From a bacterium (lineage in GTDB: Bacteria > UBA9089 > CG2-30-40-21 > SBAY01), in contig JBFMDD010000032.1 of the NCBI GenBank assembly GCA_040754115.1, positions 1 through 32,197 of the forward strand: a stretch of DNA of 32,197 bases, given 5' to 3'. Made by a program: the position numbers and the translations under genes. This document shows positions 1 to 32,197 of the stretch, piece after piece. Numbering within the stretch: position 1 is the stretch's first letter; the number at the start of each line of letters is the position of its first letter. The notes beneath the pieces were generated by a model that ran no database searches, was not told where the DNA came from, and was given only the letters and a program-made list of their open reading frames with translations.

Positions 1-74
1 TTGAACAAAAAGACGATGACTTTCAAATCACACCGTAACTTTTTAGTTTAGTCGGCTTTAGCCGACCTATATTA

Positions 75-122
75 GCTACAACTACCACCTACAAGCTACC
101 GACTTCCAGTCGGTAGTAGTTG
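75..122. repeat. Imperfect hairpin with CTACnnn heptamer periodicity in the arms; perfect inner hairpin at 96-116
   Basis: CTAC recurs at 76, 82, 89 and 96. CTACCGACT-TCC-AGTCGGTAG (96-116) is a perfect 9-bp stem. The outer pairing is CAACTAC (79-85) with GTAGTTG (116-122). A separate small hairpin GTCGGC-TTTA-GCCGAC lies at 51-66. Confidence 0.6.
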
Positions 123-124
123 AC

Positions 125-173
125 TTTTTATTTTTTATTTTTTATTTTTTATTTTTTTATTTTTTATTTTTTA
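125..173. repeat. Tandem heptamer tract (TTTTTTA)n, about 7 units (one unit is 8 nt, the first is 6 nt)
   Basis: Read directly: ttttta tttttta tttttta tttttta ttttttta tttttta tttttta. It contains the TAA stop (157-159, minus strand) and the last codons (..KNKK) of the 809-aa gene, and continues about 30 nt past the stop. Confidence 0.9.
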
Positions 174-2586
174 TTATTTCAAGCATTTGTTCTGCATAAC
201 TATTATCTGGGTCAAGTTTTAATAAATAATTAAATACCACTACTGCATGCTTATACATCCTTTTTATATAATAAATACTACCTAAGTCTTCATATGCTTC
301 AATATTGTTTGGATCAATTCTTATGATTTCTTTACATTCTTCAATAACTTTATCTAACATTCCATCTTTATAATAGACACGAGCTAATGCATTGTGCATC
401 TTTATATCTTGTGTATCTATTTCAACTACCTTTTTATAATTATTAATTGCCTCCTTAATATTACCAAGTTTTTCATAGATATTTCCTATACTTTTATATG
501 CATTTATATATTTAGAGTCTAACTTTAAGGCTTTTTGAAATGTTTTTATTGCTAAATCATATCTTTTTTGATTGAAATATACCAAACCTAAATTATAATA
601 ATATTCAATACCTTCAGGTATCAGGTTTATTGCCATTTTGAATGATGCCTCTGCATCTATATATTTCTTAACTCGGAAGTATTCACGCCCTCTATCGTTG
701 TAGTCAATCCCATATCGTCGAATAGCAACCTTTGCCCAAAAGTCTTTATAGATTTCTTTATCAAATATCCCTCTATAAATGTAATTAGGATTTTTTAATG
801 TATTTATAACCTCTGTCTTTTCCTTTAAACATTTAGAAAGAATCCCTTCTTCAATTGAGTATCCTTTTTCTATACCTACATTCGTAATAAGTGCATCTTT
901 AAAGACAAAATATATAGAAAAGGAATCAATATTGTCATTAAGAATCCTTTTAAATATGGGTTGATAATGGGAATATAAACCTTTTACTGGTTCCTCATTT
1001 AGTTCTATCTTTAACCAGGGATACCTATTTTTAATCTCTGATATATACCAGGCTTCATTCAGATTATATACCCTAACAATAGCTACATCTTCTCTTGCCT
1101 TCTCAATGTATCTATGATACCAGGTAGTGAGTATATCCGGTTCAGCTTGAGCAATTAAAATAGATTTCTCAGGTAATTGCCTTAGGATATTCTGTGCAAA
1201 GTCATATGCAAAGTAATATCTTGATTTATTGTTTTGATAATAATTCTGGCTATATGCAATAATTGGAGAAAATAAGAATAAAGTACAAAGAATATAACTT
1301 CCTCCTATCTTAATAAAAGAAGATTTGCCCCTTACAACCTTTACAAGATTAATTATCCCCTTTATTCCACATCCAATAAATACTGCCCAGATTACAAATG
1401 ACGGTATATAATAAACCTCTATATCAAAGATTTGATAATTTATTGAGTAAAGTACATCAGCTATGAAAATTAGCACTAATAACAGTAATAATTTAAAATT
1501 ATTTTTAAATAGTATCCAGAGTCCAATTATACCTATCCACCATATATAAATAGTAAATTGTTTAATAAATAAATTAAAATACTCCTTTAGCTTGACAATA
1601 TTTACTAAGTGAAATACCCACTCTTTTATCTCTTTAAACTCATTAACAGAAAGAAATGTCATCCTGTCTTGGAATTCTTTCCCTGTAATATGATTTATAA
1701 TCTCCGATAGTGTACTCGTATCTCTCCAAGCTGGTTCTGCTTCCATACTTGCCCTAATTGGCAAATATAGATAAGGAAGAAGCCCTATTAGAAAAAGAAG
1801 TATTAATAATCCAAGTCTTTTATACTCAAGAAATATCTTTTTATCTGTTATTAATATCCAAAATATTGCTGCTGGGATTATAAATATAGTTGATAACTGA
1901 TGAGTAAAACTTACCCCACAAACAAATGCAAATAAATAAAGTGGTAAATTAACCTTTGAATTTATTTGAGAGTTATAATTTATTATCCGCTCACGCCAGA
2001 TTACAAGTAGTAATACCATTGATAATAGAAATAGAGCATTAAGGGTATATACCTCTGTTACTACTGCTTGAGACCAGAAGGTAGAGGATACTGCTAATAA
2101 TAAAGCAGCAACAACTGGAGGAGTGTAGTGAACCACCAAAGAATCTTTTCTATCTTGTTTATAAGGTCTAAAACTCTGGAATTTTAAAAGTAAAAGATAG
2201 AGAATCATGCAAGCCAATGCTGCTGCAACAGCAGAGATTAGATTTATTCGATAGGCTATATTACCTAAAGGAAGATATGTAAATAAATGCCCTATCATTA
2301 AATAAGTAGGGTAACCTGTTGGTTGAGTAATTCCTAATGTATAGGCACAGGTAATAAAATTACCACTATCTCCAAATGGCAAGGTAGGAGTTAATGTCTT
2401 CAAATACACCTGAAGGGAGATTAAAAACAATAAGAAGCCTACTACATAATCTATTACAGTAAATGATTGTGGAATAATTAATTCATCTTTTGGGATAAGA
2501 AATCTTGGAATCTTGAAAGGAACCTTCCACTTCCCCTTTTTCTGTTTTCTGTTATCTGTTTTCTGCCCTCTGTTTTTCTTACCCAT
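157..2586 (-). CDS. DUF2723/TMEM260-like GT-C family polytopic glycosyltransferase with C-terminal TPR repeats
   Basis: The N-terminal motif FGDSGNFITCAYTLGITQPTGYPTYLMIGHLF matches my recollection of the DUF2723 signature (..GD.g....a..lGi.HPpGYP.y). About 10 or more hydrophobic helices are followed by repeated 34-aa TPR-like units (AEASFKMAINLIP.., AIKTFQKALKLD.., AINNYKKVVEID..). Confidence 0.75.
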   Translation of the reverse strand: MGKKNRGQKTDNRKQKKGKWKVPFKIPRFLIPKDELIIPQSFTVIDYVVGFLLFLISLQVYLKTLTPTLPFGDSGNFITCAYTLGITQPTGYPTYLMIGHLFTYLPLGNIAYRINLISAVAAALACMILYLLLLKFQSFRPYKQDRKDSLVVHYTPPVVAALLLAVSSTFWSQAVVTEVYTLNALFLLSMVLLLVIWRERIINYNSQINSKVNLPLYLFAFVCGVSFTHQLSTIFIIPAAIFWILITDKKIFLEYKRLGLLILLFLIGLLPYLYLPIRASMEAEPAWRDTSTLSEIINHITGKEFQDRMTFLSVNEFKEIKEWVFHLVNIVKLKEYFNLFIKQFTIYIWWIGIIGLWILFKNNFKLLLLLVLIFIADVLYSINYQIFDIEVYYIPSFVIWAVFIGCGIKGIINLVKVVRGKSSFIKIGGSYILCTLFLFSPIIAYSQNYYQNNKSRYYFAYDFAQNILRQLPEKSILIAQAEPDILTTWYHRYIEKAREDVAIVRVYNLNEAWYISEIKNRYPWLKIELNEEPVKGLYSHYQPIFKRILNDNIDSFSIYFVFKDALITNVGIEKGYSIEEGILSKCLKEKTEVINTLKNPNYIYRGIFDKEIYKDFWAKVAIRRYGIDYNDRGREYFRVKKYIDAEASFKMAINLIPEGIEYYYNLGLVYFNQKRYDLAIKTFQKALKLDSKYINAYKSIGNIYEKLGNIKEAINNYKKVVEIDTQDIKMHNALARVYYKDGMLDKVIEECKEIIRIDPNNIEAYEDLGSIYYIKRMYKHAVVVFNYLLKLDPDNSYAEQMLEIIKNKK

Positions 2587-2596
2587 CTTGTCTACT

Positions 2597-2626
2597 ATTA
2601 TACTTTCTCCTCCCTGCCATTGTCAA
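2597..2626 (-). promoter_or_regulatory. Sigma70-type promoter TTGACA-18-TATAAT, 10 nt upstream of ATG 2586 (leaderless-type)
   Basis: The minus strand reads TTGACA (2626-2621), an 18-nt spacer atggcagggaggagaaag, TATAAT (2602-2597), agtagacaag, then ATG. There is no SD between the -10 box and the ATG. Confidence 0.6.
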
Positions 2627-2733
2627 CTAAAAATAATATTAATCAGAAATTCCCCAACTTAATTTATAAAGAGTCTACGGCTACCACTGAAATTTCAATC
2701 TCACTTAAGTGAATTCTATAATCAAGGTCTGAG

Positions 2734-3032
2734 GTAACCGTTCAGGGTGTAATGAAGGGAAAAGGGGAATAGTGGGAAAACCTGTTCCTGACAGGTTCAG
2801 GAAAGGGAAATTTATTTTTATGGAGAGGGATTTGATAGTTATTCTGGTGATTTCTTTCGGATATTTATTTGTAAGCGTCCACAGAAAATTGAAATTGGAA
2901 ATTAGAAATTGGGCTTTCACTTCTCTCCCTAATTTCTAATTTCAACTCTCTTTTCTTTCCGTAAGCTTTCAAACAAAAGTGAACCCTCCCAAATTCTTTA
3001 ATATTTTCCCTTACTTACCCCTGAACGCTTAC
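2734..3032 (+). mobile_element. MITE-like nested repeat, copy A (outer shell plus inner core with GAAATTR heptamer hairpin)
   Basis: Terminal inverted repeats are GTAACCGTTCAGGGTGTAATGAAGGGAAAA (2734-2763) and the reverse complement of 3004-3032, GTAAGCGTTCAGGGGTAAGTAAGGGAAAA. The inner core spans about 2822-2990, with its hairpin at 2884-2945 (GAAATTAGAAATT / AATTTCTAATTTC). The whole element is the reverse complement of copy B (10009-10271), with indels. No coding capacity. The stop codon of the DUF3307 gene (3029-3031) lies inside the right TIR. Confidence 0.8.
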
Positions 3033-3739
3033 GGTCCGAGCCGCAATCGCAATATTAACCCAAAAATAAGTGCAATAGCAGTACTTGCAATGCTGTCAAA
3101 TAAGCTGTATTCTTCCTCCTTTACTCTGGAAATAGCCATTCTGCTAATCAGAACTGTTGGGATGAATAAAAAGAATAGCCCTGGCATAAGAATTAAAGCC
3201 ATAACTACCAACCGCTCAATTATTCCATAGCGTTTGGTACTTAATGCTTGACTTGTGTAATCTCTAACAAACATCTTCTTTAAATAATGAATAACTATTG
3301 CCCCAAAATAACCTGCTGCAATAAATCCACTTATTATTAAAATTATCGCTTTGTTATACAGCACACCTTTTATAAACTTGGGTATTGCAAGTGCAGTGGC
3401 AGAGATTGAAGCAATTATTAAACTAACTAACCACACCACTGCTATATGGCAAAATTGGTCTAATAAAAACATCCACAGATTGTCTAAATTAGTTTTAGAG
3501 GTAAAAAGTACTCTTGCATAATCAATCAGAAAGTGCGAGAGTATCAAGATAATGAGTGCCACCCACATCCGCATACAAAAGATATAAGGGAATAAAGGTA
3601 GTGCTGAAATCATCCCTACAATAGCACAATGCAGTAATACACCCCACTTACTCTTTACCTTTAATTTAAATAATTCATTAAATTGTAAAGGAAAATCTGC
3701 TATTAAATGAGCCAATAATAATTGATAGAAAATCATCAT
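3029..3739 (-). CDS. DUF3307 family integral membrane protein
   Basis: The N-terminus MMIFYQLLLAHLIADFPLQ matches the DUF3307 signature (LL.AH.iaDF.LQ), and the protein is multi-pass hydrophobic. The track ORF starts at GTG 3784. I prefer ATG 3739, which is preceded by GGAG at a 5-nt spacing. The start is uncertain (3739, 3754 or 3784). Confidence 0.7.
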   Translation of the reverse strand: MMIFYQLLLAHLIADFPLQFNELFKLKVKSKWGVLLHCAIVGMISALPLFPYIFCMRMWVALIILILSHFLIDYARVLFTSKTNLDNLWMFLLDQFCHIAVVWLVSLIIASISATALAIPKFIKGVLYNKAIILIISGFIAAGYFGAIVIHYLKKMFVRDYTSQALSTKRYGIIERLVVMALILMPGLFFLFIPTVLISRMAISRVKEEEYSLFDSIASTAIALIFGLILRLRLGP

Positions 3740-3773
3740 TTTAACTCCATTCATGAGATCCGAGACTACTACT

Positions 3774-4994
3774 CTACTTGTCACTTTCTCCTTTAATCAA
3801 TCCATCTTCATACGCCTTCAAAAATGCAGTTGCTACTTCTGAATCAAATTGAGAGCCAGCATGTTCTTTTATCTCATCTAAAGCCCGTTGATGCGGCAAT
3901 CCTTTACGATATGGTCTATCAGAGGTCATAGCATCAAATGTATCTGCTACTGCTAATATTTTACCTCCAATGGATATATCTTTACCTTGTAGTTTATTAG
4001 GATATCCATTTCCATCATATCGTTCATGATGTTGCCAGACACCTGGAACAATAGATTGTAATTGTTTTATTGGTCTAATAATTCCCGCTCCAATCTCAGG
4101 ATGTTTCTTAATTTGCTCAAATTCCTCATCTGTTAACTTTTCAGTTTTTCTAAGAATACTTTCATCAATTCCTATCTTACCAATATCATGAAGTAATCCT
4201 GCCAGTCTAATAGTTTCTTCCTCATCACTACTCAAATTTAATTTTTGAGCGATTGCTTGAGAATATTTCATTACCCGTTCACTATGTCCATGTGTATATG
4301 GGTCTTTTGCTTCAATAGTAGTAACTAAAGCCTTGATGCTGCTAAAGAATAGGTTTTTTAAATCCTCGTACAAGTGTGAATTTTCAATAGCAATTGCCTC
4401 TTGATTAGCCATTGCCTGCAGTAGTTCTAAATCATCTTTAGAGAACCTATCCTCTCCAATTTTATTAATAGCCTCTACTACCCCAATTATTCTGTTTTTA
4501 ATTAATAATGGGACACATAGAATAGATTTGGTTACAAATTTAATTTCCTCATCTATCCTGCGATCTTGAGAAAATCTTGGATCTTTACGAACATCCGCAA
4601 TTGAAATAGGTTGTTTGTTTTTAACTACCCACCCTGCTACCCCTTCACTGATAGGAAATCTAATCCTTTTTATCTCTTCTTTTTTCTCTCCCAGAGCTAC
4701 CTCAAACACAAATTCATTATGCTCCTCATCTATCAACATTAATGAAGATGCCTCTGCTTTTAATAGTTTAGTAGTAAGTTCCATAATTATAGGTAATAAT
4801 TCTTTTATGTGTAGAGTAGAATTAACAATTTGGCTTACTTCAACCAAAGATTCTAAAGTAGCCATCTTTTGACAAATGGCGTTAAAAGATTTATTAAATG
4901 AGTAAAATTTTTCGAGTTCAGTATAATCAAACTTTTTTACAATCTCTTTTTGTAATTCTTCTAATTGTGTTTGTGCTAATTTTAGTTCTTCCAT
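3774..4994 (-). CDS. GAF domain + HD-GYP domain protein (c-di-GMP phosphodiesterase type)
   Basis: HD-GYP motifs are present: HGHSERV, LHDIGKIGI, HHERYDGNGYP. The preceding region of about 150 aa (LMLIDEE..EFVFEVALG..GVAGWV) is GAF-like. The ATG overlaps the stop of the upstream gene by 13 nt. Confidence 0.85.
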   Translation of the reverse strand: MEELKLAQTQLEELQKEIVKKFDYTELEKFYSFNKSFNAICQKMATLESLVEVSQIVNSTLHIKELLPIIMELTTKLLKAEASSLMLIDEEHNEFVFEVALGEKKEEIKRIRFPISEGVAGWVVKNKQPISIADVRKDPRFSQDRRIDEEIKFVTKSILCVPLLIKNRIIGVVEAINKIGEDRFSKDDLELLQAMANQEAIAIENSHLYEDLKNLFFSSIKALVTTIEAKDPYTHGHSERVMKYSQAIAQKLNLSSDEEETIRLAGLLHDIGKIGIDESILRKTEKLTDEEFEQIKKHPEIGAGIIRPIKQLQSIVPGVWQHHERYDGNGYPNKLQGKDISIGGKILAVADTFDAMTSDRPYRKGLPHQRALDEIKEHAGSQFDSEVATAFLKAYEDGLIKGESDK

Positions 4995-7357
4995 TTTGAT
5001 AAAAATTCCTTTGCATAAATATCATCTGGACTAAGTTTTAATAAGTATTCAAACGCCTTTTTTGCCTCATCAATTTTCCCTTGATGGGCATAAATATTGC
5101 CTAATATCTTACATGTATTTGCATTTTCTGGGTTAAGGTGAAGGATAATTAAACATTGCTTAAGTGCCTCATCCAGATTATTTTCTTCAAGATAGAAAGA
5201 GACTAATCTTTCTCTAAGCCAGATAGTTCGAGGGCCGGATTCCTTAGCTAATAATTCCTTAATATCTGCTTTAATATCACCTTTGCCAGATTGTGCATAG
5301 GTTCGCATCAAATTGGTTAATGCCATAGAATAGTCAGGTTTAAGCCATAGTGCTTGTTTAAATTCCTTGATAGCCTCATCATATTTTCCAAGTCTTTGAT
5401 ACACCAATCCAATAGTATTATGTGGGTCTGGATTGTACGGGTCAACCTCTATTGCCTTTTTGAACGCCTTAACAGCTTTATCTAACTCTTTACCGCCCAA
5501 ATAGTATCCTGCACCTAAAATAGAGTTTCCTACACCATCATCAGGATTAAGAGCAATTAACTTTTGGGCTTGTGTAATAGTCTTTTTAATCCATACCTCA
5601 TCACCAGTATCCTGTGCATAATGTAAGTAGATAGAACATACCTCTCGATAATACTGAGTTTCGTAAGGATTAAATTGTAACGCTCGCTCAAATCTATATT
5701 GAGTGTCTTTTTTATACTCAGGAGGCATAGCCTGAAGTAAAGTTCCCTGTTCATAATTAAAATCAGCAATACATGGTCTTACAACTAATAAAATCCATAA
5801 CCAGATAGCCATTCCTATTGTAGCTAAAGAGATAATCCATCGCAATTCTTTAATTGTAATAGGTAGTGGAAAAGAAGTAGATTTAGCTCTAAATATCATT
5901 CCTGAGGCAAGGATAATCCAAAAGAAAGATGAAGAAGAAACACCAGTAGGACTGAAACTGTTTTGAATAAGATGAGAAAACAAAGCAGATAATAGTCCTG
6001 GAATAAGGAATTTTTCCATACCATCAGCATGCCAATAAGTCTTCAGGCAAATAATTATAAAAGTTATTAGCAGCCAGAGATAAATGATTAATCCAATAGT
6101 CCCTCTTGATACCCAAATATCTAATAACTCATTATGAACACTGGCAGCAGTAGCATAAGCTCCCTCTGCCATTGCAGATTCTACAGGTTTATACCGTGAA
6201 TGAATAATACCGACGGTATCTAACCCTATACCTAAAATTGGGTAGTCAAGAATGATATTTAATGCACCTTGCCATATGTATATTCGCGGATTTAACTTAG
6301 CCATAGAAGTAGCGGTGAATGTCCCAACTTCAAAAGGAGATACCTGTTTTGGTGGCGAAGGCTTAAAAATAGTTGCAAACCTACCAATTACAGCTAATTC
6401 TGGATTTATATTTGAAAAGACTAAATAGCAAAGAAAAATTACACCAAATATTCCTAATAACTGTCTTTTATAAGTAATTATCTTCTTTCCTAATAAAATC
6501 CCTATTAACGCAAGTCCTCCAACCATACCCAGAAAAGGTGCTCGACTGGCTGAAAAACAAAATCCATATAAAATTATACCAATACATATTCCATATACCC
6601 AAAAAGGTATTTTCTCTATTTGAGTTTTAGGTTGTTCAGGATATTGTAGAGTAACTCGTCTCTTTTTCTTTTTCTTTTTTGAAGGCACGGTATGTTTCTT
6701 TTCTTGCTTGTGTGTAATTTCTCTTGAGAAGAACATACATATTGTTATTCCTAACACCATAATAATATAATTCCCAAAACCAATAGGGTTGCCTAAACTT
6801 GATGATACTCTACCCCCAGTGAATAACTCCCATTTTACCGGGTCAAGACCATAATGTTGGATAATACCATAGCCTGCAACTAAAACACCACTAAGGATAA
6901 TTACATTAATAAACCAGAGAACTAATTCTTTATTTATAAAATTAACCACACAATAAAATAAAAATATGTAGTTAATCACTACAAGTAACCCTTCAAAATG
7001 GCCATAAAAGCCAAATAGGCTGATTATTGGGTTAATAGAAAAGATAGTAGCAATTATACTAATTAATAAGAAAGCAAGTATTGGAATATCAATAGGCGTT
7101 CTTACAAATTTAAGCTCTCTTGTAAAGACAATCTTGACTATCCATGTAATTGCAATAATCAGTGATAATGTGTACATAAAGGCTATCTTTTGGAGATCAA
7201 GGGCATTAATATTCAACCCGAAAAATAAAGGGATAGTAAATACCATTACCACTATACAGCTCACAATAACTCTATCATAGAGAGGTAATCGTTTACATCT
7301 GTAAAAGGTGATAGAAAATACTATTAATATCATACAGCCAATGATAAACATATTCAT
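4982..7357 (-). CDS. O-antigen ligase (Wzy_C) family polytopic membrane protein with C-terminal TPR repeats
   Basis: Wzy_C-type motifs are SASRAPFLGMVGG and VHNELLDIWVSRGTIG, with many TM helices. The C-terminal roughly 250 aa are TPR units (AVKAFKKAIEVDP, AIKEFKQALWLKP, AKKAFEYLLKLSP). It is a paralog of 7372..9633 and 18435..20945, sharing the N-terminal motif E(L/F)(K/Q)F(V/I)R(T/S).(I/L)D.P(I/V)LAFL. The RBS AAGGAG lies in the 14-nt gap upstream. Confidence 0.8.
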   Translation of the reverse strand: MNMFIIGCMILIVFSITFYRCKRLPLYDRVIVSCIVVMVFTIPLFFGLNINALDLQKIAFMYTLSLIIAITWIVKIVFTRELKFVRTPIDIPILAFLLISIIATIFSINPIISLFGFYGHFEGLLVVINYIFLFYCVVNFINKELVLWFINVIILSGVLVAGYGIIQHYGLDPVKWELFTGGRVSSSLGNPIGFGNYIIMVLGITICMFFSREITHKQEKKHTVPSKKKKKKRRVTLQYPEQPKTQIEKIPFWVYGICIGIILYGFCFSASRAPFLGMVGGLALIGILLGKKIITYKRQLLGIFGVIFLCYLVFSNINPELAVIGRFATIFKPSPPKQVSPFEVGTFTATSMAKLNPRIYIWQGALNIILDYPILGIGLDTVGIIHSRYKPVESAMAEGAYATAASVHNELLDIWVSRGTIGLIIYLWLLITFIIICLKTYWHADGMEKFLIPGLLSALFSHLIQNSFSPTGVSSSSFFWIILASGMIFRAKSTSFPLPITIKELRWIISLATIGMAIWLWILLVVRPCIADFNYEQGTLLQAMPPEYKKDTQYRFERALQFNPYETQYYREVCSIYLHYAQDTGDEVWIKKTITQAQKLIALNPDDGVGNSILGAGYYLGGKELDKAVKAFKKAIEVDPYNPDPHNTIGLVYQRLGKYDEAIKEFKQALWLKPDYSMALTNLMRTYAQSGKGDIKADIKELLAKESGPRTIWLRERLVSFYLEENNLDEALKQCLIILHLNPENANTCKILGNIYAHQGKIDEAKKAFEYLLKLSPDDIYAKEFLSKWKN

Positions 7358-7371
7358 CTTCTGGCTCCTTT

Positions 7372-9633
7372 TTACCTTGTTATCATACCAAGCATTTGTT
7401 TTGCATAACTGTTCTGCGGGTCGACCTTTAAAACTGCCTCAAACTCATGCCTTGCTTTATTAAATATTTGTTGATTGATATAAATAGTGCCTAAGTTATT
7501 ACGGGCAAAAATATTGTTTGAATCTAATTCAATTGCCTTTTTAAATTGAGTTTCTGCCTCTTTATATCTTTTTTGGTCGAAGTAAATTTTACCTAATTTG
7601 TTATAAGAGTCTGGTTTTTGAGGGTTATATGCAATAGCTTTTTTTAAAAGCTCTATTGCTTTATTTATCTGGCCTTTAACTTGATATAATTCACCTAAGA
7701 TTCGTAAGTAATTAGAATCATCTGGAAATATAGCAGAGGCTTGTTCCATTTCTCTAATTGCCTCATCATATTTTCCCTGTCTGACATAAATAGCAGCAAT
7801 ATTATTATGTGGGTCGGCAAATAGTGGTTTATATTTAATTGCATTTTTAGAGGCTTCAATTGACTTGTTAGCACAGCTCTCATCTCCACGAACATATTTC
7901 TCTCCATAAGCAGAACTTAAAAGATTGTAATAATAAGGATGAAGTGGATTACACCTAACTGCTTCCTCTCCTTTGGCAATAAGCATATCTAACCAATACA
8001 TATCTTGAGTTTGATTAAATTTAATATTATATGCATTCAAAATCTCACCATAATAAAATTCTTCACCAGGATTATACTCTAATGCCTTTTCATAACTGGC
8101 AATAGCCTGATCAATATTATTATAATGTACCATTGCTAACCCATTTTTATAGTAAATATCTGCAATATATGGTCGTAAAGATAAAGAAATGAGTTGGTAA
8201 ATTAAAATCAATAAAGGGATACATATTACAATACGAATAATAATATGTACTCTAATGGGTTTAGTCATTTGAGGTTTGGGCATACCGATAGGGATTGCCA
8301 TACCTAATAATAACCAGAATAAAGAAGATGTCCCAATGATTCCAAAGCCAACTTCATTTTGTACAAGATAAGAGATTATAGCGGCTAATACACCAACTAA
8401 TAAAATCTTGTTTTCTTGTTTAATTGAGGAATAATTTTTATATACAAATATAAATAGTAAAATTATAATCCAGAAGTATGCAGCTAATCCTAATAGTCCA
8501 CGAGTTATAGCCATATCTAAGGCTTCCATATGCGCCTTGTCAATCAGGCAATTTCTGCCCCCTTCTGAACGAATAAATTCAATATTTTCATACTTAGTAG
8601 AAACCATCCGTAAGGCATCCGGTCCTACTCCTAAAAAAGGATGTTCTTTTATAATCCGCAGTCCGGTTTGCCAGATATAAACTCTTGTCTCGGCAGTGCT
8701 GGTAAGTCTTATTGTTGGAATAGCTTTCCCTTCCTCTTTCTCTACTGCAATTGTTGATGTAAACTTTTTCACTAAACCCGATTCTCCCTTTAGGAAAAAT
8801 ATTCCAGTAGCAACACTCATAATTACAAAAAGTATTGAAAATCGTAGCTTCATTTTAAGAAATTGTTTCACTAATAGGATGCCAAATAAAAGTATTCCTG
8901 TACCAAGTCCAAGTGCTCCTCCTCGATGAGCAAGTAGAGAAAAGCATTTATAGATTAAGAGAAGACTTATCAAAGAAGTAGCTAAAAAAATAATTTTTTT
9001 TACCATAGTGTGCTTCTTTGAATATGGCAGGAGGAATAGAGTTAAAGGGAGAAAGAAAACCATAGCTAAATAGCCACCTACGAAATTAGGATTGCCAAAA
9101 GTAGAAATTAACCCAGATTCCCATTTGGTTAAATCAATTCCATAGAATTGCAATATTCCACAACCAGCAACTAAGACTCCAGCAAAAGTGATAAAACCAA
9201 TAGTTCTTTTAAGATATTTGCGTTGCCTTAAAAAATTAACCGCAATATAATATATAAAGATATAATTAACAGTGCTAATTAATCCATCGTATCTTTTGTA
9301 TTCGCCTACCAGACTCATATACGGATGTACACCATTTATTGTAGCGGCGATACTTATAATTAAAAAGGCAAGTATCGGGACATCAAGTGGGGTTCTTATG
9401 AACTGAAATTCATTTGTAAATGTAATTTTTAAACACCAAATTCCAAGAATAATAAGTGTCAATACCCGCATAGCAGTTACTTTTGCTAAATCAAAACTGG
9501 TTATATGTGGGTCAAAGAGAAGTGGGATTATTAAAAACATTAAAACCAAAATAACAATAATTACTCTATCGAAATATTCACTAATTTTCTTTGAGTGTTT
9601 TAATAGATTCCTTGAAAGCTTTGATATATTCAT
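7372..9633 (-). CDS. O-antigen ligase (Wzy_C) family polytopic membrane protein with C-terminal TPR repeats
   Basis: Motifs LAHRGGALGLGTG and KAHMEALDMAITRGLLG are Wzy_C-type. It shares the N-terminal motif EFQFIRTPLDVPILAFLIISIAATI with its paralogs, and the C-terminal half is TPR. Confidence 0.8.
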   Translation of the reverse strand: MNISKLSRNLLKHSKKISEYFDRVIIVILVLMFLIIPLLFDPHITSFDLAKVTAMRVLTLIILGIWCLKITFTNEFQFIRTPLDVPILAFLIISIAATINGVHPYMSLVGEYKRYDGLISTVNYIFIYYIAVNFLRQRKYLKRTIGFITFAGVLVAGCGILQFYGIDLTKWESGLISTFGNPNFVGGYLAMVFFLPLTLFLLPYSKKHTMVKKIIFLATSLISLLLIYKCFSLLAHRGGALGLGTGILLFGILLVKQFLKMKLRFSILFVIMSVATGIFFLKGESGLVKKFTSTIAVEKEEGKAIPTIRLTSTAETRVYIWQTGLRIIKEHPFLGVGPDALRMVSTKYENIEFIRSEGGRNCLIDKAHMEALDMAITRGLLGLAAYFWIIILLFIFVYKNYSSIKQENKILLVGVLAAIISYLVQNEVGFGIIGTSSLFWLLLGMAIPIGMPKPQMTKPIRVHIIIRIVICIPLLILIYQLISLSLRPYIADIYYKNGLAMVHYNNIDQAIASYEKALEYNPGEEFYYGEILNAYNIKFNQTQDMYWLDMLIAKGEEAVRCNPLHPYYYNLLSSAYGEKYVRGDESCANKSIEASKNAIKYKPLFADPHNNIAAIYVRQGKYDEAIREMEQASAIFPDDSNYLRILGELYQVKGQINKAIELLKKAIAYNPQKPDSYNKLGKIYFDQKRYKEAETQFKKAIELDSNNIFARNNLGTIYINQQIFNKARHEFEAVLKVDPQNSYAKQMLGMITR

Positions 9634-9642
9634 TGTGGGTTT

Positions 9643-9672
9643 AGTATATCATACTCATATTCAAAAAGTCAA
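9643..9672 (-). promoter_or_regulatory. Sigma70-type promoter TTGACT-18-TATACT, 9 nt upstream of ATG 9633 (leaderless-type)
   Basis: The minus strand reads TTGACT (9672-9667), an 18-nt spacer, TATACT (9648-9643), aaacccaca, then ATG. There is no SD. A second overlapping TTGACT lies at 9677-9672. Confidence 0.55.
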
Positions 9673-9699
9673 GTCAATAATTTTATATGAAAAACTGTT

Positions 9700-9760
9700 G
9701 GTGTCTGACAAGAGCTATACTTCAGTGGGTTATAAATTGTGATTCGAGAGCGTTACAAAT
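9700..9760 (+). repeat. Short dispersed module GGTGTCTGACAA ... CGTTACAAAT (copy 1)
   Basis: GGTGTCTGACAA at 9700-9711 and CGTTACAAAT at 9751-9760. The same two blocks recur at 12441-12452 and 12475-12484 with a shorter spacer. Confidence 0.6.
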
Positions 9761-10008
9761 GACTTTTAGTTATGATGCGGTTTTGGGAGAGTTTTGGGTG
9801 ATAAAAGATGCTAAAGTGAAAAAAAAAGAGATAATTTGCTTAGTTGACATCAAGAGGAGTATAAGCATTCAGTAAAGTGGTATGTTGCATTTTAAACCGT
9901 AACTTCACACCAAAGTTTTGCACGAAATCGAATCTATCATACTTTTATCACACTATTGCTTTTTATAAGCCACAGATGGACACAGAATTACACAGATAAT
10001 AACTAAAT

Positions 10009-10271
10009 GTAAGCGTTCAGGTGTAAGTAAGGGAAAATGGAAGAGCAGGGAAAAAGGGGAAAAATATTAAAGAATTTGGAACGGTTCACTTTTGTTTGAA
10101 AGTTTGCGGAAAGAAAAGAGAGTTGAAATTCGAAATTAGAAATTAGGGAGAGGACTGAAGACCTAATTTCTAATTTCCAATTTCTAATTTCTGCAAGAAA
10201 TCATAGGAAAAACGATAAAATGAGCCGTCCCTAAATTTCCCATTTTCCCTTCATTACACCTGAACGGTTAC
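10009..10271 (-). mobile_element. MITE-like nested repeat, copy B (inverted relative to copy A)
   Basis: It starts GTAAGCGTTCAGGTGTAAGTAAGGGAAAA and ends TTTTCCCTTCATTACACCTGAACGGTTAC. The inner core spans about 10078-10231, with its heptamer hairpin at 10124-10192 (GAAATTAGAAATTAGG / CCTAATTTCTAATTTC). The element ends 20 nt before the -35 box of the VWA gene promoter. Confidence 0.8.
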
Positions 10272-10290
10272 AAAAATATTTTTATAACAC

Positions 10291-10319
10291 TTGACATGTG
10301 AGTAAATTTTTGGTATATT
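10291..10319 (+). promoter_or_regulatory. Sigma70-type promoter TTGACA-17-TATATT for the VWA/TPR pair
   Basis: TTGACA is at 10291-10296, followed by the 17-nt spacer tgtgagtaaatttttgg and TATATT at 10314-10319. The SD AAGGAGG (10332-10338) and ATG 10340 follow. The promoter lies inside the track ORF that starts at 10298, which argues against that start. Confidence 0.65.
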
Positions 10320-10339
10320 TCTATAAAAGTCAAGGAGGT

Positions 10340-11401
10340 ATGATGAATTTAGATAGATTATTTGCTCAACCAGAATATTTAGTAATATTAGCTGCTGTGC
10401 CTATTTTAATATTATTTTATATAGTTGTGTTTAAGCAGAAAAAGAAAGCATTAGCTAAATTTGGCAATTTAGAACTGATACAAAAAATGTCTCAGTCTGC
10501 AAGCTATAACCGCCAGAAAATAAAGGTTATCCTAATTATACTCACTTTTATTTTATTGATAATTGCGTTATCAAGACCTCAAATAGGGACCAAATTAGGC
10601 ATAATAAAGAGGAAAGGTATTGATATGATTTTAGCTATTGATACTTCTTTTAGTATGATGGCAGAGGATATTAAACCCAATAGATTAGAAAAGGCAAAAC
10701 AGGAGGTAAGCAGATTGATTGATAAATTAAAAGGAGATAGGGTAGGTTTGGTTACCTTTGCAGGTAAAAGTTTTGTTCAATGCCCATTGACTCTTGATTA
10801 CAGTGTGGCTAAAATGTTATTAGATGGGATCGATATAAATACCATTCCTGTTCAAGGCACTGCTATTGGAGATGCAATAAGATGTGCAACTAATGCCTTT
10901 GTTAAAAAAGAACGAAAGCATAAGGTGCTAATTTTACTTACTGACGGAGAAGACCATGACAGCAATCCTATTCAAGCAGCTAAAGAGGCTAAAAAAGAAG
11001 GGGTGAAAATCTATCCTGTTGGGATAGGCTCTACAAAAGGAGAACCCATTCCAATAAAAACTCCAGATGGGCAGATTGAAGAATATAAAAAAGATTCTTC
11101 TGGCGAGATTGTTATGAGTAAATTAGATGAAATTACATTAGAAAAGATTGCACTCATCACTGATGGAAAATACTACCATGTTACCTATGGTGAGATTGAA
11201 TTAGATAAAATATACAAGGATATATCAAAAATGGAAAAAAAGGAACTTCGGACTAAACAATATACTCAATATGAAGATAGATTCCAATATTTCCTAATGG
11301 GAGCATTAATTTTATTGGTATTAGAGATGGCTATAAGTGATAGAAAGAGAGTAAAAAAAGGAAATTTGATAACTGAACGATTAATTGGAGGTCAATGGTG
11401 A
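10340..11401 (+). CDS. von Willebrand factor A domain membrane protein (BatA/BatB-like)
   Basis: The MIDAS motif DMILAIDTSFSM and LLTDGEDH are present. There is an N-terminal TM pair (FAQPEYLVILAAVPILILFYIV) and a C-terminal TM, as in Bacteroides aerotolerance BatA/BatB. The start was moved to ATG 10340, which is in frame and preceded by AAGGAGG. Confidence 0.8.
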   Translation: MMNLDRLFAQPEYLVILAAVPILILFYIVVFKQKKKALAKFGNLELIQKMSQSASYNRQKIKVILIILTFILLIIALSRPQIGTKLGIIKRKGIDMILAIDTSFSMMAEDIKPNRLEKAKQEVSRLIDKLKGDRVGLVTFAGKSFVQCPLTLDYSVAKMLLDGIDINTIPVQGTAIGDAIRCATNAFVKKERKHKVLILLTDGEDHDSNPIQAAKEAKKEGVKIYPVGIGSTKGEPIPIKTPDGQIEEYKKDSSGEIVMSKLDEITLEKIALITDGKYYHVTYGEIELDKIYKDISKMEKKELRTKQYTQYEDRFQYFLMGALILLVLEMAISDRKRVKKGNLITERLIGGQW

Positions 11402-12054
11402 ATAGTTTATGTATTAAGGTATTTATTTTAATTACTTCCTTTCTCTTTATAGGATTTGGGGATAGCCTTACTTCTAAGAACAAGGCTGGAAATAAACTTT
11501 ATGAGCAAGGGAAATATGATGAGGCATTGGCTAAATATCGCGATGCACAACTTGATGAACCTGAATCACAGGAACTATATTTTAATATAGGTGATATTTT
11601 ATATAAAAAGCAAAGGTATGAAGAGGCAATTAAAGAGTATCAAAAGGTACTAACAAGTAAAGATACTCTCCTGCAAGCTAAAACTTATTATAATATTGGT
11701 AATTGTCAATACAGAGCTGGTAAATTAGTCGATGCAATTACCTCTTACAAAAAATCATTAGAGATTAACCCGAATGATTTAGAGGTAAAGTATAATTTAG
11801 AGTTTGTGCGTAAGAAGTTAAAAGAATTAGCACAAAAACAACAAGAGAAAAAACAGTCAGCCCAAGCCGATAAGCAAAAACAAAATGAGGAAAGAAAGAG
11901 AGGGAAACAAGTCCAAAAAGAAAAAGACAAAAAGAAGATGTCTAAAGAAGATGCTAAACGAATATTAGAGGCTTTGGAAGAGGATGAAAAGGATGCTCAA
12001 AAGCGCAAGCAACTACAAATGAGTGGTGCTAAACAGGTAGAAAAAGATTGGTAG
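11395..12054 (+). CDS. TPR repeat protein with Lys/Glu-rich tail (BatC-like)
   Basis: It has a signal/TM N-terminus, three TPR units (ALAKYRDAQLDEP, AIKEYQKVL, AITSYKKSLEINP), and a charged tail (QQEKKQSAQADKQKQNEERKRGKQVQKEKDKKK). The ATG overlaps the VWA stop (ATGGTGA), and GGAGG lies upstream. Confidence 0.75.
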   Translation: MVNSLCIKVFILITSFLFIGFGDSLTSKNKAGNKLYEQGKYDEALAKYRDAQLDEPESQELYFNIGDILYKKQRYEEAIKEYQKVLTSKDTLLQAKTYYNIGNCQYRAGKLVDAITSYKKSLEINPNDLEVKYNLEFVRKKLKELAQKQQEKKQSAQADKQKQNEERKRGKQVQKEKDKKKMSKEDAKRILEALEEDEKDAQKRKQLQMSGAKQVEKDW

Positions 12055-12055
12055 A

Positions 12056-12231
12056 GACGGTTCATTTTATCGTTTTTCCTATGATTTCTCTCGGATATTT
12101 ATTTGTAAGCGTCCACAGAAAATTGAAATTGGAAATTAGAAATTGGGCTTTTACTTCTCTCCCTAATTTCTAATTTCCAATTTCAACTCTCTTTTCTATC
12201 CGCAAGCTTTCAAACAAAAGTGAACCGTCCC
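12056..12231 (+). mobile_element. MITE-like core element, copy C (core only, same orientation as A)
   Basis: The ends are GACGGTTCATTTT (12056-12068) and AAAGTGAACCGTCCC (12217-12231), which are inverted. The hairpin spans 12125-12184, built from GAAATTG/GAAATTA units against TAATTTC/CAATTTC units. The element starts 2 nt after the TAG stop of the TPR gene. Confidence 0.8.
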
Positions 12232-12240
12232 GATTGGTAG

Positions 12241-12390
12241 TTATCTCTTTTTATAATCAGGACAAAGTGTAGCATTGGGGCGTTCTGGTCTTTGACAGGC
12301 AGTACGATAATCATACTTACAACTATCACATAAAAATGGGTATCCTTTTAAAAATTGTGTAATCCGTTGCCAAATCATCTTAAAATTCAT
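12241..12390 (-). CDS. Small 49-aa four-cysteine protein (not in the ORF track): MNFKMIWQRITQFLKGYPFLCDSCKYDYRTACQRPERPNATLCPDYKKR
   Basis: I translated this by hand from the minus strand: ATG at 12390 and TAA at 12243-12241. The Cys pattern C-x2-C-x7-C-x11-C is zinc-ribbon-like. A consensus promoter ends 7 nt upstream of the ATG. My recollection of similar small CxxC..C..RP..RP..C..Y proteins in other bacteria is vague and unverified. Confidence 0.5.
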   Translation of the reverse strand: MNFKMIWQRITQFLKGYPFLCDSCKYDYRTACQRPERPNATLCPDYKKR

Positions 12391-12397
12391 ATTGAAA

Positions 12398-12426
12398 ATT
12401 ATAGCATAGATATGTTAAAATATCAA
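12398..12426 (-). promoter_or_regulatory. Sigma70-type promoter TTGATA-17-TATAAT, 7 nt upstream of ATG 12390 (leaderless-type)
   Basis: The minus strand reads TTGATA (12426-12421), the 17-nt spacer ttttaacatatctatgc, TATAAT (12403-12398), tttcaat, then ATG. Confidence 0.6.
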
Positions 12427-12440
12427 CTTGAATTTTTGAT

Positions 12441-12484
12441 GGTGTCTGACAATAGTTATAGTTATACTCAACACCGTTACAAAT
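12441..12484 (+). repeat. Short dispersed module GGTGTCTGACAA ... CGTTACAAAT (copy 2)
   Basis: GGTGTCTGACAA is at 12441-12452 and CGTTACAAAT at 12475-12484. It directly abuts MITE-like copy D. Confidence 0.6.
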
Positions 12485-12496
12485 TGCGATTTTAGA

Positions 12497-12643
12497 AACG
12501 GCTCACTTTAGCGTGAAAGCTTGCGGTTAAAAAATGGATATGAAATTAGAAATTGGGGAAAGAGGTGAAGACCTAATTTCCAATTTCTAATTTCTAATTT
12601 CCAAAGGAAATCACAGGGAAAAACGATGAAAATAAACCGTCCC
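12497..12643 (-). mobile_element. MITE-like core element, copy D (core only, inverted relative to C)
   Basis: It runs AACGGCTCACTTT ... AAATAAACCGTCCC. The hairpin spans 12542-12602 (GAAATTAGAAATTGGGG / CCTAATTTCCAATTTCTAATTTCTAATTTCC). The flank GCGGTTAAAAAATGGATA (12523-12540) recurs at 32169-32185. Confidence 0.75.
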
Positions 12644-12646
12644 TAA

Positions 12647-12676
12647 ATAGCTCAGTTAATGGCAGTGTTCAGTATA
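12647..12676 (+). repeat. Short dispersed module ATAGCTCAGTTAATGGCAGTGTYCRGTATA (copy 1)
   Basis: 12647-12676 matches the reverse complement of 31935-31963, with 2 mismatches that I can see. Confidence 0.6.
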
Positions 12677-12717
12677 TCTTTTTTATTTTGAGGTTAAACA
12701 AAGGAAGGGGTATAAAT

Positions 12718-13278
12718 ATGAAAATAAAAGTTGGTGTTATGGGAACTTCTGAAGGAGAATTAGACCCAGAGGTAGCCAAAAGAGCATATATATTAGGAAA
12801 GGAAATAGCTAGAAGAGGTTGTGCTTTACTTACTGGTGGGTGTCCTGGTTTACCTTATGAAGCTACTAAAGGTGCCAAGGCATGCGGTGGTATGACTATT
12901 GGTATTTCTCCTGCCCTAACATTAGAGGAGCATATTCAAACATACCACTCGCCGGCAGAAGAGATTGATGTAATGATTTATACTGGCAGTGGTTTAATGG
13001 GGCGAGAGGTAACTGCTGTCCGCTCTTGTGACATTGTGATTATTGTCGGAGGACGCTCTGGGACGCTAGGGGAATTTGCAATTGCATATGATGAAGGCAA
13101 ACTTATTGGCGTGTTAGAAGGAAGTGGTGGCATTGCAGATGAAATTAAGAACTTTGTTGGGATTATCACAAAAACCACTGGCTCAAAAATTATTTATAGC
13201 CATAACCCAGTAGAGTTAATTACAAAATTATTAGAAGTTTATAACAAGGAGGCTTCTAGAATTGAAAGGAGGTTATGA
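12718..13278 (+). CDS. TIGR00725-type LOG/SLOG (DprA/Smf-like Rossmann fold) family protein
   Basis: The pattern MKIKVGVMGTSEG..A..LGKEIARRGCALLTGGCPGLPYEATKGAKACGGMTIGISP ... IVIIVGGRSGTLGEF matches the TIGR00725/LOG superfamily. The start was set at ATG 12718 after the SD GGAAGGGG (12703-12710) rather than the track TTG at 12688. Confidence 0.7.
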   Translation: MKIKVGVMGTSEGELDPEVAKRAYILGKEIARRGCALLTGGCPGLPYEATKGAKACGGMTIGISPALTLEEHIQTYHSPAEEIDVMIYTGSGLMGREVTAVRSCDIVIIVGGRSGTLGEFAIAYDEGKLIGVLEGSGGIADEIKNFVGIITKTTGSKIIYSHNPVELITKLLEVYNKEASRIERRL

Positions 13279-13523
13279 TGGCGGAGATAGTTGTAAAAGT
13301 TAATTTGGAGGCATTACCTGAAGGCGGATTTTTAGCTACCAGTGATTCTTTACCAGGACTAATTGCTCAAGGACGAACTATATCTGAGACAATAGAGATT
13401 GCTCAGGATGTTGCCAGGAAACTTATTGAATCCTATAAGGAACATGGAGACCCACTTCCTGAAGAATTACAACCTGTTCCTGTACAAAGAGCAGAACTTC
13501 AAATACCTGTCGGAGTCGCATAA
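13275..13523 (+). CDS. hicB: HicB-like antitoxin (short UPF0150-type form, no obvious DNA-binding extension)
   Basis: The core GGFLATSDSLPGLIAQGRTISETIEIAQDVARKLIESYKEHGDPLP is HicB/UPF0150-like. The protein is 82 aa. Its ATG overlaps the stop of the upstream gene (ATGA), and the SD GGAGG is upstream. Confidence 0.75.
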   Translation: MMAEIVVKVNLEALPEGGFLATSDSLPGLIAQGRTISETIEIAQDVARKLIESYKEHGDPLPEELQPVPVQRAELQIPVGVA

Positions 13524-13747
13524 TGGGCAGACTTTCTGGTTTTCGTTATGCTGATATTATCCATAAATTGCAAAGAGTAGGTTTTGTTTTTGACCGCCAT
13601 GCAAAAGGAAGTCATGAAATTTGGTGGAATCCAGAAAACCGAACAAGAACAACTATTCCTAATCATCCAGGTGATATACCTGAAGGTACAGTCAGAGCAA
13701 TTGTGAGAGGAGCGGGGTTGTCTATGGAAGAATTTTTATCGCTATAA
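13523..13747 (+). CDS. hicA: HicA family mRNA interferase toxin
   Basis: The pattern L..GF....AKGSHEIWWNP...RTTIPNHPGDIPEGTVRAIVRGAGLSMEEF is HicA-like (the GSH motif with the catalytic His). Its start overlaps the hicB stop (TAATG). Confidence 0.8.
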   Translation: MGRLSGFRYADIIHKLQRVGFVFDRHAKGSHEIWWNPENRTRTTIPNHPGDIPEGTVRAIVRGAGLSMEEFLSL

Positions 13748-13807
13748 AATAGAGATTTGAGGAAGCCTGAAGACGATTTGGAAAAGGAGGAAGTGCTTGC
13801 ATTAAAG

Positions 13808-15190
13808 CTATTTCCCTATACAAAACTTAGAAAATATCTCATCTAAAATATCTTCTGTTACCGTCTCGCCTACTATCAATCCAAGATTATTAAGTAATTC
13901 CCGTAGGTCTATTGCAACAAACTCAAAAGAAAGATTATTCTCAATAGCATTTACAGCAGTATTTATGTTTTTAAGAGAGGATTTAAGTGCCTCTTTATGT
14001 CTAAGATTAGTAATTATAAGCTCATCAGTTGATAGCACCTTGCCCGCAAAGAATATTTCTTTAATAGTCTTTTTTAGCTCATTTAATCCAATTCCTTGAG
14101 TAGCACTAATATTTATAATTGGTTTATCAGGGAGGTATTTTTTAATCTTATCCAATTCAACCAATTGAGGTAAATCAAATTTATTGATTATAAGGATGGT
14201 TTCTTTATCCTTTAATTCATCCATAATTTTAATATCATCTGAGGTAATATTTTCCGAACCATCCATGACGAATATAACCAAATCTGCCTGTTTTAAAGCC
14301 TCTTTTGCCCGCTTTACCCCTTCTTCTTCAACTATATCTACTGTATGGCGCAGTCCTGCAGTATCTACTACCTTCAAAGGTATCCCTTCAATATCAATCA
14401 TTTCTTCAATTGCATCTCGTGTAGTACCAGGTATGTGAGTAACAATTGCCCGTGGCTGGCCAACCAGTGCATTTAGCAAACTTGACTTACCTACATTAGG
14501 ACGACCTATAATAGTAGTAATTATTCCCTGGTGTAGGATTTTGCCATACTTAGCATTTTCAATTAGTTGTTCAATGTGCTTTTTACTCTTATTTAATCTA
14601 TCCAAAATCTCATAAATGGATACCAATTCAATATCTTCTTCATAAAAGTCAATAGAGGCCTCCAACTCTGCCAACAAAGAGACAATCTCTTTGCGCAGAT
14701 TAGATATTTCTTTATACATGTTACCTGATAGTTGTGATAGTGCAACTTTAGCTGCTAAATCTGTTTTTGCACGAATTAATTCAACTACCGCCTCAGCTTG
14801 TGATAAATCAATCCTACCATTTAAAAATGCTCGTCTGGTAAACTCACCTGGCTCTGCTAATCGTGCCCCTGATGATAAAACTATCTCCAAAATCCTATTT
14901 AATGGAATAATTCCCCCATGTGCATTTATCTCAACTATATCCTCGCAAGTGTAACTTTTTGGAGCACGCATTATCGACAGAAGAACTGAATCAACTACTT
15001 CAAAGGTAGCAGGGTCGATTATCTCGCCATAATGTATAGTATGAGATAGAAATTTGGATACCTTATCTTTTCCTCTAAATATTTTATCCGCTATCTCGAC
15101 AGCCTTTTTGCCACTTAATCTAACAATTCCAATTCCACCCTCGCCTAAAGGTGTAGAAATAGCTGCAATAGTATCATTTAACATAGACAT
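13808..15190 (-). CDS. mnmE: tRNA uridine-5-carboxymethylaminomethyl modification GTPase MnmE
   Basis: GTPase motifs are G1 GRPNVGKSSLLNAL, G3 DTAGLR and G4 NKFD. The C-terminal FCIGK motif and N-terminal TIAAISTP are present. It sits in the conserved position after jag. Confidence 0.95.
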   Translation of the reverse strand: MSMLNDTIAAISTPLGEGGIGIVRLSGKKAVEIADKIFRGKDKVSKFLSHTIHYGEIIDPATFEVVDSVLLSIMRAPKSYTCEDIVEINAHGGIIPLNRILEIVLSSGARLAEPGEFTRRAFLNGRIDLSQAEAVVELIRAKTDLAAKVALSQLSGNMYKEISNLRKEIVSLLAELEASIDFYEEDIELVSIYEILDRLNKSKKHIEQLIENAKYGKILHQGIITTIIGRPNVGKSSLLNALVGQPRAIVTHIPGTTRDAIEEMIDIEGIPLKVVDTAGLRHTVDIVEEEGVKRAKEALKQADLVIFVMDGSENITSDDIKIMDELKDKETILIINKFDLPQLVELDKIKKYLPDKPIINISATQGIGLNELKKTIKEIFFAGKVLSTDELIITNLRHKEALKSSLKNINTAVNAIENNLSFEFVAIDLRELLNNLGLIVGETVTEDILDEIFSKFCIGK

Positions 15191-15191
15191 C

Positions 15192-15830
15192 TTATTTAGG
15201 TAATATAACCACTCTTCTCTCTATTCCATCTCCTCTGCTTTGCGTAAATACCTTAGGATGATCTTGTAATGTTGAATGAATAATATATCTTTCTTGAGGA
15301 ATCATCGGTTCTAATTCAATCTCCTTTCTTGTCCTAATGACATCTTGAGCTGATTTCTTCGCTAAATTGATTAGCACCTCACTTCGTCTCCGACGGTAAT
15401 CTTCACTATCTAAAACAATCCTTTTTCTAATCTCAACTGCACTTCTACTAACTAATAGTGTAATAATATCCTGTAGGGCATTAAGAGTTTGTCCGCGTTT
15501 CCCAATTAAAACAGCCGCATCTTCAGTTTTAATGTCTAAGTTTATAGTATCTTCTGTCTCTTTTACTACTATCCCTGCTTTTATATTCATTAGCTCTAAA
15601 ATTTTATTTAATATCTTAACACTTACGCTTTTTAAATCCCCATTTTCATTATTCTGAAGTAGCTTTACCTTCACCTTAACCGACTTTACTGTTCCAAAGC
15701 CAAATAATCCTTTACTCTCGCTTTCTTCCATAATCTCAATTTTTACTTGCTCTTTTGATGCATGTAATTTTTTCAATGCTTTCTCAACAGCTTCATCTAC
15801 TGTCTTCCCCTCTTCCTCTACAAATTTCAT
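15192..15830 (-). CDS. jag: Jag/KhpB RNA-binding protein (Jag_N, KH, R3H)
   Basis: It has the Jag_N-like start GKTVDEAVEKALKKL, the KH-like IGKRGQTLNALQ, and the R3H-like C-terminus ERYIIHSTLQDHPKVFTQSRGDG. It shows synteny with yidC. Confidence 0.9.
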   Translation of the reverse strand: MKFVEEEGKTVDEAVEKALKKLHASKEQVKIEIMEESESKGLFGFGTVKSVKVKVKLLQNNENGDLKSVSVKILNKILELMNIKAGIVVKETEDTINLDIKTEDAAVLIGKRGQTLNALQDIITLLVSRSAVEIRKRIVLDSEDYRRRRSEVLINLAKKSAQDVIRTRKEIELEPMIPQERYIIHSTLQDHPKVFTQSRGDGIERRVVILPK

Positions 15831-15840
15831 ATTTCACCTC

Positions 15841-17460
15841 CTATTTCTCTATTCCTTTATTAATTAAATACTGCTCAGCGATAGTAAGTATATTTTGAAT
15901 CAACCAGTATAAAACTAACCCGGTTGGGAAACCCAAAAAGACAAATGTAAATAATATAGTCATCATCATACCCATTTTAGCCTGCTTGGGGTCTGCCGCA
16001 GGAGTCATCTTTTGTTGTAAAAACATAGTAGCACCCATTAGAATTGGCAGTATATAAAGTGGGTCTTTTGCAGATAAATCCTGCCAGATAAGAAAACTTG
16101 CCCCTCTTAATTCTATACATTGTTTCAAGGCAGTAAATAAGGCAAAGAATACCGGCATTTGCAGTACTAATGGCAAACAACCTCCTAATGGATTAACCTT
16201 ATATCTTTTATAAAGTTCCATCATTTCACGATTTAAGCTTTCTTTATCATCTTTATGTTTTTCTTTTAATTTCTCTAATTCAGGCTGAAGTACCTTCATC
16301 TTTTTTTGCATATCCTTCATCATTACAAAATTTTTCTTAGTCAATGGATGTAATATAATTTTAATAATAATTGTTAATAAAATAATAGAAATACCATAAT
16401 TATGTGTCAATCCATACAGTTTTTTTAAAGTCCAGAGTACTACCCCAGCTAAACTACCTATTCCCGTTAATCTTTCTGCTCCAAAGGCTAATGATTTTAG
16501 AATATCTCCATCTTTGGGGCCACCATAAACCTTAAATTTAAAAGAAGCACTTTGACCAGGTAAAATATCTATTTTGTGAATAACTAAATTCATTATTAAC
16601 TCTCCATCTATCTTCTTTGTAAAAACGGCTCTTTCAACAAACTCATTTGGCAGTAAGATATTTAAGAAATATTGACTATCCTGAGCTATCCAACTAATCT
16701 TACCTTCTTTTACCCTTACAGAATCCTCTGGATGTCCAGATGGTATTAATCCTATTGTAGCTAAAACTCCATCTAATAATCCCTTCACTTTATGTTTAAT
16801 CTTCTCCATTTTACCATCAATAAAACATTCCTGGTCAAGTATGATAGAATGAGAAGCGGTAGCATAATAAGGATTAGCTGGCGATTCCCACTCCAAAGTT
16901 ACATCCTGGTCTTTCAAAGGAACTTCTGAATTGTTCACTACTGTTATATTTACATCTATAGCATATGAATCAGGATAAGAATAAAATTGTTTGATTATTT
17001 TTACTTGAGGCATTTCCAAGTTTGTATAAACAAATTCTCTTGCTCCATTTAATGTAGAAAAACCAATTGGAGTAAGCTCTTTATTACCTAATAAAATCCT
17101 TAAAGGATAATTTTTAGTAGGATGTACTAATTCTACTAACTCGTCATTTTTCTCTTTATATTTGAACAATTTCCAACTACTAATTCTTCCCTCTGAATTT
17201 AATTTTATCTTCATCAGGTTTGTGTTGAGTATTAATTCTTCTTCTTTAATTTTTAGTGTAGGTTTCTTTTTTTCTTCCAGAGGAGGGGATTGTTTGACAA
17301 TTGCTGGTGTTGGCAATGTTGGAACAGAGAAGATTTCTTCCTGTTTTACAGATTTTTTATATAATTTTTGCCTTTTTTCTGCTACCTTATAAAAATATAA
17401 ATTATATAAAAATAGTACTAAAACAGATAACACAATAGCCAATAACAATCTCTTTTCCAT
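15841..17460 (-). CDS. yidC: Membrane protein insertase YidC
   Basis: A long periplasmic N-domain is followed by the 60-kDa IMP core: GISIILLTIIIKIILHPLT, VNPLGGCLPLVLQMPVFFALF, LPILMGATMFLQQKMTP. The SD GGGAG lies upstream. Confidence 0.95.
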   Translation of the reverse strand: MEKRLLLAIVLSVLVLFLYNLYFYKVAEKRQKLYKKSVKQEEIFSVPTLPTPAIVKQSPPLEEKKKPTLKIKEEELILNTNLMKIKLNSEGRISSWKLFKYKEKNDELVELVHPTKNYPLRILLGNKELTPIGFSTLNGAREFVYTNLEMPQVKIIKQFYSYPDSYAIDVNITVVNNSEVPLKDQDVTLEWESPANPYYATASHSIILDQECFIDGKMEKIKHKVKGLLDGVLATIGLIPSGHPEDSVRVKEGKISWIAQDSQYFLNILLPNEFVERAVFTKKIDGELIMNLVIHKIDILPGQSASFKFKVYGGPKDGDILKSLAFGAERLTGIGSLAGVVLWTLKKLYGLTHNYGISIILLTIIIKIILHPLTKKNFVMMKDMQKKMKVLQPELEKLKEKHKDDKESLNREMMELYKRYKVNPLGGCLPLVLQMPVFFALFTALKQCIELRGASFLIWQDLSAKDPLYILPILMGATMFLQQKMTPAADPKQAKMGMMMTILFTFVFLGFPTGLVLYWLIQNILTIAEQYLINKGIEK

Positions 17461-17481
17461 AAGGTATTATCTCCCTTTAAT

Positions 17482-17528
17482 TTGGTAATTGGTAACTGGT
17501 TACCATTTAACCAATTACCAGTTACCAA
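17482..17528. repeat. Heptamer-built hairpin (GGTAATT/GGTAACT units) between yidD and yidC
   Basis: TTGGTAATTGGTAACTGGTTA (17482-17502) faces TAACCAATTACCAGTTACCAA (17508-17528). This gives 21 positions with one T.G and one C.A mispair, and the loop is CCATT. Alternative registers are possible because the arms are 7-nt repeats. Confidence 0.8.
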
Positions 17529-17532
17529 CCCT

Positions 17533-17745
17533 TTAGACAGGGTCATAGCCACCAGGATGAAAAGGATGACACTTAAGAAATCTCACAATAGCAAGTTGTA
17601 ATCCTTTCATCACTCCATACTTTGTAATAGCCTGATAAGCATAATGAGAACAACTGGGGAAGAATCTACAGGTAGGAGGAAAGAAAATAGATATACATTG
17701 TTGATATATCCTAATTAATAAAAGTAGGCTACTTTTTATTATCAC
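17533..17745 (-). CDS. yidD: Membrane protein insertion efficiency factor YidD
   Basis: [15 protein letters not shown] ... [13 protein letters not shown] is the YidD signature. The gene overlaps rnpA by 17 nt. Confidence 0.95.
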
Positions 17746-18097
17746 CTTTGACCAATCCTGCCTTTTTAAATAACCTTACTAATTCCTTTTCTATATCACT
17801 AAACTTAAGTTCAAAAGAGTTTTTTTTAGCCACAACCACAAGGTCAACTCCACAAATCAGGCTATTTTTATTTAAGCGATATACTTCCCTTAATAATCTT
17901 TTGACTCTATTTCTTTTTACTGCATTACCTACCTTTTTGCCAACAGAAAAACCTATCCTTCTTATAGTATTAGAAGTATGTAACACGAATAAGATTATGT
18001 TCTTACTATGATATGCTTTTCCAAGTGTATAAACTTTTTTAAAATCATTAGTAAGATGAAGTCGCTCTTTTTTAGTAAATTTATAGTTTTCCTCCAT
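17729..18097 (-). CDS. rnpA: Ribonuclease P protein component
   Basis: It contains the RNR-type motif [13 protein letters not shown], is basic and 122 aa long, and lies immediately downstream of rpmH. Confidence 0.95.
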
Positions 18098-18100
18098 GTG

Positions 18101-18235
18101 TTATCCAGCTAATCTTATCCTTTGCTTTAGGCGTCTTCTTTTTACCGCCTTTCTACCTGCAGGAGTACTCATCCTTGCTCTAAAACCATGAATTCTTGCC
18201 CTTTTACGATTAGATGGTTGAAAAGTTCTCTTCAT
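18101..18235 (-). CDS. rpmH: 50S ribosomal protein L34 (44 aa; not in the ORF track)
   Basis: Hand translation gives [44 protein letters not shown], the canonical L34 sequence. The SD GAGGA is 7 nt upstream, the stop TAA is at 18103-18101, and rnpA starts 4 nt downstream. Confidence 0.95.
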
Positions 18236-18260
18236 AAAAATATCCTCACTTATTAAATTA

Positions 18261-18373
18261 AGTAGAGAGTAGAGAGTAGAGAGTAGAGAGTAGAGAGTAG
18301 AGAGATTTTTGGTTGACTATTTATCAGTCTTCTTCACATTTCTCTCTACTTTCTACTCTCTACCCTCTACTTC
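18261..18373. repeat. Inverted heptamer array: (AGTAGAG)x6.3 facing 4 imperfect CTCTACT-type units, about 36-nt spacer
   Basis: 18261-18304 is agtagag repeated 6 times plus ag. 18343-18370 reads tctctac tttctac tctctac cctctac. The array lies entirely between the promoter at 18384-18412 and the rpmH start. Confidence 0.9.
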
Positions 18374-18383
18374 TTAAAAAGAT

Positions 18384-18412
18384 ATTATACCCTAAAAATA
18401 CAATTATGTCAA
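18384..18412 (-). promoter_or_regulatory. Consensus sigma70-type promoter TTGACA-17-TATAAT for the rpmH operon
   Basis: The minus strand reads TTGACA (18412-18407), the 17-nt spacer taattgtatttttaggg, and TATAAT (18389-18384). The predicted start near 18377 gives a leader of about 140 nt made almost wholly of the heptamer hairpin. Confidence 0.65.
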
Positions 18413-18434
18413 TAAAGAATTTAAAATTTTTGTT

Positions 18435-20945
18435 CTATCTGGTCATAGAATCTACTACTTGTCTAAGTCCCGTATCCTCTGGGTGATATCTTAGATACAG
18501 TTCAAATTCACTTTTTGCTTTATAATATAAAGTAGCATCTTCATTTATTTGTCCTTTTGTTCTTTTACTTTCTGCTGCTCTAAAATAAGCAGCACCTAAG
18601 TCACGGCGGACATTTATATTTTTAGGGTCTATTTTAACTATTTCTTCAAATGCCTTTGAAGATTCATCATATTTGCCTTGTGAAAAGTATATCTCGCCTA
18701 ATCTATGATGAGCATTAATTAGGTCTGGCTCAACTGCAAGGGCTTTTTTTAGCCAATTAATTGCCTCATTATAGTCTCCCTTCTTAAAATAAATATCACC
18801 TATGGTTACTTTGCATTGTCCATCATTTGGTCTCATCTTTGCTACCTTTTTATACTCTGCAATAGCATTATCATACTCGTTATCTTTAGAATATAATGCT
18901 CCTAAGTTATTAAGTGGTTCTGCAAAGATAATATTATATTTTAATGCTGCATGATATGCCTCAATAGCCTTTTGTTTAGCTGTTTTAGAACCTACATCGT
19001 ACTCCAATGCATAAGTAGCTCCTAAAATATTATAAAAATAGCCATCTTTCGGATTAACCTTAAAGGCATCTTTTATACGATTAAATGTCTTACGAATCCA
19101 TTCCTTTTTTAGTTCTATTTGAGTCATGGGGATAGAAGCAGCTTTCTTATAATAGGTATATGTCAACTCACCGTAATAGTGTCTTTCTCTAAAATTGCGG
19201 TGTACTGCCTCTTCATACATCTTTAAAGCTGTATCTAAGTCTTGGTCATGAATTGCTTTTTCGCCTTTATTAAAGTAGTAATCTGCTCGATAGGGGAAAA
19301 GAGAAAGGTAACCTAATAAGCAAACTACTACAACGACTAAAGTAGCTAAACCAGTTTGAATAGGTGTAAGTCGAATGTAAAGAGAAGGCTTTTTATGTAT
19401 ATCAGGTTCTATTTTCTGAGGTGTAAGCCTGGTATAACCACAAACTACCATTGTCATACCCATTAAAGTCCAGTAAAAAGGAGTAAAAGAGACAACTGCA
19501 AAGGCAAATTGATTTTGCACTATATACGCTGTCCAGCCAGATAGAAATCCAGCTATTAGTAATTTATCTTTTTCTACTGGGGCACGAAGGTACCCTCTAA
19601 TAGCCAGATAAATAAAAGCACCTAATAACCAAAGATAGATTGCCAACCCTCCTAAACCTCTTGTAACAGCCATGTCAAATACTTCATTATGAGCTCTATC
19701 GTAGTCAACATTATATCCTTCTAATTTCTCCATACCAGGTAGTTCATAAAGAGGATATACCCACTTCATAGTATCTACTCCTACCCCAAATAATAACCCA
19801 CAATAAGGGAAAGTCAGTGGGCCACGAATTGGTCCATCTTGAGGATAATGAGCAATAATTATAGCCGAATTCCGCCATATAAAGTATCGAGAGCCAAGTG
19901 CTCCTATAAGTTTATTTATCAACCAATTTTTTTTAGGCTGAGTAGATTCTGAAATTTCCTCTTCCCCAGTAATCACCTTCTGAAGGATTTCTCCCTTTTC
20001 TTCTTTAGCTGACTTGATAACATTAACCATTCGTTCTGCTACTGAACCCGGTTGAAGGCAAAGATAACCTGTAAATATTAAAAATGTTAAACTAAATACC
20101 ATAGCCCTCTTTCGAGTATAAATAAATGCCTTTTTAGTCCACAGAGTAGCAAATAGAATTATGCCTGCTAATAAACCTGCCAGAGGCCCACGGCTTTTTG
20201 CTAAGAATAAAGATGCGTACATAGTAATTAAAGCTATTCCAAATAACCAACTCTTTATTGTCTCCTCTCTACCTTTATGAATAAGCTTTTTATTCTTTGC
20301 CTTTTTCTTTGGAATAACTTTCTGCAGAATATCTTCCTTTATAAAGAAATATCCTATTGTTACCGGGATAATTGTAGCTAAGTATGCACCCAAAAATATA
20401 GGGTTACCAAATGTAGCCACAGCCCTTTCCTGGACATCCGCAGCCCAGGATATAGGGTCAAGACCTGCTCTTTGAACAAATGTGTAAAAAGAAGCTATGA
20501 ATCCAACTCCTATTCCTACATAAGCTGTTAGATTAAGTAATTTGCGATTATTATGTAAGAAATTAGTTGCAGTAAAAAATAGCAGTACATAACAAATAGT
20601 TGTGGTTAACCCTTCATGCCTTTTATAAGCACCAACTATACTTGTAAATGGGTCAACTGAGAATATTGTCGAGACAATGCTGACTAAAAGAAAGGCTAAA
20701 ACAGGTAAGTCCAATTTACTACGCACAAATTTAAATTCATTGGTTAAAATTATTCGCAAAAGCCATGCACCTATTATAACTAATGAAAATAGGCGCAATA
20801 AAGTCACCTTCGGAATGTCAAATACACCTCTACAGTGGGTGTCAAAGTAAAGCGGAACAACAAGAAGTAATCCTAAAAAAGCCCATTCAACTACTTTAGT
20901 ACAAATATCTTCTATCTTCTTCTTATTCATTTTTTCCAACTCCAT
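18435..20945 (-). CDS. O-antigen ligase (Wzy_C) family polytopic membrane protein with C-terminal TPR repeats
   Basis: Motifs LAKSRGPLAGLLAG and RAHNEVFDMAVTRGLGG are Wzy_C-type. The N-terminal EFKFVRSKLDLPVLAFLLVSIVSTI is shared with the two paralogs at 4982-9633, and the C-terminal roughly 280 aa are TPR. No SD precedes ATG 20945. Confidence 0.8.
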   Translation of the reverse strand: MELEKMNKKKIEDICTKVVEWAFLGLLLVVPLYFDTHCRGVFDIPKVTLLRLFSLVIIGAWLLRIILTNEFKFVRSKLDLPVLAFLLVSIVSTIFSVDPFTSIVGAYKRHEGLTTTICYVLLFFTATNFLHNNRKLLNLTAYVGIGVGFIASFYTFVQRAGLDPISWAADVQERAVATFGNPIFLGAYLATIIPVTIGYFFIKEDILQKVIPKKKAKNKKLIHKGREETIKSWLFGIALITMYASLFLAKSRGPLAGLLAGIILFATLWTKKAFIYTRKRAMVFSLTFLIFTGYLCLQPGSVAERMVNVIKSAKEEKGEILQKVITGEEEISESTQPKKNWLINKLIGALGSRYFIWRNSAIIIAHYPQDGPIRGPLTFPYCGLLFGVGVDTMKWVYPLYELPGMEKLEGYNVDYDRAHNEVFDMAVTRGLGGLAIYLWLLGAFIYLAIRGYLRAPVEKDKLLIAGFLSGWTAYIVQNQFAFAVVSFTPFYWTLMGMTMVVCGYTRLTPQKIEPDIHKKPSLYIRLTPIQTGLATLVVVVVCLLGYLSLFPYRADYYFNKGEKAIHDQDLDTALKMYEEAVHRNFRERHYYGELTYTYYKKAASIPMTQIELKKEWIRKTFNRIKDAFKVNPKDGYFYNILGATYALEYDVGSKTAKQKAIEAYHAALKYNIIFAEPLNNLGALYSKDNEYDNAIAEYKKVAKMRPNDGQCKVTIGDIYFKKGDYNEAINWLKKALAVEPDLINAHHRLGEIYFSQGKYDESSKAFEEIVKIDPKNINVRRDLGAAYFRAAESKRTKGQINEDATLYYKAKSEFELYLRYHPEDTGLRQVVDSMTR

Positions 20946-20953
20946 TTATTTAG

Positions 20954-20999
20954 TGATTGGTGACTGGTAATTGGTTAAATAGTTACCAGTTACCAATCA
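20954..20999. repeat. Heptamer-built hairpin (GGTGACT/GGTAACT units) overlapping the GH57 stop codon
   Basis: TGATTGGTGACTGGTAA (20954-20970) pairs with TTACCAGTTACCAATCA (20983-20999), giving 17 bp with one G.T. The loop is 12 nt. The TGA stop of GH57 is 20999-20997. The hairpin ends 8 nt upstream of ATG 20945. Confidence 0.85.
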
Positions 21000-22655
21000 A
21001 ATAGCTTTGTCAAGTATCTCTGGATGTGTTAGACCTAATTTAAAATAGGCATTCTTTAGATGGTCTCTAAATAAACTATCAAATTGAGCATCTCTATCAC
21101 TTGAATAATCGCAGCCATACCACCAAAACCAGTCACTTCCTTCTGCTGCATAAATAGACTCAAAAACCTGTGGATGTTTATCCTGCTTAATTCCTTTTTT
21201 ATCTAAATCATCTCTAACTAAACGAAGTAATTCCCAGGCATTATTTTTTTGTTTATCGCCTATCCATGTCCCTAAATCATTTCCTGGCATAGAGCCTGCC
21301 TGGTCTATCCAACTGGCACAAAATAAATCATAAACCCTTTTTTGAGTATGTTTAGGATGTGCCAAAATATCCCTATTAGCATTACCTGTTATGTACTCTG
21401 AGAAAGTAACGGTAATAATATCTTCATCGTTAGATAAATTTTTATAGAGTGCATTAAGGAATTCTATGCCGCTATTACGATAAGTACCCCAAGGGTTCTC
21501 TCCGTCAAGGATTACAGTTAAGATTCTATCTTCATCATTTGCAAATTCTTTCACACTATTAATGAATTCCTCAGCCGCCTGCTCATAATCTTCATATCCT
21601 TGATAATCAAAACTTATAGCATTAGATAGTTTAGTTTGGCGGAAGAAGATATTTACTCCTAAATTTCTGTCATCATCTATTGCTAAATAAGGCTGACATA
21701 AAATCTCAGGTTTATAAGCCTCGTATCCATATTTACCTGATTTTTGTAATACACCCTCATCAGAGGCAATCCAATCAATATTAGCCTGTGCAAATAGATG
21801 AATAGTAGTTTGACTTACCGCACCCTCTGTTGGCCACATACCTCGTGGAGAGCGGCCAAACACATTAGCATAATACTCCACTGCTAAATTAATTTGAGCC
21901 TCTGCATCCTCTGGTCTTGAAAATTGCAAAGGGAGAACTAACCCTTCTTTATCAATAGTTGCCTGATTAGTATCATAAATTAAAGGAATAATCGGATGAT
22001 AAAATGGTGATGTGGATACTTCAATTTGACCTTCATCCTGGAGGGTTTTATAAATAGGAATGATGTTACGCATAATTTTATACTGTAAATCTACTATTTC
22101 TGTCATATCTTCTTCTTTGAATCCTGTTCCTTTTTCAATAAAATTTTTTACAGTTACTATACTTGCGTCAGGTAATTTAACTTCACCTCGTTTAAATTCC
22201 TCTCCAAACCAGCATAAATTAAACCAGATTTTTAAGTCAATCAAATCCTGATTATTAAAGGTCTTTTTAGCTTGCCTTTTTTTCAATAACTCTTTATACC
22301 GCGGATATGGATAAATTTGTGTTTCGTAGTTTGCATCAAAAAAATGCATAAGAATATAATCTTTATTTCCCATAGATAATTTAGAAACAGGCGTCAATGA
22401 TAATTCTAATTCTTTATCAGTAGCTGAATTATTAACATAATCCTCAATCTGCCATAGTAGAGATGGCACGAAGTTAAATGTTAGATGTAGCGAGGGATAT
22501 TTCTTAAGCATTTGTGCCATACTAAAATAGTCTCTTATAGAATGTAATCTCACCCATGGCATAAAATAAGCCCCCTTTTGCTCATTAATTTTATTTTTAT
22601 ACATTGGTTGATGAAAATGCCATAAAATGGCTAAATGAATTTTATGCGAGTTCAT
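20997..22655 (-). CDS. Glycoside hydrolase family 57 protein (alpha-glucan acting; exact activity not assignable)
   Basis: GH57 signatures are present: LAILWHFHQP, VSTSPFYHPIIPL, GMWPTEGAVS (nucleophile Glu region), ILDGENPW (acid/base Asp region). The start was set at ATG 22655 (MNSHKIHLAILWHFHQP), which has the SD AGAGGA 6 nt upstream and lies 2 nt after the surE stop, instead of the track start 22682. Confidence 0.85.
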   Translation of the reverse strand: MNSHKIHLAILWHFHQPMYKNKINEQKGAYFMPWVRLHSIRDYFSMAQMLKKYPSLHLTFNFVPSLLWQIEDYVNNSATDKELELSLTPVSKLSMGNKDYILMHFFDANYETQIYPYPRYKELLKKRQAKKTFNNQDLIDLKIWFNLCWFGEEFKRGEVKLPDASIVTVKNFIEKGTGFKEEDMTEIVDLQYKIMRNIIPIYKTLQDEGQIEVSTSPFYHPIIPLIYDTNQATIDKEGLVLPLQFSRPEDAEAQINLAVEYYANVFGRSPRGMWPTEGAVSQTTIHLFAQANIDWIASDEGVLQKSGKYGYEAYKPEILCQPYLAIDDDRNLGVNIFFRQTKLSNAISFDYQGYEDYEQAAEEFINSVKEFANDEDRILTVILDGENPWGTYRNSGIEFLNALYKNLSNDEDIITVTFSEYITGNANRDILAHPKHTQKRVYDLFCASWIDQAGSMPGNDLGTWIGDKQKNNAWELLRLVRDDLDKKGIKQDKHPQVFESIYAAEGSDWFWWYGCDYSSDRDAQFDSLFRDHLKNAYFKLGLTHPEILDKAI

Positions 22656-22657
22656 AA

Positions 22658-23461
22658 TTAGTCCTCTAAAAAAAAATCCCATTTTTTAATTTTGGGTATC
22701 ACTGCGTAATTAGTCAAGTCTAAATGAAGCGGCGAAATAGAGATTTTATCTTCCTTAATTGCTCTAATATCTGTTCCTTCATCTCCTTCTTCATCTACTA
22801 CACCTTTACTACCAATCCAATAGTAAACCTTACCTCTTGGGTCAATTCTTTTAATTAATTCCTCACGATAGGTGCGTTTTCCTAAATGAGTAATAGCTAT
22901 TCCCTTGATTCTCTCCTCAGGTAAATCAGGGATATTAATATTTAAAAATGTATGTTGAGGTAATCCTTGTTTTAATATAAGGTTAGCTATTTTACCTGCA
23001 AATTTTGCGGCAAAATCAAATTTTATGTCTAAATACGAAATATGTTGTGCAGGAAAATAAGCACCCATCGAGATGGAAAAAGAAGGTATATTCAACAGTG
23101 TTCCTTCCATAGCCGCAGCTACAGTCCCTGAATAAGTAACATCATCTCCTAAATTAGGGCTTGGGTTAATTCCAGAGACGACTAAATTTGGCTTTTTAGG
23201 AAGAATACCCAAAACACTTATGTTGATACAATCAGCAGGTGTACCATCAGTAACAAAGGTATCCGTATCAATCTCTTCTACACGAATGGGATGAGTTAAA
23301 GTTAATGAATGCCCAGAAGCACTCCTCTCACGATCAGGGGCTATAATGATTACTCTGCCTAATTTACTTAAACTCTTCTTTAACGCATGTAGTCCTTCTG
23401 ACTTTATTCCATCATCATTAGTTAGCAATATGTCCAACTTTCTTTCTCTCCCTTCTTCCAC
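22658..23461 (-). CDS. surE: 5'/3'-nucleotidase SurE
   Basis: The N-terminal ILLTNDDGIKSEGL, GINPSPNLGDDVTYSGTVAAAMEG, and the length all fit SurE. The start is uncertain: GTG 23461, or TTG 23437 preceded by GGGAGAG. Confidence 0.9.
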   Translation of the reverse strand: MEEGRERKLDILLTNDDGIKSEGLHALKKSLSKLGRVIIIAPDRERSASGHSLTLTHPIRVEEIDTDTFVTDGTPADCINISVLGILPKKPNLVVSGINPSPNLGDDVTYSGTVAAAMEGTLLNIPSFSISMGAYFPAQHISYLDIKFDFAAKFAGKIANLILKQGLPQHTFLNINIPDLPEERIKGIAITHLGKRTYREELIKRIDPRGKVYYWIGSKGVVDEEGDEGTDIRAIKEDKISISPLHLDLTNYAVIPKIKKWDFFLED

Positions 23462-23474
23462 TCAATGCAAACTT

Positions 23475-23503
23475 AATATACCATATTGAATGCTCTATGT
23501 CAA
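23475..23503 (-). promoter_or_regulatory. Sigma70-type promoter TTGACA-17-TATATT for surE-GH57
   Basis: The minus strand reads TTGACA (23503-23498), the 17-nt spacer tagagcattcaatatgg, TATATT (23480-23475), then 13 nt to GTG 23461. It is divergent from the NACHT promoter. Confidence 0.6.
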
Positions 23504-23552
23504 CTAATTTTCTGCTCTCCCGCCTAAAAATTAATTGGTAAATAATTTTTGT

Positions 23553-23581
23553 TTGACAAATTAAAATTGATTTAGTATACT
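23553..23581 (+). promoter_or_regulatory. Sigma70-type promoter TTGACA-17-TATACT, 10 nt upstream of ATG 23592 (leaderless-type)
   Basis: TTGACA is at 23553-23558, followed by the 17-nt spacer aattaaaattgatttag, TATACT at 23576-23581, tcttattact, then ATG. There is no SD. Confidence 0.6.
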
Positions 23582-23591
23582 TCTTATTACT

Positions 23592-26024
23592 ATGATGATT
23601 AATGAAATTATGAGTTGTTTTTTGCCTGGAATTATTACTATCCTGTTTATCTTGTTACTTATATTTTACAAGGAAATTGTCCATGTAATTGAACAATGGA
23701 TTAATAAATTTACACAATGGTTTTCGATTAATGTGTTAAAATCGTATGATAAAAGTCTTAACCAGTACCTTAAAACTCTTACATCTCAATTACAAGAGGA
23801 TATTATCGCTTGTAGAGTTTTGGGTGAAAAAATAGACTTAGAAAAAAGCTATATCAGTCTTAAATTAAAAAATAAGGAATATCCTGCTATCAAAATTAGT
23901 GAACAAAAGGAGTATGAAGTTGAAGAAATTTTAAAAAAGGAACAGGAATTTGGAAACATACTGATGCTAATTGGTAAATCAGGCTCAGGTAAAACTACCA
24001 TCCTTAAACACTTAGCTTATACAGTTAGCTTAGGAAAGGGTATTCGCCACATTCCTGTATTTATCACTATTACACAATGGGTAGAAAAGAATTTAAGTTT
24101 AGTGGACTATATTTTTCATATTATCTCTAAAAATGGCTTTCAAGGAACGCTCAAATTTATAGAAAATAAACTTTCAGCAGGAAAATTCTTAATACTGCTG
24201 GATGGATTTGATGAGGAATTTAAAAAACAAAAAGAAATAATAGAGCAAATTGAAACCTTTGCTAATCACCCAAGATATAAAAAGAACAAAATTATAGTTA
24301 CCTCAAAGCCTATTCTTGATACTATTGAACTTGCTAATTTCAAGCAATTTGAGATATTAGAGTTAAACAATAGACAACAAAGATTATTTCTTGAGAGTAA
24401 AATTGGTAAAGAAAGTGATTTTGACTTTGATAGATGTAGAGAATTAATTGTAGCTATTGAACAAGATAGTAAAGTTGAACATTTAGCTCGAAATCCACTC
24501 CTGCTTACTTTTATCTATCATATCTTTAAACATAATTTGGAATTACCCAAAAGGTGTGTAGATATTTATGAGCTATGTACTAACCTGATGATAAAGAGAG
24601 ATAAAGAGCTACAAATTGATATATTAAAAAATGTAGCATATCATTACCATCTTAATCGAGTTATAGAACTTGATATAAAATCATTATTAAAGATAATCGA
24701 GGAAAGTATATCTGATTTTACTTCACTTTCATTACTTAAAGACTTTGAAAGTAATGGTATTATCCGTAAAAAGACTTATACTACCTACGAGTTTATCCAC
24801 CTTACCTTTCAAGAGTATTTAGTAGCTGCCTATATCAACGATAATAGAAAAGATAGAGAAAAGATTTTATTTGAGAATATAGGAGATTACTGGTGGGAAG
24901 GAGTTATACTACTTTATGCAGGGATGAGTGGTGATGCCAGTAGCTTTATTAAGAAGGTGCTAAAGAGCAATGCAGAAATTACAAGTAAATGTTTGCTTGA
25001 GGTGGAAACTTTAAATAATGATGTACGGGATGAAGTTTTGAAGAAATTGATAGAAACCTCTGATGGTGCGGATAAAGAGCTATTTGATAAGATATTTGAA
25101 TCATTATCAAATGGAGATATTAATTCTGTACTTATTCAAGGATTACAAACCACTACAGATAGAGAATTACGATATCGGATTGTCAAACTTTTGGCAAATA
25201 GATTTAAAAAAGGAAGTAAGGAATTAGTTGATGTTATGAAACAAGTATTTGAGAAAGATACCTATGGAAATACACTTTATTTTGCTATGCAAATCTTAGA
25301 GAAAATTGACACCCCTGAAGCAACAGCAATAATTAACTCATTTAAAGGTAGTGGTAAATCCAGTGTATCAACACAGATGGCATTGATACCAGCAGGTAGA
25401 TTTTTGATGGGCAGTCGCAAAAATGAAGGTTTTGAATCAGAACACCCTATTCATGAGATTCACTTAGACATATTTTATATGGATAAGACATCAGTAACTA
25501 ATGCTGAATATGAAAAATTTGATCCTGGCCATGAAAGATGTTGGGAGGATGAAGGAGATAATCATCCAGTAGTTAATATTTCATGGTATGAAGCTTACAT
25601 GTACGCACTGTGGTCTGGAAAACGGCTACCAACTGAGGCAGAATGGGAAAAGGGAGCGCGAGGAACAGATGGACGCAGGTATCCATGGGAAAATATGTTT
25701 GACGCTAAAAAATGTAATACAAGTGAAAGTAAAATTGGTAAAACAACACCTGTAAGAAAATATAGTAGTATTGGAGAAAGCCCTTATGGGTGTTTGGATA
25801 TGGTTGGTAATGTATTGGAATGGTGTGAAGATTGGTATGATGAAAATTATTATACCAACACTACAGATAGAAATCCCACAGGACCAGAAAAAGGAATTTT
25901 TCGAGTATTGCGTGGTGGGGCGTGGAACCTTGACAAGAATAGTGCAAGATGTGCCTGTCGTTTGAATGCATATCCAGATTATAGAAGCAACTGTGTAGGA
26001 TTCCGCTGTGTTAGAACTCCTTAA
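23592..26024 (+). CDS. Membrane-anchored STAND NTPase: N-terminal TM helix, NACHT module, HEAT-like repeats, C-terminal FGE-sulfatase (SUMF1/C-type-lectin fold) domain
   Basis: The TM helix is SCFLPGIITILFILLLIFY (aa 8-26). Walker A GKSGSGKTT is aa 128-136 (nt 23973-23999) and Walker B LILLDGFDE is aa 200-208. The NACHT-type ARNPLLL is near aa 299-305. The helical-repeat region spans aa ~455-585. The FGE fold spans aa ~596-809: MALIPAGRFLMGS, HPVVNISWYEAYMYALW, RLPTEAEWEKGARG, YPWEN, GNVLEWCEDWY, RVLRGGAW, GFRCV. Confidence 0.85.
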   Translation: MMINEIMSCFLPGIITILFILLLIFYKEIVHVIEQWINKFTQWFSINVLKSYDKSLNQYLKTLTSQLQEDIIACRVLGEKIDLEKSYISLKLKNKEYPAIKISEQKEYEVEEILKKEQEFGNILMLIGKSGSGKTTILKHLAYTVSLGKGIRHIPVFITITQWVEKNLSLVDYIFHIISKNGFQGTLKFIENKLSAGKFLILLDGFDEEFKKQKEIIEQIETFANHPRYKKNKIIVTSKPILDTIELANFKQFEILELNNRQQRLFLESKIGKESDFDFDRCRELIVAIEQDSKVEHLARNPLLLTFIYHIFKHNLELPKRCVDIYELCTNLMIKRDKELQIDILKNVAYHYHLNRVIELDIKSLLKIIEESISDFTSLSLLKDFESNGIIRKKTYTTYEFIHLTFQEYLVAAYINDNRKDREKILFENIGDYWWEGVILLYAGMSGDASSFIKKVLKSNAEITSKCLLEVETLNNDVRDEVLKKLIETSDGADKELFDKIFESLSNGDINSVLIQGLQTTTDRELRYRIVKLLANRFKKGSKELVDVMKQVFEKDTYGNTLYFAMQILEKIDTPEATAIINSFKGSGKSSVSTQMALIPAGRFLMGSRKNEGFESEHPIHEIHLDIFYMDKTSVTNAEYEKFDPGHERCWEDEGDNHPVVNISWYEAYMYALWSGKRLPTEAEWEKGARGTDGRRYPWENMFDAKKCNTSESKIGKTTPVRKYSSIGESPYGCLDMVGNVLEWCEDWYDENYYTNTTDRNPTGPEKGIFRVLRGGAWNLDKNSARCACRLNAYPDYRSNCVGFRCVRTP

Positions 26025-26036
26025 TTCGGCTTGTAT

Positions 26037-26062
26037 TTAACCGTACAGGTCGAATTTTTTGC
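26037..26062 (+). repeat. Short dispersed module TTAACCRTACAGGTCGAAYTTTTGC (copy 1)
   Basis: TTAACCGTACAGGTCGAATTTTTTGC at 26037-26062 matches TTAACCATACAGGTCGAACTTTTGC at 32035-32059. A diverged relative shares TTTTGCACGAAAT around 9893-9940. Confidence 0.65.
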
Positions 26063-26170
26063 TTGATCGTATAGTAATAAAATTAGAGTAGAGATTTTAA
26101 TCTCTATTTTTAGAGGATAAATCCTCTACTCTATTAAAGTTATCAAGCGAAGCGAGATTTTTTGCTTGAC
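26053..26170. repeat. Nested inverted repeats flanked by the direct repeat ATTTTTTGCTTGA
   Basis: The direct repeat occurs at 26053-26066 (aattttttgcttga) and 26156-26169 (gattttttgcttga). Inverted pairs are GCTTGAT/ATCAAGC (26061-26067 / 26142-26148), TAGAGTAGAG/CTCTACTCTA (26084-26093 / 26124-26133), AGAGAT-TTTA-ATCTCT (26090-26105) and AGAGGAT-AA-ATCCTCT (26112-26127). Confidence 0.75.
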
Positions 26171-26206
26171 AGGAGAGGGAATTTATGATAAAAATATATT
26201 AAATTT

Positions 26207-26283
26207 TGGAGTGTGAAAGCTTTAGGCTTTTAGCCAGAAATATTGCTTTTGAAGTAAAAGCTGTGGCAAGCCACCGTACTCCA
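26207..26283 (+). other. Multi-hairpin module closed by TGGAGT/ACTCCA
   Basis: The outer pair is TGGAGT (26207-26212) with ACTCCA (26278-26283). Inner hairpins are GGCT-TTT-AGCC (26225-26235), GCTTTT-GAAGT-AAAAGC (26245-26261) and GTGGC-AA-GCCAC (26263-26274). Confidence 0.55.
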
Positions 26284-26303
26284 TACATCCCAAAATTGAT
26301 ATT

Positions 26304-26352
26304 GGAGTGACAGCACTTGTGCTGTCAATGACACCACAAGTGGTGTCACTCC
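26304..26352 (+). promoter_or_regulatory. Twin 18-bp inverted repeats enclosed by GGAGTGA/TCACTCC, ending 28 nt upstream of the FliO-like ATG (operator- or RNA-structure-like)
   Basis: The twin repeats are GACAGCAC-TT-GTGCTGTC (26309-26326) and GACACCAC-AA-GTGGTGTC (26330-26347), separated by AAT. The outer pair is GGAGTGA (26304-26310) with TCACTCC (26346-26352). Function is unknown. Confidence 0.45.
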
Positions 26353-26380
26353 TCATTTCCCTGTCCAAGAGAGAATTAGT

Positions 26381-26980
26381 ATGTTAAAAAGAAGTTTTAT
26401 CTTTAGCATATGTGTAGTAATAAGTTTTTGTGTTGTGACATGTATTGAATCAAAAATATGTTATGGGATAAAAGCAAAAGTCGAACAAAGTAGTGAGGAT
26501 ATTGCTTTAGGAGAAGATGGAAAAGAAGAACTTGCAGGTGGAAAATATAATATTAACCTGTTTGTTCTGATTATAAAGGCTATCTTCTCACTCATAATTA
26601 TTACTGTACTCATCTATTTTATCCTTCGTTTCTTTCTGAAAGGACAGAGATGGATTACCAAACAATCAGGACTTATCCAAATTATCGCTACTCATCCTTT
26701 AGCCCCTAATAAATATATCCAGATAGTAGAAATTGGTAATAAGTTATTAGTTTTAGGTGTGAGCGAACATAACATTAATTTATTGACTGAAATTGTAGAT
26801 AAAGAAGTAATAGATTTTATTAAAATACAATCTTCTAAACAAGAAGATAAAATGCAACTATCCTTTATCCAACATCTAAAAAATAAACTTCGTGTCCAAG
26901 AAATACAACAAACAGACTATGACGAAAAGCTAAAATTTTTAAATAAACAAAGAGAAAGATTAAGAAAATTAGAAGCATAG
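26381..26980 (+). CDS. FliO/FliZ-like flagellar export-apparatus accessory protein
   Basis: The architecture and core resemble Bacillus FliZ/FliO as I recall them: a signal-like N-terminus, a central TM (FVLIIKAIFSLIIITVLIYFIL), then LIQIIATHPLAPNKYIQIVEIGNKLLVLGVSEHNINLLTEI (compare ..VQLIKVGKSVLVVGVGE.IQLLKEI). The match is from memory and is not a scored alignment. Confidence 0.6.
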   Translation: MLKRSFIFSICVVISFCVVTCIESKICYGIKAKVEQSSEDIALGEDGKEELAGGKYNINLFVLIIKAIFSLIIITVLIYFILRFFLKGQRWITKQSGLIQIIATHPLAPNKYIQIVEIGNKLLVLGVSEHNINLLTEIVDKEVIDFIKIQSSKQEDKMQLSFIQHLKNKLRVQEIQQTDYDEKLKFLNKQRERLRKLEA

Positions 26981-26998
26981 AGCCAAAAGGAGGATAAA

Positions 26999-28774
26999 GT
27001 GGACTACTTTGACTCAAATATGACACTATTAACAAAAAGAGAGCCTCAATTAGTTAAGCGATTGGAAGGAGTAACTCCATCTCCGGATGTTAACCTTGCC
27101 TCTTTACCAACTACCCCTATAATTGATCCTAATATGAGTTTAAATCATATCAATACATTAGTAGTGTTAGGTTTTGGAGTGGGAACTCATGTAAGAGAGC
27201 TGGCAGAAAGAGTTCAAAAGAAAACACTTTTACTGGTAATCGATCCTGATATAGCTACTTTCAAGGCATTACTTAAAATAATAGATTTAACTCCTATTTT
27301 ACAATCACCCAATGTTAAACTTGCAATTGGAGAGTCTGCCACCCATGCTGTGCGATATCGAATAGATGATTACTATAAAGTAAATACTGTTCCTGATATA
27401 ACCATTGCAGAACACAAATGGTCTGTTAAAAAGAATCCCGAGTATTATGAGAAAATAAAGGAATTATTGGAGGAGTCAAGTATTATTGGCCGTCAAAATT
27501 TAGCTACACTTATGGAAAGTGCTTCCCTATGGCAAAATCAGATTCTAACCAATATATCTATTATTATAAAATGTCCTGGTCTAAAAGCATTGTTTGGTAG
27601 ATTTCCAAATATCCCTACAATTATAGTTGGAGCAGGTCCTTCTCTTGATAAAAATGTTGCTTATTTAAAAGATGCTAAAGATAAGGCATTAATTATATGT
27701 GTAGATACAGCGTTAAGAACTCTATTTAATAATAATATTAAACCAGATTTGGTGGTAACTATTGATGCTACTGCAAAAAATTATAATTATTATTTAAAAG
27801 ACCTTGATTTATCAGATATATATTTAATTGCAGGCCCTGCAGTTTACCCGCAGACTATGTTATCCTTCGCCCCAAAGATATTTGTAAGTAGTTTTGGACA
27901 TCCATTATTAGATTGGATTGAGACATTTATAGGGACGAAAGGAACTATTAAACTTGGTGGCTCTGTTTCAACCGCTGCATTTGATTTGGCTCGAAGATGT
28001 GGTGCTAACCCTATTGTATTTATCGGTCAGGATTTAGCATTTACAGATGATAAAGTATATACCTCTGGAGTGAAAAAGGAACGAATAAAAGAGGTAGAAG
28101 AGGTAATGCCAAAAGCTGATATTATCTGGGTAGAGGATATTTATGGTGGTAAAGTGAAGACTGTACGGGGTATATGGACATGGATTAAATGGTTTGAACA
28201 TCAAATAAGTGAAATACCACATGTTCTTTGTATTGATGCTACTGAGGGAGGTGCTAAAATACAGGGAACTAAAATCATGACATTAAAAGGGGTGATTGAA
28301 AATTATTGCCAAAAATATATTAATATTAGCCAGATTTTACATGATGCAACTAAACATTATGTTTTATCTGATATGACTAACCTATTGCGAGAAATGGAGG
28401 TATTAATAAAAGATTGGAGAAAGGTACAATTTATTGGGAAAGAAGGGGCAATACTGGCAAATAAACTACTCGAAATAATAGCAGATAACCAGATAAATAA
28501 AAGAGCTAAAAAGATATTTAAAGAACTGGGTGTTCTATATCAACGGATAATTGAAAATCACAAAGGACTACTAAGACTCGGTAGTTGGAACTTAGAACCG
28601 TTATTATTTAAAATGGAGAAGTATCATTTAAGTAATGACCCAAATATGAGAGTTAGAGCATGTAAAAGCTTCTTTGAAGAAATATCAACCTATTGTCAAG
28701 ATTCTGTTGCATCACTACAATCAGTCCATAAGAAATTATTAGAGATAGAAGAGGAAAGAAAAAAGTATTTTTAA
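26999..28774 (+). CDS. Motility-accessory-factor (Maf) type DUF115 / MptE-like glycosyltransferase
   Basis: The DUF115 core is PTIIVGAGPSLDKN ... LIICVDTALRTL ... PDLVVTIDA ... GGSVSTAAFDLA ... IVFIGQDLAF. The size (591 aa) is typical of Maf flagellin glycosyltransferases. A GTG start follows the SD AAGGAGG. Confidence 0.7.
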   Translation: MDYFDSNMTLLTKREPQLVKRLEGVTPSPDVNLASLPTTPIIDPNMSLNHINTLVVLGFGVGTHVRELAERVQKKTLLLVIDPDIATFKALLKIIDLTPILQSPNVKLAIGESATHAVRYRIDDYYKVNTVPDITIAEHKWSVKKNPEYYEKIKELLEESSIIGRQNLATLMESASLWQNQILTNISIIIKCPGLKALFGRFPNIPTIIVGAGPSLDKNVAYLKDAKDKALIICVDTALRTLFNNNIKPDLVVTIDATAKNYNYYLKDLDLSDIYLIAGPAVYPQTMLSFAPKIFVSSFGHPLLDWIETFIGTKGTIKLGGSVSTAAFDLARRCGANPIVFIGQDLAFTDDKVYTSGVKKERIKEVEEVMPKADIIWVEDIYGGKVKTVRGIWTWIKWFEHQISEIPHVLCIDATEGGAKIQGTKIMTLKGVIENYCQKYINISQILHDATKHYVLSDMTNLLREMEVLIKDWRKVQFIGKEGAILANKLLEIIADNQINKRAKKIFKELGVLYQRIIENHKGLLRLGSWNLEPLLFKMEKYHLSNDPNMRVRACKSFFEEISTYCQDSVASLQSVHKKLLEIEEERKKYF

Positions 28775-28778
28775 TGAA

Positions 28779-29642
28779 ATGATTGAAAAAAATGATTGTT
28801 TACTTTGTAAATTTAAAGATTATAAGATAATTAAAGCAATAAATGAGTATAATTTTAAAGAGTGTAAAAATTGTGGGCTAATTTATCTTGACCATCAGCC
28901 AGATGAAGGTGCATTAAAGGAACTTTATCCAGAGAAATATTTCCATTCACAACATCCAGAAGGTTATCATGATGTTATTGTTCGCAAAGATGATGTCATC
29001 AATTATAGACTAAAAGCCATTGTGGACTTAATAAACAATCTAAGTCCTAATAAAGGAAGATTACTTGAGGTTGGTTGTGCAGTAGGATATTTTTTAGAAT
29101 TAGCTCAGGCTTCAGGTTGGGAGGCTCAAGGTGTAGAATTATCCCCATGGGCGTCACAATATGCTCGGGAAAAGACAAAAGTTCAGGTGGCAACAGGAAA
29201 ACTTGAGGAGGTTAGATTTCCAGACGCATATTTTGATGCAATAGTAATGATAGAATTAATAGAACATACTCAAAATCCAAACATCTTTTTAAAAGAGGTC
29301 TATAGAATATTAAAACCTGATGGTATGATTCTTATTACCACACCTAATTCAAAAAGTATTCATGGTAAAATTTGGAAGAGAACATTTCAAGAAACTTTCT
29401 TAATTCCAGAACATCTGTTTTTATTCTCAATACCCACTATTAAACGAATATTAGAATTGATTAATTTTAGAATAATACATCTACAAACAAAAACATATCT
29501 AAGACGATATTATGATTACAAAGTTCCTAATGGATTATTACGACAAATAAGGAAATTAGGTAGAAAGCTAATGCTAAGATTAATTAACAGCTTAAATTCA
29601 GGAGAGATGTTACTTGTGGTAGCTAAGAAGTCAGTAAGGTGA
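28779..29642 (+). CDS. Class I SAM-dependent methyltransferase with N-terminal CxxC..CxxC zinc ribbon
   Basis: The zinc ribbon is CLLCKF..(x17)..CKNCGLIY. SAM motif I is LLEVGCAVGYFLE, and the post-I/II regions are GVELSP and DAIVMIELIEH. Confidence 0.8.
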   Translation: MIEKNDCLLCKFKDYKIIKAINEYNFKECKNCGLIYLDHQPDEGALKELYPEKYFHSQHPEGYHDVIVRKDDVINYRLKAIVDLINNLSPNKGRLLEVGCAVGYFLELAQASGWEAQGVELSPWASQYAREKTKVQVATGKLEEVRFPDAYFDAIVMIELIEHTQNPNIFLKEVYRILKPDGMILITTPNSKSIHGKIWKRTFQETFLIPEHLFLFSIPTIKRILELINFRIIHLQTKTYLRRYYDYKVPNGLLRQIRKLGRKLMLRLINSLNSGEMLLVVAKKSVR

Positions 29643-30248
29643 GTGGCAAATTTGGAAATTGTATTAATAATCATTGTCAGTTACATAATAGGCTCGATTC
29701 CTACTGCATATCTTGTTGGACGAATTTATGGGAAAGTGGATATAAGGACAGTTGGAAGTGGTAATGTTGGTGCAAGTAATGTCTATAGAGTAGTAGGGAA
29801 AGTAGCAGGAATTGGTGTTTTAATCATAGATATTCTCAAAGGACTTTTACCTGTTTATGTAGTTAGTTTATTAGGATTTGATACAATTCACAAAGTGGTT
29901 GCTGGGTTAGGGGCTATCAGCGGGCATACATGGACAATATTCCTTAAATTCAAAGGAGGAAAAGGAGTAGCTACAGGATTAGGTGTATTTCTTGGACTAA
30001 CACCTATTCCTGTTTTGATTGTCTTGGTGGTCTTTGTCTTAGTTGTAGCTATATCTAAATATATCGCCTTAGGTTCAATTATAGGCGCTTTGTTGCTATC
30101 ATTATTACTTTTATTTTTTGAAAAGGAAAATATAATAAAAACCTTTGGACTGGCGGTTTCTTTGCTTATTGTTATAAAGCATATACCTAATATCAAAAGA
30201 CTTATAGCTGGTCATGAACATAAGTTTGGAACTAAAATAGAAAAATAA
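29643..30248 (+). CDS. plsY: Glycerol-3-phosphate acyltransferase PlsY
   Basis: Motifs YIIGSIPTAYLVGR, GSGNVGASNVYR, HTWTIFLKFKGGKGVATGLG are present. The protein is about 200 aa, hydrophobic, and adjacent to gpsA. Confidence 0.95.
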   Translation: MANLEIVLIIIVSYIIGSIPTAYLVGRIYGKVDIRTVGSGNVGASNVYRVVGKVAGIGVLIIDILKGLLPVYVVSLLGFDTIHKVVAGLGAISGHTWTIFLKFKGGKGVATGLGVFLGLTPIPVLIVLVVFVLVVAISKYIALGSIIGALLLSLLLLFFEKENIIKTFGLAVSLLIVIKHIPNIKRLIAGHEHKFGTKIEK

Positions 30249-30304
30249 ACCTTCTAAACCTTAATGTTTATGGGAAAAAATTGTTAATTTTATTAAAAAA
30301 ATGC

Positions 30305-30333
30305 TTGCATTTTAGAGGATAATATGGTATTAT
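30305..30333 (+). promoter_or_regulatory. Sigma70-type promoter TTGCAT-17-TATTAT, 8 nt upstream of ATG 30342 (leaderless-type)
   Basis: TTGCAT is at 30305-30310, followed by the 17-nt spacer tttagaggataatatgg, TATTAT at 30328-30333, aactgtca, then ATG. There is no SD. Confidence 0.55.
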
Positions 30334-30341
30334 AACTGTCA

Positions 30342-31352
30342 ATGGATAATAATAAGATTGGAATTTTGGGAGGTGGTTCTTGGGGGACAACATTAGCTAT
30401 ATTACTTTATGAAAAAGGGCTGTCAATTAAAATATGGGAATTTTCGGATGAGCAGGTAGAAATAATAAGTAAAAAGCGAGAGAATGTAAAATTTTTACCA
30501 GGTATTTTTATTCCACAAGAAATTGAGATAACAAGTTGTTTAGAAGATGTGGTCAAAGAAGCAAATGTGATAGTAATAGCTCTTCCTTCGCAGGTAGTAA
30601 GAGAGGTAGCAAAGCGATTAGTTCCACTGATTACACATAATGCAGTGATAATTTCCGCGGTAAAGGGTTTAGAAATTTCTACAATGAGGCGAATATCAGA
30701 AGTGCTAAGTGAGTACCTGCCACAAGAAATAAAAATCGGTGTTATATCAGGACCTTCTCATGCAGAGGAGGTAAGTCGCAAAATTCCAACAGCAATAGTA
30801 ACTGCTGCACAAGATGAAAAGACAGCGAAATTTATTCAAGAACTTTTTCTGACACCAAATTTAAGAGTATATACTAATACAGATTTGGTAGGAGTAGAGT
30901 TGGGTGGAGCTTTAAAGAATGTTATTGCAATAGCAGCAGGTATTTCAGATGGATTGGGATTGGGAGATAATACGAAAGCAGCACTTATTACAAGAGGACT
31001 AGTTGAAATTATTCAAATAGGAAGAATATTGGGTGCAAAAGAATCTACATTTTTAGGGCTAAGCGGACTGGGAGATTTAGTAGTTACATGTACAAGTAAG
31101 TATAGTCGAAATAGACACTTAGGGGAAATGATAGGGAAGGGGAGTTCACTTCAAGAAGCTTTATCTAAGATGGTTATGATTGCAGAGGGTGTTCCTACGA
31201 CTAAGGCTGCTAAGGAGCTAGCAAATAAAGTAGATATTGAACTTCCTATTACAAATGAGGTGTACAAGGTACTTTTTGAAGCGAAGAATCCAAGACAAGC
31301 AGTTAATGATTTAATGTTGCGAAGTGCCAAGGCAGAGGAAGAGTTAGTATAG
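30342..31352 (+). CDS. gpsA: NAD(P)H-dependent glycerol-3-phosphate dehydrogenase
   Basis: Motifs are IGILGGGSWGTTLA (Rossmann), SGPSHAEEV and GGALKNVIAIAAGISDGLGLGDNTKAAL, with a length of 336 aa. Confidence 0.95.
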   Translation: MDNNKIGILGGGSWGTTLAILLYEKGLSIKIWEFSDEQVEIISKKRENVKFLPGIFIPQEIEITSCLEDVVKEANVIVIALPSQVVREVAKRLVPLITHNAVIISAVKGLEISTMRRISEVLSEYLPQEIKIGVISGPSHAEEVSRKIPTAIVTAAQDEKTAKFIQELFLTPNLRVYTNTDLVGVELGGALKNVIAIAAGISDGLGLGDNTKAALITRGLVEIIQIGRILGAKESTFLGLSGLGDLVVTCTSKYSRNRHLGEMIGKGSSLQEALSKMVMIAEGVPTTKAAKELANKVDIELPITNEVYKVLFEAKNPRQAVNDLMLRSAKAEEELV

Positions 31353-31385
31353 GGGTGTGAGCTGTAATAAAAAAATCAATGAAGC

Positions 31386-31528
31386 CTCTCGGATAAAAAT
31401 AAGGTTCAAGGAGAAAGGAGCAAGGGAGAGTAATCTTGTACCTTGATCCTTGTTCCTTCGGTGGGGGTGAAGAAGGAATTATCTGCTCAGAAAGGCTAAT
31501 AAAATCAACGCTCAATTTTATCCGAGAG
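31386..31528. mobile_element. 143-bp TIR-bounded MITE-like insertion with AAGGnnn heptamer hairpin (element E)
   Basis: CTCTCGGATAAAAAT (31386-31400) is inverted against ATTTTATCCGAGAG (31515-31528). The inner arms are AAGGTTC AAGGAGA AAGGAGC AAGGGAG (31401-31428), facing the reverse complement of TTGTACCTTGATCCTTGTTCCTT (31436-31458), which reads AAGGAAC AAGGATC AAGGTAC AA. The CTCTCGGATA motif is shared with the core element (12088-12097). Confidence 0.7.
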
Positions 31529-31559
31529 CGTTATCAATTGGAAAGGAGGTGAATAGATA

Positions 31560-31826
31560 GTGACTAAAGCGGACTTAGTTAATGCGGTAGCAGGAATAGG
31601 TTTGACAAAAAAGAAAGCCGAGGAATCAGTCAAAGCAGTGTTAGATGGTATTAAGGGAGCTTTAGCAAAGGGTGAGAAGGTACAATTGATTGGTTTTGGT
31701 AGCTTTTCGGTAAAGAAACGGGCTGCAAGAGAAGGAAGAAATCCTCGTACCGGAGCTCCACTTAAGATTGCTGCTAAGAATATACCAGTATTTAAACCTG
31801 GTGATGCTTTAAAGAACGCTGTTTAA
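31560..31826 (+). CDS. hup: HU family DNA-binding protein
   Basis: MTKADLVNAVA... and GFGSFSVKKRAAREGRNPRTGAPLKIAAKNIPVFKPG form the HU arm signature. A GTG start follows the SD GGAGG. Confidence 0.95.
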   Translation: MTKADLVNAVAGIGLTKKKAEESVKAVLDGIKGALAKGEKVQLIGFGSFSVKKRAAREGRNPRTGAPLKIAAKNIPVFKPGDALKNAV

Positions 31827-31859
31827 ACTCACTATTGTATTTGCTAAACAAAAAGAAAA

Positions 31860-31907
31860 GGGGTTAAGGGAAAAAGAGAAGAAGTCTCTCTTTTGTCCCT
31901 TAACCCC
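31860..31907 (-). terminator. Long hairpin; terminator-like for minus-strand transcription (T-run only on the minus side)
   Basis: GGGGTTAAGGGAAAAAGAGA (31860-31879) pairs with TCTCTTTTGTCCCTTAACCCC (31887-31907) with one bulged G and a 7-nt loop. On the minus strand it is followed by TTTTCTTTTTGTTT. On the plus strand, after hup, no U-run follows it. Confidence 0.4.
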
Positions 31908-31934
31908 AGTGTCAGCAACTTTGAACCAGCAATT

Positions 31935-31963
31935 ATACCGGACACTGCCATTAACTGAGCTAT
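31935..31963 (-). repeat. Short dispersed module ATAGCTCAGTTAATGGCAGTGTYCRGTATA (copy 2, inverted)
   Basis: The reverse complement of 31935-31963 matches 12647-12676. The adjacent stem is CAGTGTC (31907-31913) with GACACTG (31941-31947). Confidence 0.6.
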
Positions 31964-32034
31964 TGACATTATATTTCTATCAGTTTCTATTTTTCTTGTA
32001 GTGTGAGATGAAAGTTTCATTTTCATTAGTGAAC

Positions 32035-32059
32035 TTAACCATACAGGTCGAACTTTTGC
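32035..32059 (+). repeat. Short dispersed module TTAACCRTACAGGTCGAAYTTTTGC (copy 2)
   Basis: See 26037-26062. The continuation TTTTGCACGGAAAT resembles 9916-9928. Confidence 0.65.
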
Positions 32060-32130
32060 ACGGAAATATCTATAACTTTCTCAATTAAACTGGAGTTTCG
32101 TTAATTTTCTATGATTCCTTTTACCTTTAA

Positions 32131-32197
32131 TCTTTGCGTTCTTTGCGGCCGATTTCTTTGCGTTCTTTGCGGTTAAAAAAGGATAAATCGCAATGGA
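32131..32197. repeat. Direct 18-nt repeat TCTTTGCGTTCTTTGCGG x2, followed by the D-type flank GCGGTTAAAAAAGGATA; probable start of a further MITE-like copy cut by the window end
   Basis: Copies at 32131-32148 and 32155-32172 are identical and separated by CCGATT. 32169-32185 matches 12523-12540 apart from one missing T. What follows (AATCGCAATGGA) differs from the GAAATTR arms. Confidence 0.5.

Follow-up and report, generated by a model that had tools for sequence, protein, structure and literature searches.

Heptamer-armed intergenic palindromes of an uncultivated bacterium as probable dispersed repeats of the STRR type

The hairpins with tandem 7-nt arms that lie between the genes of a 32,197-nt contig from an uncultivated bacterium (the window) are a known kind of repeat, copied, slippage-prone and rapidly replaced, and not a new type of system. 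Such heptamer palindromes are small non-coding intergenic elements, common across this uncultivated clade. The reading we favour, with somewhat better than even confidence, is that they are STRR-type palindromes: dispersed families, some carried in nested MITEs, which change by 7-nt slippage, turn over fast, are transcribed and probably have incidental effects.

All nine hairpin loci and the T-rich tract listed in an earlier note on this DNA were recovered. The window was scanned with one uniform detector for arrays and hairpin loci, with 50 dinucleotide shuffles of the window as background. It contained 15 period-7 arrays versus 2.3 in the shuffles, and six heptamer-armed hairpin loci versus 0.00, with none at each of the arm periods 5, 6, 8, 9, 10 and 11; the loci at 75–122, 20954–20999 and 31401–31458 scored under the threshold of this detector. 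A stricter run test gave five period-7 arrays versus 0.01 expected, and TRF reported period 7 in 16 of 45 rows. The 7-nt periodicity with dyad symmetry described earlier is thus real and specific to period 7. Register differences among the inverted repeats of the window were 7, 14, 21, 28 and 35 in 15, 16, 12, 11 and 5 cases, respectively, and no other value up to 35 exceeded five cases, confirming that more than one pairing register is open to the arms, as had been proposed. Eight hairpins folded as RNA at −20 to −55 kcal/mol (z −4.0 to −9.2), and the six loci folded as ssDNA gave z −3.8 to −8.5. All nine loci are intergenic, occupying 19% of an intergenic space that makes up 10.2% of the window. 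Seven contigs of relatives (90 kb), picked via proteins and not via repeats, held 41 arrays and 14 hairpin loci, compared with 7.2 and 0.05 in shuffles. The excess over shuffled sequence therefore holds in the window and in its relatives, and the nine loci, rather than being diverged copies of one element, form five sequence families.

Table 1 Features of the window (positions on the forward strand; strand "." where none is assigned).
Feature	Position	Strand	Basis or remarks
Weak heptamer hairpin	74..122	.	~4 degenerate CTAC-containing units in left arm
CTACnnn left arm	74-99		TRF, period 7, 3.9 copies, 75% matches
(TTTTTAT)7.7 direct array	125..179	+	TRF, period 7, 7.7 copies, 93% matches
Outer palindromic element copy 1	2734..3032	.	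inverted ends GTAACCGTTCAGGG... / ...CCCTGAACGCTTAC; contains MITE copy A
GAAATTR MITE copy A	2824..2990	+	alignment of copies; hairpin core 2881-2951
Outer palindromic element copy 2	10009..10272	.	contains MITE copy B
GAAATTR MITE copy B	10078..10231	-	alignment of copies; hairpin core 10117-10192
GAAATTR MITE copy C	12055..12231	+	ends AGACGGTTCA...TGAACCGTCCC; hairpin core 12115-12192
GAAATTR MITE copy D	12495..12643	-	most diverged copy; hairpin core 12540-12604
GGTAAYT hairpin copy 1	17480..17530	.	between yidD stop (17533) and yidC ribosome-binding site
AGTAGAG hairpin	18258..18375	-	TRF; 5' leader of rpmH-rnpA-yidD-yidC-jag-mnmE operon
Sigma-70 promoter TTGACA-17-TATAAT (12/12)	18384..18412	-	directly upstream of AGTAGAG hairpin
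GGTAAYT hairpin copy 2 (GGTRACT in the earlier note)	20952..21000	.	fills GH57–Wzy-TPR gap
Palindromic element	31386..31528	.	outer arms CTCTCGGATAAAAATAAG / CTCAATTTTATCCGAGAG; between gpsA and HU gene

The earlier note had seen a different heptamer at each locus and a process other than simple copying. This was overstated, as just two elements, by being copied, account for six of the nine loci. All four GAAATTR loci align as a single MITE of ~155–180 nt with inverted ends. Copy A has a degenerate left end, 91–94% identity to copy C (matches D3/D6) and a right hairpin arm one CAATTTC unit shorter than that of copy C, while 116 nt of copy B are 90% complementary to copy C. Copies C and D are mutually inverted, with a 49-aa Cys-rich ORF between them. 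Copy C is flanked by a 9-bp direct repeat, GATTGGTAG (12046–12054 and 12232–12240), which is a target duplication; the stop codon of a TPR gene lies inside the first repeat. As RNA, copies A to D folded at −25.0 (z −4.7), −29.0 (z −5.6), −31.8 (z −9.2) and −29.6 kcal/mol (z −5.9), respectively. Copies A and B are themselves surrounded by an outer palindromic element. Copy 1 of this element is flanked by GGTCTGAG and GGTCCGAG, and its last bases are the stop codon of a DUF3307 gene; copy 2 lies in a divergent promoter region and has matches of 33 nt at 91% (I14) and 30 nt at 97% (I15).

The ends of the GAAATTR MITE also delimit a 1.9-kb element in a related contig (L125), with matching end pairs in two more (L130 and L145), and this element is a putative IS parent of the MITE. 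It encodes a protein with ~120 relatives, mostly of ~500 aa and mostly on ~2-kb contigs, a few of them labelled transposase-like; comparison with known transposase families gave no significant match in NCBIfam (best E 0.015 and 0.052) and none in Pfam. No transposase or Y1/RAYT gene was found within the window. The MITE end was present on 24 metagenome contigs, 18 of which carried the GAAATTR hairpin with varying unit numbers.

The second copied element unites the GGTAAYT and GGTRACT hairpins, which had been listed as distinct. Copy 2, when reverse-complemented, is 93% identical to copy 1 over 41 nt, asymmetric loop included, and copies 2 and 1 fold at −19.9 (z −6.7) and −25.3 kcal/mol (z −5.1), respectively. 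The GH57 stop codon TGA forms the start of the first unit of copy 2 (TGATTGG). In L149 another MITE, present in two copies with ends CTAGTGTCGTGTTGA, is built around a GGTAAYT hairpin as its core, and in L003 a TCAAAAC hairpin is nested in the GGTAAYT loop. The families GAAATTR, GGTAAYT, AGTAGAR and others recur within and between genomes of the clade, and are therefore dispersed repeats. Copies of the same element differ by whole 7-nt units, in agreement with the proposed slippage, and junction occupancy changes fast between related genomes: yidD–yidC is filled in the window, L001 and L003 and empty in L002. Around the bare hairpins, whose own heptamers form their sole ends, no target duplication was convincing; TAAAGGG, at both flanks of GGTAAYT copy 1, was the single candidate.

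The AGTAGAG hairpin ends 26 nt upstream of the rpmH ATG (18235; ORF 18101–18235). On the + strand its arms contain 6.3 units at 100% versus 4.3 units at 82% (TRF). It folds as RNA at −55.2 kcal/mol (z −8.2), and as ssDNA its MFE structure makes up only 0.36% of the ensemble, indicating many registers. The promoter directly before this leader, together with the intercistronic position of two other hairpins, bears out the proposal that hairpins are transcribed. Near the 3' end of the window, the element between gpsA and the HU gene contains a degenerate AAGGnnn/nnnCCTT hairpin (31399–31460) with four of seven unit positions conserved (31401–31458), and folds at −26.4 kcal/mol (z −4.0). At the 5' end, the case for heptamers in the hairpin at 75–122 is weak: its right arm has only ~1.7 units, its core is an ordinary 10-bp stem (GCTACCGACT/AGTCGGTAGT), and it gave z −1.5 as RNA and −5.2 as ssDNA. 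The neighbouring T-rich tract is present as claimed, although its extent is 125–179 rather than 125–173 and its unit TTTTTAT; it has no inverted partner, and enters the 3' end of the − strand ORF 157–2586 by 23 nt, covering the last codons (C-terminus ...LEIIKNKK, then stop).

We propose that MITE-borne copies would be spread by transposases acting in trans, that slipped-strand mispairing would alter arm length, and that the inverted arrangement may be born or kept when one arm serves as template for the other in fold-back (template-switch) copying. The tight packing of the genes would explain why surviving copies abut stop codons, precede ribosome-binding sites or lie in leaders. Stem-loops of the REP/BIME/ERIC type can affect mRNA stability, termination or processing, and the strong stem-loops transcribed here, in the rpmH 5' leader and at the yidD–yidC and GH57–Wzy junctions, may do so incidentally.

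The earlier note had instead pointed to a structure- or slippage-driven process. In such local genesis each hairpin would be born in place, with a short seed amplified in 7-nt steps by polymerase slippage and the opposite arm built by fold-back template switching, so that unit sequences differ from site to site. We consider this unlikely, although several loci speak for it. The orthologous 3' junction of GH57 in five related genomes carries a GGTAAYT, GGAGTTG, TTATGAA or AGTAGAR hairpin, or nothing (the GH57 proteins of L150 and L151 are 86% identical). A conserved architecture with a changing unit, as had been described for the window, thus reappears in another form across four genomes at this junction, where both unit type and presence vary. 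That one 10-nt junction has four families could mean that insertions are targeted or that hairpins arise on the spot, instead of landing there again by chance. The rpmH promoter is kept in both L001 and L002 and is also present in L150; behind it, the AGTAGAG palindrome of the window is replaced by a direct (ATTAnnA)7 array without palindrome in L150, and by only single AAGTAGAG/AAAGTAGGG motifs in L002. The single AAGTAGAG lies at the position where the array of the window starts, which hints at array growth from local seeds. In a hairpin of L151 (521–627) two related unit types follow one another, in an order that each arm mirrors unit by unit, and coding 3' ends run into the first unit in L150 (GTTGTAG) and L149 (AAAATAG). 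The two arms of a hairpin are frequently unequal in unit number, one sometimes perfect and the other degenerate. However, besides the six demonstrable copies, transposition is evident from the MITE ends and target duplications, and other genomes and non-orthologous sites share the same units and, for GGTAAYT, the same asymmetric loop CCATTTAAC. It is also hard to see how independent local birth would give units identical to those of cyanobacteria.

Less probable still is selected regulation, in which the arrays bind a sequence-specific DNA- or RNA-binding protein, or the stem-loops stabilise or process mRNA in a REP/BIME-like manner, setting relative expression within operons. Their consistent placement at a stop codon, upstream of a ribosome-binding site or at a transcript 5' end would fit this, as would the yidD–yidC junction, where the window, L001 and L003 share an unchanged unit despite YidC proteins of only 72–80% identity. 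A part in regulation has been suggested for TAACTGA repeats (PMC4679880), for paired tandem repeats of Geobacter (PMC2700814) and for heptamers of Nostoc that lie near promoters and start codons and have ~2-fold reporter effects (10.1101/2022.06.06.494920), but none of these proposals has identified a binding protein. Moreover, the hairpins are dispensable, as sites are empty in L152 and, at yidD–yidC, in L002. Unrelated units interchange at the GH57 junction, which counts against a sequence-specific binder there, copies occur in divergent, convergent and co-directional contexts alike, and no Rfam family gave a match. Folding energy was better on the sense strand at three loci, worse at three and equal at one, a lack of bias that gives no sign of RNA-structure selection. 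The hairpins thus probably constitute no dedicated regulatory system. It is very improbable that they are ordinary intrinsic terminators with stems repetitive by chance. The 75–122 hairpin, between convergent gene ends, is terminator-like on the + strand, with a long T-rich tract 3' of its stem and a terminator-scan match at 95–117, but a U-run is absent after all other hairpins, three are placed where ending the transcript would do harm, inside operons or in a 5' leader, and the 7-nt periodicity and MITE ends are left unexplained. An assembly artefact can practically be dismissed: assemblers can err at repeats and the window rests on one metagenomic contig, but the architecture and families recur in independent NCBI, JGI and Logan assemblies of several species, at orthologous junctions between intact conserved genes.

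Dispersed STRR-type palindromes therefore remain our preferred reading, although a mobile-element model leaves the 7-nt step size and the identical units in distant phyla unaccounted for. Heptamer repeats of this type have long been known in filamentous cyanobacteria, where they are still unexplained, and the earlier note had rightly named them as the nearest known kind. Other genomes, most of them of filamentous cyanobacteria, contain at least 120 loci with (GGTAAYT)3; in these loci 125 of 535 heptamer arrays (23%) have an inverted partner, and nesting is seen there too (L021). The window hairpins are of the same kind as the STRR-type repeats of filamentous cyanobacteria, whereas their host is uncultivated and, as had been judged, not cyanobacterial.

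The window (33% G+C) is densely coding, and all nine heptamer-hairpin loci, each of which was found where the earlier note had seen it, lie within its 10.2% of intergenic DNA, about 40% of which consists of elements of this kind. TRF returned period 7 in 16 of 45 rows. With a uniform detector, 15 period-7 arrays were counted against 2.3 in dinucleotide shuffles, and six heptamer-armed hairpin loci against 0.00, while heptamer-style hairpins at periods 5, 6 and 8-11 were absent from the window. The inverted arrangement is in the majority (10/15 arrays). Folded as RNA, eight hairpins gave -20 to -55 kcal/mol with z-scores of -4.0 to -9.2, and six loci folded as ssDNA gave z-scores of -3.8 to -8.5, the weakest members being the CTACnnn and AAGGnnn hairpins. 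Differences between alternative inverted-repeat registers cluster at 7, 14, 21 and 28, and the best structure of the AGTAGAG hairpin makes up only 0.36% of its ensemble, in agreement with the earlier forecast of pairing in several registers.

Positions of heptamer hairpins and other features in the window and, where an L number is given, in related-genome contigs (L003, L149, L151) or a contig with MITE ends (L125)
Feature	Position	Strand	Remark
CTACnnn hairpin	75-122		stem and U-run at 95-117 (+)
TMEM260-like/TPR glycosyltransferase ORF	157-2586		paralogue
(CAGAAAA)5.6 array	2538-2576	-	75% matches
Promoter before this array	2626-2597		12/12
Outer element around MITE copy A	2734-3032		flanked by GGTCTGAG/GGTCCGAG
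GAAATTR MITE copy A	2824-2990		left end degenerate
Stop codons with repeats, window	3029-3031; 12052-12054; 20997-20999
Other paralogues	4982-7357; 7372-9633; 18435-20945
Outer element around MITE copy B	10009-10272
GAAATTR MITE copy B	10078-10231
9-bp direct repeat GATTGGTAG	12046-12054; 12232-12240		flanks copy C
GAAATTR MITE copy C	12055-12231
Cys-rich ORF	12241-12390	-	49 aa, MNFKMIWQRITQFLKGYPFLCDSCKYDYRTACQRPERPNATLCPDYKKR
Promoter-like site of this ORF	12426-12398		11/12
GAAATTR MITE copy D	12495-12643
31-nt inverted repeat AATAGCTCAGTTAATGGCAGTGTTCAGTATA	12646-12676; 31934-31964		94% complementary
GGTAAYT hairpin copy 1	17480-17530		yidD/yidC gap
AGTAGAG hairpin	18258-18375	-
rpmH promoter, sigma-70	18412-18384	-	12/12
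GGTAAYT hairpin copy 2	20952-21000		GH57/Wzy-TPR gap
ATTTTTTGCTTGA direct copies	near 26055; near 26159
First compound palindrome	26084-26133		TAGAGTAGAG...CTCTACTCTA
Second compound palindrome	26304-26352		GGAGTGACAGCACTTGTGCTGTCA / TGACACCACAAGTGGTGTCACTCC, period 21
AAGGnnn hairpin	31401-31458
Non-heptamer hairpin	31858-31910		GGGGTTAAGGGA...TCCCTTAACCCC
TTCTTTGCG copies	within 32130-32175		tandem period-9 pair at 32154-32171
Stop codons with repeats, relatives	L003 4468-4470; L149 6821-6823; L151 7696-7698
Period-8 palindromic arrays	L003 1540-1780
Two-unit hairpin	L151 521-627
1.9-kb element	L125 134-2039		first ORF from near position 283

Besides the rpmH-rnpA-yidD-yidC-jag-mnmE operon, the window encodes GH57, SurE, an FGE-sulfatase/NACHT protein, FliO, Maf, PlsY, GpsA, HU, a GAF-HD protein, BatA/VWA, a HicA toxin and four TPR proteins, of which three have Wzy_C domains and the fourth is TMEM260-like; a tRNA/tmRNA search of the window returned zero. 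An exact-sequence query for the window's YidC matched no public assembly, and the comparison was built on homologues. Among YidC and GH57 relatives, the nearest share 69-82% identity and belong to MAGs labelled 'bacterium' or 'Nitrospirota bacterium', and the second tier, at 55% identity or less, is scattered over many phyla. The host is therefore a member of an uncultivated non-cyanobacterial clade.

The four TPR proteins are large paralogous membrane proteins encoded within 21 kb, each with a Wzy_C or TMEM260-like domain and C-terminal TPR repeats, and the TPR segments common to them give rise to D1, D2 and D4, the longer families of direct repeats. In the TMEM260-like/TPR glycosyltransferase gene, the (CAGAAAA)5.6 array covers the N-terminal codons 4-16, with the promoter just before it and almost no leader. 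Since one unit gained or lost would shift the frame, this is a possible phase-variable surface-glycosylation gene. Further palindromes were seen elsewhere in the window. The gap between the FGE-sulfatase/NACHT gene and fliO holds two compound palindromes, the first enclosing two small hairpins and bracketed by direct copies of ATTTTTTGCTTGA, the second composed of two adjacent hairpins. A non-heptamer hairpin lies ~30 nt downstream of the HU gene, and near the window end TTCTTTGCG occurs several times over ~45 nt.

The earlier note had described a different heptamer at each locus, which is overstated, since just two elements account for six of the nine loci as copies. All four GAAATTR loci can be aligned across ~150-180 nt as a single palindromic element with the ends GGGACGGTTCA...TGAACCGTCCC, a non-coding MITE present in the window in four copies of ~149-177 nt. 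Terminal inverted repeats, (G)GGACGGTTCA ... TGAACCGTCCC, are found in copies B, C and D. The 9-bp direct repeat flanking copy C is a target duplication, while the flanks of copies B and D are not clear in this respect. Exactly one CAATTTC unit separates copies A and C, and a second palindromic element encloses copies A and B. The hairpins labelled GGTAAYT and GGTRACT are 93% identical over 41 nt, asymmetric loop included, with one reverse-complemented. At the bare hairpins, the sole exact target duplication is TAAAGGG around GGTAAYT copy 1, the rest being AT-rich near-matches that we do not trust. Copying via MITEs and duplicated hairpins is demonstrated, and slippage is strongly indicated. 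Copies C and D, which are inverted, also bracket a Cys-rich ORF with its own promoter-like site in a layout that resembles a composite transposon. The 31-nt repeat adjoining copy D, with its partner near the window end, represents a further dispersed repeat family.

A pattern search from the end of the GAAATTR MITE returned 24 metagenome contigs carrying this end; the GAAATTR hairpin adjoins it in 18 of the 24, with variable unit numbers and loops. In one contig (L125), a 1.9-kb element is bounded by such ends and contains a short first ORF and a second ORF of 406 aa, and matching end pairs lie ~1.9 kb apart in two more (L130 and L145). The L125 ORF family is multicopy, with ~120 relatives that are mostly ~500 aa long and mostly on ~2-kb contigs, a few of them labelled transposase-like. 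Searches with the L125 protein gave no match in Pfam, none by tblastn against plasmids, and nothing significant in NCBIfam, where weak IS256 and ICE hints had E values of 0.015 and 0.052. As no Pfam or NCBIfam transposase model is significant for this family, the element of L125, L130 and L145 may be an undescribed IS family. There are no GAAATT units near the ends of this putative IS in L125, and the hairpin is therefore not part of the IS but is carried by the MITE as its core or as a passenger.

Seven contigs of related genomes, fetched through YidC or GH57 and totalling 90 kb, contain 41 period-7 arrays against 7.2 in shuffles, and 14 hairpin loci against 0.05. Period 8 forms a minor second class there, with five hairpin loci, and some of its arrays may be heptamers with 1-nt insertions. 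Period-8 palindromic arrays were also noted in L003 and L150, with CAGAGACN units in the L003 rpmH leader. The window holds five unit families, and ~35 canonical units occur across the clade contigs. GGTAAYT recurs in L001, L003 (twice) and L149, where two copies serve as the core of a separate MITE, whose ends are CTAGTGTCGTGTTGA; AGTAGAR recurs in L149 and L003, and GAAATTR in L151.

Orthologous junctions differ in their occupancy. Between yidD and yidC, a GGTAAYT hairpin is present in the window, L001 and L003, with a TCAAAAC-unit hairpin nested in the GGTAAYT loop of L003, and L002 has no hairpin. At the GH57 3' junction, the window carries GGTAAYT, L150 GGAGTTG, L151 TTATGAA and L149 AGTAGAR hairpins, and L152 a bare 10-nt spacer; the GH57 proteins of L150 and L151 are 86% identical. 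Such repeats occur throughout the clade, and they are replaced quickly at fixed junctions. In the two-unit hairpin of L151, one type of unit follows the other within each arm, and the arms mirror each other unit by unit, an arrangement that points to fold-back copying or arm-to-arm correction.

Hairpins at the GH57 3' junction begin at or inside the stop codon, and several ORFs end within a repeat unit that supplies the stop. Because seven is not a multiple of three, a stop occurs in all three frames within 21 nt of array, which may explain why arrays are tolerated right at gene ends. TAA, TAG or TGA is present in most units, and stop codons supplied by or duplicated with repeats were noted in both the window and its relatives.

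The rpmH promoter, conserved in L001 and L002 and also found in L150, lies directly upstream of the AGTAGAG hairpin, so that the rpmH operon has this hairpin as its 5' leader. Downstream of this promoter, L002 has nothing but single copies of the motifs AAGTAGAG and AAAGTAGGG, L001 a 190-nt GTAG-rich leader, and L150 a direct (ATTAnnA)7 array, while rpmH of L003 is preceded by its own promoter-like TTGACA-17-GATAAA and then a period-8 palindrome. Both GGTAAYT copies are intercistronic. The hairpins in the leader and between the cistrons of the essential rpmH-rnpA-yidD-yidC operon probably shape its mRNA.

Among established structured elements, intrinsic terminators, in which a GC-rich stem runs straight into a U-run, are matched by the CTACnnn hairpin alone; the other eight hairpins have no U-run after the stem. 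Folding of seven hairpins, a low-powered sample, showed no sense-strand preference (three better, three worse and one equal). Rfam 15 gave 0 matches at the gathering score, and in an Rfam E-value search of 17400-21100 the miRNA-precursor models on the AGTAGAG hairpin were sub-threshold and were dismissed as generic hairpin matches. Integron attC sites, which also keep structure and not sequence, were judged unlikely, given that the flanks are conserved housekeeping genes, which are not cassettes, and that an integrase is lacking. The hairpins resemble REP/BIME/REPIN elements in that they are intergenic, ~50-110 nt long, built of two inverted arms, present in many copies, often just past stop codons, and transcribed. 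REP doublets (REPINs) form hairpins and are moved by RAYT transposases (PMC3116915, PMC3733652). A Pfam scan of 28 window ORFs found no Y1 transposase (RAYT). GTAG is part of several units here, as it is of the REP tag, but inside every AGTAGAG or CTAC unit and not once at the end. A REP arm is an imperfect palindrome that carries a single GTAG or CGTC tag at its end and has no 7-nt periodicity, whereas the arms here are tandem heptamers.

The heptamer palindromes could also be the footprint of a dedicated, horizontally spreading mechanism, for instance a mobilising enzyme directed to hairpin loops or to sites near stop codons, or one that synthesises DNA seven nucleotides at a time. The present clade would share this mechanism with filamentous cyanobacteria, Beggiatoaceae, some Bacteroidota, Planctomycetota and Poribacteria, and it would account for the strictness of the period, for units that are identical in distant phyla and for the repeated occupation of a 10-nt junction by different families; we nevertheless consider it improbable. 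The clade provides an unusually clean comparative setting, with compact genomes of ~10% intergenic DNA in which filled and empty states of junctions, and even four unit families at one site, are found among relatives. Insertion versus local genesis, and neutrality versus function, are thus testable by sequence alone, given closed genomes or reads. In practice, the repeats will break short-read assemblies and mislead gene callers, as several ORFs end inside a unit.

The GAAATTR element is like other MITEs in its inverted ends, 9-bp target duplication, many copies, absence of coding capacity and a putative IS sharing its ends, but the heptamer hairpin is not IS-derived, and bare hairpins occur without separate terminal repeats. 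Elements here sit inside one another, as do the nested small repeats of Nostoc, reportedly described by Elhai and colleagues in 2008. Rotated, GGTAACT reads TAACTGG, a single base away from TAACTGA, whose repeats are patchy across phyla (Beggiatoaceae, cyanobacteria and Bacteroidetes) and differ between strains by 7-nt indels (MacGregor 2015, PMC4679880). TAACTGA arrays occur at ORF ends because their units carry stop codons in all three frames. They comprise 169 direct sets against one inverted, and most precede a start codon by a few nt (PMC4679880), whereas the arrays here are mostly inverted pairs adjoining stop codons, and no tandem TAACTGA was found in 122 kb.

Xanthomonas genomes each hold 70-75 convergent pairs of GGGAATC arrays that may form stem-loops or cruciforms (Rehm et al. 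2015, PMC4692102); these are intergenic, vary in unit number and lie between the same gene pairs in related species (PMC4692102). They differ from the present arrays in having one G-rich quadruplex-forming unit per genome, GC-rich hosts and no reported MITE context, and GGGAATC was absent as tandem dimers from the 122 kb. Geobacter metallireducens has multicopy pairs of 3-5 tandem hepta-, octa- or nonanucleotide units on opposite strands (Aklujkar et al. 2009, PMC2700814), one case being a run of five MTYCTGA units, with IS elements at fixed distances from some (PMC2700814). Unlike the hairpins here, those sites mix periods 7, 8 and 9, have variable arm spacing and were read by their authors as global-regulator binding sites.

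Knowledge of heptanucleotide repeats in cyanobacteria goes back to 1990, the year in which Mazel and colleagues reportedly described the STRRs, and the earlier note was correct in placing the hairpins near them. Both consist of tandem 7-nt units, are intergenic and fall into several unit families per genome. The host here, in contrast, is non-cyanobacterial, with flagellar FliO and Maf genes in the window, and the inverted arrangement is that of the majority; the literature accessible to us contains no description of STRRs as hairpin arms. The classic STRR units CCCCAGT, TTGGTCA and CAACAGT, as well as GGGGAYT, were absent as tandem dimers from the 122 kb. Nostoc heptamers near promoters had modest reporter effects, with no binding protein identified (10.1101/2022.06.06.494920).

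A (GGTAAYT)3 scan of one genome per species returned at least 120 loci. The matches listed are mostly from filamentous cyanobacteria (Calothrix, Rivularia, Microcoleus, Nostocales, Fischerella and Prochloron), with a few from Planctomycetes, Anaerolineae, Poribacteria, Acidobacteria and Saprospiraceae. These listed loci (878 kb) contain 535 heptamer arrays and 74 hairpin loci, and an inverted partner accompanies 125 of the 535 arrays (23%), compared with 10/15 for the window; an earlier regex test that gave 4/171 spelled the units too strictly and was replaced by the general detector. In a Sphaerospermopsis locus, a GATTTTG hairpin is nested in a GGTAATT hairpin. Allowing up to one mismatch, unit overlap was uninformative, as 93% of random units match too. 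Exact overlap, 11 of 35 clade units among the 142 units of the listed loci, stands against a chance rate that we put, by rough estimate, at ~12%, and we regard it as only suggestive. The hairpins are best described as repeats of a known but poorly understood kind in a host clade that is new for them.

Follow-up and report, generated by a model that had tools for sequence, protein, structure and literature searches.

Small nested MITEs near gene ends in an uncultured low-GC bacterium: a dispersed core and a shell with IS66-like ends

Introduction

Positions 1 to 32,197 of contig JBFMDD010000032.1 (assembly GCA_040754115.1), referred to here as the window, contain four related repeats between positions 2734 and 12643. 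The question raised by this locus is whether the repeats are mobile elements, and if so of what kind and in how many layers, or whether they are structures that serve the host at the ends of its genes.

Results

Four copies of a non-coding core are present in the window

The copies, designated A to D, and the features that belong to them are listed below by coordinates and strand, with E-values from nhmmer. TIR denotes a terminal inverted repeat and TSD a target-site duplication.

2726..2733, no strand: left TSD of shell A, GGTCTGAG, matching the right TSD at 7/8 positions
2734..3032, plus strand: composite A, in which a shell with IS66-like ends holds a nested core and, as a third layer, a small insertion; aligns with B over both shell and core
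2778..2803, no strand: palindromic mini-repeat AACCTGTTCCTGACAGGTTCAGGAA, 26 nt, inside an insertion of ~40 nt in A that is absent from B
2822..2990, plus strand: core in A (E 6e-42), left end degenerate
3033..3040, no strand: right TSD of shell A, GGTCCGAG, which encodes the last DUF3307 codons
10009..10271, minus strand: composite B, shell and nested core, inverted relative to A; both shell ends found
10078..10231, minus strand: core in B (E 6e-43), both TIRs present
12054..12231, plus strand: core copy C (E 1e-43), both TIRs present; the sole truly solitary copy in the window
12462..12676, minus strand: 'shell-2', a conserved unit enclosing D, with ends TATACTCAACAC... and ...GTGTTCAGTATA
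12497..12643, minus strand: core copy D (E 6.5e-42), one TIR at 12643 (minus strand), other end degenerate

All four copies were confirmed, far above chance. A four-way alignment of A to D and an nhmmer search with the four-copy profile agreed with each other (E about 1e-42 to 1e-44). Repeat detection within the window paired A with C in direct orientation (one stretch of 121 nt at 91% and another of 62 nt at 94%), and recovered as inverted repeats B and C (116 nt, 90%), A and D (102 nt, 78%) and A and B (82 nt, 93%), the last pair in keeping with the initial annotation, in which A and B were reverse complements of each other.

The unit common to the four copies, which we call the core, is 128-225 bp long and non-coding. 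It is bounded by 15-nt TIRs, GGGAYGGTTCAYTTT, a sequence that with up to 2 mismatches occurs at 6 sites in the window against 0.21 expected. Subterminal regions of ~45 nt are conserved, while the variable centre is made up of tandem heptamers, in most cases GAAATTR/YAATTTC, that form a hairpin; copies differ in the number of these repeats and, in some genomes, in their sequence as well. Core C folds with a z-score of -8.2 and copy B with one of -10.4. No real open reading frame (ORF) was found inside the cores or composites, just short overlapping ones.

The core is a dispersed MITE that duplicates 8 bp of its target

A scan of the genome collection matched the core pattern on at least 32 contigs from at least 8 other species-representative MAGs. 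With the window included, nhmmer gave at least 44 non-overlapping core matches, 27 of them full length among the matches listed; outside the window there were at least 40 matches (23 full length among those listed), drawn from at least 8 MAGs and one JGI metagenome contig. The four copies are thus not the only ones, and the family is, as first proposed, a dispersed one that occurs in both orientations, with the core either alone (C) or within a second inverted-repeat element (A and B).

Twenty-two core copies, those in the window included, had paired TIRs and scorable flanks; a perfect 8-bp TSD was present in 12 of these and a match of at least 7/8 in 17, compared with 2.0-3.5 of 8 (about 2.5/8) at shifted-offset controls. 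The TSD of copy C is perfect, with GATTGGTA at both 12046-12053 and 12232-12239, and in a relative (locus L035) the site orthologous to the C insertion is uninterrupted, representing an empty site. The earlier impression that no TSD was obvious must therefore be corrected, as clear 8-bp duplications flank both C (perfect) and the shell of A (7/8). For the cores within A, B and D the TSDs are degenerate or absent, the 8-mers flanking the core in B matching in 4/8 positions only. The core is a true MITE, dispersed and non-autonomous.

An alternative to transposition is segmental duplication confined to this 10-kb region, for which one could point to the placement of all four copies within 10 kb and to the internal junctions common to A and B. 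However, A, B and C have unrelated flanks, the site of C is empty in a relative, and at least 8 other genomes carry the family, on dozens of contigs and with TSDs specific to each copy. This dispersal and the copy-specific TSDs refute local duplication for the core, and we give it practically no credence as an account of the locus.

Copies C and D had both been described as naked cores. This holds for C, on the plus strand; D, on the minus strand, has flanks (12462-12496 and 12644-12676) that recur together with the core at L036:4391-4588 with ~95% identity and so travel with it there. The L036 copy of this unit is inverted relative to the TPR gene, and no TSD was seen at D. A 31-nt arm of the D unit (12646-12676) is repeated in inverted orientation at 31934-31964; a tRNA fragment was considered as the origin of this repeat and rejected, as ARAGORN found no tRNA.

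A shell with its own inverted repeats encloses the core in A and B

The composites measure 263-299 bp. Their shell has inverted repeats of 30-33 nt, in agreement with the ~30 bp first reported, one end beginning GTAAGCG and the other GTAACCG. Exact matches to GTAASCGTTCAGG number 4 in the window, at 2734, 3032 (minus strand), 10009 and 10271 (minus strand), against 0.06 in shuffled sequence. Composite A begins with GTAACCGTTCAGG at 2734 and ends with GTAAGCGTTCAGG at 3032 (minus strand), and GTAAGCGTTCAGG sits also at 10009. The arms of B (10008-10040 and 10240-10272) are 91% complementary over 33 nt, and the right arm of A is 97% complementary to the left arm of B. The junction between core and shell (..CC followed by AAATTCTTTAATATT) is identical in A and B. 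Within A, the core has a right TIR, GGGAGGGTTCACTTT, at 2990 (minus strand), and no left TIR was detected; the 26-nt palindrome of the third layer recurs in a relative at L035:1032-1057. The putative shell TSD at B matches in 5/8 positions only.

Shell sequence was seen in A and B only (n=2), each time with a core inside. The proposal that shell and core can occur independently therefore stands in one half, the core being found alone, and not in the other, the shell never having been found without a core in the related loci or the metagenome, viral, plasmid and phage collections searched. Since the shell always carries the core at the same junctions, the composite appears to have moved as a unit. 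The shell TIR pattern had 0 matches in the metagenome collection and 0 in the viral collection, plasmids and phages gave no blastn match to A, and blastn-short against 257 kb of related DNA returned just one stretch of 20 nt from the interior, in L028, with the termini absent. A Geminocystis plasmid carries a 140-bp element with the same 15 terminal bases as the shell and a perfect 8-bp TSD, GTTATTTC, and in L014 a 179-bp element with GTAACCGTTCAGG ends is nested in a core copy. The shell may represent an independently mobile family, as suggested by a TIR and a TSD that belong to it, by the resemblance of its ends to those of IS66 and by a single cyanobacterial element that shares its termini. 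A metagenome search for loci related to DUF3307 gave no match. Relatives of the DUF3307 protein drawn from the protein database have the same length, and three of them have no element downstream of the gene; the last codons in these relatives are too diverged for a base-exact empty site.

Target duplications argue against a Y1 transposase, and the shell ends resemble those of IS66

No transposase was found in the window (Pfam on 22 window ORFs and MnmE domains), as the initial annotation had noted. Neither was one found between TIR pairs lying 0.7-4 kb apart in 257 kb of related loci, nor did the same 257 kb, in which every unpaired TIR was inspected, contain an autonomous parent element with matching ends. 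Several candidates were rejected. The second 'TIR' of L014 is a chance match within a coding sequence that by eye is PDDEXK/YhcG-like; the variants in L004, L026 and L024 have ~230 nt of non-coding sequence in common and no ORF; and L013, which has copies in nearly every intergenic gap, holds only ORFs that by eye look to be of ordinary housekeeping type, none of them resembling a transposase.

The initial annotation had suggested a partner among IS200/IS605 TnpA or RAYT enzymes, under which the repeats would be REP/REPIN-like or IS200/IS605-derived palindromes moved by a Y1 (HUH) transposase. The elements are indeed numerous, intergenic and strongly palindromic, and the window has no DDE transposase. 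It has no Y1 transposase either (Pfam, 22 ORFs), and elements moved by Y1 transposases (IS200/IS605, REPINs) produce no target duplication on insertion and lack true TIRs. The ends of the elements studied here, by contrast, are inverted repeats, and 17/22 copies have the 8-bp duplication. The presence of TSDs thus largely refutes this explanation, and such a partner is very improbable.

IS66 elements have inverted repeats of 20-30 bp that start with GTAAGCG, and generate 8-bp direct repeats (PMC11946415). The shell is similar in its ends (GTAAGCG/GTAACCG) and in the 8-bp duplication at A (7/8), and the core ends, GGGACGGTTCA, match GTAACCGTTCA at 8/11 terminal positions, the core TSD being 8 bp as well. 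The likeness is confined to ends and TSD length: the genes tnpA, tnpB and tnpC are absent here, and neither the window nor the related loci examined yielded an IS66 transposase. Duplications of 8 bp are also made by ISL3, IS256, IS1595 and IS6. As no matching autonomous element or transposase turned up in the 257 kb, we infer mobilization in trans and the IS family. A DDE-type transposase, working by cut-and-paste or copy-out, would have acted in trans on the core; such an enzyme would make cuts staggered by 8 bp and would prefer AT-rich sites near GAAWTTTC.

Positions at gene ends do not require a host function

Two of the copies contribute to stop codons. The stop of DUF3307 (3029-3031) falls within the shell TIR of A, exactly as first annotated; on the minus strand the gene ends ctc gga ccg TAA, with the TAA supplied by the TIR. 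Copy C had been thought to begin 2 nt past the stop of the TPR gene, at 12056; it starts in fact at 12054, with the G of the TAG stop as its first base. The insertions of C and of shell A, each at a stop codon or immediately ahead of it, regenerated that codon, and 3'-end annotation is affected accordingly, the DUF3307 and TPR stops being supplied wholly or partly by the inserted elements. Copy B ends 19 nt ahead of a TTGACA box at 10291, essentially the 20 nt from a -35 box given earlier. Of 27 placed core copies, 20 overlap no ORF of at least 90 aa and 9 have a stop codon no more than 20 nt away.

Such positions could mean that the hairpins serve primarily the host, for example as terminators or insulators, as sites of RNA stabilization or RNase III action, or as sRNA genes, so that their place at gene ends reflects their function. 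Besides the 9/27 copies near stop codons and the two regenerated stops, the location of A and B upstream of strong promoter-like sites and the stability of the predicted structures fit this explanation, and there are precedents both for sRNAs derived from MITEs and for MITEs that resemble terminators (PMC10969869). However, none of the elements has a GC-rich stem followed by a T-run; only 2 terminator-like sites were found in 10.5 kb, neither in A-D and fewer than in shuffled sequences. A search of Rfam 15 gave 0 matches at the gathering threshold, with only eukaryotic miRNA-hairpin noise below it. Moreover, the elements occur in both orientations, the length and sequence of the central hairpin vary freely, orthologous sites in relatives are empty, and in compact genomes neutral space is scarce except at gene ends. 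The earlier idea of domesticated terminators or insulators is thus unsupported, there being no terminator-like site or Rfam match in the elements, and we regard a primary host function as unlikely.

Discussion

The explanation that we favor, at a probability of roughly 80%, is that the repeats are small nested MITEs, with a dispersed core and a composite that moved by way of the shell ends, and that they have no host function. The history would have begun with a single insertion of a core into a shell, after which the composite was presumably mobilized through the shell ends, giving rise to A and B. The centre of A equals that of C and the centre of B resembles that of D, and these mosaic relationships require later recombination or gene conversion; segments may thus have been exchanged between copies in a third step, during which A probably gained its further palindromic insert of ~40 nt.

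The repeats are genome parasites of a known kind and constitute no new type of system or mechanism. A review defines MITEs by a length of 50-500 bp, absence of coding capacity, TIRs and TSDs, and describes nested BOX/RUP/SPRITE clusters in Streptococcus pneumoniae (PMC10969869). The elements described here resemble prokaryotic MITEs in size, lack of coding sequence, TIRs, TSDs, AT-rich intergenic sites, stable stem-loops and mutual insertion, and differ from those described in that their host belongs to an uncultured lineage. The sequence family had no match in the literature, Rfam, or plasmid or phage data, and string searches of the literature with both TIRs returned nothing relevant. Two undescribed MITE families are thereby added to the catalogue. 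One of them, the core, is abundant in an uncultured, low-GC bacterial clade; among named groups, Desantisbacteria are the closest to this clade. The core family has clean TSDs, one empty site and nesting in three layers. The core repeats explain assembly breaks in these MAGs, and the elements can be used as strain-typing markers.

The BrickBuilt MITE of Porphyromonas gingivalis is likewise always intergenic and has an interior tandem repeat of variable copy number, but that repeat is a direct minisatellite of 23 nt, whereas the core has two inverted 7-nt arrays that form a hairpin (PMC4596501). Arrays of heptamers have been reported from Nostoc (GGGGAYT) and Xanthomonas (GGGAATC) (PMC4692102) and from Beggiatoaceae (TAACTGA) (PMC4679880). 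Those arrays are similar to ours in being intergenic tandem heptamers, in that some form convergent pairs able to fold into stem-loops, and in the nesting of small repeats within larger ones. In our case, by contrast, TIRs and TSDs bound a transposable element whose interior consists of the heptamer hairpin, and the host is not cyanobacterial. In Nostoc, STRR repeats, as well as MITEs that contain small dispersed repeats, were reportedly described by Mazel in 1990 and Elhai in 2008.

Heptamer hairpins were also observed beside genes for the 23S-rRNA intervening-sequence protein (IVP). In a longer core-type relative, L005, the loop contains an IVP gene of nearly full length, and five MITE copies have loops that align with the ribosome-binding site and the first ~10 codons of that gene. 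At a second IVP gene (L029) the heptamer arms are present and the core ends are absent. Inverted heptamer arrays flank 7 of the 10 IVP genes inspected, a count that takes in 6/9 on cyanobacterial plasmids, with a different heptamer each time.

The wider interest of these repeats lies in a possible link among heptamer hairpins, IVP genes and MITEs. It is conceivable, though we hold it only tentatively, that the core family descends from a hairpin cassette with a gene for the IVP (a four-helix bundle, PF05635) and not from a decayed IS, and that such cassettes are widespread, selfish or mobile, and shared with cyanobacteria. If so, the origin of 'orphan' heptamer hairpins (STRR-like repeats) would be explained, and these hairpins would be connected with rRNA intervening sequences, which have a stem-plus-ORF architecture. 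The literature searched contained no description of an IVP gene bracketed by inverted heptamer arrays.

Four element copies and their setting

The initial annotation placed four copies of a nested, MITE-like element in the window, and all four were recovered by direct reading, repeat detection, four-way alignment and an nhmmer profile. Here the core is a MITE of ~130-225 bp, the shell is a second inverted-repeat element enclosing it, and a composite is the two together.

2734-3032: copy A, composite
10009-10271: copy B, composite, inverted relative to A
12054-12231: copy C, solitary core
12497-12643: copy D, core inside another conserved unit (12462-12676)

In the repeat analysis of the window, A and C match in direct orientation over 121 nt (91%) and 62 nt (94%), and inverted matches pair B with C (116 nt at 90%), B with A (82 nt at 93%) and D with A (102 nt at 78%). 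The profile built from the four cores returned them with E values of 1e-42 to 1e-44, and the four-way alignment was concordant. The window has exactly four occurrences of the shell end GTAASCGTTCAGG, one at each predicted end, versus 0.06 in shuffles, and the core end GGGAYGGTTCAYTTT (up to two mismatches) occurs six times versus 0.21 expected. Both units are far more stable when folded than shuffled sequence, with z-scores of -8.2 (C) and -10.4 (B).

The window has a G+C content of 33% and carries an rnpA-yidD-yidC-jag-mnmE cluster, O-antigen-ligase/TPR genes, a BatA-like VWA gene, a DUF3307 gene, a GAF-HD protein and others. As had been noted initially, gene and domain annotation of the window found no transposase. 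MnmE has relatives of 77-89% identity, and the nearest named ones, from Candidatus Desantisbacteria, ~50-54%.

The core is a dispersed MITE with 8-bp target duplications

When a species-representative genome collection was scanned with a 27-nt pattern from the core right end, matches were found on at least 32 contigs from at least 8 MAGs, so that the proposal of a dispersed family holds. The core-bearing MAGs among the matches listed are Yes70-31, Yes70-08, Yes70-25, Yes70-06, MEGAHIT-group-0.789, the 'Nitrospirota' MEGAHIT-group-1.534, UBA9088 and Modern_marine.mb.176, with contig G+C of 32% to 45%. The 'Nitrospirota' label need not denote a distant phylum, because 'Nitrospirota bacterium' is also the label of a homologue of the window DUF3307 protein at 74% identity. 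Across the window and 34 related loci, the nhmmer core profile gave 44 non-overlapping matches, 27 of them full length; Yes70-31 alone contributes 23 of the 44.

Alignment of the full-length copies revealed ~45 conserved nt at each end, a 15-nt terminal inverted repeat (TIR), and a variable centre in which tandem heptamers form two inverted arrays. The units are mostly GAAATTR/YAATTTC, with GAATATC-type ones at two loci (L009, L029) and ACGAAYT at another (L001); arms hold 2-5 units each and loops measure 13-50 nt. Although no obvious target-site duplication (TSD) had been seen initially, 8-bp TSDs are perfect in 12 of the 22 copies with both TIRs and match at 7 or more positions in 17, compared with 2.0-3.5 of 8 positions in shifted controls. 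The perfect TSDs are 71% A+T with an approximate consensus GAAWTTTC. This consensus resembles the core's own heptamers, which may explain the copies found inside heptamer hairpins of other elements, for example at L015 (TSD CTAATTTC) and L010.

The defining MITE features that were testable were all present, except a partner IS, for which searches found none. The core is a bona fide, dispersed MITE. Core and shell are further MITEs of a type already known: BrickBuilt has an internal tandem repeat (PMC4596501), like the heptamer centre of the core, and nesting of small repeats, as in the window composites, is known for BOX, RUP and SPRITE (PMC10969869). Separately, a ~165 bp element at L023:3777-3941 (minus strand) has core-type TIRs (GGGACGGTTCATTTT ... 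GAACCATTCC) around an unrelated interior lacking heptamers, which suggests a second subfamily with the same ends.

Copy C and its empty site

Copy C is flanked by a perfect TSD, GATTGGTA, at 12046-12053 and 12232-12239. Its insertion point is the TPR gene stop codon, in which TA derives from the duplicated target and G is the first base of the element. The orthologous locus of a relative (L035; TPR protein 71% identical) reads ...AAAGACTGGTGATTACCTTTTTTTATAATC..., continuous into the sequence 3' of C, and is the empty site. Between C and D lies an unannotated 49-aa cysteine-rich ORF (MNFKMIWQRITQFLKGYPFLCDSCKYDYRTACQRPERPNATLCPDYKKR; 12241-12390, minus strand). It has a promoter close to consensus at 12426-12398, and the ORF is conserved at the DNA level in the same relative (L035:2858-3007).

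The shell and elements with the same termini

The shell of A and B has inverted ends of 30-33 nt, one starting GTAAGCG and the opposite one GTAACCG. Shell A is flanked by GGTCTGAG/GGTCCGAG, a 7/8 match, and shell B by only a 5/8 match. In its present form the DUF3307 gene (minus strand) closes with ctc gga ccg TAA, of which the shell TIR contributes TAA; past A, ctc aga cct tga would have terminated the original gene at equal length. C-terminal length is equal in 11 relatives, and three relatives of 75-78% identity lack an element downstream of DUF3307.

Two further elements carry such termini. A 179-bp element in MAG Yes70-08 (L014:1681-1859; ends GTAACCGTTCAGG.../...GTGAACGGTTAC), inserted in a core copy that it truncates, is by its ends a third member of the GTAA-CGTTCA-ended group. 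A chance find was a 140-bp element (L044:260-399; ends GTAAGCGTTCAGGGG.../...CCCCCTGAACGGTTAG) on plasmid pGM3709_03 of Geminocystis sp. NIES-3709, whose 15 terminal bases (GTAAGCGTTCAGGGG) equal those of the window shell and which has a perfect 8-bp TSD, GTTATTTC.

L044:252-407 (record 26951-27106): Geminocystis element with TSDs, ~150 bp downstream of a heptamer-armed gene for a 23S rRNA intervening-sequence protein (IVP)

No second copy of the Geminocystis element was found in the plasmid collection. On the evidence of these two elements, the shell termini belong to a genuine transposable lineage. The window shell itself was not found elsewhere in 36 related loci (~250 kb), JGI metagenomes, viral contigs, plasmids or phages. 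The core occurs without a shell (C, other MAGs); the shell was never seen without a core in those searches.

Candidate mobilising enzyme

TIRs together with a TSD of constant length (8 bp) suggest mobilisation in trans by a DDE transposase. The initial annotation had looked, among other candidates, to Y1 enzymes (IS200/IS605 or RAYT) as the mobilising partner, and the same two features argue against these. The core terminus GGGACGGTTCA and shell terminus GTAACCGTTCA have 8 of 11 positions in common and both give 8-bp TSDs, which favours an IS66-like enzyme. Published IS66 ends are 20-30 bp inverted repeats starting GTAAGCG, with 8-bp direct repeats (PMC11946415), a description that the ends and footprint of the window shell fit. 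On this likeness of ends, an IS66-like enzyme would be the leading candidate for mobilising both core and shell. TSDs of 8 bp also arise with several other IS families. No autonomous copy with a transposase was found in any search of the window and related loci. At L004:1-255 a core-type end adjoins a partial ORF with ...VDFDNDTVTAFGG at its end. This fragment is similar to the N-terminus of certain DDE transposases, has no Pfam match and is probably an insertion target rather than the parent element.

Nesting and later exchange

The core/shell junctions are identical in A and B, which points to a single insertion: one core would have entered one shell, and the composite would then have moved, giving A and B. 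Core identities are mosaic. A has the same centre as C (67/70), and B a centre like that of D (40/47); at the right end D diverges from the other three copies, which agree among themselves (42-43/46). Such a pattern requires recombination or gene conversion, by which the copies would have exchanged segments. Copy A also has ~40 extra nt, including a 26-nt palindrome, AACCTGTTCCTGACAGGTTCAGGAA, at 2778-2803, which adds a third nesting layer. It recurs exactly at L035:1032-1057, upstream of that relative's VWA gene, and is similar to the tiny dispersed repeats known from Nostoc.

Copy D, first read as a naked core, proved not to be one, since its flanks (12462-12496 and 12644-12676) accompany it at ~95% identity in another relative (L036). 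There the TPR protein is only 62% identical, and the D unit, in reverse orientation with respect to the TPR gene, comes after a CTGGTAA/TTGGTGA direct array that is itself 3' of that gene. A 31-nt arm of the D unit, TATACYGRACACTGCCATTAACTGAGCTATT (12646-12676), recurs inverted 19 kb away at 31934-31964; a tRNA identity for this repeat was rejected, as ARAGORN found none.

Placement relative to host genes

Domestication of the elements as terminators or insulators, as initially proposed, is unsupported: within the window elements a consensus scan located no terminator-like site, no Rfam family matches them, and the central hairpin of the core varies freely between copies. Copies occur in both orientations; 20 of 27 placed copies do not overlap ORFs of 90 aa or more, and 9 of 27 have a stop codon within 20 nt. 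Both composites precede a strong promoter-like site, TTGACA-18-TATAAT at 2626 (minus strand) for A and TTGACA-17-TATATT at 10291 for B. In compact genomes this placement is the expected look of tolerated insertions; exaptation by the host is a less likely reading.

IVP genes and heptamer arrays

In Yes70-31, a core-type right end (TIR, 45-nt subterminal region and GAAATTR arm; 350-420) is followed by a near-complete gene of the four-helix-bundle family PF05635 (L005:2-420, minus strand; Pfam E 1.3e-20, profile positions 2-105 of 106). Five MITE copies (L010, L011b, L015, L021, L032) have loops that align with the ribosome-binding site and first ~10 codons of this IVP gene and then jump to the opposite arm, so these copies look like internal-deletion derivatives. 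A second IVP gene (L029:2105-2655) has GGGATGA/TCATCCC arrays on both sides, without core ends. The closest plasmid-borne IVP homologues are almost all cyanobacterial.

Inverted heptamer arrays: L029; plasmid loci L041, L042, L045, L046, L049, L050 (mostly cyanobacterial plasmids)
Other IVP plasmid loci inspected: L043, L047, L048

Inverted arrays thus flank 7 of the 10 IVP genes inspected, and the heptamer differs from locus to locus (AGTAGGG/CCCTACT, GGGAACA/TGTTCCC and GGGATGA/TCATCCC, among others); the remaining three have direct arrays on both sides (L048), an array on one side only, or none. A limited check of the literature on heptamer arrays and convergent pairs found no published link, and we regard a possible association of IVP genes with inverted heptamer arrays, seen in this small sample of 10 genes, as a lead.

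Other small repeats

Free-standing intergenic hairpins of tandem heptamers also occur in the window, two of TTGGTAA/CTGGTAA and one of AGTAGAG.

17474-17528, 20942-20996 and 18261-18372: heptamer hairpins, located between yidC and yidD, between two minus-strand genes, and upstream of a candidate rpmH (L34, by eye)

The direct array at L036:4297-4390 is a relative of the TTGGTAA/CTGGTAA hairpins. Another palindromic repeat family (GGGGAAA..CCTTTGAAAAGGGTT..TTCCCC) is present in relatives from two JGI samples (L035:3360-3560, L038:4795-4860), and the genomes of these relatives hold several mutually unrelated small palindromic repeats.

Follow-up and report, generated by a model that had tools for sequence, protein, structure and literature searches.

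Heptamer-SSR hairpins are abundant in the intergenic DNA of an uncultured low-GC bacterial lineage, and one of them lies in the leader of the rpmH-rnpA operon in the window (the complete 32,197-nt stretch of DNA analysed here). The most probable reading, to which we give a probability of roughly 0.6, is that the rpmH array is one copy of a lineage-wide hairpin class that recently settled in a permissive leader, where it is either tolerated or has a mild tuning effect. The array is a further case of a known kind of heptamer SSR and not a dedicated, conserved regulator of L34.

The gene order on the minus strand is rpmH, rnpA, then yidD, yidC, jag and mnmE. Ribosomal protein L34 (44 aa) is encoded by rpmH (18101-18235, minus strand), the homologue of which in the related locus L004 matches PF00468. 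RNase P protein (122 aa, PF00825) is encoded by rnpA (17729-18097, minus strand). This RnpA is 67% identical to that of a MAG labelled Nitrospirota, and the MnmE matches are to an entry labelled "MAG: bacterium", followed by Ca. Desantisbacteria at about 51-54% identity. Upstream of rpmH is an 836-aa ORF (20945-18435, with the stop codon at 18435) that has Wzy_C and TPR domains, confirming the Wzy-TPR gene of the original prediction. The rpmH spacer (18236-18434) contains no DnaA boxes, and no perfect TTATCCACA-like box is present in the window. One-mismatch boxes are scattered over the window (18, compared to 10.8 expected), with none between 18236 and 18434. An origin of replication in this spacer was considered and rejected, as there is no DnaA-box cluster and the GC skew merely tracks the gene strand.

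Transcription of rpmH is predicted to start from a TTGACA-17-TATAAT promoter (18412-18384, minus strand). The promoter had been described as perfect and is a 12/12 match to the sigma-70 consensus, the sole such match in a 10-kb scan (base composition would give approximately 0.03 per window). The -35 hexamer TTGACA (18407-18412, minus strand) is invariant in an alignment of six lineages. The -10 hexamer TATAAT (18384-18389, minus strand), found by both the promoter scan and the alignment, is preceded by a conserved spacer ending in ATTTTTAGGG. The whole promoter block, TTGACAtaattgtatttttagggTATAAT, is identical in the related loci L001 and L002 and near-identical in L003, L004 and L087 (RnpA only 78-87% identical). 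Such near-complete sequence conservation across five relatives makes it very likely that this promoter is real. The ATTTTTAGGGTATAAT core also drives a csp gene in a further locus, L085. When metagenomes were scanned for this promoter pattern, one csp promoter and one chance match in a coding region came up, with no further rpmH leaders. Promoter geometry places the predicted transcription start zone 6-10 nt past the -10 hexamer (18374-18378, minus strand). The promoter scan identified no other promoter-like site between the array and the rpmH ATG, so the array would have to be transcribed as 5' UTR, presumably from approximately 18377. At the other end of the leader is the Shine-Dalgarno sequence (SD) GAGGA (18243-18247, minus strand). 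It belongs to a block, AAGTGAGGATATTTTTATG, that is identical in L087 and conserved among the aligned loci of the relatives.

Between these two blocks, the leader has the layout that was first described, with four GTAGAGR units, a loop, six TCTCTAC units and the SD GAGGA all present. The 5' arm (18343-18370, minus strand) consists of four purine-rich units (GTAGAGG, GTAGAGA, GTAGAAA and GTAGAGA), which TRF scores as 4.3 copies at 82% identity. The 3' arm (18262-18303, minus strand) consists of six perfect TCTCTAC units (TRF: 18261-18304, period 7, 6.3 copies, 100% matches). The two arrays are separated by 39 nt. Two extra GA/UC pairs extend the stem into this segment, leaving a loop of 35 nt (18306-18340, minus strand); the loop is thus present as described, but with 35 nt rather than 36. 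The predicted fold places an internal 5-bp hairpin in the loop (18329-18315). Past the 3' arm is the tail TTAATTTAATAAGT, followed by the SD. TTAA is found at both ends of the palindrome, and the leader measures approximately 141 nt from the start to the ATG.

The 153-nt leader RNA has a minimum free energy (MFE) of -61.4 kcal/mol (z = -6.63 relative to dinucleotide shuffles), and none of 200 shuffles folds as well. Its main feature is a 33-bp stem with its 5' side at 18341-18374 (minus strand; pair probabilities of 0.999 in the MFE and ensemble predictions). The 3' side (18271-18305, minus strand) is predicted to comprise the UC, 3' units 1-4 and part of unit 5. Since four units have six possible partners, the original prediction was that the leader has several near-isoenergetic registers. 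Enumeration of the registers gives a different picture. The loop-proximal register, in which 3' units 1-4 are the partners of the four 5' units, has a probability of 0.999 with a start near 18377. Slipping by one unit has a computed cost of 4.7 kcal/mol and slipping by two units a cost of 6.6 kcal/mol, and the favoured register therefore accounts for 99.95% of the ensemble. According to this model, the leader RNA would take a single register. When compared to Rfam, the leader has no match at the gathering score; the sub-threshold matches are to generic miRNA-precursor hairpins, on both strands.

The main stem starts approximately 4 nt from the 5' end of the RNA and persists to 80 C in the model. 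Stems close to the 5' end protect mRNAs against 5'-end-dependent decay, and RNase III typically acts on stems longer than 20 bp. The 33-bp stem of the rpmH leader would be expected both to shield the 5' end of the mRNA and to be a target of a double-strand-specific RNase. Outside the stem, two surplus UCUCUAC units would remain, weakly paired with the SD. In the predicted structure, surplus unit 6 and the adjacent UUA pair with UAAGUGAGG to form a small hairpin (18244-18268, minus strand; -6.2 kcal/mol) that masks the SD. This hairpin melts by approximately 70 C in the model. The original prediction that the number of units alters the structure next to the SD is supported in silico: opening the SD costs 1.3-1.6 kcal/mol with four or fewer 3' units and 4.4-6.0 kcal/mol with five or more. 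The surplus 3' units probably mask the SD in part, to judge from these folding energies.

Nine related loci were collected via RnpA homologues of 67-87% identity. Relatives occur in hot-spring metagenomes. A search of genome contigs recovered no RnpA above 49% identity, and none of the public sequencing runs contains the locus; the best shares 7% of the sampled words, which come from array or rpmH k-mers. Leader length varies widely among the loci (approximately 27 nt in L004, 33 nt in L002, 48 nt in L003, 53 nt in L001, 141 nt in the window and 200 nt in L087). The GTAGAGR/TCTCTAC hairpin is found in none of the orthologous rpmH leaders of seven relatives (L001-L004, L087, L090 and L093). It is also absent from an eighth, a contig joint from metagenome run X1, in which window position 18245 is joined to 18383 via 23 nt, giving a short leader of the L002 type. 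The leader of L087, the closest relative, is unrelated and not significantly structured (z = -1.1). Homology between this 200-nt leader and that of the window was considered and rejected, as the alignment is unconvincing except at the ends and the L087 leader lacks significant structure. L090 and L093 have other upstream sequences, that of L093 including a single GATRACA x4 array. Short matches to the repeat unit are nevertheless native to these leaders: AAGTAGAG lies directly past the -10 hexamer in L001, and AAGTAGGG lies at the SD in both L001 and L002.

As the hairpin is absent from the relatives and the sequence between the two conserved blocks is itself unconserved, the array is a recent, lineage-specific addition to a freely changing spacer. 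To the extent that the aligned leaders can be read in this way, it is not a conserved regulator of the genes for L34 and RNase P protein. An autoregulatory ribosomal protein leader would be expected to have a conserved structure with covariation in orthologous leaders; no such structure is found in L001-L004, L087, L090 or L093. The view of the array as a leader device particular to the L34/RNase P operon is also at odds with the rest of the contig, on which at least seven more heptamer hairpins occupy unrelated spacers.

At least eight inverted heptamer-array hairpins are present in the 32-kb contig, including the rpmH copy. Two belong to a TGGTAAY family: a hairpin of TTGGTAA units that fills the yidD-yidC spacer (17480-17527, minus strand) and a second hairpin that fills the spacer between a GH57 gene and the Wzy-TPR gene (20950-20998, minus strand). 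A hairpin of AAGGAGM units is located between gpsA and an HU gene (31408-31458, plus strand). Four others consist of GAAATTR heptamers and carry no strand assignment (2884-2943, 10121-10192, 12118-12184 and 12541-12601). Each is the core of one copy (A to D, respectively) of a MITE-like element of 170-185 bp with terminal inverted repeats, which is present four times in 10 kb. The window hairpins include at least five unrelated unit sequences. A further candidate, H9 (26084-26133), shares a TAGAGTAGAG/CTCTACTCTA stem, but it has a period of 5 rather than 7 and was left out of the count.

All eight of the window hairpins are intergenic. Intergenic DNA makes up 11.5% of the window, and the chance of this distribution is approximately 3e-8 (2e-5 when families are counted). 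Heptamer hairpins account for 14% of the intergenic DNA of the window, and several hairpins of the class lie inside operons, directly before start codons. The enrichment is specific to a period of 7. Runs of period 7 total 474 nt in the window, compared to 59, 180, 61 and 21 nt for periods 5, 6, 8 and 9, respectively. The lineage sample (one 32-kb contig and seven related loci) was compared to a control set of rnpA loci from diverse bacteria, 473 kb in total. The density of period-7 runs per 100 kb is 59 in the window, 57 in the close relatives and 7.8 in the diverse bacteria; for inverted heptamer pairs, the corresponding densities are 15.5, 8.8 and 0.4. Relative to the control, period-7 runs are enriched approximately 7.5-fold and inverted pairs about 20- to 40-fold, and periods 5, 6, 8 and 9 are not enriched. 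Because one 32-kb contig of the genome is available, a genome-wide census of these hairpins is an extrapolation.

Whichever strand is taken as the RNA, the hairpins of the class form stable folds (z from -4 to -11). A bias towards the sense-strand RNA, as might arise from G-U wobble pairs, was considered and rejected: stability is approximately equal on both strands, and two hairpins (H6 and H7) fold slightly better in the antisense direction. The order of the arms is uniform. The G-rich arm comes first in all 13 hairpins examined in the window and its relatives, which represent at least nine unit families. The yidD-yidC spacer contains hairpins of different units in different relatives (TTGGTAA in the window, GAAGACA in L002 and CAGGTAT in L088), and at this position a relative from hot-spring run X3 carries yet another insert, of 88 nt. 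Comparison of these sequences indicates that orthologous spacers such as yidD-yidC have been refilled independently. Among paralogous copies of the MITE-like GAAATTR element, there are differences of exactly one heptamer; therefore, gain or loss of units occurs in this genome.

The proposed model for the origin of the rpmH array is as follows. The site would be an insertion-tolerant spacer between the strongly conserved sigma-70 consensus promoter and the conserved rpmH SD. Slipped-strand expansion of a native AAGTAGAG seed, single copies of which are kept there by relatives, is the most likely route. The complementary arm would then have been built or lengthened by copying templated on the hairpin. 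With six perfect units in the 3' arm and four imperfect ones in the 5' arm, the expansion looks as if it is still under way. The net effect would be an element that is tolerated, with at most a mild, unit-number-dependent tuning of rpmH-rnpA expression. Slippage from a native seed and hairpin-templated copying probably gave rise to the array, with arrival as a dispersed element being a live alternative. Any tuning of rpmH expression by the array is plausible but hypothetical.

According to this alternative, the leader acquired a small MITE- or REPIN-type element, mobile or dispersed, that was inserted whole rather than expanded in place. We regard this as fairly unlikely. The GAAATTR hairpins form the core of just such an element, and the TGGTAAY hairpin occurs twice in the window and also, with unrelated flanks, in metagenome contigs. 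Arrays of (AGTAGAG)n are found with differing flanks on hundreds of contigs from four metagenomes, and two short X3 contigs include both arms together with a loop that is approximately 75-80% similar to that of the rpmH leader. Given these similar loops and the dispersed TGGTAAY and GAAATTR copies, the rpmH hairpin could have arrived as a mobile element. The TTAA on both sides of the palindrome is suggestive of insertion as well, but TTAA is common in DNA of 33% GC. No terminal repeats are visible outside the arrays, the window contains no second copy with a shared loop, and no transposase or RAYT-like gene is present among the window genes. The unit, moreover, matches the seed that is native to the leader in relatives. 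When viral contigs were searched with the hairpin pattern, no match was found, but plain direct (TCTCTAC)4 arrays are present in unrelated high-GC viral DNA, one of them directly upstream of an SD. Array matches alone therefore do not show mobility.

Quite unlikely, in our estimation, is a role for the array as a selected slip-register or contingency-type device, in line with the original prediction, in which the number of units or the choice of register sets rpmH-rnpA translation or mRNA processing. The array would lie wholly within the 5' UTR behind a conserved, strong promoter, the predicted masking of the SD by surplus 3' units comes with an opening cost that steps up from four to five units, and all six of the 3' units are identical (100%), as expected of an actively slipping tract. 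There is also a precedent in hmw1A, the output of which is inversely proportional to heptamer number and which has an RNase III-processed 5'-UTR hairpin (PMC12721329). Against such a role, none of the orthologous leaders examined has the array, and hairpins of the same kinds occupy functionally unrelated spacers. The registers other than the favoured one are worse by 4.7-6.6 kcal/mol. The helix that masks the SD is weak (-6.2 kcal/mol) and is melted by approximately 70 C in the model, and relatives occur in hot-spring metagenomes. An essential housekeeping operon has no obvious gain from stochastic switching.

A broader reading concerns the class as a whole. In this account, which we consider distinctly improbable, a directional mechanism or selection builds and maintains, in the intergenic spacers, hairpins of many unit sequences with the G-rich arm first as unit-countable post-transcriptional modules that tune even rpmH-rnpA by repeat number. 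If true, each module would consist of a stable 5' or intercistronic stem with surplus pyrimidine units that titrate the SD. Two points count against the preferred reading. Simple slippage does not account for the G-first order of all 13 hairpins examined, which hints at a directional mechanism or selection. For a purely neutral element, it also seems costly to place a stem of -60 kcal/mol plus an SD-masking unit ahead of essential genes that are highly expressed.

It is very improbable that the hairpin is an attenuator or roadblock that halts some of the transcription arriving from the Wzy-TPR gene upstream or from the rpmH promoter. In favour are the high stability of the stem, which in the model persists to 80 C, the pyrimidine- and U-rich tail that the surplus units and UUAAUUUAAU form behind it, and the G/purine-first polarity, which gives both strands a 3' tail rich in U and C. 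The tail after the stem is UCUCUACUCUCUACUUAAUUU, however, which lacks a run of U, and the terminator scan makes no call. As rpmH has no promoter-like site downstream of the hairpin, efficient termination would silence essential genes; the operon would have to be transcribed through the hairpin, which could therefore hardly be a strong block. In addition, several members of the class lie within operons immediately before start codons. Hardly credible is a post-transcriptional network in which the arrays are multimeric sites for a protein with a 7-nt footprint (such as a cold-shock-domain or S1-like RNA-binding protein). Such a role has been proposed for the TAACTGA arrays upstream of start codons, including those of ribosomal protein genes, in Beggiatoaceae, and the same paper mentions that CSPs bind one protein per heptamer (PMC4679880). 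In Nostoc, heptamer repeats near start codons affect expression (bioRxiv 10.1101/2022.06.06.494920). The arrays here are base-paired in hairpins rather than single-stranded, and the presence of at least five unrelated unit sequences in the window argues against one sequence-specific binder.

The lineage is a dense natural sample for the questions of why 7-nt units abound in intergenic DNA and what inverted arrays do. Approximately one-seventh of the intergenic DNA of the contig is hairpin, several unit families are represented, polarity is uniform, and independent refilling of orthologous spacers has occurred in different relatives. As a test case, the rpmH copy is clean: a recent insertion is bracketed by a conserved consensus promoter, a conserved SD and an essential gene, which would allow direct measurement of its cost or benefit. 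In annotation, hairpins of this kind are not to be taken for gene-specific, riboswitch-like leaders.

Two well-known groups of structured elements bear a partial resemblance to the rpmH-leader hairpin. Autoregulatory leaders of ribosomal protein genes, as collected in Rfam, are conserved and covarying across taxa and mimic the rRNA site of the protein. A structured 5' UTR before a ribosomal protein gene is common to these leaders and the rpmH leader, but the rpmH hairpin is absent from orthologues and matches no Rfam family. REP/REPIN sequences and the Correia elements of Neisseria are short intergenic palindromes that are co-transcribed, forming long mRNA stems that can alter stability or be cut by RNase III. 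The rpmH-leader hairpin is likewise a short intergenic palindrome, a likeness that does not establish membership in either family. Elements of these families share a conserved sequence and have defined ends but no internal 7-nt periodicity, and REPINs have a cognate transposase.

Heptamer arrays themselves are known from several groups. Direct arrays are abundant in intergenic DNA, often just upstream of start codons, including those of ribosomal protein genes, in Beggiatoaceae and cyanobacteria (PMC4679880; bioRxiv 10.1101/2022.06.06.494920). Cyanobacterial genomes have several unit families each (STRR and others), as does the window. The arrays of both groups are overwhelmingly direct; the Beggiatoa genome contains 169 sets in direct and a single set in inverted orientation, and no structure is predicted for them, whereas the inverted pair is the hallmark of the arrays described here.

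The closest genome-scale analogue is the (GGGAATC)n arrays of Xanthomonas. The intergenic DNA of bacteria has an excess of heptameric SSRs, and each Xanthomonas genome has 70-75 convergent inverted pairs of (GGGAATC)n (PMC4692102). The Xanthomonas arrays are mostly transcribed, their function is unknown, and both their length and their sequence vary between close relatives; according to the same source, there are no detailed studies of inverted heptamer arrays (PMC4692102). The two systems have in common a 7-nt unit, arrays of mostly 2-6 units and a strongly intergenic location. They also share the close placement of opposite-strand arrays able to form stem-loops, with the G-rich array first (convergent). 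Xanthomonas has essentially one unit consensus, for which G-quadruplexes are possible, whereas here there are at least five unrelated A/T-rich families, none of which is G4-prone.

At the level of a single gene, the closest analogue is the 5'-UTR hairpin of hmw1A in H. influenzae. The transcribed (ATCTTTC)n tract of this gene folds into a long hairpin in the 5' UTR, with the number of paired units fixed (PMC12721329). In the hmw system, processing by RNase III, a fall in expression with repeat number and phase variation have all been demonstrated (PMC12721329). The original prediction that no leader structure of this kind had been described (for L34/RNase P protein operons) is not supported, as this hairpin is already a transcribed heptamer-SSR leader structure. 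The right arm of the hmw hairpin is a non-repeat, G-rich segment, whereas both arms of the rpmH hairpin are heptamer arrays. The genes differ as well, hmw encoding a surface adhesin and being a classic contingency gene and rpmH-rnpA being essential housekeeping genes. As in hmw1A and hmw2A, the geometry of the rpmH locus places a heptamer SSR between the promoter and the start codon, with a long 5'-UTR hairpin that is predicted here. Surplus units lie outside the hairpin in hmw and are predicted to do so in the rpmH leader, such that the repeat number would change the UTR.

Conserved gene order ends exactly at the rpmH promoter in the window and in three related loci reached via RnpA homologues, L001, L003 and L087 (the closest relative). 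As upstream neighbour the window has a Wzy-TPR gene, L001 has Tad pilus genes, L003 has csp/FKBP and L087 has a nitroreductase gene, and in none of these four loci is dnaA adjacent to the promoter. The window carries a second perfect TTGACA-17-TATAAT promoter (2626-2598, minus strand). A TMEM260-like/TPR gene has its ATG (2586) only 11 nt beyond the end of the -10 element, so the mRNA is predicted to be nearly leaderless. Within the first ~16 codons of this gene is a (CAGAAAA)4 heptamer array (2576-2538, minus strand), and the codons carrying it encode a Lys/Arg-rich tail. On the related metagenome contig L085 (7517-7270, minus strand), the same promoter core as at rpmH, TTGACAttaactaATTTTTAGGGTATAAT, drives a cold-shock protein gene whose 5' UTR is ~200 nt long. 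The spacer motif ATTTTTAGGG seems to be a mark of the group's strong promoters.

On its minus strand the window encodes four large membrane proteins that are paralogues of one another and carry C-terminal TPR arrays (157-2586, 4982-7357, 7372-9633 and 18435-20945). Three have a Wzy_C (O-antigen ligase-like) domain; the fourth has a TMEM260-like O-mannosyltransferase domain. A (TTTTTTA)n array (125-179, ~7.7 copies) extends into the 3' end of an 809-aa gene; before it come two short hairpins together with 3.9 copies of AGCTACA in an array (50-120). In an 810-aa protein (23592-26024, plus strand), a NACHT-type NTPase region is joined to an FGE-sulfatase domain at the C terminus.

Two further structures lie at 26084-26352. 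The first is a three-way hairpin (26084-26133) with a period of 5 rather than 7, whose outer stem (TAGAGTAGAG/CTCTACTCTA) is similar to the rpmH unit; a promoter-like TTGACA is found downstream of it at ~26166. The second is a near-perfect palindrome (26304-26352) with 24-nt arms, GGAGTGACAGCACTTGTGCTGTCA / TGACACCACAAGTGGTGTCACTCC, also read by TRF as a 21-nt unit present twice. This palindrome, which is shortly followed by a FliO-like gene (26381), may serve as an operator or form a double hairpin.

A heptamer hairpin occupies the yidD-yidC spacer in three lineages, with a different unit in each: TTGGTAA in the window (17480-17527), GAAGACA in the related locus L002 (1179-1271) and CAGGTAT in the related locus L088 (4058-4180). 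The same spacer has a different, 88-nt insert in another relative, a contig from the hot-spring metagenome run X3, and is without a heptamer hairpin in L001, L003 and L004. A GAAATTR heptamer hairpin forms the centre of a MITE-like element of 170-185 bp, bounded by terminal inverted repeats (GGGACGGTTCAYTTT ... AAAGTGAACCGTCCC). Four copies are present in the window, at 2830-3010 and 12045-12240 on the plus strand and at 10070-10250 and 12485-12655 on the minus strand, and the difference between copies is exactly one heptamer. L087 has a fragment matching the end sequence of this element (5310-5345).

The rpmH heptamer also occurs as a direct (GTAGAGA)4 array, directly ahead of an SD with its start codon (AGGAGCACACAACATG), in the unrelated high-GC IMG/VR viral contigs L096 (344-371) and L094 (1636-1663), and so has expanded independently in another 5' UTR.

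Polarity was scored for 13 inverted heptamer hairpins from the window and related loci, representing at least nine independent unit families. The G/purine-rich array is 5' of the C/pyrimidine-rich array in all 13, and this G-first order holds whichever strand is read. The "convergent" heptamer pairs of Xanthomonas have the same polarity as these hairpins.

Follow-up and report, generated by a model that had tools for sequence, protein, structure and literature searches.

What does an NLR-like ATPase do when it is tethered to the membrane and nothing resembling an effector precedes its NACHT module? The question is raised by a single gene, encoding a protein of 810 aa, in a 32,197-nucleotide stretch of DNA from a low-GC uncultivated bacterial lineage (hereafter the window). 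A sequence-only reading of the locus had described a membrane-anchored NACHT protein with HEAT-like repeats and a C-terminal FGE-sulfatase fold, and had proposed a role in immunity. We compared the protein with a family set of 120 NACHT-FGE relatives; the catalytic-loop count covers 115 of them. A search at E ≤ 1e-30 yielded 13,243 clusters, mostly matched via the FGE-fold domain.

The gene is a stand-alone transcription unit with its own promoter, in agreement with the earlier description; this promoter is conserved, and the gene also has its own terminator-like hairpin (Table 1). The start coordinate of the original finding, 23553, is the −35 box of this promoter, which is strong and of the leaderless type. 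The ATG at 23592 lies 10 nt past the −10 box, and no Shine-Dalgarno sequence was found upstream of it. The promoter block occurs once in the window and was found elsewhere at orthologue loci only, where its identity is 41/42 (L001), 38/40 (L002) and 40/42 (L084), that is 95–98%, compared with only 77–82% for the coding sequences of the same orthologues. As judged from sequence, the gene carries its own promoter along when it moves.

Table 1. Features of the NACHT-FGE gene and its product; positions are those of the window.
Feature	Position	Strand	Basis
Promoter block: −35 TTGACA (23553-23558), 17-nt spacer, −10 TATACT (23576-23581)	23541..23583	+	11/12 consensus match
CDS, TM-NACHT-helical repeat-FGE fold protein, 810 aa	23592..26024	+	ORF call, Pfam, AF2 model
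N-terminal TM helix, aa 8-26, SCFLPGIITILFILLLIFY	23613..23669	+	mean Kyte-Doolittle hydropathy 2.5; AF2 helix 3-24
Juxtamembrane amphipathic helix, aa 27-44 (Trp/Phe-rich), extended as a single long helix up to aa 73	23670..23810	+	hydrophobic moment 2.06 (aa 27-44); AF2 helix 26-73, pLDDT 85-95
Pre-P-loop segment of NACHT module, aa 74-123, LGEKxDLExxYIxL	23811..23960	+	E79, Y87, I88 invariant in alignment A1; consensus kept across 120 relatives
NACHT nucleotide-binding domain, aa 124-241	23961..24314	+	Pfam NACHT (PF05729) 31.3 bits vs cutoff 26.7
Walker A GKSGSGKTT, aa 128-136 (K134)	23973-23999	+	motif position
Walker B LILLDGFDE, aa 200-208	24189-24215	+	motif position
Sensor-1 position VTSKP	24297-24311	+	Lys239 where family has Arg (TSRP)
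Helical domain 1 and winged-helix part of NACHT module	24315..24881	+	motifs; Foldseek alignment to NLRs
ARNPLLL, aa 299-305	24486-24506	+	P302 in 120/120 relatives
Winged-helix His motif FIHLTFQEYLVAAY, aa 401-414	24792-24833	+	H403 in 117/120 relatives
Helical-repeat arm, aa 431-590, HD2-like and HEAT-like; joins NACHT to sensor	24882..25361	+	AF2 all-helical, pLDDT 58-87 (lower)
FGE-sulfatase/C-type-lectin-fold (FGS) domain, aa 594-808, predicted ligand sensor	25371..26015	+	Pfam 195.5 bits, full-length match
Degenerate catalytic loop RGGAWNLDKNSARCACR	25911-25961	+	alignment to FGE structures
Terminator-like hairpin followed by T-run; overlaps stop codon	26023..26056	+	hairpin directly after stop

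By sequence and by model, the protein is a NACHT-clade STAND NTPase, NLR-like and related to the NLR immune receptors of animals and plants. The Walker motifs and ARNPLLL lie where the sequence-only reading had placed them, and its numbering of K134 is correct. The relatives score 32–58 bits against the Pfam NACHT model. K134, D204, D207 and E208 are kept in 117–118 of the 120 (K134 in 117, D204 in 118), and the winged-helix part reads FIHLTFQEYL at aa 401–410. At sensor-1, Arg stands at position 239 in 113/120 relatives and Lys in six only (P0001–P0006); Lys239 is a conservative change that may alter ATP handling. The AF2 model of the whole protein (pLDDT 89, pTM 0.78) matched NLRC4 (4kxf), NLRP3 (8swk and 7alv) and NOD2 (5irn) in Foldseek with a probability of 1.00, at E values of about 1e-14 to 1e-12 over 550–630 aligned columns. 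The NBD-HD1-WHD-HD2 fold is thus common to the model and the solved NLRs, and a profile of the family also finds NLRC4 and NLRP3 by sequence. Motifs, Pfam and fold together bear out the NLR-like assignment.

TM helix, NACHT, helical arm and FGE fold are all present as described earlier. For the arm, HEAT_2 matches aa 513–580 with 20.5 bits (whole protein) or 24.5 bits (isolated segment), below the Pfam threshold of 27.7, so that "HEAT-like" rests on the helical repeats of the model.

The C-terminal fold was confirmed over the whole domain by PDB matches to FGE (2q17, 6muj, 6s07 and 1y1e; E 6e-36, ~30–33% identity) and by Foldseek against FGE (E 1e-16), in addition to Pfam. When aligned with the Streptomyces coelicolor and Thermomonospora curvata FGE structures, GGSYLCHDSYCNRYR stands opposite GGAWNLDK---NSAR. 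The copper-binding catalytic Cys-x4-Cys pair is lost compared with 6muj, 2q17 and 6s07, one Cys being replaced by Leu and the other deleted, and C-x4-C is present in the catalytic loop of 0/115 relatives. The sequence-only reading, which had suspected this loss from an alignment to human SUMF1, had named intact cysteines beside a sulfatase partner as an observation that would speak against its interpretation; the structure-based alignment has neither Cys, and no sulfatase was found among the 21 annotated genes of the window. Since both the Cys pair and a sulfatase neighbour are missing, the FGE fold is predicted to be a non-enzymatic ligand sensor, a binding module and not an enzyme. Within the clade it is the best-conserved part of the protein (79%), and variation within this otherwise conserved domain peaks in its last ~25 aa.

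With ATPase and putative sensor assigned, the question of output falls on the N-terminus. The TM helix is kept in relatives P0002–P0008 and is homologous to the TM helix directly before the NACHT module in P0009–P0015; in those with two hydrophobic segments, it corresponds to the second. The sister clade (~35% identity) still has a TM anchor, and there the homologous helix is preceded by a low-complexity linker and an extra N-terminal hydrophobic segment, possibly a signal peptide. An N-out/C-in topology is predicted from the acidic 7-aa tail and from Lys27 after the helix. The ~100 aa of coiled or unknown sequence that had been reported behind the TM helix resolve into the juxtamembrane helix, its continuation to aa 73 and the pre-P-loop strand region of NACHT; only ~25 residues lie between the TM helix and the conserved N-terminal helix of the NACHT module. 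Pfam gave no significant match for aa 1–125 (BK_channel_a alone was listed, with E = 0.023 and 15.4 bits vs a cutoff of 26.8) and no detectable adaptor-like domain in this region. The earlier statement that no recognisable effector precedes NACHT is therefore upheld: there is just a TM helix and a juxtamembrane helix.

In the family, the region before NACHT is modular. Among the 120 relatives it contains Metallophos in 13, a DUF4062/TIR-like domain in 18, a ParA-like domain in 2, an unassigned module of ~150 aa in 41 and one to three TM helices in ~35. The TM-type N-termini belong to at least eight sequence types unrelated to each other, and no recognised enzymatic domain was found in their clusters. 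Conversely, no TM helix was predicted in the Metallophos, DUF4062 and ParA clusters except in P0078, which had been placed in the DUF4062 cluster. TM modules and enzymes thus alternate in one N-terminal slot, which on sequence grounds places the TM helix of the 810-aa protein in the effector position.

We tentatively propose that the protein is a single-gene, inner-membrane NLR-like STAND NTPase-FGS switch whose output is the clustering of its TM and juxtamembrane helices, with an abortive-infection-type outcome; it is the lack of an enzymatic effector or adaptor that suggests this output. The predicted topology would put the ATPase and the lectin-fold sensor on the cytoplasmic side, where the variable C-terminal loops of the FGS domain would bind a macromolecular ligand, most likely a conserved protein or glycoconjugate of an invader (phage). 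Ligand capture would release autoinhibition, NACHT would exchange ADP for ATP, and the resulting oligomerisation would force the TM helix and the Trp/Phe-rich amphipathic juxtamembrane helix to cluster in the inner membrane. As a result the membrane would be perturbed or leak ions, and growth would be arrested. A more specific version of this proposal, possible in our view though rather doubtful, is that a ligand-driven helix bundle perforates the membrane or conducts ions, which by analogy would make the protein a prokaryotic equivalent of plant CC-NLR resistosomes, with its own N-terminal TM and amphipathic helix as the only output module, with pattern recognition by a non-repeat (FGE-fold) domain, and encoded by a conserved, relocating leaderless cassette.

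The TM helix may instead be an anchor only, in which case an oligomerised membrane sensor would recruit or activate an effector encoded elsewhere, or would sequester its ligand. We consider this unlikely, yet it survives best among the alternatives. The helix is plainly and uniformly hydrophobic with no obvious polar pore-lining face, and the extra hydrophobic segment and low-complexity linker of the sister clade resemble a constitutive type-I anchor. Many STAND-FGS proteins recruit effectors in trans via adaptor domains (EADs) (PMC8195603), and Dore et al. propose a neighbouring peptidase as the effector of TM/NACHT/CLec DGR-3 targets (PMC10907252). Against an effector in trans stand the lack of any partner gene conserved across eight loci, the absence of a Pfam-detectable adaptor in aa 1–125 and, P0078 aside, the mutual exclusion of enzymatic effectors and TM modules in the N-terminal slot. 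No paralogue or EAD partner was visible in the window.

The surroundings of the gene bear on whether the proposed switch serves immunity at all. Upstream lies a divergent surE; FliO-like, Maf/MptE-like and methyltransferase genes follow downstream, and envelope-glycan genes (Wzy_C-TPR, TMEM260-like, Maf-like) are abundant in the window. The protein was matched by no PADLOC Avs or bNACHT model, its PADLOC matches being a weak one to PDC-S60 (27.8 bits, E 1.7e-7) and a generic P-loop. The ten neighbouring proteins gave only generic HD and methyltransferase matches to defence genes, and the window contains no defence island. The immune role that had been proposed is a prediction from family membership. 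The nearest orthologue also adjoins surE in a related genome; it is syntenic and vertically inherited, and the protein (75% identity to it) evolves only moderately faster than SurE (84%).

These data give some weight to a housekeeping or regulatory STAND switch, specific to the lineage, that watches an endogenous inner-membrane ligand, for instance an envelope or glycan intermediate. Housekeeping neighbours, the strongly conserved promoter and the glycan genes nearby would suit such a role, and only 198/589 STAND clades were defence-associated in a 2026 survey (PMC13581612). Synteny with surE at moderate divergence, together with a sensor domain more conserved than the rest of the protein, would fit an endogenous ligand as well as a conserved phage pattern. 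We nevertheless regard a non-immune role as improbable. The distribution is patchy, the one-TM clade as a whole being a single rare 50% cluster, and close orthologues are found at different housekeeping loci: even among those 71–75% identical the neighbours change from surE to mraZ to PocR-GAF-HD. A fixed housekeeping context across homologues, named in the sequence-only reading as evidence against immunity, was not what we found. The wider family swaps Metallophos and TIR-like effectors and has paralogue arrays typical of conflict systems, one relative being among three NACHT/FGE paralogues arrayed in tandem beside a BrnT toxin; the family was independently placed in conflict systems (PMC8195603).

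DGRs often target the FGS/CLec domains of NACHT proteins (PMC10907252, PMC7159879), TvpA, a DGR target, is matched by the family profile with E 7e-32, and the last ~25 aa vary most within the domain. It is still very improbable that the protein is an adaptive "antigen receptor" with a hypermutated FGS C-terminus: no template repeat of the 3′ end of the gene was found in the window or at six other single-gene homologue loci, the window has no reverse-transcriptase ORF, and at the one locus with similar 3′ ends (L087) most differences affect third codon positions and show no adenine specificity. A true formylglycine-generating enzyme or related oxidase fused to an ATPase is hardly credible despite the strong FGE-sulfatase matches in Pfam and PDB and the NCBI name "SUMF1/EgtB/PvdO family nonheme iron enzyme" of homologues, given the missing cysteines here and in 115/115 relatives, the scores of all NCBIfam enzyme equivalogs far under their cutoffs (EgtB, 101 vs 360 bits) and the window without a sulfatase.

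Of the sensor types reported on bacterial STAND/NLR proteins, the FGS/C-type-lectin fold is one of the most widespread, and this gene is a minimal case: one gene and one TM helix, with no enzyme, DGR or partner seen. If active, it would allow two questions to be asked in a clean system, namely what is recognised by an FGS sensor that is not hypermutated and whether a bare TM helix can be an NLR output. Should it prove inactive or housekeeping, it would point to a branch of the NACHT-FGS family that is non-immune.

In plant CC-NLR resistosomes (ZAR1, for instance), as in the TM-only defence effectors of bacteria, short N-terminal helices or TM segments deliver the output at the membrane. The likeness to ZAR1 would be a functional analogy only, as the N-termini are unrelated in sequence or fold and the helix described here is predicted to be constitutively inserted. 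Another analogy for membrane output without an enzyme is offered by the defence protein Tmn (PMC13001434), a transmembrane P-loop NTPase of the YobI family; it is not a NACHT protein and is reported to work by Mg2+ export. The C-terminal domain shares its fold with SUMF1/FGE (2q17, 6muj, 6s07, 1y1e), with the Cys pair lost, no sulfatase gene nearby and a fusion to an NLR-type ATPase. The validated anti-phage proteins Avs1–5, Avs7, bNACHT01 and others follow the same single-gene tripartite logic of effector position, STAND NTPase and sensor, but those characterised have TPR-like or short sensors and nuclease, protease, SIR2 or TIR effectors.

Closer are the DGR targets of Thiohalocapsa PB-PSB1, for instance at the DGR 3 locus (Dore 2024, PNAS, PMC10907252). 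They likewise have a central NACHT and a C-terminal CLec/FGE-type domain. Their N-terminal extensions, too, contain no characterised domain, and predicted TM segments set the side of the sensor, cytoplasm or periplasm. Those targets are duplicated, hypervariable and located beside a reverse transcriptase and template repeat, whereas the present gene is single, has neither element nearby and keeps the FGE domain as its most conserved part.

The closest class is that of the STAND NTPase-FGS conflict systems described by Kaur 2021 (eLife, PMC8195603), equivalent to the "antigen receptor-type" FGS bacterial NACHT proteins of Kibby 2022 (bioRxiv 10.1101/2022.07.19.500537); FGE-sulfatase sensors also appear in the 2026 Nature survey of STAND proteins (PMC13581612). 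NACHT-FGS proteins whose N-termini vary, TM-containing DGR targets among them, and a predicted invader-sensing role of the class were already known (PMC8195603, bioRxiv 10.1101/2022.07.19.500537, PMC10907252, PMC13581612), and the novelty implied by the sequence-only reading was too high. PMC10907252 states explicitly that no FGS-sensor STAND protein had been characterised experimentally, and a search found no later case. The class often has a DGR, which is not obligatory; here neither template repeat nor reverse transcriptase was found in the window or homologue loci, and the host is neither a cyanobacterium nor any other bacterium known to be multicellular. Where the accessible parts of these papers list enzymatic effectors and EADs, the 810-aa protein has one TM and one juxtamembrane helix; the calcineurin-like and TIR-like effectors listed there also occur in its relatives. 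The order of N-terminal variable module, NACHT and single C-terminal FGS domain (PF03781) is the same, and the FGS domain is, as far as its sequence indicates, likewise non-catalytic. The architecture is therefore not new, and the gene belongs to a class already catalogued by computational surveys.

The sequence-only reading had described the TM-NACHT-FGE protein (810 aa) as a TM helix, a NACHT module and a C-terminal FGE fold. This anatomy and its structural interpretation were confirmed; all the motifs quoted were found, and the position of K134 agrees (see the table). HEAT_2 stayed below the Pfam cutoff of 27.7 (20.5 bits with the whole protein, 24.5 bits with the isolated segment). An AlphaFold2 model was built from a 120-sequence alignment (mean pLDDT 89, pTM 0.78). 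Foldseek comparison with the PDB related its C-terminus to FGE enzymes (E about 1e-16, TM-score about 0.67 on target) and its first ~600 residues to NLRC4, NLRP3 and NOD2 (E 3e-14 to 1e-12, probability 1.00). A single-sequence search of PDB sequences with the NACHT half returned P-loop noise only; structure search and a family profile were required to reach the NLRs, and the clade/family profile matches NLRC4 and NLRP3 weakly (E about 1e-4). The NLR-like classification therefore follows from Pfam, motifs and fold taken together. The ATPase motifs are intact. The sensor-1 Arg, found as TSRP in 113 of 120 relatives, is Lys in the TM-NACHT-FGE protein and its five closest relatives (6/120), a lineage-specific change that may affect nucleotide handling by NACHT.

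No Pfam match to aa 1-125 was significant in a search at E <= 10, and a cryptic effector in this region was thus rejected. The sole entry listed, BK_channel_a (E=0.023), falls short of the threshold and can be put down to the TM helix. The first reading had left about 100 residues here as unknown sequence with no effector; the absence of an effector stands, but the segment resolves into an amphipathic juxtamembrane helix, its continuation and a part of the NACHT module. Once these three parts are accounted for, an independent effector domain no longer fits. The tail preceding the TM helix is acidic and 7 residues long, and Lys27 directly follows the helix, so an N-out/C-in topology is predicted; it would be the sole orientation that puts the ATPase in the cytoplasm.

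Positions of features of the TM-NACHT-FGE gene and protein (aa), of the window (nt) and of one homologous locus
Feature	Position	Strand	Details
TM-NACHT-FGE ORF	23592..26024	+	810 aa
Promoter TTGACA-17-TATACT	-35 box at 23553		near-consensus, 11/12 matches
Hairpin + T-run	26023-26056		overlaps stop codon
TM helix	aa 3-24		AlphaFold2 model
Strongly hydrophobic helix	aa 8-26		SCFLPGIITILFILLLIFY; mean hydropathy 2.5
Single long helix	aa 26-73		AlphaFold2 model
Amphipathic juxtamembrane helix	aa 27-44		Trp/Phe-rich; hydrophobic moment 2.06
Continuation of juxtamembrane helix	to aa 73
NACHT-module segment	aa 74-120		LGEKxDLExxYIxL, conserved family-wide
NACHT domain	aa 124-241		Pfam, 31.3 bits vs cutoff 26.7
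GKSGSGKTT	aa 128-136		K134
LILLDGFDE	aa 200-208
Sensor-1 VTSKP	aa 236-240		window 24297-24311
ARNPLLL	aa 299-305
FIHLTFQEYLVAAY motif	aa 401-414
Alpha/beta NTPase core, helical and winged-helix domains	up to about aa 430		AlphaFold2 model
All-helical repeat arm	aa 431-590		AlphaFold2 model, lower confidence
FGE-sulfatase domain	aa 594-808		Pfam, 195.5 bits, full-length
FGE fold	aa 596-810		AlphaFold2 model
Downstream intergenic region	26025-26380		356 bp
Promoter-like TTGACA	26166		18-nt spacer, AAAAAT
Strongly folding RNA	26200-26380
Near-perfect hairpin	26304-26352		49 nt
FliO-like, Maf/MptE-like and SAM methyltransferase genes	26381-29642
~160-nt intergenic repeat	2830-2990 / 12064-12231		91-94% identity, 9.2 kb apart
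113-nt direct repeat	10075-10187 / 12492-12604		72% identity
AT-rich palindromic elements	17474-17528 / 20942-20996		…GGTAATTGGTAACTGGTTACC…
Paralogous membrane proteins	157-2586, 4982-7357, 7372-9633, 18435-20945		750-840 aa
Tandem NACHT/FGE array, locus L087	716-10724		contig ena:ERZ25072076 ctg244199; 695-aa FGE protein, 1256-aa NNH1-NACHT-LRR-FGE, TM-NACHT-FGE P0014

Searching 5.8 billion clusters yielded 1,429 matches at E <= 1e-10. The architecture with one TM helix is common to seven close relatives (P0002-P0008, 56-75% identity), and in a sister clade that includes Poribacteria (34-36% identity) the homologous TM helix is preceded by an extra hydrophobic segment at the N-terminus and by a low-complexity linker. 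Among the best 120 of the 1,429 matches, the regions preceding Walker A form at least 10 unrelated sequence clusters. This effector slot holds Metallophos in 13 proteins, a DUF4062/TIR-like domain in 18, a ParA-like domain in 2 and an unassigned soluble module of ~150 aa in 41, while in about 35 proteins (at least 8 clusters) it holds TM segments only, with 1-3 helices. No member of the Metallophos, DUF4062 or ParA clusters has a predicted TM helix, save one relative (P0078) grouped with the DUF4062 cluster, and none of the TM-type clusters in these best 120 has a recognized enzymatic domain. The TM modules are positionally equivalent to enzymatic effectors. At the opposite end, WD40 or other C-termini replace FGE in some TM-NACHT relatives.

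Most likely, the TM-NACHT-FGE protein is a membrane-inserted sensor with output by helix clustering. It would sit N-out/C-in in the inner membrane, its cytoplasmic FGS domain (the FGE-sulfatase/C-type-lectin fold, a predicted sensor) capturing a conserved ligand via C-terminal loops; NACHT would then go to the ATP-bound state and oligomerize, and the TM and amphipathic helices would cluster and perturb the membrane. ATP-bound switching and oligomerization are established for characterized Avs and NLR proteins; for the present protein we infer both these steps and the topology, ligand and membrane damage. One of the main rival explanations holds that the TM helix is a mere anchor and that the effector is unlinked. 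Neither a conserved partner gene nor a small flanking ORF was found across 8 homologous loci or in a list of ORFs of >=25 aa.

The TM-NACHT-FGE gene has its own leaderless-type promoter, as had been claimed, and the start then assigned to it, 23553, turned out to be the -35 box. The ATG lies 10 nt past the -10 box, and a Shine-Dalgarno sequence is absent. Own promoter and the hairpin with T-run at the stop codon make the gene a self-contained transcription unit. A 42-nt promoter block, spacer included, precedes the orthologues in loci L001, L002 and L084 at 95-98% identity, while their coding sequences are just 77-82% identical; in L002 the upstream gene differs although the block is kept. Three of the four loci conserve the leaderless arrangement, with the ATG 8-10 nt past the block; L001 instead carries a 30-nt leader that contains AAGGA. 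The block is present in the window in a single copy and is confined to these four loci, and a metagenome scan with it gave no matches.

The gene is flanked by divergent surE and by a FliO-like/Maf-like/methyltransferase/plsY/gpsA block; the wider window is chromosomal and housekeeping (rnpA-yidC-jag-mnmE), with about 33% GC. The flagellar-type cluster of the sequence-only reading is borne out in part: a FliO-like gene (PF04347, 55 bits) is present and precedes a Maf/MptE-like homologue of motility accessory factors and a SAM methyltransferase, but the FliO-like gene is solitary, with no fliPQR or other flagellar export genes in the window. The intergenic region preceding it may serve the FliO-like operon as a structured 5′ leader, or it may represent a palindromic repeat element. 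Its RNA folds far better than shuffles (-63.3 vs -39.2 kcal/mol, z = -6.3), the fold being dominated by the near-perfect hairpin; the region has no counterpart downstream of the L001 orthologue, and no Rfam family was matched in it or in the whole window.

The neighbourhoods of close orthologues differ and are not fixed. P0002 has surE upstream, like the window, and TPR/NYN genes downstream; P0004 lies by mraZ and the dcw cluster, P0005 by PocR-GAF-HD, P0007 and P0008 by PmbA/TldD, P0013 by a dehydrogenase and DHDPS with a PIN toxin nearby, and P0014 among three tandem NACHT/FGE paralogues beside a BrnT toxin. At the same position in the window and the P0002 genome SurE is 84% and the NACHT-FGE protein 75% identical, which indicates that the NACHT-FGE protein was inherited vertically and evolved moderately faster. 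PADLOC, to which the first reading had looked, found nothing specific: none of ten neighbours in the window was identified as a defence gene, and the protein itself gave a weak generic match only (PDC-S60, 27.8 bits), so a defence island was rejected. The immune role proposed earlier may be presumed from family membership. The housekeeping surroundings, the synteny and the conservation of the sensor favor another main rival, a non-immune, lineage-specific switch.

Several further elements were noted in the window. The ~160-nt repeat could be mobile or regulatory; one copy lies after a TMEM260-like/TPR gene and the other after the TPR gene at 11395-12054. The 113-nt repeat, upstream of BatA/VWA and SLOG (LDcluster4) genes, may be a shared regulatory region. 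The AT-rich palindromes, which are related to each other and immediately follow yidC and the Wzy_C-TPR gene at 18435-20945, are probably terminator or REP-like elements. In the four large membrane proteins, C-terminal TPR arrays are joined to a domain that is either O-antigen-ligase-like (Wzy_C) or a TMEM260-like O-mannosyltransferase; their common internal repeats are due to paralogy, and it is unusual for envelope-glycosylation genes to be so concentrated.

When 1.84 billion representatives were scanned exhaustively with phmmer, the FGE fold dominated the matches (179,117 clusters at E <= 1e-3, 13,243 at E <= 1e-30). The whole clade with one TM helix collapsed into one 50%-identity cluster, indicating that it is rare and lineage-restricted. 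GTDB species representatives gave FGE-domain matches only, with no close full-length relative. Viral contigs gave FGE-only or NACHT-only matches, and a phage-borne origin was rejected since no full-length relative was found in that scan. One 56%-identical NACHT-FGE homologue is labelled Nitrospirota. MnmE homologues assign the window to an uncultivated low-GC bacterial lineage: the window MnmE is 77-89% identical to MAG relatives, and the nearest among named taxa, at ~50-55%, are those of Ca. Desantisbacteria, NPL-UPA2 and Firmicutes.

Across the family, no module varies less than the FGE domain (mean entropy 1.83 bits; 2.1-2.5 in the others), and its last ~25 residues are the most variable windows within it. 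Identity within the close clade is 79% for the domain but just 67% for aa 774-806. By analogy with other C-type-lectin-fold binders, this pattern would fit a conserved scaffold displaying variable C-terminal binding loops. Since NACHT-CLec genes are known targets of diversity-generating retroelements (DGRs) (PMC10907252), a template repeat was looked for. None was found by a window-wide repeat search or, by sensitive blastn with the last 260 nt over 8 loci, in the six other single-gene homologue loci, and the window has no RT ORF. Similar 3′ ends were found solely in L087, where they differ mainly at third codon positions, not adenines, as in ordinary paralogue divergence; there the FGE domain of P0014 is shortened by a 1-nt frameshift relative to a 91%-identical paralogue. 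That the gene is a DGR target is thus poorly supported locally.

The FGE domain is non-enzymatic and its catalytic site is dead. The catalytic segment GGSYLCHDSYCNRYR of the S. coelicolor/T. curvata FGE structures aligns to GGAWNLDK---NSAR, with the first catalytic Cys replaced by Leu and the second deleted; C-x4-C, which the sequence-only reading had rightly found missing, occurs at the catalytic loop in 0/115 aligned relatives. A true FGE or EgtB-type enzyme, the other poorly supported explanation, was rejected because of the absent Cys pair and of scores far under the cutoffs of the EgtB, SenA, PvdO and GldK NCBIfam equivalogs, and no sulfatase gene is encoded within the window.

The architecture is already known, as that of the STAND NTPase-FGS class. 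Kaur et al. (PMC8195603) describe N-terminal EADs or effectors that include TIR, DRHyd, calcineurin, peptidases and kinases, and propose direct binding of invader molecules by FGS. Kibby et al. (bioRxiv 10.1101/2022.07.19.500537) distinguish two "antigen receptor-type" C-termini in bacterial NACHT proteins, FGS being one, and the NACHT-CLec DGR targets of Dore et al. 2024 (PMC10907252) bear TM segments and uncharacterized N-terminal extensions. Characterization in the literature compared concerns other Avs families only, and no later functional study was found. The window protein is an added member of a computationally defined class, and its novelty is modest. What sets it apart from the described class is the TM-only N-terminus, the lack of a DGR or partner, the sensor-1 Lys and the conserved leaderless cassette.
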